A stretch of DNA of 64,000 nt, taken from NCBI RefSeq assembly GCF_004010195.1, contig NC_057751.1, positions 4,239,137-4,303,136 of the forward strand, read 5' to 3'. Under the pieces are notes generated by a model. That model did no database searches. It worked only from the letters and a program-made list of their open reading frames with translations, and was not told the DNA's origin. A program made the translations under genes and the position numbers. Positions 1 to 64,000 of the stretch are shown here, piece after piece (positions within the stretch are counted from its first letter, which is position 1; every line of letters starts with the position of its first letter). This DNA comes from Chiloscyllium plagiosum (lineage: Eukaryota).

Positions 1-372
1 GGTTTACAAAATTATGAGGGGCATGGATAGGATAAATAGACAAAGTCTTTTCCCTGGGATCGGGAGTCCAGAACTAGAGGGCATAGGTTTAGGGTGAGAG
101 GGGAAAGATATAAAAGAGACCTAAGGGGCAACATTTTCATGCAGAGGATGGTATGTGTATGGAATGAGCTGCCAGAGGAAGTGCTGTAGGCTGGTACAAT
201 TGCAACATTTATGAGGCATTTGGATGGGTATACGAATAGGAAGGGTTTGGAGGGATATGGGCTGGGTGCTGGCAGGTGGAACTAGATTGGGTTGGGATGT
301 CTGGTCAACACGGACAGGTTGGACCGAAGGGTCTGTTTCCGTGCTGTACATCTCTATGACTCTATGACTCTA
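1..372 (+). mobile_element. CR1 (HER1-like) LINE 3' end
   Basis: End of ORF2 (RTRGH...FFxQRxVxxWNELP) and 3' tail with tandem (ctatgact) repeats. Confidence 0.9.
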
Positions 373-574
373 ATTGAGGGTAATCCTGGATGGTTGGCAA
401 CCAACAATTTGAGAGCGTTGTTTCACCTTGGTGATGGTCTTTGAGATATAATTTAGGCAGCTCTCATGCAAGGAATCTGACTTTTGATTTGTGGGCATAT
501 TCCTGTCCAACTTATACATCTCCTGAGGATGGTTCACAAAATGCTTCTTTCTTTTCCTTTCTCTTGGAGTAAAT

Positions 575-3385
575 ATTACAGAAGAGAAGATTTAACAAAA
601 TATAAAGGCAGATAAATCCCTGAGACCTGATCAGTTGTTTCCCAGAACTTTGTGGGAAGAGATAGCTGAGCCTTTTGCTGAGATAATTGTATCATTGACA
701 GCCATGGGTGAGGTGCTGGAAGATGGGAGGATGGCTAATGCTGTGCTTTTATTTAAGAGCGGCTATGAGAAGCAGCCTGGGAGCTATAGACCAGTGAGTC
801 TGATAGGAGGGGTGAGTAAGGTGTTGGAAGGGATTCTGAGAGACAGAATCTGCATGCATTTGGAGAGGCAAGGACTGATAAGCGATAGTCAGCATGGGAA
901 ACTGAGACTCACAGGCTTGATCGAGTTTTTTGAGGATTTGACCAAGAAGATAGATGAGGGCAGAGCGGTTGACGTTGTTGACGTGGACTTCGGCAAGGAC
1001 TTGGGCAAGGTTCTGCGTGGTAGACTGGATAGTAAAGTTAAATCACCTGGCATCCAGGTGATACCAAATTGGCTCAAAGGTAGAAGGCAGAAGTTGATGG
1101 TGGAGGGTTGGTTTCAGACTGGAGGCCTCGAATAGTGTGCCACAAGGATCGGTGCTGTACCTGCCATTGTTTGTCATTTATACCAATGATTTGGATGAGA
1201 ATATAGAAAGCATGGTTAGTAAGTTTATGGATGACACCAAAATTAATGCTGCAGTGGACAGTGAAGAAGATTATCCAACAAGATCTTGGTCAGATGGGTC
1301 CAGGGGCTGAGGTGTGGCAGATGGAGTTTACTTTAGATAAATGCGAGGCTATGTATTTTGGTAAGATCAACCAGAATAGGACTTAAACAGTTCATGGTAG
1401 GACCCTGGAGAATGTTATCAAACAGAGAGACCTCGGAGTGCAGGTACATCATTCCTTGAAAGTGGCATCACAGGAAGTGAAGGTGTTTGGCTCACTTGCC
1501 TTTATTGGTCAGTGCAAGGATGTCATGTAGCGGTGTACAAGACGTTGGCATGACCACCTTTGGAGTACTGTGTACAGTTCTGGTTGCCCTGCTACAGGAA
1601 GGATATTATTAAATTAGCAATTGTATGCAAACATGTTACTGGGGCTTGGAGGGTTTGATTATAAGGAGAGATTGGATCAACTGAGACTTATTGCCCTGGA
1701 GCTTCCAGGGTAATAGATTATTTTATAAAGGTTTATAAAATCATGAGGGGCATGGGTAACATAAATGACTAAAGTCTTTTCCCTCGGGTAGGTGAGTCCA
1801 TAGCTGAAGGGCATAGGTTTAAGGTGAGAAGGTAAAGAATTAAACGGTACCTGAGGGGCAACTTTTTCTCACAGAGGGTGGTACTGTCTGGAATAGAGGA
1901 ATTGCGAGGTGCAGGTACAGTTCCAACATGTAAAAGATGTTTGGACAGATACATGAATAGGAAAGCTAGGGAGGAGATAGCAGAGCTGTTGGCTTTGATA
2001 TTTGAGTCGTTATTATCTACAGGTTTAGTACCTGAGGACTGGAGGATTGCAAATGTTGTGCCATTGTTCAAGAAGGGCAGTAGAGATGAGCTTAAAAATG
2101 TGTTGCTGGAAAAGCGCAGCAGGTCAGGCAGCATCAAAGGAATCGACGTTTCGGGCATAAGCCCTTCTTCAGGAATCATCAGGCAGTAGAGATGACCCAG
2201 GTAATTATAGACCAGTGCGCCTTAATTCTGTTATAGGAAAGGTTTTGGAAAGTATTATAAGAGATAAGATTTATAATCATCTAGCAAGCAACAATTTGAT
2301 TTTAGATAGTCAACCTGGTTTCGTCAAGGGCAGGTCGTGTCTCACAAACCCCATTGAGGTTTTTGAGAAGGTGACCAAGCATTATAGATGAGGGTGGGCC
2401 AGTTATGTGGTATACATGGACTTCAGTAAAGCCTTTGATAAGGTTCCACATGGGAAGATGATTGAGAAAATGCAGAAGCATGGAATTGAGGGTGATTTAG
2501 CAGTTTGGTTTAGAAACTGGCTTTCTGAAAGAAGGTGGTGGTTGATGGAAAATATTCAGCCTGGAGTCCAGTTACTAGTGGTGTGCCACAAGGATCTGTT
2601 TTGGGACCACTGCTGTTTCTCATTTTTATAAATGACTTAGACGTAGGCATAGGTGGATGGATTAGTAAACTTGCAGGTGATACAAAAGTCGGTGGAGTAG
2701 TGGACAGTGTGGAAGAATGTTACAGGTTGCAGGGGGACTTGGATAAACTGCAGAATTGGGCTGAGAGGTGGCAAATGGAGTTCAATGCAGCTAAATGTGA
2801 GGTGATGCACTTTGGGAAGAATAACAGAAAGGCAGAATACTGGGTCAATGGAAAGATTCTTGGTAGTGTGGATGTGCAGAGCGATCTTGGAGTCTATGTG
2901 CACAGATCCCTGAAAGTTGCTACCCAGGTGGACAGTGCTGCTAAGAAGGCATACGGTGTGTTAGGTTTCATTGGTAGAGGGATTGAGTTCCGGAGCCACA
3001 ATATCATGCTGCAATTATATAAAACGCTGGTGCGGCCACACTTGAAATTTTGTGTACAGTTCTGGTTGCCGTATTTCGGGAAGGATGTGGAAGCATTGGA
3101 AAAGGTGCAGAGGTGGTAAGGACGTGGAATGCACGACCTGCTAATGTAGTCAACTCAGTCACATTAGGGAGATTTAAACAATCCTTAGATAAGCACATGG
3201 ATGATTTTGGGATAGTGTAGGGGGACGAGCTGAGAATAGTTCACAGGTCGGCGCAACATTGAGGGCGGAAGGGCCTGTTCTGCGCTGTCTTGTTCCATGT
3301 TCTATGAAAGTGTTAGAGGGAAATGGGGTTAGTTTAGTCTAGGAAGACTGATCAGCATGGATGAGTTAGACCGTGCTTATGACTT
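575..3385 (+). mobile_element. Degenerate CR1 ORF2 with a second CR1 subfamily copy nested at ~1961-3305
   Basis: RT-like peptides ([25 protein letters not shown]) with frameshifts; host 3' UTR resumes at 3306. Confidence 0.88.
2140..2177 (-). ncRNA. Minimal hammerhead-ribozyme motif (family A), intact core
   Basis: Minus strand: CTGAAGA-A-GGGC-ttat-GCCC-GAAA-CG-TC; stem I weak (2 bp). Confidence 0.65.
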
Positions 3386-4004
3386 TCTATCTCCCATTAT
3401 AGCCAGGAGTCTGTACATTTCTGCTATAGTGACACCATCTTGTGGTAAGAATTTGCTAATTAACATCACTGACCTCAACAGAATTTACTTGGACCAATTT
3501 CTCTTTGGAATTGGCTTATTCTCATATCTGTTCATGCTTGTTCAAATTGTAACTTAGTGTGCCAGTGATGGATGCTGTTAACTGTTCCGAGGTGTTACCC
3601 ACAGCTGAATAACTCGGGCCTCAAATCAAGGCCCGCTTCAGAGATCTCAGTACAGAATGTAGTGACGCCAACTCGGTCCTGAGCAAGTCTAATGTTGTTG
3701 GACACATCACCTTGTTAATGACAGCCCTACCCTCGGTGAATATATCTGATGGTGCCGTTTTGAAAGGATGTCCTGGCCAGTGTTCAAGCGATAGCTTGAA
3801 AAGAGAATGATCTGGTCATTTTCACATTGCTGTTTGTAAGAACTTATCACGTGCCACATTTCCAACCTTACAGCAGCTTCCATACAATCCGAAAGACTGC
3901 AGCATGTCCGTCATGCCAGAATCGTGCCTGAAAGCTTCTGCTGTGTGAAGCTGAGGATAGTCATCTGTGAGAATGGTCCTCCTATGATTGTCCACTCTTT
4001 ACCA

Positions 4005-4388
4005 GCATAGAGTTATAGAGATGTACAGCATGGAAACAGACCCTTCAGTCCAACCCAATCCAGTCCCACCTGCCAGCACCCACCTGCCAGCACTTGGCCC
4101 ATATCCCTCCAAACCCCTTCCTATTCATTTACCCATCCAAATGCCTTTTAAATGTTGCAATTGTACCAGCCTGCAACACTTCCTCTGGCAGCTCATTCCA
4201 TACATGTACCACCCTCTGCGTGAAAATGTTGCCCCTTCGGTCCCTTTTATATTTTTCTTCTCTCACTGTAAACCTATGCCCTCTAGTTCTGGCCTCCCCC
4301 ACCCTAGGGAAAAGACTTTGTCTATTTATCCTATCCATGCCCCTCATAATTTTATAAACCTCTGTAAGGTCACCCCTCAGCCTCCTTA
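4005..4388 (-). mobile_element. CR1 3' fragment
   Basis: ORF 4129-4395(-) 'RLRGDL...RTRGH...WNELPE'. Confidence 0.88.
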
Positions 4389-4538
4389 AATGCATGCAGT
4401 TTATGTTTCATCTACTGTTTAACATGGAGAACCAGTCTAGGAGAAGTTGAGTTTGAGTCTGGGGAAAAACAGAAAAAGGATAAAGTTGTAGAGTTTGTGT
4501 TTTCTGCTGTTAATGTCACTCTTTTCTCTGTGGGGCAG

Positions 4539-4631
4539 GCATTGATTAAGTTCAAGAGTTACCTGTACTTTGAAGAGAAGGACTTTGTGGATAAGGCTGA
4601 GAAGAGCCTGAAACCAGCAACAGGCAGTAAG
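4539..4631 (+). CDS. ASH2L: ASH2L internal coding exon (SPRY region): [31 protein letters not shown]
   Basis: cag|GCA...AAG|gtgag, 93 nt, phase 0-0; peptide matches recalled vertebrate ASH2L '[25 protein letters not shown]'. Upstream exons lie outside the window. Confidence 0.97.
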
Positions 4632-5912
4632 GTGAGATGCCCAGTGAGATGTGATACCCCAAGCCGGTCACACATACATGGCTAAAAGGAGACAAATGCG
4701 AAGGTTTTCACCTTGTGCTCATTGCAACCAGTGCACAAGAAACAGAATTGAGAAAAAGGGACATCATGAGGAGAGGGTGCTGATTGGTCAAGACATTGTG
4801 ATTCAGTCTCAGCAGTTAACTGTCAATCTTTGTCCACAGGGCAGACAGATTCTGATTGGTCAAATTGGGAAAAGGACATTGCGTCCGTACCTAAAGGGAT
4901 CCTGAAGGAAGCTGATCTCTGCTGCCCTATGGCGACAGCTTGACCAATTGTAATCTGCCTGCTGACTCTGAGAATGAAGATTGACAGTTAACTGTCCTGA
5001 TGAAGGGCTGATGCTCGAACTGTTGATTCTTCTGCTTCTTGGATACTGCCTGACCGGCTGTGCTTTTCCAGCACTACACTCTTCAACTCTGGTCTCCAGC
5101 ATCTGCAGTGCTCACTTTCTCCCAGTTAACTGTCCTTGCTGAATCTCCATGTTCCAACCAGTCAGTACCCTCTTCTCATGCTGTATAAATTAGAGGCTGT
5201 TTCTTGGATTCTCATTCTAACAAGCTGAATTCTTGATTACTTGTACCAGTGTCAGTGTTCTGTGCTAACAAGCACTAATTTATATACCAGCCACTGTTGT
5301 AAACCATTCCAGCAAGTTCAGTAACAAAGTATGCAGTTGTTTAACAACATTGAGATTGGAGATTTTTGTTTAAGCAAATGCTAAAGGAGATTGATGAGGT
5401 GGACATGGAACAGATGTTCCACCTTGTGAGACAGCCTTGAAGAAGAGGTCATAGAGTGACAGGGGTGAGGAGAAATGACTTCTCCCATACGGTTGTGAAC
5501 CTGTGGAGCTCTCTGTCCCAGAGCGCAGTGGAGGCAAAATCACTCAACAGATTGAAGGACGAAATAGATGTGTTTCTGATGAAAAGTGGGATACAGGGCA
5601 GTGGGGAGCAGGCAGGACAATGGAGTTGGGACCAGGATAAATTCAGCCAGGATCATGTTATATGGTGGAGTGGGCTCGACTGGCTGAAATGTCTGCTCCC
5701 ACTCCTAATTCCTACATTCCTCTGAGATCAGGCTTGCTCCTCAGATGCTGCCTGAACTGTTGTGCTTTTCCAGCACCACTATACCCCTCCTGACTTATTC
5801 ATTGCAGGGACTGTAAATGGTTGTTTGGTCTGGTTCTTACCCAGTTGGTCTGGAACTAACTGGTCCCTTGACAAAATATTGAAAATGTCTTTTTTTTCCC
5901 CTCCTGATTTAG

Positions 5913-6011
5913 ATGATTTTTTTTAAGAATGGAGATAATGAGGGAACTGCCTATGAAGATGTGTATGCTGGGGTGTACCATCCTGCAATTTCTTTGTACA
6001 AGAACTGCACT
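5913..6011 (+). CDS. ASH2L: ASH2L coding exon: [33 protein letters not shown]
   Basis: Polypyrimidine tract + tag|ATG...ACT|gtaagt, 99 nt, phase 0-0; matches 'IIFYKNG...GVYFPAISLYKSCT'. Confidence 0.96.
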
Positions 6012-6725
6012 GTAAGTATGACCAAGGGAGTTGATGGACTTGCAGCTTTCTCTCAAGGATGTCTTGTCTGGAATGGTTGAGCAATACTCTTTTGGCTCTG
6101 GTGATGTGCTGCTGCTGCATTGAGTGGACAGGGCAGTCCTTGGTCAAGAGCACAGTTCACTCCACCTTGCTATCTCTGCTTGGCACACTCACACCTTTCA
6201 CAGCTTCCATGCATCCTGTCTTTCCTGGTTGAGATTTGCTGAAAAGCTGCCGTGGGGGGGCTCAGACCCCCAGTCTTGATCTCCGGGAAACAGCAACTCT
6301 CCAACCCCGAAGAGCGCTGGGAATTTACTGCAGGGTCTTGGGTCTCGAGAGCCCATTCACCAGTTATCATCCTCATGATGTTGGCAACAAAGGGCAGTTA
6401 GGAGAGAGGCTGTCTGTGGCAGGGTGCCAGAATAAATACTGAGAAACTGCTGTGGGATTTCAGCAGCTAGGTAAACGGGATCTTTGCACTTGTACCGAAA
6501 AGTTTGTTTTACAGTTGGGATTTCACTGGGATTTGTTTGCTGCATTTGAATCCTCTGTCCATCGGAAAAGCAGCGTTGAGTGGAATGTTTGGTCAGGGGT
6601 TTTCAACTGAGAGACTTATTTTCCTGCTGCAGTTGTGGTGAGGGTGGGCGAGGGAGGTGTTCACTCATTGACATGTGTCGAGGGAAAGCATGTGATTCAC
6701 GCTTGGGTCTGATTTTTTTTTTCAG

Positions 6726-6785
6726 GTGTCGATCAATTTCGGGCCAAACTTCAAGTATCCTCCGAAAGACATTCCGTTCAAACCG
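6726..6785 (+). CDS. ASH2L: ASH2L coding exon: VSINFGPNFKYPPKDIPFKP
   Basis: T-tract cag|GTG...CCG|gtatgc, 60 nt; matches 'VSINFGPxFKYPPKD'. Confidence 0.96.
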
Positions 6786-7545
6786 GTATGCTCTTGCTCC
6801 TCCTTTCCTGCACCAACTCCTCCATTCCACCTTTTTACAAAAAAAAGCTGTTCTGGAATCGGAACGCTGATAGGGGTGACCCACCGAAGGGTCGAGATCT
6901 TGCCCTTTGATTCGGAGTCACCTGCCGCAGCGCTTGGTGGGATTTTCAGTGTCAGAGATTTTCCTCACCCTGCCCGGCTCCACCCATAAACTCCTTTCAT
7001 TTCAAAACATATTGAGTGAACGTGAAAACAAGGCTCCTGGCCTTGTGAATGATGCTGACATATGATTGGAACAAACGTTGGGGATATCCCTGGGTGTTCT
7101 GGCCAGTTTCTTACCCTGTTGGCCCACTCCAGGTAAACTATTGGTTTTCCTCACTGCTGTTTGGATGTGGATTAGCCACTTGGCTTCACCCTCTGTCATA
7201 GTCACAAAGTAATCTTTTAAAAATCTGAAGCTCTTTTGAGTCTCCTTGAGGCGTTGTACAAATGCTTTGATGAGCTGTGTTACATTGAGAGAAACTGATA
7301 ATGCAGGAGGTGGCCATTCAGCCTGTCATCTGTGTACTGGCTCCTGATGTCCAAAAGTCCTTATCCTCACGCACCTACCAAATTCTCTTTTCACGTGATT
7401 GATTCCATCAGTTTCCAACTCCTTTTCGGGCCATTCATGTACAGAAGTGCGTCCTGACACAGCCCAAAATCCACTAAGCCCCTGCTGCCGTTTCCAGCAA
7501 CTTCTGCCGTTAACCTGATCGTGTTTGTCTTTGCTTGATGTGCAG

Positions 7546-7653
7546 ATAAGTGACATGGGCTGGTACGCTGTGGTGGAGCACACACTGGCAGATATTCTTT
7601 ACCATGCTGAAGGAGAGGTGGATGGGCGGAGAAGCCCACCCTGGGAGCCCTAA
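7546..7653 (+). CDS. ASH2L: ASH2L last coding exon with DPY30-binding SDI motif: [35 protein letters not shown]
   Basis: tgcag|ATA...TAA (7651-7653); diagnostic C-terminus '[10 protein letters not shown]'. Confidence 0.98.
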
Positions 7654-8244
7654 CTCCCTCCGAACAGAGAGATCCCCCCAGCACTCCAGGGGCTGCTGAA
7701 GGAACTGTGTGCAGCGAAGTTTAACACAAATGATACTTGAACCACGAGCAGTCATGATAGGCTCGGACAATCTTGGAGTCACCTCAGACTCATTCCATTG
7801 TACTTGGGTTTCGGTGAGTCGACCCAATCCTGTCGCAAACCAACTCCATACCCAGGTCAGTCAGATGGTGCACAGTGCCAGGCATTACATGGGGCTCTAC
7901 CCCCACCAACCACGTGATTGCCATTTGGAAATGATACATTTGTGAAGCCGAATCACTCCTGCATTTCTCAGCATCTTGACTCGATAGCCATGGCATTTTT
8001 TGAACACAGAAGTTGTTGGTATTCAGACCGCAATGTTCACCAACTGCTGGGTAACAGGGCACTGGCAGCTCAGCTCAGTTCTGTATCAGACCAAGCGATT
8101 ATGTGAGGTGATGCCACATCCGATCAAACAGGCTTCCACAGTGGCAGGTTCACAATCATAGGAAAATGGCCTGGCAAACACCCATCAGACAAAAACCGGG
8201 AGATGGGCTGTCCAGAGCCTTGTATTTTCATGTCTTTATCCTGT

Positions 8245-8250
8245 AATAAA
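8245..8250 (+). terminator. ASH2L: Probable ASH2L polyadenylation signal AATAAA
   Basis: AATAAA ~600 nt after the stop, preceded by TGTA motifs and followed by GT-rich sequence. Confidence 0.7.
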
Positions 8251-8657
8251 AGCTGGAAATAATGTGTGCTGGTTGGACTCCTGAATCAAGTTGCATTGTC
8301 TGTTTCTGTGCTGTCACTCAGGGAGTGGGGTCATGAGACTGGCAAGTTTCTGCTTTCACCGCTGTATATCGGTTTTTTAACCAAAACACTTTTTCAGTTG
8401 TGATCCACTTGGTAACAACCTGCACCTGAAAGTTTTCTTGAACCTCTTCCATGTTTGACCCCGATATCCGAAGCTTTAGCCCAACGAGACAATGTTAGTT
8501 TGTCCATGAGCAAGGGGGCCTAAGCTTCAGAACCCAGCAGCCCCAGAGGTATGTAATAATGTGTCTGAACAACTTGATTCGAAAATACATAAAAAGCAAC
8601 TCAAATTTTAAAACTGGGTTGTGATAATACAATCCCCAACTCGTAATTTCAGAGCCT

Positions 8658-9280
8658 TAGAGATATACACCACGGAAACAGAAACTTCGGTCCAACTCGT
8701 CCACGCCGACCAGATATCCTAAATTCATCCAGTCCAATTTGCCAGCACCCGGCCCATATCCCTCCAACCCCTTCCTATTCATATACCCATCCAAATGCTT
8801 CTTAAATGTTGCAATTGTACCAGCCTCCACCACTTCCTCTGGCAGCTCATTCCATACATGTGTGAAAAAGCTGCCCCTTCGGTCCCCTTTAAATCTGTCC
8901 CCTCTCACCTGAAACGAATGGCTTTTAGTTCTGGACTGCCCCACCCTGGGAAACAGACCTTGTCTTTTTACCCTATCCATTCTCCTCATGATTTTATAAA
9001 CCTCTATAGGGTCACCCCTCAGTCTCCAACGCTCCAGCTTATTCAACCTCTCCCAACAGCTCAAACCCTCCAGCCCTGGCAACATCTAAATCTTTTCTGA
9101 ACCCTTTCAAGTTTTGCAATGTCCTTCCTGTAGGAGTGACACCAGAATTACATGGCGATATTCCAAAAGTGGCCGAACCAATGTCCTGTACAGCTGCAAC
9201 GTGACCTCCCAATTCCTATACTCAATGCACTGACCAGTAAAGGCAAGCATACTGAATGCCTTCTTCACTATCCTATCCCC
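8658..9280 (-). mobile_element. CR1 3' fragment
   Basis: ORFs 8657-9085 and 9107-9316 resemble the CR1 ORF2 C-terminus. Confidence 0.88.
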
Positions 9281-9419
9281 CTGTAATTCCATTTTGTGTT
9301 TCATTTCAATTTCCAAATGTATTTGGGGCTTAACCGTGTTTTTCTATCATCTCTTCCTTCATCTACAAAGTGAAGGTTTGGGAATAATGTCAATTGAAAC
9401 TAATGCCACAGGAAGGAAA

Positions 9420-12400
9420 AAGGATGGAATTCTGAAGGGAGGTTAGAGAGTTAGGCAGGAATTTGAAAAGGAGGTCCTCAAGAGTAGTAATATCTGGATT
9501 AGTCCCGCTTCTACGAGCTCGTGAGGGCAGGAATAGGAGGATAGAGCAGATGAATGCATGGCTGAGGAGCTGGTGTATGGGACAAGGATTCACATTTTTG
9601 GATCATTGGAATCTCTTGGGGTAGAAGTGACCTGTACAAGAAGGACGGATTGCACCTAAAGTAGAAGGGGGCTAATAAAATGGCAGGGAGATTTGCGAGA
9701 GCTGCTCAGGAGGATTTAAACTAGTAAGGTAGGGGTGTGGGACCCAGGGAGATAGTGAGGAAAGGGATCAATCTGAGACTGGTACAGTTGTGAAAAGAAG
9801 CGAGTCAAACAGGCAGGGACAAAGCAGAGATCAAGATAGGACTGATAAATTAAACTGCATTTATTTCAATGCAAGAGATCTAGCAGGGAAGGCAGATGAA
9901 CTCAGGGCATGGTTAGGAAGATGGGAGTGGGATATCATTGCAGTTACAGAAACATGGTTGGACAGGACTGGCAGCTTAATGTTCCAGGATACAAATGCTA
10001 CAGGAAGGACAGTAAGGGGACAAGAGAGGAGAGGGAATGATGTTTTTGTTAATGGATATCATTATAGCTGTGCTTAGGGAGGATATTCATGGGAATACAT
10101 CTTGGGAAGTTACTTGGACGGAATTGTGAAATTAGAAAGGGATGATAACCTTACTGGGATTGGACTGCAGACCTCCCAATAGTTAGCAGGAAATTGAGAA
10201 TCAAATTTGCAAGGATGTTTCAGTTATCTGTAAGAATAATAGTGTGGTTATGGTCGGGGATTGTAACTTTCCAAACACAGACTGGGACTGCCATAGTGTT
10301 AAGGGTTTAGACGGAGAGGAATTTAAGTGTGAACAAGAAAATTTTCTGATTCAGTATGTGGATGTACCTACTAGATAAGGTGCAAAACTTGACCTACTCT
10401 TGGGAAATAAGGCAGCACAGGTGACTGATGTGTCAGTGAGGGGCACTTTGGTGCCAGCAACCATCATTTTATTAGATTTAAAATAGTGATGGAAAAGGAT
10501 AGACCAGATCGAAAAATTAAAATTCTCAATTGGAGGAAGGCTAATTTTGACGGTATTAGGCAAGAGTTTTTGAAAGTTGATTGGGGGCGGACGTTCATAG
10601 GTAAAGGGACGGATGGAAAATGGGAAGCCTTCAGAAATGAGATAATGGGAGTCCAGAATGTTCCTGTTCGGGTGAAAGGAAAGGCTGGTAGGTGTAGGGA
10701 ATGCTGGATGACGAGAGAAATTGAGGATTTGATCAAGACAAAGAAGGAAGCATAGGTCAGGTATAGACAGCAGAGATCCTTAAAGTAGTAATGCAGTAAG
10801 AATACGCAAGAGGGAAATCAGGAGGGCAAAATGGGGGCATGAGATAGCTTTGGCAAGTAGGATTAGGGAGAAGCCAAAGGGTTTTTTATAAATACATTTA
10901 GGGCAAAAGGGTAACTAGGGAGAGAAGAGTAGCTCCCAAAGATCAGCAAGGCAGCCGATGTGTGGAACTGCAGGAGCTGGGGGAGGTACTAAATGAGTAC
11001 TTTGCATTAGTGGAGAATGACATGGAAGATATAGAATGCGTGCAACTACTTGGCAACACCTTCAAAAATTACAAGAGAGGAGGTGCTGCATATCTTAAAA
11101 TTAAGGTGGGTAAATCCCCAGGAAGTGATCAGGTGTACCCTAGAACTCTGTGGGAAGTGAGGAAAGTGATTGCAGGGCCCCTCGCTGAGATAATTGTATC
11201 ATCGATAGTGACAGGTGACGTGCCGGAAGACTGGAAGTTTGCTAATGTGGTGCCACTGTTTAAGAAGGGTGGTAAGGACAAGCCAGGGTACTGTAGACCA
11301 GTGAACCAGACATCAGTGATGGGCAAGTTGTTCGAGGAAATCCTGAGGGACAGGATTTACTCTTATTTGAAAAGGCAAGGGCTGATTAGGGATAGTCAAT
11401 ATGGCTTTATGCACTGGAAATCATGTCTCACAAACTTGGAAATTTTTTAAGAAGTAACAAAGAGAATTGATGACAGCAGAGCAGTGGACATGATCTATAT
11501 GGACTTCAGTAAGGCATTTGACAAGGTTCCTCATGCGAGACTGGTTAGCAAGATTAGATCTCATGGAATAAAGGGAGAACTAGCCATTTGGAGACAGAAC
11601 TGGTTCAAAGGTAGAAGACAGAGGGTGGTGGTAGTGGAGGGTTGTTTTTCAGACTGGAGGCCTGTGACCAATGGAGTGCCACAAGGATTGGTGCTGGGTC
11701 CAACGCTTTTCATCATTTATATAGGTGATTTGGTTATGAATGTGGGAGGTATAGTGAGTAAGTTTGAAGACATTAAAATTGGAGATGTAGTTACAGCGAT
11801 GACGGTTACCTTGGAGTACAACGGGATCTTGATCAGGTGGGCCAAATGGGCCGAGGAGTGGTAGATAGAGTTTAGATAAATGTGAGGTGCTGCATTTTGG
11901 AAAGGCTGGTCAGGGCTGAATTTATGCACTTCATGGTAAGGTCCTCGGGTGTGTTGCTGAACAAAGAGACCTTGGAGTGCAGGTTCATAACTCCTTGAAA
12001 GTGGAGTCGCAGGTAGATAGGATAGTGAAGAAGCCGTTTGGTATGCTTTCCTTTATTGGTCAGAGCATTGTGTACAGGAATTGGGAGGCCATTTTGTCAC
12101 TGTCCAGGACGTTGGTTAGGCAACTGTTGGAATATTATGTGCCATTCTGGTCTCCTTCCTATCAGAAGGATGTTGTGAAATGTGAAAGGGTTCAGAAAAG
12201 ATTTACAATAATGTTGCCAGGGTTGGAGGACTTGAGCAATAAGGAGTTACTGAATATACTGGGGCTGTTTTCCCTGGAGCATTGGAGGTTGAGGGTTGAC
12301 TTTTTCGATGTTTATAAAAACATGAGGGGTATGGATAGGGTAAATTGGACTTCCCTGGGGTGAGGGAGACCAGAACTAGAGGGCATCAGTTTCGGTTGAG

Positions 12401-12646
12401 AGAGGGAGAAATTTAAAGAGGACCTAAGGGGCAACTCAGAGGGCGGTGCGTGTATGGAATGAGCTGCCAGAGGAAGTAGTGGAGGCTGGTACAATGACAA
12501 CATTTAAAAGGCATCTGGATGGGTACATGAATAGGAAGAGTTTAGAAGGATACACGCCAAATGCTGACAAATAGGACTGGATTAGGATAGACTATCTGGC
12601 CAGCATGGATGAGTTGGACCGAAGGGTCTGTTTCCATGTTGTACAT
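9420..12646 (+). mobile_element. Long degenerate CR1: end of ORF1 (SGNH esterase-like), APE endonuclease and RT of ORF2, 3' tail
   Basis: MNAWLRSWC/LDHW/DGLHL (ORF1 esterase), NCIYFNAR/IIAVTETWL/GDxNFP (APE), RT motifs; many stops and frameshifts. Confidence 0.9.
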
Positions 12647-12960
12647 TTAGATTACTTACAGTGTGGAAACAGGCCCTTCGGCTCAACCAGTCCACACCGT
12701 CCCGCCGAAGCGTAACCCACCCAGACCCATTCTCCTACATTTACCTCTTCACCGAACACTACGGGCAATTTAGCATGGCCAATTCACCTAACCTGCACAT
12801 TTTTTGGACTGTGGGAGGAAACGGAGCACCCGGCGGAAACCCACGCAGACACGGGGAGAATGTGCAAACTCCAGACAGAGAGTCGCCTGAGGCAGGAATT
12901 GAACCCGGGTCTCTGGCGCTGTGGGGCAGCAGTGCTAACCACTGTGCCACCGTGCCGCCC
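12647..12960 (-). mobile_element. Near full-length tRNA-derived V-SINE (HE1-like)
   Basis: tRNA-like head (ggcacggtggcacagtggttagc...gggttcaattcc), V-domain, CR1-like tail; 'acattt' repeated at both ends. Confidence 0.9.
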
Positions 12961-13979
12961 ACATTTCTGTCAGTCTGTGACTGTTATTGGAGTTTGCAAG
13001 ACTCATGCTGCAGAGGGGCAGAGAAATTGATTGGCAGTGGTCATGACAGCATTTTATACCATTTTAAGTTAGGATGCTCAAACTCAAGGATGGAATAACA
13101 GCATTGTGTCTTCGACCTGCAAATAAATCGAGCTCATGTTGTTAATCTGTCCTGTGATCGAGGACTGAGGATGTTGGGCGCTTGTACATTTTGCAGTGGT
13201 TAATGTATTGCTGTCAGTCTTCGAGCTTCTATATTTATCGATACAATTCACTAATCTCAGAATAACTTCCGATTTCAACAGGGGACGCTTGTTCCCACAG
13301 TGCAGAGGAGTAAGCAATGTCCAAGCCAAAGCTGTGACAAGGAATTGCTTTGATTTCAGAAACAAGCCAGAAAATCCTGGCGCTTAGGCAGTTCAAGGTC
13401 AGAGATTGTGTGGGTCTTGATTTTGGGGAGTGTGCAGTTTGCAGGATATGTTTAGGGAGTTTCAGTCATCTACTTCTTGCCCAGAGGGACTGGATGGGGG
13501 AGTGTGTATCTGGTCTAAGGCTGAGGGGGTGATTTGAGTGAGGTGTGACTTGGTGGATGCCTCAGGAGAGGTCAACGCCTGATAAGAGAGAAGCAACTGA
13601 ATGTGACGTTCAGCATGGGTTTAATGCATAGAACCATTGAAATGAAAGACGAAAGCCCAATGTCAAATAGACTGATATCTGATTTAATTTCTTCACTGAT
13701 CTCCATCAACTCTATTGTTGGACCATAGTTGTGCAGGACAGGGACAGGTCAGTGCTGCTGCTGGCTGTGCACAACACAACCCAAATGGATAGGGCTTCTT
13801 TGTGCTCAGTTCACACCTAGCCCCTTACAGAATGATGGTGCATATGAACAGCGGGTGTTTGGGTGAGCAGGCAGAGGGCTGAATTTGGAACATGACCCCA
13901 GCTATCGCCAGTCTCTTGAGGAAAGCAAGAGGAGAACAATTTAATGAAGAAGAGAGAAGGACAGCAACATGATTGTGAT

Positions 13980-14241
13980 TAAATTCCCGACAGAATGGAA
14001 ACAGACTCTTCGGCCCAACAAGTGCACACCGACCCTCTGAAGATCCATTCCCCTAACACAAGGGGCAATTGAGCATTGGTAATTCACCTGGCCTGCACAT
14101 ATTTGTGACTATGGGAGGAAACCCACACAGACACGGGGAGAATGTGCAAACTCCACACAGACAGTTGCCAGAGGTAGGAATCGAGCCCAGGTCCCTGGTG
14201 TTGTGAGACTGCAGTGCTCACCACTGAGCCACCGTGCCACC
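13980..14241 (-). mobile_element. V-SINE (HE1-like)
   Basis: Same head, V-domain and tail as 12647-12960. Confidence 0.85.
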
Positions 14242-15138
14242 AAACATTTCAGACACATGACCAGATAAGGAATGCAGGGAAATGGATCAGGTGAAGGCTG
14301 AATGGATTTGTTTCAAATGGCTTTGTAATTGGCACAGAGCCTTCAGTTGGGCCGAAAGGTTTGTTCCTTCACTGTACTGTTGGATGTTCTGAGGTGATCC
14401 CAAAATATGTTTGTTCTTGATGCATCTCTTCTGACCTCCTCAGTTACCCCTTCATTAACAGTACCAGCTACTGCAAGGGAGCACTTGTTCCCCTCAATGT
14501 TGGCTTCCACCTTCTCCATCTGTTCTTGGAGTCTATTTGTGTTTCATCTGTTGAACTATCTTCTGCATCGATAAGGTGTGATGGAATGTGTGCTGCTTCA
14601 ACAACACTCAAGAAGCTCAACACCATCCAGGACCAAGCAGGACCCATTTGATAGACTCCATCTACAAGAGGCAGTACATGGGGCAATCACCAAAGGTGCT
14701 CAGTGACCTCCAAGCCCACAACCACTTCCATCTAGAAGGACAAGGGCAATAGATACCTGGGAGCACTACCCCCTGCAATCTCCCCTCCAAATCACTCTCC
14801 AAAATCCTGGAACTCTGTCCTAAACAATTGTGGGTGTCAATCCTCTCCCAAGGAGTGCAGTGGTCATCACAACCTTCCCCAGAGCGTGACAAATGTGGGC
14901 TTTGCCAGCGATGCCCACATCTCCTTAAAGAATTATTTCAAAAACTTTCCATTCGCCCCACCTCACTGCAACCAATTTCCACAACACAGCATGAAGGTTG
15001 CAGACTGTGATATGTAATGGTCAATGTTTCTCTGCTCAACTCCATGATTTAATCCCATTTTCAGAAAGATTTTCGTGGTGGAACTTTACTTAAAACCTGT
15101 GATAAACACAAATTGAAGCAGATTGTCTCTGCAGTAAA

Positions 15139-15144
15139 TTTATT
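15139..15144 (-). terminator. STAR: Candidate distal StAR poly(A) signal (AATAAA on minus)
   Basis: TTTATT on +, at the end of an AT-rich non-repeat block ~2.3 kb past the stop; a proximal candidate lies at 16330-16335. Confidence 0.55.
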
Positions 15145-15682
15145 CTTGAACAATTTCCAGACCAATAAATAACCAAGTTAATAGTGTTGTGCATTTTTCA
15201 ATTTTAAATACAAGGATTAGAATCTATATATTACATATTTTTATATGTACATACAGTGCAAAGCCGAGACCATACCACACTCATCTGAGGAAGTGACTCT
15301 GAGCAAGTAACCAATCAACTTTGCAGCTACTGGTCATTTGTGGTTCGGAGTTTTTTGGGTCACAAGTTCAACATTGGAATATTGCTTAAACTACGATGGG
15401 AGAGGTAAGTTGAAGAGATAAAGGAGTAGGCTTCTATGCTGGTAGAGAGTGTTTAGGCTGAATGGCCTGTTTCCATGTAGTGAAATCTGGTTCCACTTTG
15501 GTGCACTTCTGCATTGGAGTCATCCTGGTTGTGGAATGGAGCCAGGGAGTTTGTGGTTGACATCTGCCTCAGATGGTACGCGCTGCAGAGGTCAGAGGAG
15601 GCGTCCCTGGGCTTGCATCTTCACAGGATCGAGAACATACCTGCGCCAGTCTGTTTAAACTCTCACAATGAAGAATATCAAC

Positions 15683-15717
15683 CACCTGATGAAGGGGCAG
15701 TGCTCCGAAAGCTAGTG
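15683..15717 (+). ncRNA. Minimal hammerhead-ribozyme motif (family B), intact core
   Basis: cac-CTGATGA-A-GGGGC-agt-GCTCC-GAAA-GC-TA-gtg; stem I cac/gtg. Confidence 0.7.
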
Positions 15718-16514
15718 CTTCCAAATAAACCCGTTGGACTATAACCTGGTGTTGTGTGACTTTTTAACTTCATTTAAAAAAAAACAGCATGTGTACAAGG
15801 CACTGGGAAAGGAAGGAGTGTGTAAAACTACAGAGACAGCTTGGAGCTGAATAAACGGTGGGTGGTCTGTGAGTGAGACCACAGTGCTAGCTTTACCCCT
15901 GTCCCTGTGTCACACTGTCACTTTGTGGCATCAGTTTTGTCTTTGTTGGGGGATGTGAGAAGGACATCCCCAGACCCTTGTTCCTGTGTTGGTCTTGGTC
16001 CAGCATTGTGGGGAAACACCATGACAGAGGGGCGTGAGGGGAATGGAGCTGAACAATGGAACAATTGAGATGTTGAGCACCACCCCACCCCACCCCGACC
16101 CCCAGCCCTGGGCCAAGCTCTCGTCAGCCAGACACTTAAGCAGTGGGTCCAGCCAAGGTCTGTATGTATCACTGAAATACAGTGATGGGGCCACCAGTGA
16201 TTTAGATTCAAGACACCTCTGTATGAAGAGATGGCTCAGGATTTGTAGTGGAGCCCTCTCTGGGATGTGACATGAGCCTCCCCCCCACCCTTTTCACCAA
16301 TGGAGAAACGGCCAAAGCTTTCTCCCAGTTTTATTATTTGTGCAGTAAGTCTCTGGCTGTTGGGGGGGTCTTGTTTCCAAATGGGTCCTAAGTTCACAAC
16401 AAATTGGAGTCCAGAGAATGGGAATTCTTACCTGGGACCCCATCCCCCCCGGGGACCCAGTGTGGTTCATGGGAAAGATGTTTGCAGGAGTCTTGAGCAA
16501 AGTGGGAGAGTTGT

Positions 16515-16860
16515 CGAATCCCTATAGTGTGGAAAAAGGCCATTTTGCCCATCGAGTCCACACTGAAATTCTGTAGAGCATCCCACTCAGCTCAGCCCCC
16601 TTCCCCTCTCTGTGTAAGCCTGCATTTCCCATGGTGAACCCACTTAGCCTGCACGTCCCTGGAGACTATGTGCAAATTAGCGTAGCCAATCCACCCTAAC
16701 CTGCACATCTTTGGACTGTGGGAGGAGAGGGGACGAAACCCACGCAGACACGGGGAGAATGTGCAAACTCCACACAGACAGTTGCCCGAGGTAGGAATCG
16801 AGCCCAGGTCTCTGGTGCTGTGAGGTAGTTGAGCTAACCACTGAGCTACCCTGCTGGCCC
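16515..16860 (-). mobile_element. V-SINE inside the putative StAR 3' UTR (sense to StAR)
   Basis: V-domain 'cacgcagacacggggagaatgtgcaaactccacacagaca'. Confidence 0.85.
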
Positions 16861-17451
16861 ATATTTGAAAGTGTATTTGATGGAGTACAGGATACAGAGA
16901 AGATTGGGAGAGAATGCTTCACCTGATGGGAGATTTCAGAACAAGCAGTTTAACATTTGATAATGAGGGATCAACCATTCAAATGAGGATCATTTACTCC
17001 TCACGTGGAATCTTTGTAACATGTCCTCTATCGGTTGGTCTACCAGAGCCATTGAGTGTTGTTTTTCAAGGTGGACGTAGATTCTGACTCAGCGGGAGGC
17101 AGGCAGGGAACTTCTGCTCAGATTAGCCTGACTGAATGGTGCAGTAACTTCGAGAGACCCAGTGGACAGCTCTCCACCCCAACATAACTCCTGGAAGCTT
17201 TCTGCCCTGAAGTAACGTACAGCAGCTTTGAATAATTCTGTCGACCAAAGATCCAGAGTTGTTCGGAGATTGGAAAATTCCATTCACAGTTTCAGCGATC
17301 ACAAATCAGGGCCACGGAATGCAGGGTTCCTCAAACAAGCAGGAAGAGACGGGGATTTTAAGGAAAAGTATCTCATGTGAGTGGGCTGTTGAACGAGAGA
17401 TTTCACCAGCCTGGTGGGGGGGTGGAGGAAGAGAAGGTAATACCAACGGTT

Positions 17452-17562
17452 TCAGCATGCACAGGCAGCACTATTGGAATCCAGGTGACGGCGGAGATGT
17501 TGGGCAAAGTCAGCTTGAGATTGGGAGAGAACTTGGTCGGTGAGAGACTTTGGCAACCAGCC
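17452..17562 (-). CDS. STAR: StAR exon 7 coding part: [36 protein letters not shown]
   Basis: ttccag|GGC...TGA; the seven exons sum to 855 nt = 284 aa + stop with consistent phases. Confidence 0.97.
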
Positions 17563-18209
17563 CTGGAAGAAGGAGATAAAATGTCATTTCATCAGTCAGA
17601 TGGAGCACTGAACCAAGGCAGGGAACAAAGGGTGCATCAAGACTCCAAACAGTATTGCATGACCTGCCTTTCTCCCTGTGTCTTTGAATTGGACAGCACT
17701 GTCAGCCAATGGGTCATCTCCAGAATGTTCCTTCTGCTCCCATGCTTTCTCCCTGTGGACCTGCCTCTGCCTCTGACTCTGCTTCAAATATTCATCCAGG
17801 TTTCTCTCTCTCTCGAGAGAGAGTTACCAGTGAATCTCTTTCCACCTCCCGAAACAAGCCAGAAATGAAATTTCCCCCCACGACCCTCATCTCCCGTTGA
17901 TGAGTTTTAAGATAAGTCAGTGATCTGTCCAGCTGCGGGGTGCAGGCTGCAGTGTGCCTGACCTGTCACTGAAACTGCTTCAGTGTAAAGCCAGAAATAC
18001 CAGCAGCAGGTCCAAGGACACTCAGTGACCCCCCTGACTCACAGCGCCTCCTCATGGTCACTGGGCTACATTCCTGAAACTCCCTGAATGTGGATCGATA
18101 TTGTCTTCCTGACAGAGAGATTAGGGACGTGTGGCAAATACGCGTGGGGAGAAAACTGATGAGGATCTTACTTTCCATGATAAATTCAATATTGTAAAAC
18201 CGCCCTGAA

Positions 18210-18450
18210 ATAGAATCCCTTCGGTGTGGAAGCAGGCCATTCAGCCCATCGAGTGCAATACCGACCCTCCGAAGAACAGCCCACCCAGACCCACAATCCA
18301 ACTCCATCCCTCTAACCCTGCAGTTCCCACGGCCAATCCACCTAACTTGCACATCTTTGGACTGTGGGAGGAAACCCACGCAGACACGGGGAGAATGTCC
18401 AAACTCCACACCTGAGGCTGGAATCGAACCCAGGTCCTTGGCGACTGTGA
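18210..18450 (-). mobile_element. V-SINE
   Basis: V-domain and CR1-like tail. Confidence 0.8.
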
Positions 18451-19089
18451 GAGGCCGTGCTGCTGCCCCTGAAATCGGGTGTGATTGGGCATCTTCCTGT
18501 GATGAGACTGACAGTAATGCTGCCCTGAATAAGCAGCCAGTTGTGCTAGCTAATGTACAACATGCCTCTGAATCTTTTGAGAAGTCCAGATGATGTTTAA
18601 TTTCGGGGAATCACTTTCCAAACAAGGATAGTCCATTCTTGGCTCCTCTGCATCAACTCTTATCACTTTTCCTTCATATTCTCTCATACCTCAGCCTATG
18701 CCATTATGATTTGGTCTGGTAAGGTACAATTGTCCTGAACATTTTTGTGTTGGGTAGAGCTCCTGATTTCTGCTCCCGTCCTACTGGAAGAAAAATGTTT
18801 TCCAATTTTATTCTTGAATGATCAGCTCCAGATTTAAAATTGTGCCCTCTTGTTTTTAATTTGACCATCCCGGCAGATAGTATCTCTGCATCAACCATAT
18901 CAAATCACCTTAAAAGCTGAACAGTGGCAATCAGATCACCCCAAAATCACCTTACATTCAAGGGAATGTCCATCATGTTTGTGTAACCCCTCCTCAGGAT
19001 GAAACGCTCAAAATCACCTCCCATCACCACCTCAGAGGGAAATCCAACTCCTCAACCATCTCATACAATGTGAAATAGTCCAGGTATGA

Positions 19090-19600
19090 GAGTCATAGAG
19101 TCACAGAGATGTTTGGCATGGAAACAGACCCTTCAGTCCAACTCATCCATGCCGACCAGATATCCTAACCTAATCTAGTCCCATTTGCCAGCACCCGGCC
19201 CATATCCCTGTAAACCTTTCCTATTCATATACCCATCCAAATGCCTCTTAAATGCTGTAATTGTACCAGCCTCCACCACATCCTCTGGCAGCTCATTTCA
19301 TACACGTACCACCCTCTGCGTGAAAAAGTTGCCCCTTAGGTCCCTTTTAAATCTTTCCCTTCTCACCCTAAACCTATGCCCCTCTAGTTCTGGACTCTCC
19401 CCGGGAAAACACCTTGCCTATTTATCATATCCATGTCCTTCATGATTTTATAAACCTCTATAAGGTCTCCCTCAGTCTCCCACACTCCAGGGAAAAAAGT
19501 CCCAGCCTATTCAGCCTCTCCTATAGCTCAAACCCTCCAACCCCAGCAGCATCCTCATAAATGTTTTCTGAACCCTCTCAAATTTTGCAACATATTACCA
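19090..19600 (-). mobile_element. CR1 3' fragment
   Basis: Reverse complement of the 1-372 type 3' end. Confidence 0.88.
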
Positions 19601-19929
19601 ATAGCTGGCAAGAATTGTTGTTTGAGTTCTTTCCACTGTTTTAATGTGGTTTCATCCTTTAATCTTGTGATTTAAAAAAACAAGTTGTTTCAAGCCTATG
19701 TACAACTTAGGAATGGTCAACTGCTAACATTTCATGAATGATTAGTTTAGTAATGCAACCCCATGCCTTGATCAATTCAATGGTCATTTAGAAAATCACA
19801 TTCTTTACATGAAGCTGCAATGTATCTCTTGTTCCCAGCCACGTTTCAGCTCTTGGAGACATCACAGGTCTGCACTGGGGTAGTCCAGTCAATAGCGAGA
19901 GTGTGTCACCCCCCCACCATCTGACTCAC

Positions 19930-20023
19930 CTTCAGATCAATGCTGAGTAGCCACGTGAACCTGGTCTTGGTTGGGTCTTCAGCAGTGGGCCGGAGGACAA
20001 TACAAGTGGGTCCATTCTCTGCC
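19930..20023 (-). CDS. STAR: StAR exon 6: (R)[31 protein letters not shown]
   Basis: tgcag|G...AAG|gtgagt, 94 nt. Confidence 0.97.
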
Positions 20024-20398
20024 CTGCAAGCACAATAAGGTGAAGTCAACAAACTCTCCCTGTATTTCGAAAAGAAACCCTCTTTTTTTTCGATTTGGAT
20101 TTTTTTCTGTCAGGTGTACTGGAGTACAGGGGGTACAGAGACAAGTCTTCCAAGCTGCCTTCTCCAGCATCATGTTAGGATACAAAAGACAGGGTTAAAA
20201 ACAGAAGTAGAAATAAAAGGAACAGCCAGAAGATAAGGAAACGTCCAGATCACTCTGCCCGCCTCTGCTCCTTGAGATAAACAAAGCCACAAAGTCCACC
20301 CCTCAGTCTGTGAACAATGATGTGGAGGAACTGGTGTTGGATTGGGGTGGACAAAGTTAAAAAAATCACACAACACCAGGTTATAGTCCAACAGGTTT

Positions 20399-20597
20399 GT
20401 CTGCGTGGGTTTCCTCCCACAATCCAAAGATATGCAGGCCAGGTGAATTGGCCATGGTAAATTGCCCAGAGTGTTAGGTGCATTAGTCAGGGGTAAATAC
20501 AGGGAATGAGCCTGGGTGGGTTACTGTTCGGAGGGTCAGTGTAGACTGTTGGGCCAAAGGGTCTGTTTCCATACTGTAGGGAATCTAATCTAATCTA
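20399..20597 (+). mobile_element. 5'-truncated V-SINE inserted into a Penelope-like palindrome
   Basis: V-domain remnant with (aatct)n tail; the host element resumes on both sides. Confidence 0.8.
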
Positions 20598-21031
20598 ATT
20601 TGGAAGCACTAGCTTTTGGAGCGCCACTCCTTCATTAGGTAGCTGTGGAGCAGGACCATAAAACACAAAATTCATAGCAAATTTATAGCAAAACCTTTTG
20701 CTATAAATTCTGTGTCTTCTATCCTGCTCCACAACCACTTGATGAAGGGGCAGCGCTCCGAAAGCTAGTGCTTCCAAATGAACCTGTTGGACTATAACCT
20801 GGTGTTGTGTGATTTTTAAATCAGTGAACAATGACAAATGAGATATGTGGCAGCAGTTTGGGGAGGGGCGGGAACTGATTGTCCAAGGGTTATCACTAGC
20901 CACACTTGAGAAGGAGGCTTTGTGTGTGCACTTCCCATTGACACTGCATCATCTCGAATATATGAACCCTGTCACCCATTTGCACTTGATGTCACCTAAG
21001 GCTGCCAATAATCATTTACATTATTCCTTCA

Positions 21032-21201
21032 GGATGTAGGTTTGTTCACCGAGCTGGAAGATTCATTTTCAGACGTTTCGCCACCAGACTAGGTAACATA
21101 ATCAGTGAGCCTCCGGAAGCTTCACCGCTGAAGATGTTACCTAGTCTGGTGACGAAATGTCTGAAAATGAACCTTCCAGCTCCGCGATCAAACTTACATC
21201 C
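21032..21201. mobile_element. Penelope-like inverted-repeat element with two hammerhead motifs (family C)
   Basis: ~76-bp inverted arms; + copy CTGAAGA-T-GTTACC-tagtct-GGTGAC-GAAA-TG-TC at 21128-21161. Confidence 0.65.
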
Positions 21202-24200
21202 AGAACCTCAACCTGAGCTAATTGCTTCTTCAAAACAGTGAAACATCCCAGAATAATTCTCAATCAATCCAGCTACATCACAGAGCCACCATCACCAATG
21301 CTACATTTGTTTGAACTGTTTGGTTTTGAGAGGAGTGTCTAAAGGTGGAAAGAGCGATGGAGGTGGGGAGAAGATAAGTCCAAAGGTTCATGCTTGTATT
21401 GGCTCTGAGTATCGTTGTGTCTGGACCGATGTCTGAGTCAGCTCAAGGATGTATTGAAGACAGGGCACGGGTTGTGGCACAGGACGGTGGAGTGGACACA
21501 GCTCTTTTTGAGCTGTTGGATGACCATACACAGACACTGAGCTCACAGGGAAGTGCGTTCACTCCGTGGCGAGGGTGACCACCCTCTCTGAAGGAGTGCA
21601 GAGATCTGCAAGAGCCACAGGACTGGAGGTGCTGAAGGATATTCTCAGAGTGTGTGCTCAGCCAGGGCAGAGTGAATGGGGACGCAGACAGTGGATATGA
21701 CAGCCACTCTGCAGAAACTGCTTCCGAAGCTGAAATGCACAAGACATTGGGTAACTTCCTGAATTGAGAACCAATGGTTAATCTGGTAACACCAACTCAC
21801 CATGAATAAAAGCAACAAGCAGAGGAACATTGCAGACAGTGAGTCATAGCACAATGCAATTATTAACTGGTAGCACACTTTGCCGTTCAGTTAGGACTCA
21901 GTGAGGAACTGGGCCACAAACATGGAGTCATTTCTTCTGAAGGTCTCTTGGAGGACTATTGCCAAAATTCCTGACACAATCTGTTCCATGTCTACCACTG
22001 GGAAACAGGACAGCAGGTGTCGATGTATAATTTGACCTTTCAAGCCATGAAAAGTTCTCCAAAAATGAGTGCCAATGTACACACCAAATCTGAAAGGAAA
22101 CCATGAATGTGGACAGTGACCATTTTCAAATGCCGTCACCATCATCTGACACCAACAGCCCACCCGAGTTTGCCGAAAATATCTGCGCATCTCCGTAAGA
22201 CAGCCCAGATCACCTTACTTCAGTATCTTGGATGCAATTATAAACCACCTGTCAGGTACAACACAACACTCACCTTCAACAGTCGCAGCATGGATTATAA
22301 GCCATGATGTGGAGGCGCCAGTGTTGGACTGGGGTGGACAAGGTCAGAAGGCACAAGACACCAGATTATAGTCCAAGCTCATTTGAAATCACAAGCTTTC
22401 AGAGCCCTGCTCCTTTGTGAGGTGAATTATAAGAGCAGGGAGATAATTTTGGAGGTGTCCAGGACTTGGGGTTAGGTCACAGCTGGAGGACTATGTGCAG
22501 TTCTGGTCCCCACACTACAGGAAGGATGGGATTGGACTGGAGAAGGTACCCAGTGGATTCACCAGAATGTTGCTTGGGATGGACCATTTGAGCGATGAAG
22601 CAAGTCTGGATAAGCTTGGATTGCAGCAGAGAAGGCTGAGCAGGGACCTAATAGGGTAAGTAACACTGTGTGTGGCATGGACAGGCTGAAAAGAAAACAG
22701 CTGTTCTCCTCAGTGGGAAGTGAATGATTAGGAAAAATGAAATCCAGGAGGTTTAGAGGCAAGTTCAGGAAAGGCTTTTCCTTTCAGGTGGTGCTGGGGA
22801 TCTGGAATGCATTGCCTGGGAGGGTAGTTGAGGCAGGTGTTAGAGATGAAAATGTGTTGCTGGAAAAGCACAGCAGGTCAGGCAGCATCCAAGGAACAGG
22901 AGAATCAACATTTTGGGCATGAGCCCTTCTTCAGGTGTTAGAGATGCCCATATTTGACAGACACAAGATGTCTGCCAGCTAAACTGTCCCTCTGCTCCTG
23001 CACAAAATGGCTGACAAGTGGTTATACAGAACCAAAAGCCTGCTCCCGCACTGAAGGGCTCTTTTGAGAAGCTGTTATTCTGAGGTAAAAGGAAGCCTTG
23101 CACAAACAACTGCAAGAAGATTTGTTGGAGACAGTTTGATAAGAGATGTCCAAGGACAGACAGTTTGAAGATTTGGAACAAACATTGAAGGGGAAAGTAA
23201 ACTCCTGCAAAAACCAAACACAGATGACCTCACGGTGTTTCTGCTCATTAAAATCTGGAGGATCAAACAAGTAAACAGGTTCTTGACATGATGATAGTGA
23301 TTGATCGTAGTCTCATTAATGAAAGGATGTTATCCCATGACATGAGCAGAGTTCGTTCGGACAAGGGCTGTTAATTGCCCAGAAGACAATCAGCCTAACT
23401 TGTCCTGAAGCTTTGGAAAGAGCAGATCATGGCACTTTGCAGCAATTAGTTTTTTTTTAAATTATTCACAATGTTAAGAAATAGGTTCTTATTAAAGGTT
23501 CTTCAGATAATCTCAGAGATAGATTTCAACGTAATTGTAAATGCACATATATAACAAAACACAAAGATCACTGAAAGCATGATAGGAAAAGATTCAAACA
23601 GAGATGTGAAAGTTAACTAATCTCGGGAAACTTCTCTTTATCACTAAAGTAATGCCTGGAAGAAACAAATTGCTCATAACTCATGAGCTAAAGAGTGCTA
23701 ACAGGAGGGGTCGATATAAACCTTTACATATAACCAACTTTATAATAGAAAAGATATTACATATCTTTTCGCAATCAGTAAGAACCGACTGTCTATTGTA
23801 TGTTTTACAATTCGGACAGTGGGAAAACATAAGAGGAGGGACAGAATTGGATAGAGATAGCTAGTAAATATAGTGAACAACAGGCTTTAAAGGGTCCTCA
23901 GCGATAAGCAAGTCTGGCACATGTCTGAAGGAGTACAGCCAGAAATTTGGAATGCAAATTAGAAGGATGCAAGGAAAGGCCTGGTGATTACAATGTCTGT
24001 TAAACATCAGGAGATCATGGGAACCTAGGGCTGTCCATAGGCATGTCCCTCATTGATTAGGTGTTTCCCTGGATTAGAATAAGGGGAAGAGCACAGTTGT
24101 ATGTGATTATAGTAACATAAAATGTGTAAAAGCATCACATCCCACTGTGAAATCCAGAGTGTATTGACCTCTCTTCCAAACTGAGCTAAAGATTAAGGGG

Positions 24201-25206
24201 ATAGCGGCATCCTTACGTCAAAGCTAGATTCAGGGCGGTGGGAGTGGGGGCAATCTGTGACCCTCTCCCTGCTTGAATAGAGACTGAATTCTGCCTGCCT
24301 AAAGAAGCTTTGTTCTTGGCCTAGGGGTTTCACTCCTTCAGCTGGTAACCTCCCAACCTTTAACAAGTAACCGGATGAGAACATGGAGTATCATAAATTC
24401 AAGGCTACGGGCCCAGGGCTGGAAAGTGAGATAAGTAGTGATAGGTCGGCACAGGCTTGATGGGCCGTAGGCTCTCATTGTACGATTCGACGATAGTACT
24501 GTTCCTATTCATTCACTTATGAGCTAAAATACTGAAGCTGTCCATCTGGGTATCCCAACAACTTCAGAAGAACCTGATCAGTGGGTTGAGAAATGGCGTG
24601 GCCTTGTGCACCATGAGCCACAGACTTCGGGTTCAAGTGGGAACTGATCAATTCCTGACTGAACTGGAAGAGTTTTGAGTTTGATGCACCAAGTTTACAA
24701 GCAGGCTCTGAAAGTGAATGGTTGGAAGGTCTGACACTGAGGGTAAAATTGGCTGCTTCAGTGTCCAGGAGCATTCCTCACTCTCGGGAGGAGGGACCAC
24801 ATTGATCTCTGTCTGGGTAAACCAGTATCTGCAAGGAGAGACATTTGTAAACCATCTGCTCAGTCTCACTGAAGGAAAACACACGAGTTACCTTGAACTC
24901 ATCAGGCATTTGGCAAGAATACCAGTGAGTAAGGGTTTAATCTCCATGGCACCATCTCAAATAATTGGTGCCCACTTGCCAATCAATCAGCACTCTCCTC
25001 TCTGATATGTTATATTACGTTCTCTTCTGAATGGTCCTGATGAGTGTCAGAGCAATGGCTTGGACAAACTGGGTGTTCGTCCTGCAATCCCCCCTGAAGG
25101 AGAGTTCTCTGCTTTATATGGATACCGCCAGCTGTCAAAAACAGTGCTGCCCAGTCTGTGCCAGACACCTGGGAGCTGGCAGAGAGCTTGGTTCTTGGGA
25201 GTGAAC

Positions 25207-25468
25207 CTAACCAGACGATGTAGGGTAGAGAAGGTTAAACCCCAGGTTACCTGGTGATGTGGGGGTTAGAGCTGGTTAAAACCCAGAGTTACCTGGTGAT
25301 GTGGTGTTTAGTGAAGGTTAAAACCCAGGGTTACCTGGCAATGTGGGGGTTAGAGATGGTTAAAACCCAGGGTTACCTGGTGATGTGGTGTTTAGTGAAG
25401 GTTAAAACCCAGTGTTACCTGGTGATATGGGTGTAGCGAAGGTTAAACCCCAGTATTACCTGACGATG
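25207..25468. repeat. Minisatellite, ~6 units of 41-42 bp, overlapping the StAR exon 5 donor
   Basis: Unit ~ggttaaaacccagggttacctggtgatgtgggggttagagat; 'ttacc' recurs at 42-nt spacing. Confidence 0.92.
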
Positions 25469-25644
25469 CCATCTTGCCTGGGCATCATGTCTGAGTGGGT
25501 AGACATTCCAGCCAGGAAACACGTCGAGCCCCGTCTCTTGGCATAGCGCACGCTCACAAAATCCCTGGAGCTGACCAGGTTGCCTGCAGCCTCCGTGGAA
25601 ACCTCGTGAGTCAGCATTGTTTCCTTGTTGATCTTTTTCAGGAT
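25460..25644 (-). CDS. STAR: StAR exon 5: [61 protein letters not shown](R)
   Basis: cccag|ATC...AG|gtaata, 185 nt; RDFVSVR motif and KRRGS PKA site. Confidence 0.98.
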
Positions 25645-25808
25645 CTGGGAAGAAGAAAATAAGATGTTTGAGCTTGCACAGACAGACAGACAGAGAGAGA
25701 GAGAGAGAGAGAGAGAAATTTCTCTGTTTGAGAAATTCTCATCTCTCCAGATCTCTGCCCCTCCCACCTCCTGGGTCCCTTTTAAAGTGACTCCCTACTT
25801 ACTGTATC

Positions 25809-26665
25809 TGTTGGGGACCAGAGCAGACCCCCGGAACTATTTTAAGAAAGTCAAACTCCTCAGCACTAAGCAAAACACAATTTGTTTAAACACTATAGTT
25901 AAAACACAAGCAAAAGAAAGAATAACTCCACTCTATTTTAGATTACTTACAGTGGGGAAACAGGCCCTTCAAGTCCACACTGACCCTCTGAAAAGCAACC
26001 CACCCAGACCCATTCCCGTACATTTACCATGTCACCTAACACTACAGGCAATTTAGCATGGCCAATTCACCTAACCTACACATTTTTGGACTGTGGGAGC
26101 AAACCCGCACGTAGAATGTGCAAACTCCACACAGACAGTCACCTGAGGCAGGAATTGAACCCGGGTCTCTGGCGCTGTGAGGCAGCAGTGCTAACCACCA
26201 TGCCACTGTGCCGCCCATATGGAAAACCTAACAGAATAATAGATACAAGAACTATTACTAACTAACCGTTCCAATACAGTGACATCCCACAAACACATGT
26301 CTTGGCAAAAAAGCATAAACAGAAAAACAGGTTTGTCTCCCAGGTAACCCAACAGCAGAGAGAACCCCTCACTTCTCACTGTAACCGAGAAAAGAAAAAG
26401 ATAACTTCTACTCCTTCCAGCCCACAACAGGCAATGGCTTAAAGCTAAACCTAAAACCTAAACAAAACCCTCCAAATCCTGATCTGTGAGAGCTGGCTAC
26501 ACCCAGCCAGGCTGCTTTTATTGTTCCAACTTTACAAAAACCCCAAGGCCCCACCAGCTGTTTACTCTAGTGATTTTGGTAAACTGCCCAGTACCTCTGC
26601 CTTACAACCTCTCCACACACAAAAAAAAGGTCAAAATAACCTTGTGACCCCACAGCATCGTCACA
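25809..26665. mobile_element. Solo-LTR-like element (TGT...ACA) with a V-SINE inserted at ~25937-26216
   Basis: Termini tgttggggacc...catcgtcaca, near-TSD tatc/catc; similar to 57845-58460. Confidence 0.55.
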
Positions 26666-27828
26666 CATCAAAAACCCTCTCAACTTTGCAAAGGCCCCTC
26701 CTCACTGAACTCCGGTGCCTGAGCACAATTCTCACTTCACTTCAGCCTTGGTTGAAGGTGCCCTCAGTGTGGTGGATATGAATGACCTGACAGTCCATAC
26801 CTCGGCGTTAAGGGTGGGTCAGCACTGGGGAGAATAGCAAAGTGGCATCCCTTGCATGTCAGCATTGATGGGGCATGGCACGAATCAAGACAAAGGTGCC
26901 AGAGTGAAAAACAACAATGAAACAACTTCTTTTTGATGAAAATAAACTGCCCTCTGAGGAGTTGATTCCTTTCAGTTTCCAGTTTATATGAAGATGGACT
27001 TTAATCTTAAGAATTACATTATTTCTTTATTTTTTCTTATTATGTGAAGATAATGCTTAACATTTTAACTTGGTTGTTTTTTATCATTTTGTCCCGAAGT
27101 TTGTACCTAAGCCTGTCCTTATTGTCAGTACACCTGACAATAAAAGATCCAAACCTTAATCCTCCAAGCCCCAATCCTGATTCTGCTCCAACTACAACGC
27201 AGTATTACGACAATCAGTGGTGATGTGAAGGTGGCACCTATCTCCGCTGTGAGCTTCTCACTTGGTCTTGCCTTCTGCAACTCGGTGGGGGGGGGGGGGA
27301 GCTGACTGTGAAACTCCGACAGGAGCAGTCGATGCCTCCAAGACATTGACAAACAGTGAAGCTGACTCAAGGGACAGACCACGACAGCCCCTACACTGTG
27401 CTCAGCCATGGGACCGTGGGCAGGTGGTTTGTTTGTTTTTGTGGCGTCGAGTTAAGGGATCAATGTCAGCCTGGAGACGCTGAGGACTCCCAGCTCTTCT
27501 GACAAATGGCAACCACGCGATGTGTGGGATCCACCCAACCAGTGCAGGGAGTGTGCTGGAAGCCTGGACCTCAGGCTGTGCTGCACTCCCTCAGTCATGC
27601 ACAGGTGTGGCAGCCTGGAGCGATGTGCTCAAAGCCCTGACCCAGATCATTTCCTGAACTTGTATTAAAGTGCTCTGATACTTCAATTTCACAACAAACG
27701 ATCAAGTGGATTTAATGATCACTACCACCATTGCAACCCTGGAGAATAATGACCACTGGAGGTTGGTTTTTGGCCTTGGCACAGTTTGAAAAACCCAGTT
27801 GTGAAGGTTCCCTTGTGAAACACCTTAC

Positions 27829-27987
27829 CTTCACCTGTTTAACGTTTGGGTTCCACTCTCCCATCTGTTCCACCTTGTCAAACAGCTCACTGTACAGCAG
27901 GTCTGACGATTTGTCCATCACAACCTCAAGCTTGAAGACCTTGCCAATATCTGGAAGCGTTTTGCTCTGGACTTTATCACCGTTGGC
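27829..27987 (-). CDS. STAR: StAR exon 4: [53 protein letters not shown]
   Basis: aacag|GCC...AAG|gtaagg, 159 nt; motif 'MGEWNPNVK'. Confidence 0.98.
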
Positions 27988-29342
27988 CTGTTGAGGATTC
28001 ATAGCGCTCGGTTCAGCTCTCAGTCAATGAAACAGGCAAAGGAAGAGGCTGCACTGTCCTAGCCCCCCCCCCCCCATGGAGACTACAACCCAATCTTGGG
28101 ACAGCCCTGCCCCTTCAATGCTCTGTACCTGCCCTGCTTCCATATCCAGGGTGCCTTTCCCTCATCGGGAATGTCTCTCAGTCTGGGGAAAATGACTCAG
28201 ATCTGGTCATCTCAGCTTTTGGAGCCTTTCTGAGTGAGTGATCCAGATCATGGCCAGCTTTTGTATGAGAAAGACGCCCTGTGGCTTAACAACACCACGC
28301 TGGCTCCGCACCTGGTCAGACTCAGGCAGCGAGATGGGTCTCGGGATGTGGGGAGTATCAGATCAGCCATGAGTGGCTCAAGGGGCCGAATGGCCTCCTC
28401 CTGCTCCTATCTCCGATGATCTCACGTATCTACAATCCTGCTCTGAGATTCGGGAGAGGGGGCAGTCATGAGACAGTTGTGTGGCAGGTTTGTTTTGCGT
28501 CATGACTTTTATCCTCTTTGGAAACTGTGCAGATGTGTGTGTGTGTGTATTTGTTGGACCCACAGCCAGTCTGAGTCAGGCTCCTGAGCCACAGGGTTTC
28601 CCTTAGTGATTGTGAAGCCAGTGCAACTCTGTCCCGAATTCTGGCACATTAGCCAAAACCCAGGAGCACTCCTAGTCTGAGCCAGAGGTTCTGCTCCTTC
28701 AGCACCTCGGTTTATCAACACTCTCTCGGCATCCCATGGATCTCCTCTCAGCCTGAGCATAGTCCCTGTCACAGCACTTGGGAGTGAAGGAATGGCCCAA
28801 GCTCTGCCTCCTGGTTATTGCAAATGGACATGGACCCCAGGGTGAGGCCCTTCATTCAGGGGAAGGATTGAATGAGTCAGTTTTCCCCAAGAGAGGAGAA
28901 GGCCTGGGGAGACGTGATGGATATCTCCAAATCCTGAAGGGCCTGGATGGAGAGAGGACCCGTTCCCACTGGGGAAGCAGAGGGCACTGTTTTCGAGGGT
29001 GAACCCTAGAAGCACAGCATTTCACACAGCGAATGCCTCTGTCCTGTCTGGGAGGGTGGCCAAGGTAGGGTCAACAGAAAGACTCACTAGCACATTGGAT
29101 GTCAATGGAAACGACAGGCAGGATTACTAGGAAAAGGCAGGAGCTTGGCACTGTATTGGAATGCAGAGAGGGCCGATGGGCTGAATGGCCTCCTTCTGTC
29201 ATTCTACAAAGGACCTTGTTTTGTGCTGACTCCCCATACTTTAGCAATTTTACTGAGCTACATGAACGAGCTGATCACCAGGACTGTGTCCTTCTGTTAA
29301 AGGAAAGCTTTCGCTGAACAGAAGTAAGAGACCAGAACTCAC

Positions 29343-29470
29343 CACTTCGATTTCAGACTTCCATCCACTTGTGTCCTGCAGAATGGAGATAGATTTGTGC
29401 AGAGCTTCTTCACCCTGTTTAATGTAAGCCATCTCTGCCTCAGAATACGGCTTCTCTTCAAAACAGCAAG
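29343..29470 (-). CDS. STAR: StAR exon 3: (S)CCFEEKPYSEAEMAYIKQGEEALHKSISILQDTSGWKSEIEV
   Basis: attag|CT...GTG|gtgagt, 128 nt; start of the START domain 'YxxQGEEA...GW'. Confidence 0.97.
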
Positions 29471-31194
29471 CTAATTTCAGGGGATGGGGGAGGCAGACAC
29501 AGAAAGCACACCAAAGTGAATCAAAGCAGATGGTCATGCTTAGTTTTGGAAATCCTTATGTGTTTAGTGTTGCAAAGACCTCGAGTCTTGTTCTGATCCC
29601 ATCCGATGTGCAGCTCAGATCTCCCAGAACGAAACCTGGCTTGATAGATCATCTTTTTTTCCTTCTTACTCATTTCATTAATCAATCACTGAGATATATT
29701 CACGCAAGGTGACAGATTTGCTTTTGCAACAGAAGGGATGTTGAAATAAATGGGAAATATGACCCAAGCTATCTAAATATGGAAGGTAGCTGTCATGGTC
29801 TTTAAATGCTCAGCAAAGCAGAGTTCCAACCTGTTTCCCAACACTATCTGTTGCTGACGTTCAAGACCAGGGAAATGATAGCCCTGTCTCAACTCTTTGG
29901 GCTCCAATTCAGAAATTACCAACAGTTTCTTTGCTATGGACTGCAGGGAACAATTTCACACAAACTTTTCAAGTCGGCTGACATGAAATTTTTGTCACCA
30001 CTCTGAGAGCCTAAGCTTTCTCAGTTCTCAAAAGTTACAGATTTCCAACCAAACCTTCCTGATTTGTAACTTACACAAACCCAACACCCCTCTGCTGAGG
30101 TACTGTATCCCCTGAACTGTTCCAGAGTCATTCTGAGAGAGAAATTAATCTTCCTTCTCAACTCAACTCAGGTGCCTTGTCAACTGAAATGTTAAAATAA
30201 ACTTGCTCATCCTTGGTTCTTCTGAAAACTGAAAACAAAGCGAATGTTTATTCCAGTGGTCAACCCGATAAACATCTTTCCATTAACGCCGCAGGGCTCT
30301 GCAATCACCTGCTTTTGGAAAAATGCAGGCTTTCGGTCATCACTGTGAAATGATTCTGAGCTGCTTTCCTTAGGAGACCCTTCACAGAAATAACCAACTT
30401 CCAAAAAAATGATATTAAGATATAACTTATGCACCATTCATCACAGTACATTTGTAAATATCATTTGCATTGTCTATAAATGCAACATCAGTTGGCGCCA
30501 AGTCTCCCCTGTATCTGGCATTGCCCACAGCTAGCATTGGTATCAGACCTGAGGTTCTGTTGCCCTGTTGGGGCAATAATGTGGGAAATTCTCTTCCCCC
30601 TCCTCTGTACTGTGCCACCAATTCATTTCCTAATGCTGGTGAGGACCTGCAGTTGCAAAGGCTTTCCAGTTGATTGCCCTTCCTCATGGGGTTTTCACAC
30701 TGAGCCTATAGTGGAGTGACTGGGGATGAGAGTGACGGTCTATTTGGAGAGTCCGTCAGGAGGTACCCAGTGCTGCCCCTGCCTTTCTCTTCCCCCATTA
30801 CCCTGCAATTCCTCATCCAATCACCCTCTGAAAATTGCTTCACAGTTTCTCACTCAGACTGCTCGCTTACTACTCAAGCCCGTGGGCTAAGTTATTGTCA
30901 GGCAGTTCTCCCAATGATTGTCAGCAAATGTGTCATACTGTAACAGGCCATTCGTTCCATCTGTTGACTCTCCTGTCTCCTCTTCATCTCTCCCTGCCAG
31001 CACACCCTTCTATTGCTTTCTCTCAGAACTGCCTTGTGATATTTCTCCAGTGACCCACCCCTTTGGCTTCTCATCTGCCTGAGCCTTTCCTCATCGCAGT
31101 CACTTCTCCATCCTGTTGTCAGTCGCATGTCAATGTCCATTGCACCTTCTGACATCCTGTGAGCTACTTGTTGTTTTAGAGACTTTTGGTTACA

Positions 31195-31915
31195 GAGTCA
31201 TAGAGATGAAACAGACCCTTCGGTCCAACTCTTCCATACCGACCAGATACCCCAATCTAATCTAGTCCCGTTTGCCAGCACCCAGCCCATATCCCTCCAA
31301 ACCCTTCCTATTCATATACCCATCCAAATGCCTCTTAAATGTTGCAATTGTACCAGCCTCCACCACATCCTCTGGCAGCTCATTCCATACACGTACCACC
31401 CTCTGAGTGAAAAAGTTGCCCCTTAGGTCTCTTTTATATCTTTCCCCTCTCACCCTAAACCTATGCCCTCTAGTTCTGGACTCCCAGATCCCAGGGAAAA
31501 GACTTTGTCTATTTATCCTATCCATGCCCCTCATGATTTAATAAACCTCTATAAGGTCACCCCTCAGCCTCCGACACTCCAGGAAAAACAGCCCCAGCCT
31601 GTTCAGCCTCTCCCTGTAGCTCAACTCCTCCAGCCCTGGCAACATCCTTGTAAATCTTTTCTGAACCCTTTCAAGTTTCACAACATCTTTCCGATAGGGA
31701 GGAGACCAGAATTGCACACAATATCCCAACAGTGGCCTAACCAATGTCCTGTACATCCGCAACATGACCTCCCAACTCCTGTATTCAAAACTCTGACCAA
31801 TAAAGGAAAGCATACCAAACGCCTTCTTCACTATCCTATCGACCTGTGACCCCACTTTCAAGGAGCTATGAACCTGAACTCCAAGGTCTCTGTTCAGCAA
31901 CACTCCCATTAAGTG
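31195..31915 (-). mobile_element. Relatively young CR1 3' fragment in StAR intron 2
   Basis: ORFs 31538-31942 and 31262-31534 give a nearly clean CR1 ORF2 C-terminus. Confidence 0.92.
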
Positions 31916-32521
31916 TAAAGTGTAGTCAGGCAAACAATCCATCCATATTTCCCTTCACTTTGCTGACTTTCAGCTCTCTCGCTGTGCACGCTCAGATCAG
32001 AGCTGCTGTTTTCTTTTGCAAACGTGTATTGGTGCTTTCATGATTTGTGTATGAGCCCTCCCCCCTCCCTTTGCTGCTCTCGCTTTTTATTTTCATTGTC
32101 TGAAGAGGACATGGTCCCCTTATCACTCTGAACAAAATGCACCACCCCACTCACCATCCTGAATTGGAAATCTCTCGCCAATCTTTCACTGTAGCTGGGT
32201 CAAACTCCTGGAATTCCCTCCCTCAGGGCATTGTGGGTCTACCTGAAGCGCACAGAGTACAGCGGTTCTAGGAGGCAGCTCACTCTCACCTTCTCAAAAG
32301 GGTAATAGGGATGGGCAATAGATGCTGGGCCCAACCAGTGATCGAAGAGTTAATCGGAAAAAAAACTATGCTGCTTATAAAGTGAATATTCCGCAAAGTG
32401 TGTGAATGTGCAGTTTTTCACAGCTTTATCAATTTGCTCTGAGTTGAACGTTTAAGATGAACGCACAAGGTGAAATCACAGTTAAAACGTCAAATGTAAA
32501 AGATTGAACAGTGGTACTCAC

Positions 32522-32635
32522 AGATGAGGGAGCTCCTCCTCTGAACCTGGCGAACCCATGAACTGGCTCCTTGATTCTGAACGCTGAGTTGATGGAGTGT
32601 ATGTCCGAGAGCTGCCACAGCAGTGTGCCTCAAAC
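32522..32635 (-). CDS. STAR: StAR exon 2: (G)LRHTAVAALGHTLHQLSVQNQGASSWVRQVQRRSSLI
   Basis: tttag|GT...T|gtgagt, 114 nt, phase 1-1; contains the RRSS PKA motif. Confidence 0.95.
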
Positions 32636-33900
32636 CTAAAGGGCCAAAACATCGAGTGGCTCTGACTTTAAGCTCAGACTCTCCCACACCCAAGATTCAG
32701 CAAGGTCGACGACAGCTTACACTGTCACAGGCCGGACATAGTGACTGAGTGCCAGCCCTGCGATAGCTTCCTCCAGCCACTGGGATTGGGCCCTGTTGAA
32801 ACAGGGACCATTGGAAGCACAGTCCAGAGAACAGAGCACTGGCAACACAAACACCTCTCCACATCCCATCTGAATGTGTCTGTTTGTGAGTCAGAAAGCT
32901 GTGGTTTTATGCTAGACCCTTCCTTCCTTGAGGATATTACGGGACAGTGTTATTCCAGCTTAAATTAATCCTGTTGGGATCCAATAAAGTGAACTGTATT
33001 TGAACCTGACAGTGGGAATGTGAGCTACAGGATCAGTCATGATCATATCGAATGGTAGCATGGGCTGGAAGGGCCAAATGGCCTACTCTTGCTCATCCTT
33101 TGTGTGTTTCTACTCCTCACGTCTCTTCACCATGCTACCAGATTGAGGCTGACCTTTGATCCTAACTGAGCAAATGTGTTCCTGTCATCGTAAAATTTCC
33201 AATTGACTCCCTGCACCCACCGGGGTTTCTCTCGGGGCAGGATGCAGAGGCTGGGAGATGTCCCTGTCCCATGGGTGTTGGAGAGACCATAGCTTTCATT
33301 TCAGAGAGACCGAACTCAATAGGGACCACGTGTACTGAATCCCTTCAACAGAATTTGGGACAGTTTTCCAATTGGAAGATGCTGTCCCCCACCAGTCTGC
33401 ATACAGAGAAAACCATTGACCAGGCCACTTGGATATTCTCAGGTAACCATCTGGTCAGGGTCAGAGGTGCCAGGTGTGGGAGATTCTCACCAACATGAGC
33501 TGATGGCATTTAATGGCACATATACAGCCCTTGCAATAGGACTGCAATTAATTGGCACAACACTTATGCACTTCAATGACATGTTCGGACACTATTGGCA
33601 GCAGTTATCAAATTAATTTGGCAGCTACAGCTCCTTTTGCAGGGAAAGCCAAGTGAGAGTCCTTCGTCTGATTAATTACAATGAATGTACAGTACTTTTA
33701 AAAGCCTAAAATAATTATTCACAGTGTCAAAATCCCCTGGGCTCCTGAAGCATTGCAAAAAAAGCCAACTCCCAAATCTACGGCTGGTCCCTCAGCTCCT
33801 TTGAAAATCTGTGCTTGCTTCTACATGTGTGCAGTGTCACAGATCCAAGATTGAAAGTGTTGCCACTGGAGGGTCAGGGACAGTGAATTTTCCCACGTAC

Positions 33901-33964
33901 CTGTCAGAGTGCGGACGTGCTGGTAAGAGATGGCTGCGCAGAGCTTGAAGGTGGCTGGGATCAT
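33901..33964 (-). CDS. STAR: StAR exon 1 coding part (mitochondrial presequence): MIPATFKLCAAISYQHVRTLT(G)
   Basis: ATG at 33964, 64 nt, donor G|gtacgt; matches the StAR N-terminus 'MLxATFKLCAG(I)SY'. Confidence 0.96.
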
Positions 33965-34022
33965 CGTGGACCTCGTTCACTTTGTCACTGCGGTCTTCTG
34001 ATATTCTCTGTCAGTTGTCTCC

Positions 34023-34029
34023 TTTTATA
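34023..34029 (-). promoter_or_regulatory. STAR: StAR TATA box (TATAAAA)
   Basis: gTATAAAAgg on the minus strand ~60 nt upstream of the ATG. Confidence 0.75.
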
Positions 34030-34354
34030 CACCCACTGTGGAGGATATGCTGTGGTGCCAGACCCTGACTTTATGGGTGGCACCAGAACAATGTCAAGTA
34101 CACTCCTGACGGCAATGCGATAAAGACAGGAACATTCATCAAATTAACTGGTGCAATACATCAAGCTGTCACAAAGGGTTAAGGTGCATCCTGACAGTGT
34201 ACATCCCAGTATTTCTTTCTGAAGGTCCAGCATTAATGAGGAATCGGCTTTTCCTTCTTATTTTCTGACAAATGTTACATGTGATCAGAAAATGTGCGAC
34301 ACTGTGAGACATTTACAGCACTGTCATTCACTCACTCACTCACTCACTCACTCA

Positions 34355-34690
34355 CAGGGAGTCACTGATTAAGCCAGTATTTACTGCCCATCCCCTAATT
34401 GCCCAGAGGGCAGTTAAGAGACAACTACGTTGCTGTGGGTCTGGAGTCACATGTAGGCCAGACCAGGTAAGGATGGCAGTTTCCTTCCCGAGAGGACATC
34501 AGTGATCCAGATGGGGTTTTCTACCAATTGACAATGGATTCCTGGTCATCATTCGACTGTTGATTCTAGATGTTTTTTGAATTCAAATTCCAAGATCTGC
34601 CATAGCAGGATTCAAACTCAGGAACCCACAATATTACTTGGGTCTCTGGATTAACAGTCCAGTGGGAATAGCATAAAGCCATTGCCTCCC
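34355..34690 (-). mobile_element. DeuSINE/SacSINE1-like element (related pieces at ~14600-14930, 32180-32345, 52670-53000, 60300-60500, 63355-63830)
   Basis: Recurrent 'gcccatccctaattgccc...ggagtcacatgtaggccagaccaggtaagg' block; family name recalled, not searched. Confidence 0.55.
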
Positions 34691-36397
34691 CATTAGAGGG
34701 AAGGTGCCTCCTGTTATCCCAGATAAACACAGTGGCTGTATCTTATGGGTGTTTTTGGCTGAATGGGGGTTGTTTTGGGTTTTTTGGAAGCATTACCAAA
34801 TGTGTCTCATAAACTACCAACCTACAGCATCCCTCTTGTCTAATCCTGCCCCTAACACTATTCCCAGAACAACCCATCACTGTTCAGATAACCACAAGAG
34901 CATAAGACATAGGAGTGGAATTGAGGCCATTCAGCCCATTGAGTCTGCTCTGTCATTCAATCATGGCTGATAAGTTTCTCAACCCCATTCTCCTACTTTC
35001 TCCCCATAATCTTTGATCCCTTTGATACTCAAGAACCTATCTATCTCCGTCTGAAGTATAGTCAATGAACTGGCCTGCTGTGTCTGATAATGAGATAACT
35101 TCCTGCTTCCTTGCTGCAGTGTTTTGCTGGGGCTGCTTGGTTGGCAGATTGTGAGCAAGGATGCCTGTCAGCTCAGGTGTAAATATTGCCTGTGCAGAGT
35201 TGACCTGAGTTGTATGCTGGCACATTGACCCAGTGGTTAGCACAGTCGCCAGGGACCCAGGTTTGATTCCACTGTGGGGCCACTGTCTGTGTGGAGTTTG
35301 CACAGTCTCCCTGTGTCTGTGGGGGTTAAGGTGGATTGGCCATGCTAAACTGCCCCACAGTGTCCAGGGCTGTGCCGGCTGGGTGGGTTAGCCACGGGAA
35401 ATGTGGGGTTGTGCCACATTTCCCATGGCTAATTGAAAGGACAGTGTGGATCATTGCCTCCCTCCACACATTCAGCTGTTCAGCTGTTGACATGCCGCAC
35501 TCCCCAGGCGAAGCCAACGAGTCTGAAGAACTCTGTGTGGATTTCAGCCAACTGAAAGTGACAGCTCCTTTCACACCTCAGGGACCGTACACAAGTCTTG
35601 CATCACTTGTCATTTCTGCTATCACTTTGGGTCAGTCTGGAGCCATTCCAATGAGTGATGGATGATCATACACCAGGGATAGCCTTGACTTATTCCGGCT
35701 ATACACACTCAGTTCACACCCTGGCCTTCAGATAAGGATCTTTTCAATAACCGCATGTATTTTGAACAAACATTTCCAAATCCAGTGCTGATGCATTGTG
35801 TTCTTGAGGCTTTTTAGTCCAAATTCCAGAAATACAAGAGATTGAAGTCATGCAAGACACGTTCAAAATGAACTTAGGGGAATGACAACAACAGAGGAGC
35901 AAGGTGTTTCAGGTGTGACTGTGGCATGGTTAGCTGTCGATAATGGTGTGGTTAAACTCTGGTTACTAGCCATCACCTGGACAATCCCCCTTTCAGTGAC
36001 AGCTCTGGGGGGTGGGGGGGTGGGGGGGCAACATCCTGCAATAGGCTTCCCAAAGCTCCATCCACCACGTGGACTGTACTGTACTCTCTGCCTCAGTCAG
36101 GCAGAGACAATCCTCTCCCACAGCTGGAGAAGGAAACGCAAATCCAGAAGGACCCCAGACAAACTTAAAAGAAGCTGAACTACCAAACCAAGTCTCAAGC
36201 AAAGCAAATGGTACCTCCTGAGCAAGATCATCCAAGTGTTCAGGATGTTAACAGGAAACCACAGGAAGGGAGGGAGAGGTTTCAAACTCTTTTCTACAAA
36301 AGCAACAGTGGATGCAGGATCTGATGTTCCTTTTAAATCTGAAGGATTTTCTGAAGTAAGGGTCTGAAGGGATATGAATCAAAGGCAGGTGTGTAGA

Positions 36398-36733
36398 CAG
36401 CACGGTGGCTCAGGGGTTAGCACTGATGCCTCACAGCGCCAGAGACCCGGGTTCAATGTCTGTGTGGAGTTTGCACACTCTCCCCGTGTCTGAGTGGGTT
36501 TCCCCCGGGTGCTCCGGTTTCCTCCCACAGTCCAAAGGTGTGCAGGTTAAGGTGGATGGGCCATTCTAAACTTCCCACAGTTCAGGGATGTGTAGGTTAA
36601 GTGGGTCAGCCAGGGGAAATGCAGGATTACAGAGATAGATTAGGGATTAGGGCTAGGTGGGATGTTCTTCAGAGGGTTGGTGTGGACACAATGGGCCGAA
36701 TGGCTTGTTTCCACACTGTAGCAATTCTATGAT
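36398..36733 (+). mobile_element. V-SINE (older copy also at ~35215-35410)
   Basis: tRNA-like head, V-domain and tail. Confidence 0.85.
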
Positions 36734-37220
36734 GTAAATATGGAGTTGAGCCACATTAGGCATGATCTCCTTGAATGGGGGGATCGGCTGGAGGGGCTGA
36801 ACGGCCGACTCCTATGTTATTGGTGTCAAAAAGACATGTTCTGCCCTGTGGGGCCAAAGGTTGTGAAACGTTCAGTGTGTCCAGCAAGACTTTCACTTCT
36901 GACTCAGATTACACCGTCAACCGTTCCTCGTAATGAGATGGGGAAACATCTGGTGTCTTGGGCAGAAACCTTTGTTGACACAATCAGGGATCATTTCCTG
37001 AGACAGTATGTTGGTGAGTTTGCCGGGGCTATGGGATTTTAAAAGATCTCCTCATTCTCTGTAAGCATTCCTACTGGGTGAGTATCTATCCAGCTGTGAT
37101 CATCAGCCTCTCCCATGTAGCTTGAAGGACTGGCCAATGTACTGAGGAGACAATGACCTGTCATAAACAAAAAGGTCCCCAAGGAAAGCAGTGTCCAACA
37201 GAAAGTGGCCATGTGTTTTA

Positions 37221-37466
37221 TGGTCATTCCAGGAAAGATACAGGTCAGAACAAAGCAATATCGGCTGACCAGAAATGTGAAGAGGGAAACGTGATTACCA
37301 AATTTTTAAAAACACACATTCCGTTAATGCTCTGCGGGGGGGTGGTCATTCCAGGAAAGATACAGGTCAGAACAAAGCAATATCGGCTGGCCAGAAATGT
37401 GCAGAGGGAAACGTGATTACCAAATTTTTAAAAACACACATTCCGTTAATGCTCTGCGGGGGGGTG
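37221..37466. repeat. Tandem duplication, 2 x 122 bp, nearly identical
   Basis: tggtcattccaggaaagatacagg...gctctgcggggggg occurs at 37221 and 37343 with ~2 mismatches. Confidence 0.95.
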
Positions 37467-37799
37467 TAACTCATGGGCAAACAGGGATTAAAGGGGTCAT
37501 CAGCAAGTTTTTAACCTGGATTTCCAGAATAGTGGTACAATGATCTCCTAATGCTATACAATCAATCAACCAATCAGAGAAAGGAATTCTCCCAGACAGC
37601 AGACCAGGAAGTAAGAGGCACTGAAATTCCATCACTTTTGAAATGAGGTCTCTCAGAGAGCAAAATAAACCTTTGGGACCCAGCCACGAGTTAAAAATAC
37701 ATAATCGCAAAGAAGTCTACTTTAAAATATGAAAAGTGAGGGGAGGGCTTTGTCACCATATATCTAAGATGAGATGCTCAGTTATGATTCTGATTTGGT

Positions 37800-38590
37800 G
37801 GCAACCAGCTCACTCCCATCTGACTGACCAATTCCCTGCGCAGACTGTCAAAGTCAGTCAGCAGAATGCTTCATCGCCAGAACTTTCCAACAAACACTTG
37901 GCTGGTGGGGAGAAGGGCAGGGCCTGTGAGATGCTTCACGTACACCCGGTCAGTCTGCACCACTCTACTGCCCTCAAAGCAGTGGCTGGGTGAGGGGAGA
38001 GGGAGATGGTCACACATCTCCTTCCTGGAATGTACATTTGCAAAGCAAGTCTGGAGGGAGATGCGATGGCTTTTATCGAGATTCAACCCGAGGACCTCCG
38101 TGACACAGGATTCTGTGCTCCCCGGTCTGTTCCTTAGGATTCCACACCCAGACAAGCATTGACTGCTCCTGGAGGACTCGGTGAAAGATTCTCATTGGTC
38201 TGTCTGAGACTTGTTGGTCTTCCAGAGCCAGGAGATGACCCTGACTGAGTATTACAGACCGAGACATCCCAAAGTCCAGGACTACGTACAGAGGGACTCA
38301 CTCAGGCTTGGAGCAGATGCTGTCAAGGTGCAGTGGGGGGCGACCACTGTCTGAGGCCTTTCTGCTGAAGGGAAATAGGAGTCCATTCAGACCCTCAAAT
38401 ATTTGTAAGTATGGCTGTGTAGAAGTAAGAACTGCCTTGAGTTTGTTGTTGGACAGAGTCAAATTCCAACATTTGTTTATTCCTTCATGTACCACTGTCC
38501 AGAACTGAACTGCATTGGTGACGATGTATATATACATATATATATACGTAAAGATTTTTTTATGATTAAAGTATATTTTTAAACAAAACA
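37800..38590 (+). mobile_element. Tx1/L1-clade LINE 3' remnant
   Basis: 'HISFLECTFAKQVWREMRWLLSRF...SVTQDSVL.GLF' (C-terminal zinc-knuckle region) ending in an A-rich tail. Confidence 0.65.
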
Positions 38591-40129
38591 AAGAGACAGC
38601 GATAGTTGTAAAGAGGACCATGCCATCACCCCAGATGGAGAGCAGTGATTGGTGCTTCTGTGAGGTTGGGGAGAGGGGTTTGAGCTGAGCAGTAATAATA
38701 GTGATGAGTGGGAGGGGAAGGTGATGTGGTGGGGCAGGAGTGGTCTCAGAACAGAAACAACTGTGCCCAAAGACAGGTCCCCCCCCCGGGGAACAAGGGG
38801 CACTGTAACAAGTTCACAAGTGACAGATCCTTTCCGCCAACTCCCAAAATAAACACCAGCCCGTGACTCACCGAGATAATCTTTGAGTTGGTGCTGTTTT
38901 TTTTTCAAAGTAGCGGGTCGTGTGGCTTTCCAGTTGCTTGTTTGTTTCGACTGGTACTTCAAGTGGATAGCTGGAGGAGTGGAGGGTTTCGCTCAGCGAC
39001 AGTGGTGTGCAGTCCTTGAGTAAGTACTGTAGCTCTTGGGGAGCGAACTTGGTGTGGAATGCCTCAGTCCCTGTTATTCAGATTCAGAATCATGGCCCAG
39101 GGGCTGCTATCATTAAAGCCCCCCCGCCCTCAGTTATCTCAACACAGGCCGCAAAGTAAGCAGCTTTGGCGTCAAACGTTTTCAAGATACAACTCGGCTG
39201 CACAAAGAAGCCTTTGGAACTGTAGCCAATTCTCTCTCTTCTCCCACCCGTTTCTCAGGAACACTGCAGGGTCAGCTGGACCGTTTATCTTCCAGGACCG
39301 GAGCTGCAAAGAATGTTATCAGCTTCCACACCGAGGGATTCTTTGTGTCTCTTGTCGAACAGACCTCCTTTGAAAATTGTTACCAAGTCCCCTTGATATT
39401 TGTGAAACAAGGGGAATTGACACAGGAGCAGAGCGTGGGCGCAGGGGCAGAGAATCTATAGGCAGTTGTCCTACAACGCCGTAGTTGGGTTCCAGTGAAA
39501 CCTCACTGAATACAAAATCACTTAATAGAAATAATGAGGCCAATGGGAAAAGTGGCGTTAGGGGCAGAGCAGTAAAAAATATCACTCACGCTCGCTCAAA
39601 AATCACCCAAAAGTCTAATACAGCGTATCGCCCAGTCTGAATGAAGGTATACACCATATTTATCAGTGAAACAAAAGGAAATCTAGCACAGTACATTTAA
39701 AAAGTATTGTTAATGCAGGGACACAGGCTCATCATGGTGTGTAAGGTAGACTCCTTCATTTCGAAACAAGCTCCATCACAGATCCTCCTCTTCCCCTCAA
39801 AACACTTGGTAATATTCAGCTTCTCTTTCAGTGTTATAGCCTTTACTTTGGCTTAACCGCCTGCAATTTCATCACCAGGACCCTTCCTGCTAACATTCTT
39901 GTCACTATGCCCTTCCATTTTTTTTCAAAAAAGAGACAGGCTGCACCTTTCACAGGAGGTTGCTCACTGTAAACTCTCAGAAAGCTGCTCTGTCTGTAGC
40001 TGACATCGTGCATATGCAGAACAAAGCACATGAAATCATACCAGCTGGAATTGCGCTATTGCACTGCACTGTCCTCCTCTATACATCTAGTCACCTCCTG
40101 AAAGAATTCAATCATATTTGTACGTATTT

Positions 40130-41060
40130 GGCTTGATGGATTATTGTCACATGTACCGAGGTACAGTGAAAAGTATTGTTTTGTGTGCTATCCAAACAAA
40201 TCATACCTTGCATAAGTGCATCAGGGTTACAGAGCAGAATGTAGAATATACTGTTACAGCTACAGAGAAGGTGCAGAGACAGATCTAATACATGAGAGGT
40301 CCATTCATCAGTCTGTTAACAGAGGGAAAGAAGCTGCAATCTGTTGGTAAGTGTTTTCAAACACTTGTACCTTCTCCACGGTGGAAGAGAGTGTGTCTGG
40401 AGTGGGAGGGGTATCCGATTATGTCGGCTGCTTTCCTGAGGCAGTGGGGAGGAGGGCTGATTTTCCTAATGGACTGTGCTGCATTCACGATTCTCTGTAA
40501 TTTCTTGCAGTCTTGGGCAGGGGCAGTTGCCGTACCAAAACTCTGATGTATCCAGACAGGAAGCTTTCTACGGTATACCAAAAATTGGTCAGAGTCATTG
40601 TGGACGTGTGAACTTTCCTGAGCCTTCTGAGGAAGGAGATGGTTTTTTGACTGTGGCACCGATGTCAATGGTGCAGGAGAGGTTGTTGGTGATGTTTACT
40701 CTTTAGAACTTGAAGCTCTTGACCAACTCCACCACAGCACTACTGACACAAACAGGACCACATGCTGCACTCTGGTTCCTGAAGTTGCTGACCAGCTCCT
40801 TCATTGCGCTGATATTAAGGGAGAGATTGTTGTCTTTACAGCATGCCAGTAAGCTGTTCATCTCTTTCCTGCACTCTGTCTCAGTGCTATTTGAGGTCCA
40901 ACCCACTACAGTGGTGTCATAAGCAAATTTGTAAATGGAGCTGGAGCTGAATTTGGCCACACAGTTGTGAGTGGATAAAGAGTATTGTAAGGGGCTGAGT
41001 AGGCACACTTGCAGAGCACTGCTATTAAGGATTATCGTGGAGGAGGTGTTATTGCCCACG
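40130..41060 (-). mobile_element. Rex1/Babar-like LINE RT remnant
   Basis: 'IILNSSALQVCLLSPLQYSLSTHNCVAK...IYKFAYDTTVVG' resembles LNTGAPQGCVLSPLL...KFADDTTVVG. Confidence 0.75.
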
Positions 41061-43162
41061 CTGTAGTTCCCATGGCTAACCCATCTAGCCGACACATCCT
41101 TGGACTCTCCTAACTGCTTTCTTAGGATTTCCCAGCACTTTCTCTAGTCCACCAGGATCTCCATGGATTTAGTCCCTTTGTCATTGTTAAAAGCCTCTCT
41201 TTCCTTCTTGTCCAGTCCTGAATATCCCTCGGGGTTATCTGGGCTTCTCGCTCCTACATTTCACCCAGAAGGCACCATATTGGGTCTGTCCTTTACCCAA
41301 CCCCATGCTGAATGCTGCCATCCAGGTACATTTACCCACAAGTTATTGCTCCCAGTCTCCTTTAGCCCGATCCTGCCTTGTCCTCATAATATCTGTCCTT
41401 TCTTGAACCAAAACCCCTCTTTTTGCTGACAGTCTTTTCCATAACAGTGTACAGCGTTGTCATGCCGAGCGCTGAAATGCCCTTCCCCCTTCCCCCGGCA
41501 CCTCAAACACCTCTCTGACTTTGCCCCGCTCTCAGAGTTCGGGGACAGCGCTGCACTGTTCCTGTTGGACCTTCGATAAAAGTCTTGTCCTGAAGTTGTC
41601 TCAGGAGGCATGAATGTGAAGGATGCTTCTTTCTTTGTGGATTGAGAAATTGACTCTGTTCTTAACAGCACCTTCTTGAGGGACTTCCCTTCAATCTATC
41701 GAAAACAAGCGTTTTTGAGGGACATTAAAACATGGAAAATAGGAGTTGTGGGAGGCCATTCAGCCCTTCTGGCCTGCTCCACCATTCAGTATCATCTTGA
41801 CTCCTCTCTGTAGCCTCTTCCTCCTTCCTCTCCATACCCTTTGACCCCCCCCCCAAGGCCCTATTGGCTGTCTCTAACCCCTGCTGAAAAGCTCCGGGAG
41901 CAGAGGTGATGAGAGCAATGTAAAGTCTGAGGGGGGCTTACGAAGTGAATTCCCAAAGTTTAGGGCCAGGAAGTCAGTCTGTCCAGGCCAAGAGTGGGTT
42001 ACTGTCTGAACCGGGACACGTTGCTGTGCTGACACCAGGAGGAACAAGCCAAGAGCTTGGTCTGACCCCTCACAGGATTCAATGAGAGGCTTGTACATTA
42101 ATCTCCTGATCTGACGGAACAATTGGGTTATCAGCCTGCCCTTGGCTGTGAGGTAATCGATTGATAAATGGTGACAGGCTGAAGGCGACAGGAGCCTCAA
42201 TGTCAGCACTGACAGCGAGTGTGTGTGGGACAAGGTGATGTTCCTTTCAGGCACTTAAAAGCCAGCCAGGAAAGCCCCGAAAACAGATCTCCGTGCAACA
42301 CAATAACACTGTTGTACTTTCACTGAATAGTTACAGTCACTGCACCTCCTGCCTCTGCTCAAACCTATTCCATTCTCACCTCCTGACCTGTTTACTGTAC
42401 TCCAACCCTTCCATTTCCAACTGCAGTGAGGACTGTGTACCCACCTCCCACGGATTCAGGGAATTCCTCTCTCCCCACCCTGAGGCTCCGGATGCAGCAA
42501 CACCACAGATTCTCGGTGTCTGCTGAGATCCCCAGACTCTCGCCCTGGGGCGTGTGAGTTGGGCCTGACCTCACAGCTCCCCTGGCCCTGTGACAATGTG
42601 GGAGAGTCTGGCATCATCCAGCCCATCTGCAGAATTTCCGTTCTCCTCACTCACTGTTTCCCTCTGTCCCTCCCATCGCCTGCTGCGGGACCAACAAACC
42701 CACAGGATCCGCAAACCCCCACAAAGGTTCCTCCCAGAGTTTATTGCCCTCTCAAGTCGCCATCTCAGGTCTTGTCCTGAGAGGTTGGCTCCCCTTGCTG
42801 TTTGGTGTATGTGCTGAGGGTAAGTCGACAGAATTAGATTCGCCCTCTTGGGACCACCTCAAACCTCCAAGGTACAAACCGTACCTTTCGTTGTGGGTCT
42901 GTTCACGGCTGAAGCAAGGCTGAAGGGGTGGGGTGGGGGTTGGGGGGCAAAGGGCCTGCATGGAAAGCCAAAGGCACAGGAAGACTTCACTCCTCTGTCT
43001 CTCTTTCTCTCTCTCTGTCCTCGGGTACTGTGGATGAAGGAGGAACCTTGGAGAGTGAGAGGAGGCCGAATCAGCTTTTGGTTGTTCAGAGGGATGTGAG
43101 CATGGTTGGGATGCTGGGGAAGGAGGTAGTGATCTGGACACTGTGGATTAATAACTGACAAT

Positions 43163-44015
43163 TGTGTGTGTATGTGTCTGTGTGGTGTGTGTGTGTGTCC
43201 ATGTGTGTGTGTCCGTGTGTGTGTGTGTGTGTCCGTGTGTCCATGTGTGTGTGTCCATGTGTGTGTGTGTGTGTCCATGTGTGTATGTGTCCATGTGTGT
43301 GTGTGTGTATGTCCGTGTGTGTGTCCGTGTGTGTCTGTTTCCGTGTGTCTGTTTCCGTGTGTCTGNNNNNNNNNNNNNNNNNNNNNNNNNNNNNNNNNNN
43401 NNNNNNNNNNNNNNNNNNNNNNNNNNNNNNNNNNNNNNNNNNNNNNNNNNNNNNNNNNNNNNNNNNNNNNNNNNNNNNNNNNNNNNNNNNNNNNNNNNNN
43501 NNNNNNNNNNNNNNNNNNNNNNNNNNNNNNNNNNNNNNNNNNNNNNNNNNNNNNNNNNNNNNNNNNNNNNNNNNNNNNNNNNNNNNNNNNNNNNNNNNNN
43601 NNNNNNNNNNNNNNNNNNNNNNNNNNNNNNNNNNNNNNNNNNNNNNNNNNNNNNNNNNNNNNNNNNNNNNNNNNNNNNNNNNNNNNNNNNNNNNNNNNNN
43701 NNNNNNNNNNNNNNNNNNNNNNNNNNNNNNNNNNNNNNNNNNNNNNNNNNNNNNNNNNNNNNNNNNNNNNNNNNNNNNNGTCCATGTGTGTGTATCCATG
43801 TGTGTGTGTGTCCGTGTGTGTGTCTGTGTGTGTCTGTGTCTGTGTGTGTCCATGTGTATCCGTATGTGTGTCCGTCCATGTGTCTGTGTGTCATTGTGTG
43901 TCCGTGTGTCTGTGTCTGTGTCTATGTGCGTGTGTTTCCATGTGTGTGTTTCCATGTGTATGTGTGTGTGTCCATGTGTGTGTGTGTGTGTATGTATCCG
44001 TGTGTGTGTGTGCGC
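43163..44015. repeat. Complex (GT)n/(GTGTCCAT) microsatellite spanning an assembly gap (N 43366-43779)
   Basis: Direct inspection. Confidence 0.97.
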
Positions 44016-44647
44016 GTATGTCAGACCTGTTTCAGATCCTGGGCAATGAGGAGGCTGCTGGAGAAGATGTGAGACGCAGTGAGATGGAAGATGTGATGGG
44101 GTCGAACTCCAGCAAGCTCCAGGCGAAGCAGGACAGATGCAGAGTGAGTGTGCTTACCCTGGAATACTAGATCAGAGTGTATCCTCTCTGGAGCTCACCC
44201 ATTGTCTGTCCTTGTGATGTTGCTGTGGAAACAATTCTCAGAGTGCTCTGTGACCCCCCAGGATTGGGAAGTAAAAGGGACACCATTTTTCCCTCCCTGA
44301 ACAGTTTCTCCATTCTGATTTTCCTTGTTGATGGGCAGCTGAGTTGACTCGGAATCATACAATCCAGAAGAAGCCCTTTGGCCCATCTAGTGTGTCCTGC
44401 CATCTACACTAGTCCCACTTTCCCACACTGAGCCCGTACCCTTGGATGATATGACACCCCAAGAGCTGATCCAAGTATTTGTTTAAAGGTTGTGAGTTTC
44501 CTGCCTCACCAGCCTCCCCGGCGGTGCACTCCAGATCCTGACAACTCTCCTTTCCTTAACTCTCCTCTTAGCCTTTCCCTTTAACAGGGCAGCCCCTTGG
44601 TCTGATAAAGAAGGGCAAGTCTTCCACCATTCAGGCCCTCAAGTCTA

Positions 44648-44777
44648 TTCCTGAAGAAGGGTTTATGCCCGAAATGTCGATTCTCCTGTTCCCTGGATGC
44701 TGCCTGACCTGCTGCGCTTTTCCAGCAACACATTTTCAGCTCTGATCTCCAGCATCTGCAGACCTCACTTTCTCCTC
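44648..44777 (+). mobile_element. Short family-A element with hammerhead motif at 44651-44678
   Basis: CTGAAGA-A-GGGT-ttat-GCCC-GAAA-TG-TC followed by the family body (gatgctgcctgacctgctgcgcttttccagc). Confidence 0.65.
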
Positions 44778-45179
44778 ATGTCTACCCCACCAACCACTCC
44801 AAGATCATGGCTGCTCTGATGGTGGTCTCACACACACACACACACACAGGATTTAAGCTATTGTCAGGAGCAACAAATCTATGCAAGCTTTTATTAGTAA
44901 CATAATGGATTTTTAATACAACTCAACAAAATGGTTTTGGGATTAATACTGTGCAAAAGTGGTTGAAGGCTGCATTCCTGCTTTGCTGAGCTCGCTGAAT
45001 TAAAAGATAAAGCAGACAATGAAGTCTTCATAAAATGGATCATAAGACATTAACTGACCACTCTGACTAACCTTGAACTGCCGGCATGAAATTGGAAACC
45101 TTGCTTTATACAGACCGCATTCTGTTCATTCTTTCGACTGATCTCGAAGCCAAGAGGTTCCGTCTGGGATCCACATCTT

Positions 45180-48100
45180 CAGTACGAGCTCGTGAGGGCA
45201 GGAACAGGAGGATAGAGCAGATGAATGCATGGCTGAGCAGCTGGAGCAGGGGAGAAGGATTCACATTTTTGGATCATTGGTATCTCTTCGTGGGGGTGGG
45301 TGCGGAGGTGGGACCCAGGGAGATAGTGAGGAAAGGGATCAATCTGAGACTGGTACTGTTAGGAAAAGGAGCAAGTCAACAGTCAGGGCAGGCAGGGACA
45401 AAGTAGAGAATGAGGTAGGACTGATAAATTAAACTGCATTTACTTCAATGCAAGAGACCTAACAAGGAAGGCAGATGAACTCAGGGCATGGTTAGGAAGA
45501 TGGGACTGTTCCTAATAGTCAGAGGGAAATTGAGAAACAAACTTGTAAGGAGATCTCAGATATCTGTAAGAATAATAGAGTGGTTTTGGTAGGGGATTTT
45601 AACTTTCCAAACATAGACTGGGACTGCCATAGTGTTAAGGGTTTAGATGGAGAGGAATTTGTTAAGTGTGTACAAGAAAATTTTCTGATTCAGTATATGG
45701 ATGTACCTACTAGAGAAGGTACAAAACCTGACCTGCTCTTGGGAAATAAGGCAGGGCAGGTGACTGAGGTATCAGTGGGGGAGCACTTTGGGGCCAGAGA
45801 CCGTAATTCTATCAGTTTTAAAGTAGTGATGGAAAAGAATAGACCAGATCTAAAAGTTGAAGTTCTAAATTGGAGAAAGGCCAATTTTGACGGTATTAGG
45901 CAAGAACTTTCGAAAGCTGATTGGGGGCAGATGTTCACACGTAAAGGGATGGCTGGAAAATGGGAAGCCTTCAGAAATGAGATAACGGGAGTCCAGAGAC
46001 AGTATATTCCTGTCAGGGTGAAAGGGAAGGCTGGTAGGTATAGGGAATGCTGGATGACTAAAGAAATTGAGGGTTTGGTTAAGAAAAAGAAGGAAGCATA
46101 TGTCAGGTATAGACAGAATAGATCGAGTGAATCCTTAGAAGAGTATAAAGAAAGTAGGAGTATACTTAAGAGGGAAGTCAGGAGGGCAAACAGGGGACAT
46201 GAGATAGTTTTGGCAAATAGGGTTAAGGAGATTCCAAAAGTTTTTACAAATTAAGGACAAAAGGGCAACTCAGAAGAGAATAGGGCTCCTCAAAGATCAG
46301 CAAGGTGGCCTTTGTGTGGAGCCGCAGAAAATGGGGGAGATACTAAACGAGTATTTTGCGTCAGCATTTACTGTGGAAAAGGACATGGAAGTTAAAGACT
46401 GTAGGGAAATAGATGGTGACATCTTGAAAATGTCCATATTACAGAGGAAGAGATGCTGCATGTTTTGATACACATAAAAGTGGATAAATCCCACAGGACC
46501 TGATCAGGTGTACCCTAGAACTCTGTGGGAAGCTAGAGAAGTGATTGCTAGGCCTCTTGCTGAGATATTTGTATCATCGATAGTCACAGGTGAGGTGCCG
46601 GAAGACTGGAGGTTGGCTAACATGGTGCCACTGTTTAAGAAGGGTAGTAAGGACAAGCTAGGGAACTATAGACCAGTGAGCCTGACCTCAGTGGTGGGCA
46701 CGTTGTTGGAGGGAATGCTGAGGGACAGGATGTACATGTATTTTGAAAGGCAAGGACTGATTAGGGATAGTCAACATGGCTTTATGTGTGGGAAATCATG
46801 GCTCACAAACTTGATAGAGTTTTTTGAAGAAGTAAAAAAGAGGATTGATGAGGGCAGAGTGGTAGATGTGATCTATATGGACCAGTAATGTGTTTGACAA
46901 AATTCCCCATGGGAGGCTGGTTAGCAAGGTTAGATCTCATGGAATACAGGCAGAACTAGCCATTTGGATACAGAATTAGCGTGAAGGTAGAAGACAGAGG
47001 GTAGTGGTGGAGGGTTGTTTTTCAGACTGGAGGCCTGTGAACAGTGGAGTGCCACAAGGATCGGTGCTGGGTCCTCGACTTTTCAACATTTATATAAATG
47101 ATTTGGATGCAAACATAGGGGGGAAAGTTAGTAAATTTGCAGATGACACCAAAATTGAGGTGTTGTGGACAGCGAAGAGGGTTACCTCAAATCACAATGG
47201 GATTTTGATCAGATGGGCCAATGGGCTGAGAAGTGGCAGATGGAGTTTAATTTAGATAAATGCGAGGTGCTGCATTTTGGGAAAGCAAATCTTAGCAGGA
47301 CTTAACACTAGAAAATCAAAGTGAATATTGAGATACAGGCTACAAGACGAGATGCAATTGAGGTTCACAAGGAGGAGGTGTTAGCAATTGTGGGATGTGT
47401 AAAAATAGATAGGTCCCCTGGGCTGAATGGGATGTATCCTAGGAGTCTCTGGGAAGCCAGGGAGGGGATTGCCAAGCCTTTGGCGTTGATCTTTAAATCA
47501 TCGTTGCCTAGAGGAATAGCCCCAGAAGACTGAAGATAGCAAACGTTGTTCCCTTGTTCAAGAAGGGGAGTAGAGACAACCCTGGTAATTGGAGACCAAT
47601 GAGCCTTACTTTGGTTGTGGGTAAAGTGTTGGAAAGAGTTTTAAAAGGGTAGGATTTATAATCATTTAGAAAGAAATAAGTTGATTCAAGATAGTCAACA
47701 GGGTTTTGTGAAGGGTAGATGGCACCTCACAAACCTTATTGAGTTCTTTGAGAAGGTGACCAAAAGGTGGATGAGGGTAAAGCGGTTGATGTGGTGTATA
47801 TGGATTTCAGTAAGGTGTTTGATAAGGTTCCCCATGGTAGGCTATTGCAAAACATGGGATGGAATTGAGGGTGATTTAGCGGTTTGGATCATAAATTGGC
47901 TAGCTGAAAGAAGACATAGGGTGGTGGTTGATGGGAAATATTCATCTTGAAGTTCAGTTACTGGTGCTGTACCACAAGGATCTGTTTTGAGTCCACTGCT
48001 GTTTGTCATTTTTATAAGTGACCTGAATGAGGGCATAGAAGTTTGGGTTAGTAAATTTATGGATGACACTAAGGTCGGTGGAGTTGTAGATAGTGATGAA

Positions 48101-51100
48101 GGATGTTGCAGGGTACAGAGGGACATGGATAAGCTGCAGAGCTGGGCTGAGAGTTGGCAAATGGAGTTTAATGTGAAAAAAATGTGAGGTGATTCATTTT
48201 GGAAGGAGAAACAGGAATGCAGAGTACTGGGCAAATGGTAAGATTCTTGGTAGTGGAAATGAGTAGAGAGATCCTTGAAAGTTGCCACTCAAGTTGATAG
48301 GGTTGTTAAGAAGGCATACAATGCGTTGGCTTCTATCGAGTTCCGGAACCATGAGGTCATGCTGTAGGTGTACAAAACTCTGGAGTGGCGACACTTGGGG
48401 TATTGGGTACAGTTCTGGTCACTGCATTATTGAAAGGATGTAGAAGCGTTGGAAAGGGTACAGAGGAGATTTACTAGGATGTTGCCTGGTATGGAGGGAA
48501 GGTCTTATGAGGAAAGGCTGAGGGACTTGAGGCTGTTTTCATTAGAGAGAAGAAGGTTGAGAGGTGGCTAAATTGAGACATGTAAGATAATCAAAGGGTT
48601 AGATAGGATGGACAGGGAGAGCCTTTTTCCTCTGATGGTGATGGCTAGCATGAGGGGACATAGCTTTAAATTGAGGGGTGATAGATGTAGGACAGATGTG
48701 AGAGGTAGTTTCTTTATTCAGAGGGTAATAGGGGGTGTGGAACGCACTGCCTCCAACAGTCGTAGACTCGCCAACTTTAAGGGCATTTAAATGGTCATTG
48801 GATGGGCATATGGAGGAGAATGGAATAATGTCGGTTAGATGGACCTCAGAATGGTTTCACAGGTTGGCGCAACATCGAGGGCTGAAGGGCCTATACTGCG
48901 CTGTAATGTTCTGTGTTCTACTTATACACTTTATGTTAAGGTCCTGGGGAGTGTTGCTGAACAAAGAGACCTTGGAGTGCAGGTATATAGCTCCTTGAAA
49001 GTGGAGTCGCAGGTAGATAGGATAGTGAAGAAGGTGTTTGGTATGCTTTCTTTTATTAGTATGGGAGATTTGTTGTAACAAAACCAGCCATCTTGTCACA
49101 TATTACAACACTGGAGTCCATTCTAAATCTCATATTAGTGTCTGTTTGTCAAGTTTGTATGTTCCCAGGCTCAGTGAGGTGGTTGACCTTGCAGCTGTAC
49201 TAATATCTGATCGTGAACGCTTTCCCAGCATGGGAATGCAGTTCTTTTAGAAGAATCTATTGTAATACTAACACTTGCTTATCATCCACCAACCAATACT
49301 GTCCAGAAACTATGTGACTGAGGCTAGTGACTGGGCACAGTGTCTATTTGCTCATTATCCTGCAATTAACAGTTTGCTAAATGTTAAATGATTGTAATCC
49401 AGATAATCACACAACTCTCTGTATCTCATCGGAGTGACTTGTGACCATTAGGTTGAGCTGACTCTCCCTGTGAGCTCACGAATAAACAGTCAATAACTCA
49501 AGGTTTGTGTGGTGCAATTCATTGTTCCTCTAAATTGGACTGCTACCAGTGAGTCAACCACTTCATAATTCATTTCATTCCCAACAATTGGTCACAGCAC
49601 TGAGGACAGGGGCTGGGAGGTCATGTTGCAGTTGTGCAGGACATTGGTTCGGCCACTTTTAGAATCTTGTTGCAATTCTGGTCTCCTTCCTATCGGAAAG
49701 ATGTTGTGAAACTTAAAAGGGTTCAGAAAAGATCTACAAGGACGTTGCCAGGGTTGGAGGATTTGAGCTACAGGGAGAGGCTGAACAGGCTGGGGCTGTT
49801 TTCCCTGGAGTGTCAGAGGCTGAGGGGTGACCTTATAGAGGTTTAGAAAATCATGAGGGACATGGATAGGATAAATAGACAAGGTACTTTTTACAATATA
49901 TGTTAATGATATAGAAGATGGTATTAGTAATAACATTAGCAAATTTGCTGATGCTACTAGGCTGGGTGGCAGGGTGAAATATGAGGAGGATCTTAGGAGA
50001 TTACAGGGTGACCTGGACAAGTTAGGTGAGTGGGCAGATGCATGGCAGATGCAGTTTAATGTGGATAAATGTATGGTTATCCACTTTGGTGGCAAGAACA
50101 GGAAGGCAGATTACTACTTCTTGTACACTAGTCAATGAAGGTAAGCATGCAGGTACAGCAGGTAGTGAAGAAGGCTAATAGCATGCTGGCCTTCATAACA
50201 AGAGGGATTGAGTATAGAAGCAAAGAGGTTCTTCTTCAGCTGTACAGGGCCTTGGTGAGACCACACCTGGAGTACTGTGTGCAGTTCTGGTCTCCAAATT
50301 TGAGGAAAGACATTCTGGCTATGGAAGGAGTGCAGCGTAGGTTCACGAGGTCAATTCCTGGAATGGCAGGACTACCTTACACTGAAAGACTGGAGTGACT
50401 GGGCTTGTATACCCTTGAGTTTAGAAGACTGAGAGGGGATCTGATTGAGACATATAAGATTATCAAAGGATTGGACACTCTGGAGGCAGGAAACATGTTT
50501 CCGCTGATGGGTGAGTGCCGAACCAGAGGACACAGCTTAAAAATGGTAAAAAGACGATTTAGGACAGAGCTGAGGAGAAACTTCTTCACCCAGAGAGTGG
50601 TGGTTGTGTGGAATGCTCTGCCCCAGAGGGCAGTGGAGGGCCAGTGTCTGGATTCATTTAAGAAAGAGTTGGATAGAGCTCTCAAGGATAGTGGGATCAA
50701 GGATTATAGAGGTAAAGCAGGAACAGGATACTAATTAAGGATGATCAGCGATGATCAAATTGAATGGTGGTGCAGGCTTGAAGGGCAGAATGGCCTACTC
50801 CTGCACCTATTGTTTATTGTCTATTCCATGGGGTAGGGGAGTCCAGAACTAAAGGGTACAGGTTTAGGGTGAGAGGGGAAAGATATAAAAGGGACCTAAG
50901 GGGCAACATTTTCACGCAGAGGGTGGTATGTGTATGGAACGAGCTGCCAGAGGCAGTGGTGGAGGCTGCTACAATGACAACATTGAAAAGGCATCTGGAT
51001 GGGTATATGTATAGTGAGGGTTTGGAGGGATGTGAGCCTAATGCTGGCAAATGGGACCAGATTAGGTTAGGACATCTGGTTGGCATCAACGGGTTGGACC

Positions 51101-51135
51101 AAAGGGTTTGTTTCCGTCCTGTAAATTGCTATGAC
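45180..51135 (+). mobile_element. Long CR1 copy carrying three nested insertions (CR1 ~47310-48920, LTR-like 49059-49586, CR1 ~49885-50826)
   Basis: Host is colinear with the 9420-12646 copy and resumes after each insertion; ORF 45580-46254 starts 'VLVGDFNFP'. Confidence 0.85.
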
Positions 51136-51692
51136 TCTTTCAATGGAGCAAACCTGCAGAAAACTGTAACACAAATGGACTCTGGGTGACTTGTACGAAA
51201 CACGGAAAGCAAGCACACAGGGGTAGCAGGTAATCAGGAAGGGCTAATGGGATGTTGGCCCTTACGTTAAGGGGGTTGGAGTCTAAGAGGAGGGAAGTCT
51301 TACAGAAACCGTACAAGGGGCTGGTGAGGCCGCATCTGGAATACTGTGAGCAGTTCTGATCCCCTTGATTTAAGGGAAAAATATATAATTTCCTTGGAGG
51401 CAGTTCAGGGAAGCTTCACTAGGATGGTCCCTGTGTTGGAGGGAATGTCTCATCAAAGGGAATCTTCTCACTGGAGCTTGGAAGAATGAGAGCATATCTC
51501 ATTGAAACATTAAAGGATTCTGAAGGGGGTTGACAGAGTTAATGCAGAGAGGATGTTTCCATGCTGGGACAGCCTAGGAACAGAGCGCATGGTCTCAGAA
51601 TAAAGGGATGCCAGTCTAAGCCTGAGCTGAGGAGGAATTTCTTCCGTCTGACGGTTGCGAGTCTTTGGATCTCCTTGTCACAGAGAGCTGTA

Positions 51693-51974
51693 ATTAGATT
51701 AGATTCCCGACAGTGTGGAAACAGGCCCTTTGGCCCAACCAGTCCACATCGACCCTCCGAAGAGTAACCCACCCAGACCCATTTCCCTCTGACTAATGCA
51801 TCTAACACTATGGGCAATTTAGCATGGCCAGTTCACCTGACCTGCACATCTTTGGACTGTGGGAGGAAACCCACGCAGACACAGGGAGAACGTGCAAACT
51901 TCACACAGACAGTCACCCGAGGCTGGAATCGAACCTGAGACCCTGGTGCTAACTACTGAGCCACCAGGCTGCCC
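51693..51974 (-). mobile_element. V-SINE inserted in an older CR1 fragment (~51190-52160)
   Basis: V-domain and (attag)n tail. Confidence 0.82.
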
Positions 51975-53629
51975 AATGCTGTGGGGGTGGAGCCTGTATG
52001 TAAGGCTGAGACAGAGAGATTCTCGATCAGTCAGGGAATCAAGAGTCATGGGGAAAGGGCAAGGAAGTGGGCATGAGGAGTGTGGGATCAGCCGTGATTG
52101 TATTAAAAAGTGCAGGAAACTAGAAGGGCCAATTGGCTGAGACTGCTCCCATTTATCATGGTCTTCTGACATCAGGTAACTGACTCCAGGTAGACCTACT
52201 TTGGAAAATTTTATATGGTGGACTTTGAAAGACTTGAAGTCATTGCATTAAGACTCGTCACATATAACTTTAACCCCTCTGACCCAATATAGCTCAACAT
52301 ATCCCAAGGCCATGCCAAGTATTTATCGTTGACATTGAGAAATAGAATGGCTCACGTAGAGGGTAACAAGGTGGACTGCAAAATACTCTGCAGATGCTGG
52401 AAATCTGACATCACAACACAAAATAGTGGAGTCACAAAGCAGTTGGGGTACAGAGAGAAACAGCTCATTCTCTTCCAAGTGATTGTCAACACTGACATTA
52501 AAAAAGAAGGCACCATGGACTTCAAGTTGAGATTTTTGATCTTTTAAATTTCAAGTGCCAAACTTTGATGATTAGACTTGATGCAGAGTATGAACGCATG
52601 CTCATTTTTAAGAGACACAGAGAAAACTGAGAGAAATGTAGTGGCTGCTCCTTTGTATGGTCTTTTGTTTATTATTTATTAATGGGATCTGGGTGTCGCT
52701 GGCTGGGCCCAGCATTTATTGCCCGTCCCTAGTTGCCCCTTACGAAGGTGGGGGTGAGCTGCCTTTTTGAACCGCTGCAGCCCATGTGCTGTGAGTTGAC
52801 CCACAATGCCCTTCCGGCGGGGGGGGGGCGGTGCGGAATTCCAGGATTTTAACCCAGTGACAGTGAAGGAACGGCGATATATTTCCAAGTCAGGATGGTG
52901 AGGGACTTGCATTGGGTGGTGTTTCCATGTACCTGCTGCCCCTGCCTCTGCAGATGGTAGACATTTAGATAGAAGTGTCTAAGGAGCCTGGCTGCATTCC
53001 TGACCTGATAGGTGTAGAATCTCTGACACGTGGATCATATTTTGTTGTCGCTCAGACTTATCTTTCTCATCCATTGATGGCCATGCTTTCAGCTCTGGGA
53101 TTTCTCCATAACCTCCTCATTTTCTGACTCTTTGCAGCTTTCCTTCAAATCACAAAAAGCTGCCTCTTCAATGAATCTTTCTTCATCTGCCCTAACATGG
53201 GTTACTGTTGAATTTGGGTTGCGTTAGGTCTTTGGGACACCAATGAAGATGTCCCAGTGTCGATATTGAGTGGGAGCCTTTGAGACAAAGTTGGATCAAC
53301 CAACAAGAGGGAGGGAACTGCAAGGTCTGCAGCTGAAAGCAAGTAAGAAAGGGATTTGCAGACCTTTGACAAGCCTTCAGCAGGATCCTTGAATCTTTTT
53401 AAGCCAGAGTTTGACAACAAAGGGGCGGCGAATGTTTGTGTTGGTGTCCATGGATGTTTTAGAGATAAATCTGTTCAGGAGATGTGAGCGGTGCTGGCTG
53501 GCGAGGCCAGTATTTTACTGCCCATCTGTCATTGCCCGGAGAGAATGCCATCAGAGCCATCAGGATTGAATGGACGGGCTAGCAGACTGGGAGGAGAGGG
53601 GCAGAGTAGCCTACTTGTTTTTCTCATGG

Positions 53630-54800
53630 GCGTCCAGTGGAGGACGAGAGGTTGGCGCTGCACTGGCTCTCCCAGGCGGCCGGCGGCGTTGTAGCGGGAG
53701 GACCGCAGTCATTGGTTTGGCGCTGCAGTTGCGCTCCTATGCGGCGGTGGCGCTGCGACGGGAGGACCGGTTGGGTTGAAGTTCGGCGGGGTGTGGAGTT
53801 GCAGTGGGACTCCTATGCGGCTGGCGGCGCTGCGGCGGAAGACTTCAATCGTGGCGTTGGCGCTGCAGTTGCGTTCCTCGATCGGGAGGCGTGGCGTGGC
53901 GTGGCAACGGGGCGGCGCTGCGGCGGGAGGTCGGGGTGGGTGGAGCGGTCCGCTCTTGCTGCCACGTCACAGTTGGAGGTGAGCGAGGACTGGTGTTGTC
54001 CGGGTGACCGAGCCGGTGAGTGCAGGCGGAGGGTGGCGGGGGAACCGGACGGAGGGGGGACGCCGCCGCTGCTGCTGCTGCTCACGGGATGTCGGACGGA
54101 GAAGTCGCTGATCGTAACCACGCCCTATATCCATTGTGGCCAATGAAAAACAGAGAGTAAAAGTCCTTTTGGATTGTAAAAGGAAAGGTTGGGGGGGGGG
54201 GGGGAATGAAACGGTCCCCCATCACCTGCCCCTCACAACTGGGTCTGAGGATGGGGTTGGGGTAGAGGAAGGGGTGGGATGCCTCACTATTCCCTCCCTC
54301 CCTGCTCAATTGACCCACACTGGGCACAGCGATGTTTTCCAGCGCGTTTTTCTGGCTTAATCTGCTCTCCCTGCATCCCACAGCTGGGTGGGCTAGCACA
54401 GACTCGATGGGACGAATGGCCTCCCTCCTGCCAGTGCCCCGCAAGGGGTCTTTCCTTTTTTTAAAATTCCTGCCTGGCCCCCTTGCCCACTGTGACCTCT
54501 GCGGCACCCGTGGGCACATGGCCATCGGGAGGAGGCCACTCGGCCCCGTTGAACCAGCCCTGTCACTCCGTAAGGTTTTGCCCTGCCGCTCGCCACTAAT
54601 CCGACGTGGGCCCCTGGCGCCCGCTGGGTCTCAGAGGCTGGGGTGGGCGCCTGCAGCGTTTTGCCGTTGCTCACGGACCTTTGCCTTGTTTGTTTCTGAT
54701 CGCCCTGCAGGATGAAGTGAAGGTGCCCTTCCGAACCTGAGGCGAGAGCGCAGCCAGTCACACAACGGCCTGGTGTGCGGTCGACCCCCCCCCCCCCCAC
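53630..54800 (+). promoter_or_regulatory. CpG island, probable PLPP5 promoter with non-coding first exon (donors at 53978|gtgagc and 54015|gtgagt)
   Basis: By far the most CpG-dense segment in the window, 5 kb upstream of a coding exon that has its own splice acceptor. Confidence 0.65.
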
Positions 54801-55080
54801 CGGTCCACTTTGATGGTACGTACAAGGCCGCCTCTGTGCCCGCCTGATGTTGCAATGTTGATAGGAGAGGGCACGATTGATGAGAAGGTGCCGCTGTATG
54901 CATATAGGGTGGAGGGGTCTTGGGTTTTGGGGTCGCTGAGACTGGCATCAGAGGGCTGTTTCCACTGGCAGGAGGATTGGCATCTGGAGCAGCCAAAACA
55001 GAAAAAAAAACTGCTAAAAGAACTAATGGGTGCGTGACAGATGTTGTGACGAGTTGGAAGGCAACGCTTTGATAGACAAT

Positions 55081-55367
55081 GATTAGATTAGATTAGATTA
55101 CTTACAGTGTGGAAACAGGCCCTTCGGCCCAACAAGTCCACACCGCCCCGCCGAAGCGCAACCCACCCATACCCCTACATTTACCCCTTACCTAACACTA
55201 CGGGCAATTTAGCACGGCCAATTCACCTGACCTGCACATCTTTGGACTGTGGGAGGAAACCGGAGCACCCGGAGGAAACCCACGCAGATACGGGGAGAAC
55301 GTGCAAACTCCACACAGTCAGTCACCTGAGGTGGGAATTGAACCCGGGTCTCTGGTGCTGTGAGGCA
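55081..55367 (-). mobile_element. V-SINE (young, HE1-like)
   Basis: Very similar to 12647-12960; (gatta)n tail. Confidence 0.88.
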
Positions 55368-57844
55368 CAATAGAAGCAACTTCAACATGAAATTTCCAAA
55401 GGGCTACCTGAGGGATGATTGGGTGAGGGAGGAACCCCAGCAGGGAGGAATTGGTCAAGATTGTGTGAAAGTGTGCAGCCTTTTCCCATGATCCTTTATC
55501 TGTGGGACATTGAAACAGGGAGCAACAAGAGGCCACTTGGCCCTTTACGTCTACCCCACCATTTGATAAGATCATCGCTGATCACATTTTAGCATCACCT
55601 GCACGACCCTAATAATCTTTTATCCCCTTGGTAATTAAAACAGTGTTTTAGAAATGCTGAAAGATTCTGCATCCATTGCCTTTTGAGGAAAGGAATTGCA
55701 AACAATCCCAACCCTTGGAAAGCATAAAAGCTGTTCTCTCTGAAATGGGTGTGCCCTGATTTTTAAACCATGACTCCTGGTTCTCGATTCTCTGACAAGG
55801 GGAGATCTCTCCATGTCCACCACAGGATCTTGTCTGTTTCAGTGAGGTCACCTCTGTTTGTTCTGAACTCCAGATGATACAGCCCTCGCCTGTCCAGCCT
55901 TGCCTCAGAAAGCAATCTGCTTATTCCAGGCATGAGCTAGAAAGCCTTCACTGACCTGCTTCCAATGCATTAGCATGATTGTGTACGTACAGTGACCTGT
56001 AGTGGACACAGTACTCCAGACATAGTCTCACCTGTGCCCTGTTGGACTGAAGCCTGATCTTCTGACTGCTGCATAAAGCAGAACATTCCGTCAGCTTCCC
56101 TGATGACTGCTTGTACCTGCACACGAACCTTCTTGGGTTCAGAACTGTAAAGATAGTGTGTGCATACCTGGCAAAGCTGCAGGCTCAAAGCTGAACCTGT
56201 TTTTGATTTGTTGTGCAGAAGCAGTTCCAGAATCCTGACAGACGAGAGTCTGAGATACGTGCTCGGTTCATGTGGTGATATTCTCCTGTCATCATAACAC
56301 CCCTCACTCAAGAAACAAAACCGCTAGAAGGTTCTTCAGTGCAGGCCATAAAGATCAACTTGTTCGGATCTGTTGGATAATATCCAGCCTTGGTGAGAAC
56401 CACATCTCAAACACTGAACACTTACAGTCCCCTTATTTAAGGATTGATGTCAGTACTTGGGATGTGGTTCAGAGGAAGTTTACCCCACCAATACCAGGAG
56501 CAAGTGGGTTGTCTTTCACTGCGAGGGTGGACAAGTTGGGCTTGCTTTTACTCGAGGTCAGAAGCATGAGGGATGACCTGTTAACGTGATGCTGAATGGT
56601 TTTCACAAAGTGGATTTGGAATGGATGTTCCTGCTTCTGGGCAGAAGGACTGGGCACTCTTCAAAAAATTAGGAATCACCTTTTCAGGGCAGACGAGGAG
56701 AATTTTGCTCTCAACAGGCTGTGTGTGTTTGCAACTGTGCCTCAGACATTGGTGGGGACAGTGTCATTGATATTATTTGAGGCACAGGAGAATAGGTTCT
56801 TGTGACGCAGCTGAATTGAACAGAATCAGAGGGTGGACAGGAATGTGTAAGTTGGACCATAACCCCTAAATAACCAATGATTTCATTGAATAATGGAGCA
56901 AGCTGGAGGGGCTGAATGGCCTATTTTCACTCCTCATTGATATATATCTGGCACACTGGGACGTGAAAATTTTCCCTTGGATGGGGGATTTGTAGTCCAG
57001 AGAGTATGTTTTTCGGGTGAGAGGAGAGAGATTTAAAAAAGATATGGGGGTGGTTTGTGGAATGAACTGCCTGAGGGAGTGGTGGATGTGGGTACAGTGA
57101 CAGCATTTCAAAGATATTTGGATAAGCACATGAATAGGAAAGGTTTGGAGGGAGATGGGCCAGGAGCAGGCAGGTGGGACAAGTTGAGTTTGGGATTATG
57201 GTCAGCATGGACTGGTTGAACCAACGGTCCTTTTCCGTGCTGTATGATGCTCTGGGCTTCACAAGATTTCTTAGCTGTTCAGAGAGAAGAATGAAAAGTT
57301 AGGTGTGAATCCAGATTCTGGTTTGGGAGGATTGTGATGAAGCTGATACTAGGACAGTGTTTCCCCTTGTGGGGGAATTGAGACCAAGGGCACATGGTTA
57401 CAAATTAGGAGTCTCCCTTGAAAATGGCACAGCAGAGGAGTTTCTGCTCCGACATGGTCGTTAGTATTTGGGATTGTCTTCCAATGTGGTTTGCCCGCTT
57501 CCTTACCAGAGTTGGTTCATGAATGTGACTGCAAAATCAGCTCAGGTGTTTGAAAGATCTTTCTCTGAGCTTGTATTTGTTCATACAGTTTGGGGCAATG
57601 CAGGAGTTGATGGGCAGAAAAGCTCCTGTAGGACTGGAAATGACTGCGAACTGTGGCTTGGTTCAGGGGAATAGGATATCAAAGGGACATCCAGCACAGA
57701 GAGGCCCTTCGACCCATCGAGTCTGCATTAATTCCATTTTCCAGCCCTTCCAGATACTTCCAATGCGCGTCCAAGGAGTTGTTGAACATTGTGAGGTTTC
57801 CCACCTCATCGACCCTCCCTGGCCGTGCATTTCACTCTGTGACT

Positions 57845-58460
57845 TGTTATGGACCAGGCCAGAGCCCCTCTCAACATTTCAAGAAAGTAGCCCAGACTCG
57901 AACCTTGCAAATTGTTTTAAGCAGGTGTAGTGTGGATATTCCAGGAGGGATGTAGCTGGCCCAACCACTTAAGTTTAAACAGGATAGAATTTATTTACAA
58001 GAGTACCGAATGAAACACAAACCACAGAAAACAGAATACTGAGTAACTTAACCTCTCCGAAAATCCAACAGACAATCCCCATTTAATGATGCTGTTCCAA
58101 ATACTTGCAATAATGCCCATAAGCAAAAGGTAAAACCAAACCCGGGGTCTTCCAGGAGAGAGGTCAGAGAGAGAGTACCAGCCTGGACCTACTCCTTTGG
58201 GTCCAGCAGCTTTTTCCACAATACTGCTAAAACCCAAACCAAACCAGAGAGAAGCTGAGCTGGGAGAGCTGGCTGCTCCCCTTTCATTGGACAAGGGTTT
58301 GTTAAACTTGAAAGCCTCTACTTGAGGCAGTATCTGTTAGTTATTATCACATTGGCCCCAAAAACCCTTCAACCCCAGACTTTTCGGAGTCGTTTGCGAC
58401 CTCTCTTTAAAAAAAAAACCAAGGGCTACGTAATCTCATTAAAGAATCAGCGTTGTCACA
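57845..58460. mobile_element. Solo-LTR-like element
   Basis: tgttatggacc...cgttgtcaca termini; homologous to 25809-26665; no clear TSD. Confidence 0.5.
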
Positions 58461-58489
58461 CAGTACCTTCCAGGGGGACGTGTTGTTTC

Positions 58490-59350
58490 TCAAATACCTC
58501 CTGCCTTTCACCTTCAAATTGTTCTCCTTGTTATTATCAACTCAGGGGAATAACTGCTTTCTCTCCATCCTGTCCGTGCCCCTTGTCGTCTTCCACACCT
58601 CTGTCAGATCCCTTCTCCGTTTTCTTCACTCTAACCCAAGCTTATCCAGCGCCTCTCTGCTGCTGAAACGCTCTATCCCAGACAACATCCTGGTGAATCC
58701 ACTGTGCACCCCCTCCAGTCCAATCCCATCCACCCTCTCGTGTGGGGACCAGAACCGCCACACAGTCCTCCAGCTGGGGCCGAACCCAAGTCCTGTGCAG
58801 TTCCAACATCACCTCCCTGCTCCGATAATCAATGCCATGATTGACAAAGGCAAGTGTCCCGTATGCCGCCTTAACTCCTTTGTGAACGTGTCCTGCTGCC
58901 TTTGGGAGTTTGTGGGCGAGCACCCCAAGATCCCATTGCTCCTCTCAGCTTCCCAGCGTCCTGCCATTCATTGAGTACTCCCCTGCCTTATTGCTTCTTC
59001 CAATGTGCATCGCCTCACAGTTGGCAGGTTTAAATTCCATCTGTCGCTGATCAGCCCATCTGATCAACCCGTGTGTATCCTTCTGGAACCCAAGGCCTTC
59101 CTCCTCATTATCAACAGCTTGGCCAATCTTTGTGTCTTCTGCGTACTTAGTGTATAATACTCCTTCTTTATTGTTCATACATAATCAGGGGCAGAGGGGA
59201 GGCCCCAGCACTGATCCTTGTGGACCGCCACTGGACACCGGCCTCCATTCCAAACACCACCCTCTGTCTCCTCGCACTGAGCCCATATTGGATCCACCTT
59301 GCCGAGTGACCCGGGATCCCATGTGCTTTTGTCTTGTCTTTCCAAACAGG
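58490..59350 (-). mobile_element. Old CR1 ORF2 remnant abutting the PLPP5 exon
   Basis: Minus-strand peptides KAHGI.G...WIQ..LS.RRQRVV, KYAEDTKIG, KAAYGTLAFV. Confidence 0.8.
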
Positions 59351-59390
59351 TCGGCAGTGAGACGCCAGGCACCTGAACGCTCGGGTCACC

Positions 59391-59461
59391 ATGCGGAAGA
59401 ATATTGTAGTTAACTTAATCTGTGAGGTGGCGCTAAGATTATTCCTGTTTGCAGTATTCCT
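59391..59461 (+). CDS. PLPP5: PLPP5 first coding exon: MRKNIVVNLICEVALRLFLFAVF(L); exon begins at 59350
   Basis: Kozak-like gtcaccATG, donor CT|gtaagt, acceptor aacag| at 59349; resembles PLPP4/5 'EVGVRLALFAAF'. Confidence 0.88.
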
Positions 59462-59693
59462 GTAAGTCTTTGTTTCCTGTCACTATTCTGTCTATGGTGG
59501 TGTTACCTATCTCGCTGCTGTAAAGTTTGACCATGGTTACAAACTGCCAGTACCCATCACTCCTGACAAGTGTCCTGCTGTTGCTGAAGTCGATGTTATT
59601 TAAAACAAACCCCACTGCTGCTCATGTTGGCAGTGTGTTCAGGGGCTGCCATGTAAGGTACAGGAGGAGAATTAGGCCCACACTTGGCCCATT

Positions 59694-59889
59694 AAGTTAC
59701 AAATCACACAACATCAGGTTATTGTCCAACAGGTTTATTTGGGAGTACAAGCTTTCAGAGCGCTGCTCCTTCGTCAGGTCACTAGTGGAGCAGGATCACA
59801 GCTACCTGACGAAGGAGCAGCCCTCTGAAAGCTTGTACTCCCAAACAACCCTGTTGGATGATAACCTGGTGTTGTGTGAGTTGTAACTT
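59694..59889. mobile_element. Penelope-like inverted-repeat element with two intact hammerhead cores (family B) in a PLPP5 intron
   Basis: ~85-bp inverted arms; + copy tac-CTGACGA-A-GGAG...CTCT-GAAA-GC-TT-gta at 59803-59837. Confidence 0.68.
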
Positions 59890-60646
59890 TGTCCACCCCA
59901 GTCCAGCATCTTGGCCCATGAAGTCAGCTCCACCATTTACTCATGGCTCCCCAACTCCGTTCTTCTGCCTTCTCCCCATAACCCTGGATCCTGTCTTTCC
60001 AGACAGGTCAGCACAAAAATACCAGGCACTAGAAAGCTCTGTCTTAAATACGCTCAGTGACTTGGCCTCCACAGATCCACACCCTCTGCTGGAGAAACTC
60101 CCCACCATCTCAGTTCGAAAGGGTTGTCCCTTCACACTGAGGCTGAGCCCTTGGGTTCTCATCTTTGACGCTGGTGGAAACACCTTCTCCACGCCCACTC
60201 TGTCCAAGTCTCTCTGTATTCTGTCAGTGTCTGTGAGACGTGGGTGTCAGCGGCCAAACTAGCATTTATGTCCCATCTCTACTCTCTTCCCCCACCCCCC
60301 GTCCACTCTGTGGTGAGTGGGGAGTCAGCCACGTTGTATTGGGTCTGGAGTCACAGGTAGGCCAGACCAGGTAAGTTTGGCAGATTTCCTTCCCTGTTGA
60401 TGCATGTTGATGAACCAGGTCGGGTCTTTGCAGTAGTGGGCAGTGCTCATTGAGCCCGGTTTTCATGTATTGATGAAGTTTCACCATCTGCCCTGCTGGG
60501 ACTGTCCCCAGGCTACGGCCACGAGCTGGGCAGATCCCGTGGCGGTGCTGTACCCAGCTCCCGATGGGCTGAAGGAAGGGCTCGTGCTCTGGGAGAAGGG
60601 ACTGAGTGACAATTTCCTGTGTGTCTGTGCTGTATGTATTCCGCAG

Positions 60647-60755
60647 GATTACTGAGACGTTGACTCCGTTCCACCGGATCATCCACCCGGAGGAAATGTG
60701 GCTGTACAAGAATCCCCGGAGCGAGCGGGATACTGTCCCCACCTGGCACATGTTT
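60647..60755 (+). CDS. PLPP5: PLPP5 coding exon: ITETLTPFHRIIHPEEMWLYKNPRSERDTVPTWHMF
   Basis: cgcag|G...TTT|gtaagt, 109 nt; 'PFxRxIxPEEMWLYxNP' motif. Confidence 0.95.
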
Positions 60756-61289
60756 GTAAGTGAAATCGGGGACCCCCTAGACCATCTCAGTTCGAAAGGG
60801 TCGCCCCGGCTAAATTGTGTGGAGGTGGGGATGGGGGGGGAGAGTGCACAATGGACAGCAGCACACCTGTGACCGTGATCTCTGCTCCAGCTTCATCTGG
60901 ATAGCTGCAGATGTCTCGCTTCCTCAGGGCCCTCCTGAAAAGCCCCTTCCCCATTCGAGTGTCACTCTGCGAGGGCCTGCGATGTGAAACCCGTCAGCGG
61001 GAACCCCGAGAGAAAAGTCTGCATCTTTTCTTAGAACATCATGGCCCTTGACCCGAGGAGGCGTTGGGACCTGGACGGGATTGTTCTGTCCAGCCCAAAA
61101 GCTGCCGCTTGTGTCTCACCGCATCTTACCTGACAACCGCTGACCACGAGCCATCTCCTGAGGAGCTCTCTCTTCCTCCTCTTAGTCATTCCTGCCACTT
61201 AGATACCTGTCCTGACTGAGCCAGAGGAGTCTCCGAGACTAGGACTGGAGGCCACTTCCCCAGGGAGGAAAATAACAGTGTGCCTGTTC

Positions 61290-61530
61290 TCTCTCCCTGT
61301 CCCCCTCTCCTTCTTCCCTCCCTCTCCCCACCTCTTTCCCCCCCTCTTTCCCCCCCTCTCCCCACTTCTTTTCCCCCCNNNNNNNNNNNNNNNNNNNNNN
61401 NNNNNNNNNNNNNNNNNNNNNNNNNNNNNNCCTCCTCCCTCTCTCCCCTCCTCCCTCTCTCCCCTCCTCCCTCTCTCCCCTCCTCCCTCTCTCCCCTCCT
61501 CCCTATCTTCCCCCCCTCTCTCCCCCTACC
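61290..61530. repeat. CT-rich low-complexity tract with assembly gap (N 61379-61430), also the polypyrimidine tract of a PLPP5 exon
   Basis: Direct inspection. Confidence 0.9.
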
Positions 61531-61532
61531 AG

Positions 61533-61623
61533 GCCATTTCATTCCTGACTCCACTGATGGTGATCCTGCTGATGAAGGTGCTGAATCGATCAGAAAACGG
61601 GGATGTGAAGGAGGGTTGTCTAG
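61533..61623 (+). CDS. PLPP5: PLPP5 coding exon: AISFLTPLMVILLMKVLNRSENGDVKEGCL
   Basis: Long CT tract + accag|GCC...G|gtgagc, 91 nt; hydrophobic transmembrane segment. Confidence 0.93.
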
Positions 61624-62079
61624 GTGAGCGACCTTTGTACGTTTAGTCTCCACGGGAAGCCAGGGCCCAGCGGAAGAATGTTCCTCTTGGAATAAACGGA
61701 GGGAGTCTTTCTGACGCACACCATTCCACAGGCCTCTTGAGCAGGCGAATGCAACTGCCAATGGGTGCACAGCAAGATCCCAAGTAAGCAGCCCGACTGA
61801 GGACTTTGTTTGATTGTAACTGGGTGCTGCTTGGGGGGTTGGGTGTCAGATATTGGTCTGAAACAGCTCCCTTCAGGGACAGGAGAAATGTTTTACACCC
61901 ACACCGTCACTCCCTCAGGAGTGAAATTGATCCTTCTGCCTGCACTCACCAGCCTTGGCAAGTCGAGAGGGTGGGACTTTCTCCGGATCTCTGATGTACT
62001 CACTGATCAGTGACTGTCTGTAATCCCTCCTCGCTCCCCATGCTTCGGGCATCGCTAATTGTTGTCTTTTCCCATGCAG

Positions 62080-62143
62080 CTGCCTCCCTGGGTCTGGTTC
62101 TAAATGGAGTGATCACAAACACTTTGAAACTTGTGATTGGAAG
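62080..62143 (+). CDS. PLPP5: PLPP5 coding exon: (A)ASLGLVLNGVITNTLKLVIG(R)
   Basis: tgcag|CT...AG|gtaagt, 64 nt; start of PAP2 motif C1 (KxxxxxxRP). Confidence 0.95.
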
Positions 62144-63143
62144 GTAAGTCAGGACACACGTGACATTTTCCTGCAGCGATAGTGCAGGGGGTTATGTCCC
62201 ACTGGACGGCCTGAGCATCCGAGCAGGGTCTGGACCTGAAAGCTGAAGATGTAATTCATCGTCTGGGGATTTCAAAACCCTGTGTGTTGCATCTCGGCTC
62301 ACCCCCAGTGATAGCTCTGAAACCGTTCACCCTTAACGTGGTGATTCAGCACCTCAACTTGAACAAGTCATCAGCACATGGGCTTTGGAGTTGTCCAGGG
62401 GTTGGACCTTGACACACATTGGGTTATCTCCAGAAAGGCACATTGGGGACTAACTGTGTTCTGGTACAGAATGGCTGACCACAGTGCTGTGACAGAGCAT
62501 CATTCGACGCCTGGTCATGCCAGTTATTCTCTGAATGACTCCCAGCACCTTATCCTCAGCAGCGACCAGGTCATGGCTAATCTCCCCAACCTTTAAAGAG
62601 CAGTAGACATCCACCAAAACACTTGGATCCCTTTGTCCCACAGGGCTGTGCAGTGTTTACTCAGACTGACAGGGACAAAGTTGCACTTGTTACTAGTTGC
62701 ATTTATGACAACATTTAAAAGGCATCTGAATGGGTATATGAATAGGAAGGGTTTGGAGGGATGTGGGCCGGATGCCGGCAGGTGGGACTAGATTGGGTTG
62801 GGATATCTGTCGGCATGGGCCGAAGGGTCTGTTTCCGTGCTGTACATCTCTCTGACCAGTGTTGATGCTGGCTTTGATTTCCTTCTGTTGCAACTTTGGG
62901 AATGTATCTGTGGTGTTTGGTTCTCTGTGTATTTTGGACAGTGAGGGAGACTGTTGTGACTACTCTCTGGCAAATGCGGTTTGACCAGAATTGCTGCTGG
63001 GATTGTCAGTGGGTGCCTCCCATTTGTCTTGGATCTCTCACCGTCGAAATGATTTGACAGAGAAGGTGGTAGCTGGGCAGGGCTGACACATGGGCCATGC
63101 GCTGTGAAAGTTCAAGCTGGTGACTGTGTCCTCTGCTCTGCAG

Positions 63144-63268
63144 GCCACGTCCGGATTATTTTTACCGCTGCTTCCCGGATGGAGTGGTAACGGAGGACAT
63201 GCAATGTACCGGTGACCCCGGCTCCATCATGGAGGGCCGGAAGAGCTTTCCCAGTGGTCACTCCTCCT
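63144..63268 (+). CDS. PLPP5: PLPP5 coding exon: [41 protein letters not shown]; gene continues beyond the window
   Basis: ctgcag|G...T|gtaagt, 125 nt; PAP2 motif C2 PSGH. PLPP5 is preferred over PLPP4 because of SGHSS, EEMW, CLAASL and linkage to STAR/ASH2L. Confidence 0.93.
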
Positions 63269-64000
63269 GTAAGTACAACTGACCACACGTCCATTAGGTA
63301 ACCGCGGAGACACATCCACGATATCCCCGCCCGCCTGGATCCTTCATTGTCCTCCTTCATGGGATGTGGGGTTTGCTGGTTACCTGTCCCTAATTGCCCT
63401 GGAGAAGGTGGTGGGGGAGCGCTGACTCCTTAAATCACTTCAGTCCTTCGGGTGGAAGTTGAGCCAGAATGCTATTTGGGAGGGTTTTTGAGGATTTACA
63501 CTCAACAGGATCAAAACAATGCTGATAGCCAGCTCAGGTCTCTCTGCTACTCTTGTCCCTCGAAATCCTCAAAATTGTGGGTTTGGAAGGTGCTGTCTGA
63601 GGATCTTTGGTGAATTAATGCAGTGCATCATGTAGATGGTACACACTGCTGCTACTGAGGGTCGGTGATGTATGGAGTGAACACTTGTGGATGTGGTGCC
63701 ACTCAAGCGGGGGCTGCTTTGTTCTGGATGGTGTTAAGCTGCTTGCGTGTTATTGGAGCTGCCCCCATCCAGGCAAGTGGGGAGTATTCCATCCCACTCC
63801 TGCCTTGTGGATGATGGACAGGCTTTGGGGAGTACTCACTGCAGTATTCTTACCCTCTCACCTGCTCTTAAAGCCACAATATCGAACTTGGAACATGACA
63901 GCGCAGCACAGGCCCTTGGCCCTCGACGTTGTGCCGACCTGTGGAACCAATCTGAAGACCATCTAACCTACACTATTCCATTCTCGTACATATGTTTATT

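Follow-up and report, generated by a model that had tools for sequence, protein, structure and literature searches.

Hammerhead copies in the window

The window comprises 64,000 nt of the Chiloscyllium plagiosum genome (GCF_004010195.1, NC_057751.1:4,239,137–4,303,136, forward strand). It contains 12 sites with a hammerhead motif, which belong to nine insertions, six single stubs and three head-to-head pairs. The stubs are 85–135 bases long and are end-pieces of three Penelope-like element (PLE) families, A, B and C. The coordinates and strands of the original prediction were verified for all 12 sites, with the C3-equivalent of the copy given as 22420 located at 22421. The claim that all 12 keep CUGANGA...GAAA-NN-UH stands for six sites, in which the core is intact and stem II has at least 4 bp (2172−, 15686+, 21128+, 44651+, 59777− and 59806+), whereas the other six are altered: 4997 (GAAC), 20739 (UUGAUGA), 21105 (CUGAUUA), 22934 (AAAA), 20638 (two changes) and 22421 (first box decayed). 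By comparison with the six intact motifs, 100 dinucleotide shuffles of the window gave a mean of 0.1 (maximum 1).

The family A stub at 2090..2176 (− strand) has a short tail and an intact core (C3 2172); it is flanked by a 14-nt target-site duplication (TSD; 2076–2089 and 2182–2195), and five additional nucleotides, the last being G, precede its start. The stub at 4997..5122 (+) has a long tail and the GAAC core, and its 14-nt TSD (4985–4998 and 5123–5136) overlaps the stub start by microhomology. The short-tail stub at 22849..22934 (−) carries G12A and has a 15-nt TSD (22834–22848 and 22932–22946), of which 3 nt are microhomology. The long-tail stub at 44647..44780 (+; C3 44651, intact core) starts at −4; its degenerate 9-nt TSD was seen by eye only, the script (at least 8 nt) finding none. 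A thirteenth copy, a family A stub without the hammerhead core, lies at 5734..5783 (+; boundaries approximate). This stub had been overlooked, as had the TSDs on several copies and the arrangement of six of the motifs in three head-to-head pairs.

Family B contributes two single stubs. The first, at 15680..15771 (+; C3 15686, 3′ boundary approximate), has a short tail and an intact core, and no TSD was found for it; the second, at 22302..22425 (−; C3-equivalent 22421), has a long tail, a decayed first core box and an 8-nt TSD (22294–22301 and 22426–22433). The family B pair at 20321..20823 is enclosed by an 11-nt TSD (20310–20320 and 20824–20834). Its long-tail arm is on the − strand (C3 20638, core decayed) and is interrupted by a SINE-like insert at about 20398–20597; the short-tail arm is on the + strand (C3 20739) with the change C3U. 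In the second family B pair, at 59693..59909 (C3 59777− and 59806+), both cores are intact and the TSD is 10 nt (59683–59692 and 59910–59919). The family C pair at 21028..21236 (boundaries approximate), for which no TSD was found, consists of a short-tail arm on the − strand (C3 21105, change G8U) and a longer arm on the + strand (C3 21128) with an intact core and an ATG at +7 to +9.

Core, stems and covariation

A 1-Mb sample of the genome contains 337 copies with 80 intact cores, which extrapolates to about 3 × 10⁵ genome-wide. The 80 sample motifs (1–3 in shuffles) have the core boxes and stem II but no real helix III; NN-U-H is also present in 72 of them. The family-specific stem II of the original prediction was confirmed, as were the extra base after A9 (79/80) and, in 53 of the 72 motifs with NN-U-H, the ACGU/AGCU palindrome (15.2–16.2); many of the non-palindromic motifs resemble CpG decay. 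G10.1 is found in 78/80. Stem I covariation, also claimed, is borne out at the −3/1.3 pair in family B (C-G 101, U-A 8, U-G 12, C-A 7; p = 3 × 10⁻⁴) and family C (C-G 37, U-A 51, off-diagonal 5; p = 3 × 10⁻²⁰), where the members of subfamilies are not independent and each covariation may be a single evolutionary change. Stem I of family A reads AUUC/GAUU, and 184 of 241 copies have a U-U mismatch in it. Five families with different stem II all conserve the core and the stems. An Rfam scan gave no hammerhead family match at E ≤ 5, which we read as a limit of the models for a motif without helix III and not as evidence against a hammerhead.

Minimal hammerheads of PLE terminal repeats (pLTRs) have been known since 2014, and finding them here is in itself ordinary. 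Those of metazoan PLEs (Cervera & De la Peña 2014, PMC4209133) have, in the part of the paper available, the same core boxes with the extra base between 9 and 10.1, G10.1, a palindromic 15.2–16.2 and a short helix I, and are likewise for the most part found dispersed and singly, in association with truncated PLEs, with some opposite-strand doubles. The copies here far outnumber those given there (4,000 in coelacanth, 9,000 in Xenopus), the counts being not directly comparable as our descriptor does not require stem I.

Linkage to Penelope-like element genes

Each motif family is the pLTR of its own RT/GIY-YIG family. A hammerhead of the locus's own family lies on the same strand downstream of GIY-YIG at 22 of 30 loci for family A (13 at 332–358 nt), 22 of 30 for family B (21 as nearest; mostly 670–1040 nt) and 28 of 30 for family C (mostly 235–295 nt), each GIY-anchored set of 30 including the query's own locus. 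Pfam matches are GIY-YIG in locus L010 and RVT_1 upstream of the hammerhead in L133 (family A) and L164 (family B). RT in cis is seen for A and B; the linkage of family C is to GIY-YIG only, with a Pfam score of 19.2, under the cut-off of 22.6, and no junction with RT seen. The family A hammerhead also precedes the ORF, which starts 162 nt after C3. Of 33 matches to the ORF start, a pattern search found the hammerhead in 8, at 146 nt ahead of the matched motif; the other 25 gave no hammerhead by pattern, some being truncated and some possibly pattern misses. No uninterrupted full-length element was found in 14 genome stretches; N gaps in the assembly interrupt long copies and inflate the 'long ORFs' of the genome search. 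The original prediction of minimal type-I Penelope-type hammerheads, present at high copy number, often decayed and associated with PLE termini, holds in all these respects.

A Cys-x4-Cys-x2-Cys linker is located ahead of the endonuclease in families A and B. A Zn-finger-like cysteine linker between RT and a GIY-YIG at the C terminus is a feature of the Neptune clade according to the available text of PMC8557442, and A and B would match this clade by linker sequence. No cysteine linker was found in the family C loci L178, L167 and L194. Family C has an ATG at +7 in 101 of 108 copies, which places its predicted ORF start at stem II; the frame is open for 25 codons in 75 of the 101, and the two other frames are closed in 101 of 108. 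A GIY-YIG at the C terminus with no cysteine linker and an ORF beginning at stem II would be features of the Penelope/Poseidon clade, to which family C may belong.

Origin of the stubs

The copies had been taken for separate non-autonomous derivatives mobilised in trans, which is not supported, each motif family being the pLTR of its own RT/GIY-YIG family. All four named subfamilies of A, and the unclassified rest, include stubs as well as copies that extend over 100 nt upstream (a comparison made for family A, with coarse diagnostic words), and copy lengths grade from stub to ORF-bearing copy. The window copies are very probably stubs of autonomous PLE families. SINE-like non-autonomous families with an internal promoter, mobilised in trans by the PLE protein, would explain the sharp common 5′ end in family A and the behaviour of family D (absent from the window), in which only 1 of 72 copies reaches more than 20 nt upstream; the internal promoter of Drosophila virilis Penelope, described in the part of PMC2377424 available, makes transcription of stubs possible in principle. 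Such families are nevertheless improbable, given the subfamilies of A with both kinds of copy, the gradation in length, and the TATA boxes of B and C, which lie upstream of the stub start and so are lost from the stubs.

5′ ends and the proposed RNA start

Positions are numbered relative to C3, with the cut site at +29/+30. The 5′ ends in the 1-Mb sample fall at −20..+5 in 154 of 330 copies, at −100..−21 in 45, at +6..+22 in 38 and at +23..+35 in 21, so that no peak of stubs starting at the cleavage site is seen. That most ends are not at the cut site argues against cleavage producing the template; since the stubs mostly start just before the ribozyme, they were likely copied from uncut RNA as far as the RNA start. 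Clustering of 5′ ends at the ribozyme edge is not described in the available text of PMC4209133. Family A ends are sharp, with 67 of 188 copies ending 3–4 nt upstream of C3. In family B they are broad (29/60 at 0–4 nt and 19/60 at 7–13 nt upstream), as they are in family C, with only 26 scored copies, 7 of them from a subfamily without long references.

TATAAA is located at −40/−38 in family B and −48/−47 in family C, and the 5′ ends follow roughly 30 nt behind. In family A, which lacks a canonical TATA box, a T-rich element is found at about −36 and the motif TCATTCC around A(−4). Copying of the RNA cap is expected to leave an extra G at the 5′ junction. G precedes ATTC in 15 of 32 family A copies ending there and in 0 of 75 long copies, an excess that is weak (G against A, p = 0.053). 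An RNA start is suggested by the G excess and, in two families, by the distance to TATA, and we lean towards run-off at such a start as the origin of the stub 5′ ends. Ordinary 5′ truncation of 3′-primed copies, with the RNA start elsewhere and ends concentrated at the edge of the hammerhead by RNA structure, trimming by exonuclease or joining at microhomologies, is rather unlikely. Heavy 5′ truncation is standard in PLEs (PMC8557442, in the part available), microhomology is frequent at the junctions, and structure-guided trimming could explain the 5′ ends, given their match to helix I at its 5′ edge. A stall should leave ends 3′ of the structure, near +33, and few are seen there; the TATA spacing and the G excess favour an RNA start.

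No record labelled as RNA was found to carry the copies, and the RNA data are two raw single-cell poly(A) runs chosen by species label. One gave 3,007 reads, which fell on both strands; their depth traced the limits of the stubs, and neither their starts nor their ends piled up. The second gave 0 reads. The reads neither show nor exclude the start site or cleavage.

Tails and head-to-head pairs

The 3′ ends have two preferred positions about 40 nt apart, which define the long and the short tail. TSD-like repeats of at least 8 nt flank 46 of 81 pairs and 35 of 163 singles, against 2–3% in shuffled pairings. A long arm is combined with a short arm in 68 of 78 classifiable pairs (p = 5 × 10⁻¹²). 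PLE insertions with inverted pLTRs, a TSD, an optional 30–40-bp tail at one end and TATA/Inr elements in the pLTR are known (Arkhipova et al. 2013, PMC3846280; Craig et al. 2021, PMC8557442). The available text of both papers shares with our families the head-to-head inverted copies within one TSD, the tail on one arm and the TATA-like elements of the pLTR; here, in contrast, most units are cut down to arms of 85–135 nt, and the long-plus-short rule is given as a count.

We give about an even chance to two-ended priming as the source of the head-to-head pairs. Self-priming of a single cDNA by fold-back, its shorter tail being fixed when the endonuclease resolves the product, is the less probable account but a serious one: it has been proposed for rotifer PLEs (PMC3846280), the tail has been ascribed to endonuclease resolution (PMC8557442), both in the parts of these papers available, and the two arms of a pair are more alike than either is to other copies (in family A the partner is in the top 10% for 40 of 66 arms), which fits one template. 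Under fold-back the long-tail arm, made first, should extend further 5′; the arm reaching further is the long-tail one in 20 pairs and the short-tail one in 25, with 8 ties, giving no preference. The short arm of the pairs also shares its stopping site with short single stubs. Junctions that lie within palindromes map ambiguously.

Decay and folding of the dispersed copies

The core is no less diverged than downstream positions (9.6% against 5.1% in family A, 7.7% against 6.7% in family B), and it is intact in 68 of 124 copies of A and 12 of 37 of B. Dispersed copies probably decay neutrally and are inert. For monomers, the minimum-energy structure is not the hammerhead, only stem II forming in some copies, a result that says little for a motif without helix III. 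Action as dimers, as originally proposed, is unlikely; no same-strand tandem pair of cores is present within the window, and the inverted pairs fold to long sense/antisense hairpins (−118 and −146 kcal/mol), in which the ribozyme would be hidden.

A role of the dispersed copies in host RNA, as active ribozymes that cleave as dimers (retrozyme monomers), is highly improbable. The conservation of core and stems over five families despite differing stem II would fit such a role, as would the palindromes, which can pair (−1.7 and −2.5 kcal/mol). Against it are the neutral-like decay, the lack of tandem arrays (in the sample, 24 of 335 copies have a neighbour on their own strand within 1 kb) and the published behaviour in vitro of minimal PLE hammerheads, weakly active or protein-dependent in the reports as far as available.

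Non-LTR retrozymes (Li, Clavereau, Pollet 2026, bioRxiv 10.64898/2026.07.22.740005) are also type I hammerheads from vertebrate PLE pLTRs. They form head-to-tail tandem arrays in the available part of the preprint, whereas the copies here are single or head-to-head and TSD-flanked. Identity with them was rejected, as no site has a tandem array and close same-strand neighbours are limited to the 24 copies above.

Proposed cycle and comparison with Anolis

We regard the motifs as pLTR minimal hammerheads of three endonuclease-positive PLE families and the window copies as stubs that probably arose by tail priming and run-off on uncut RNA. The hammerhead would come first in the RNA, transcription beginning between 4 and about 20 nt upstream of the core. 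The PLE protein would bind the tail, of which a pLTR-ORF-pLTR transcript would carry one copy close to each end. Long copies would come from priming at the 3′ tail copy and the stubs of 85–135 nt from priming at the 5′ one, with the element's own reverse transcriptase running off the start of an RNA that the ribozyme has not cleaved. Where both cut DNA ends prime, one per tail site, a TSD-flanked head-to-head pair would result.

More tentatively, the roughly one million genomic stubs may be a record of the PLE cycle in vivo, in which transcription begins with the first base of helix I, a family-specific TATA element lying about 30 nt ahead, and the uncut RNA is reverse-transcribed as far as the cap; a dimeric protein may prime both cut DNA ends at two tail sites to give long-plus-short palindromes, and the conserved hammerhead may act at the RNA 5′ end, not as a cutter of the template. 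If so, a 5′-end hammerhead could be a switch able to remove the cap, or a binding fold. PLE hammerheads have been proposed as cutters of tandem precursors, but in vitro they can be dispensed with. The hundreds of thousands of natural insertion ends in this genome yield testable predictions for the start site and for two-ended priming. No paper was found on shark PLE hammerheads, stub 5′ ends at the hammerhead edge or PLE twin priming; most subscription papers and Repbase were outside the search, and motifs from cartilaginous fish may figure in the supplements of PMC4209133 and of the 2026 preprint.

The Anolis Poseidon element PAc (Frangieh et al. 2024, PMC11167929) was studied biochemically, whereas the present families are known from sequence alone. 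In the available part of that work, PAc cuts and extends both strands and primes at two adjacent internal sites; it mainly uses uncut RNA, and insertion does not need the hammerhead. Unlike PAc, families A and B have the Neptune-type cysteine linker, and the ORF of A starts well downstream of the hammerhead core. The two adjacent internal RT start sites of PAc define its tail, as do the two 3′ ends here, and its ORF starts at stem II, the start predicted for family C.

Hammerhead motifs in the window

The original prediction listed 12 minimal hammerhead motifs in three short-element families (A, B and C), read as derivatives of Penelope-like elements (PLEs). All 12 were found again by homology search, and the motifs are real and were correctly recognised. 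A descriptor scan finds an intact core and stem II in six of them (2172-, 15686+, 21128+, 44651+, 59777- and 59806+; position and strand of hammerhead C3, numbered +1 below), against a mean of 0.1 and a maximum of 1 per window in 100 dinucleotide shuffles. The remaining six are homologous copies, each with at least one core change. The homology search gave one extra family A stub (a short PLE end-piece), core-less, near 5734; the match at 20439 is the distal part of the family B copy at 20638. That family B arm is interrupted by a SINE-like repeat (approximately 20398–20597, with many copies in the window), which is therefore younger than the PLE insertion. The 12 motifs represent nine insertions, of which six are single and three are head-to-head pairs (two arms on opposite strands); target-site duplications (TSDs) of 8–15 nt surround four singles and two pairs.

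The stubs are a known kind of PLE motif. Cervera and De la Pena 2014 (PMC4209133) describe the motif class with its extra base and palindrome, its low activity in vitro, its spread as truncated PLE copies and its occurrence as doubles on opposite strands, and PMC3846280 and PMC8557442 describe inverted terminal repeats (pLTRs), TSDs, one-ended tails and TATA/Inr elements in pLTRs. Within an incomplete body of literature, we found no account of PLE 5′ ends lying at the edge of the hammerhead, nor of PLE twin priming. New here are the linkage of three families to endonuclease genes, the spacing of the TATA elements, a weak cap-G signal and the pairing of long with short tails; the value of the finding is a testable mechanism rather than the motif.

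The window is part of a 3.56-Gb assembly. Repeats make up about 42% of it, much of which we take to be CR1-like LINE fragments (ORFs are seen). Among the 80 ORFs scanned, out of 259 non-repeat ORFs, 27715–28023 (-) is a host START-domain exon (PF01852, E = 5e-6), presumably StAR-like. The gene probably lies within the window on the minus strand, and several stubs may thus be intronic. The stretch at about 53000–55000 is GC-rich and CpG-rich (CpG observed/expected 0.74 at 53001–54000) and is a possible promoter island.

Linkage to PLE genes

Family A copies elsewhere in the genome are 94–99% identical to the 44651 copy. Some reach upstream into a GIY-YIG gene (PF01541; locus L010), and at locus L133 the order is RVT_1, endonuclease, family A hammerhead. 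The genome was searched with three different endonuclease-region peptides, and a same-strand hammerhead within 1.5 kb downstream was scored. The family's own hammerhead follows the endonuclease in 22/30 loci for A (13 at 332–358 nt; 3 of the 22 are partial matches), 22/30 for B (the nearest hammerhead in 21) and 28/30 for C, each set including the query's own locus and many of the missing cases having N gaps or contig ends. The first-look endonuclease candidates (110,458, 26,420 and 60,300) are not copy numbers. RVT_1 also lies upstream of a family B hammerhead (L164).

In A and B, but not in C, the endonuclease is preceded by a cysteine linker of the kind that is a mark of Neptune/Nematis elements (PMC8557442). 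Hammerhead and tail of family A also precede the start of the ORF, which lies 162 nt beyond C3, and this places the motif in a true pLTR. The ATG at +7 in family C opens a frame running through the tail, and the base originally read as an extra U after A9 lies in or beside this in-frame ATG (+7 to +9), which 101/108 copies have. The ribozyme core and the predicted start codon thus probably overlap, an arrangement shared with anole Poseidon, whose ORF starts at stem II.

Abundance and ends of copies

In one hundred evenly spaced 10-kb stretches of contigs C1–C36 (963,744 non-N bases), there are 80 motifs with an intact core and stem II (shuffles, 1–3), and the families together have 337 copies (171 of A, 73 of D, 61 of B, 22 of C and 10 of E). 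Extrapolation from these contigs, smaller and unplaced ones lying outside the sample, gives about 3e5 intact cores and more than 1e6 copies genome-wide. Families D (L248, L258, L251, L276, L253) and E (L199, L291, L215), at 73 and 10 copies per Mb, have their own stem II and a 4-bp stem I; none is in the window.

The 3′ ends fall into two groups, near +90 and +135 (about +80 and +113 in C). The two positions match the PLE tail of 30–40 nt and the pair of sites at which the RT of anole Poseidon starts. Independent stubs join CR1-like LINE copies at nearly one position (B: L147, L209, L040; C: L170, L088, L183, L187), hinting at target preference via homology to the tail end.

The cut predicted for the hammerhead would create a 5′ end at +29 in A and at +30 in B. 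The 330 copies with mappable 5′ ends (two others had too few partners and five lay at a region edge) show no peak there: 154 end at -20 to +5, 38 at +6 to +22, 21 at +23 to +35 and 45 at -100 to -21. The family A peak is sharp, 67/188 copies (stub-query loci included) stopping 3–4 nt before C3; B and C stub ends are broader and seldom extend far past about -13 and -24, respectively. Long copies carry TATAAA at -40/-38 in B and -48/-47 in C. In family A, a T-rich element is found at -36, together with an initiator-like TCATTCC whose A is at -4. Of 32 A copies ending at -4, 15 have a G just before their first base, versus 0/75 long copies, and 4/5 TSD-defined singles with extra letters show that G (two false TSDs from tandem copies set aside). 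The extra G is a weak cap-G signal (G versus A, p = 0.053) and suggestive only.

In a single raw run of poly(A) single-cell reads, chosen by its species label, 3,007 reads from both strands match a natural family A copy; 93% continue into unlike sequence, and there is no pile-up of read starts or ends in this run. The reads are most likely stubs within host transcripts, and the run bears on neither RNA start site nor cleavage.

Head-to-head pairs

About half of the copies (A 90/170, B 32/61) belong to head-to-head pairs. Because TSD-like repeats of at least 8 nt flank 46/81 pairs versus 2% of shuffled pairings, a pair is one insertion event. Arms resemble their partners more than other copies, and 68/78 classifiable pairs combine one long with one short tail (p = 5e-12; four broken-arm pairs excluded). 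Neither arm type is favoured in reaching further 5′ (20 versus 25, 8 ties). Fold-back self-priming, proposed in PMC3846280, is a possible origin; two-ended priming at two tail sites fits the pair data.

Conservation and autonomy

Stem II varies among the five families with pairing maintained. In B and C, stem I has undergone compensatory changes, and each of these may have arisen only once, in a master lineage. In dispersed, homology-chosen copies, core positions depart from the column majority in 9.6% versus 5.1% downstream for A (partly junction noise) and 7.7% versus 6.7% for B; the core is intact in 68/124 A and 12/37 B copies. With cores no less divergent than downstream and many broken, the sequences indicate selection on master elements, not on stubs.

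The stubs had been proposed to be non-autonomous and mobilised in trans, which is not supported. Stubs occur together with copies extending beyond 100 nt upstream in each of the four named A subfamilies and in the unclassified remainder, B and C show the same gradation into long copies, and stubs lack the upstream TATA elements. An internal promoter like that of D. virilis Penelope (PMC2377424) is possible. Long copies are nearly absent from family D, in which only 1/72 reaches past 20 nt upstream, and this makes D the strongest candidate for a family that is truly non-autonomous or very old.

Internally deleted mini-elements (L227 1811–2425, L281, L226, L296, L312, L316, L319 and L321) run from hammerhead, tail and ORF start directly to the pLTR and a second hammerhead, with same-strand cores 210–381 nt apart. 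They are possible retrozyme precursors and natural candidates for dimer cleavage.
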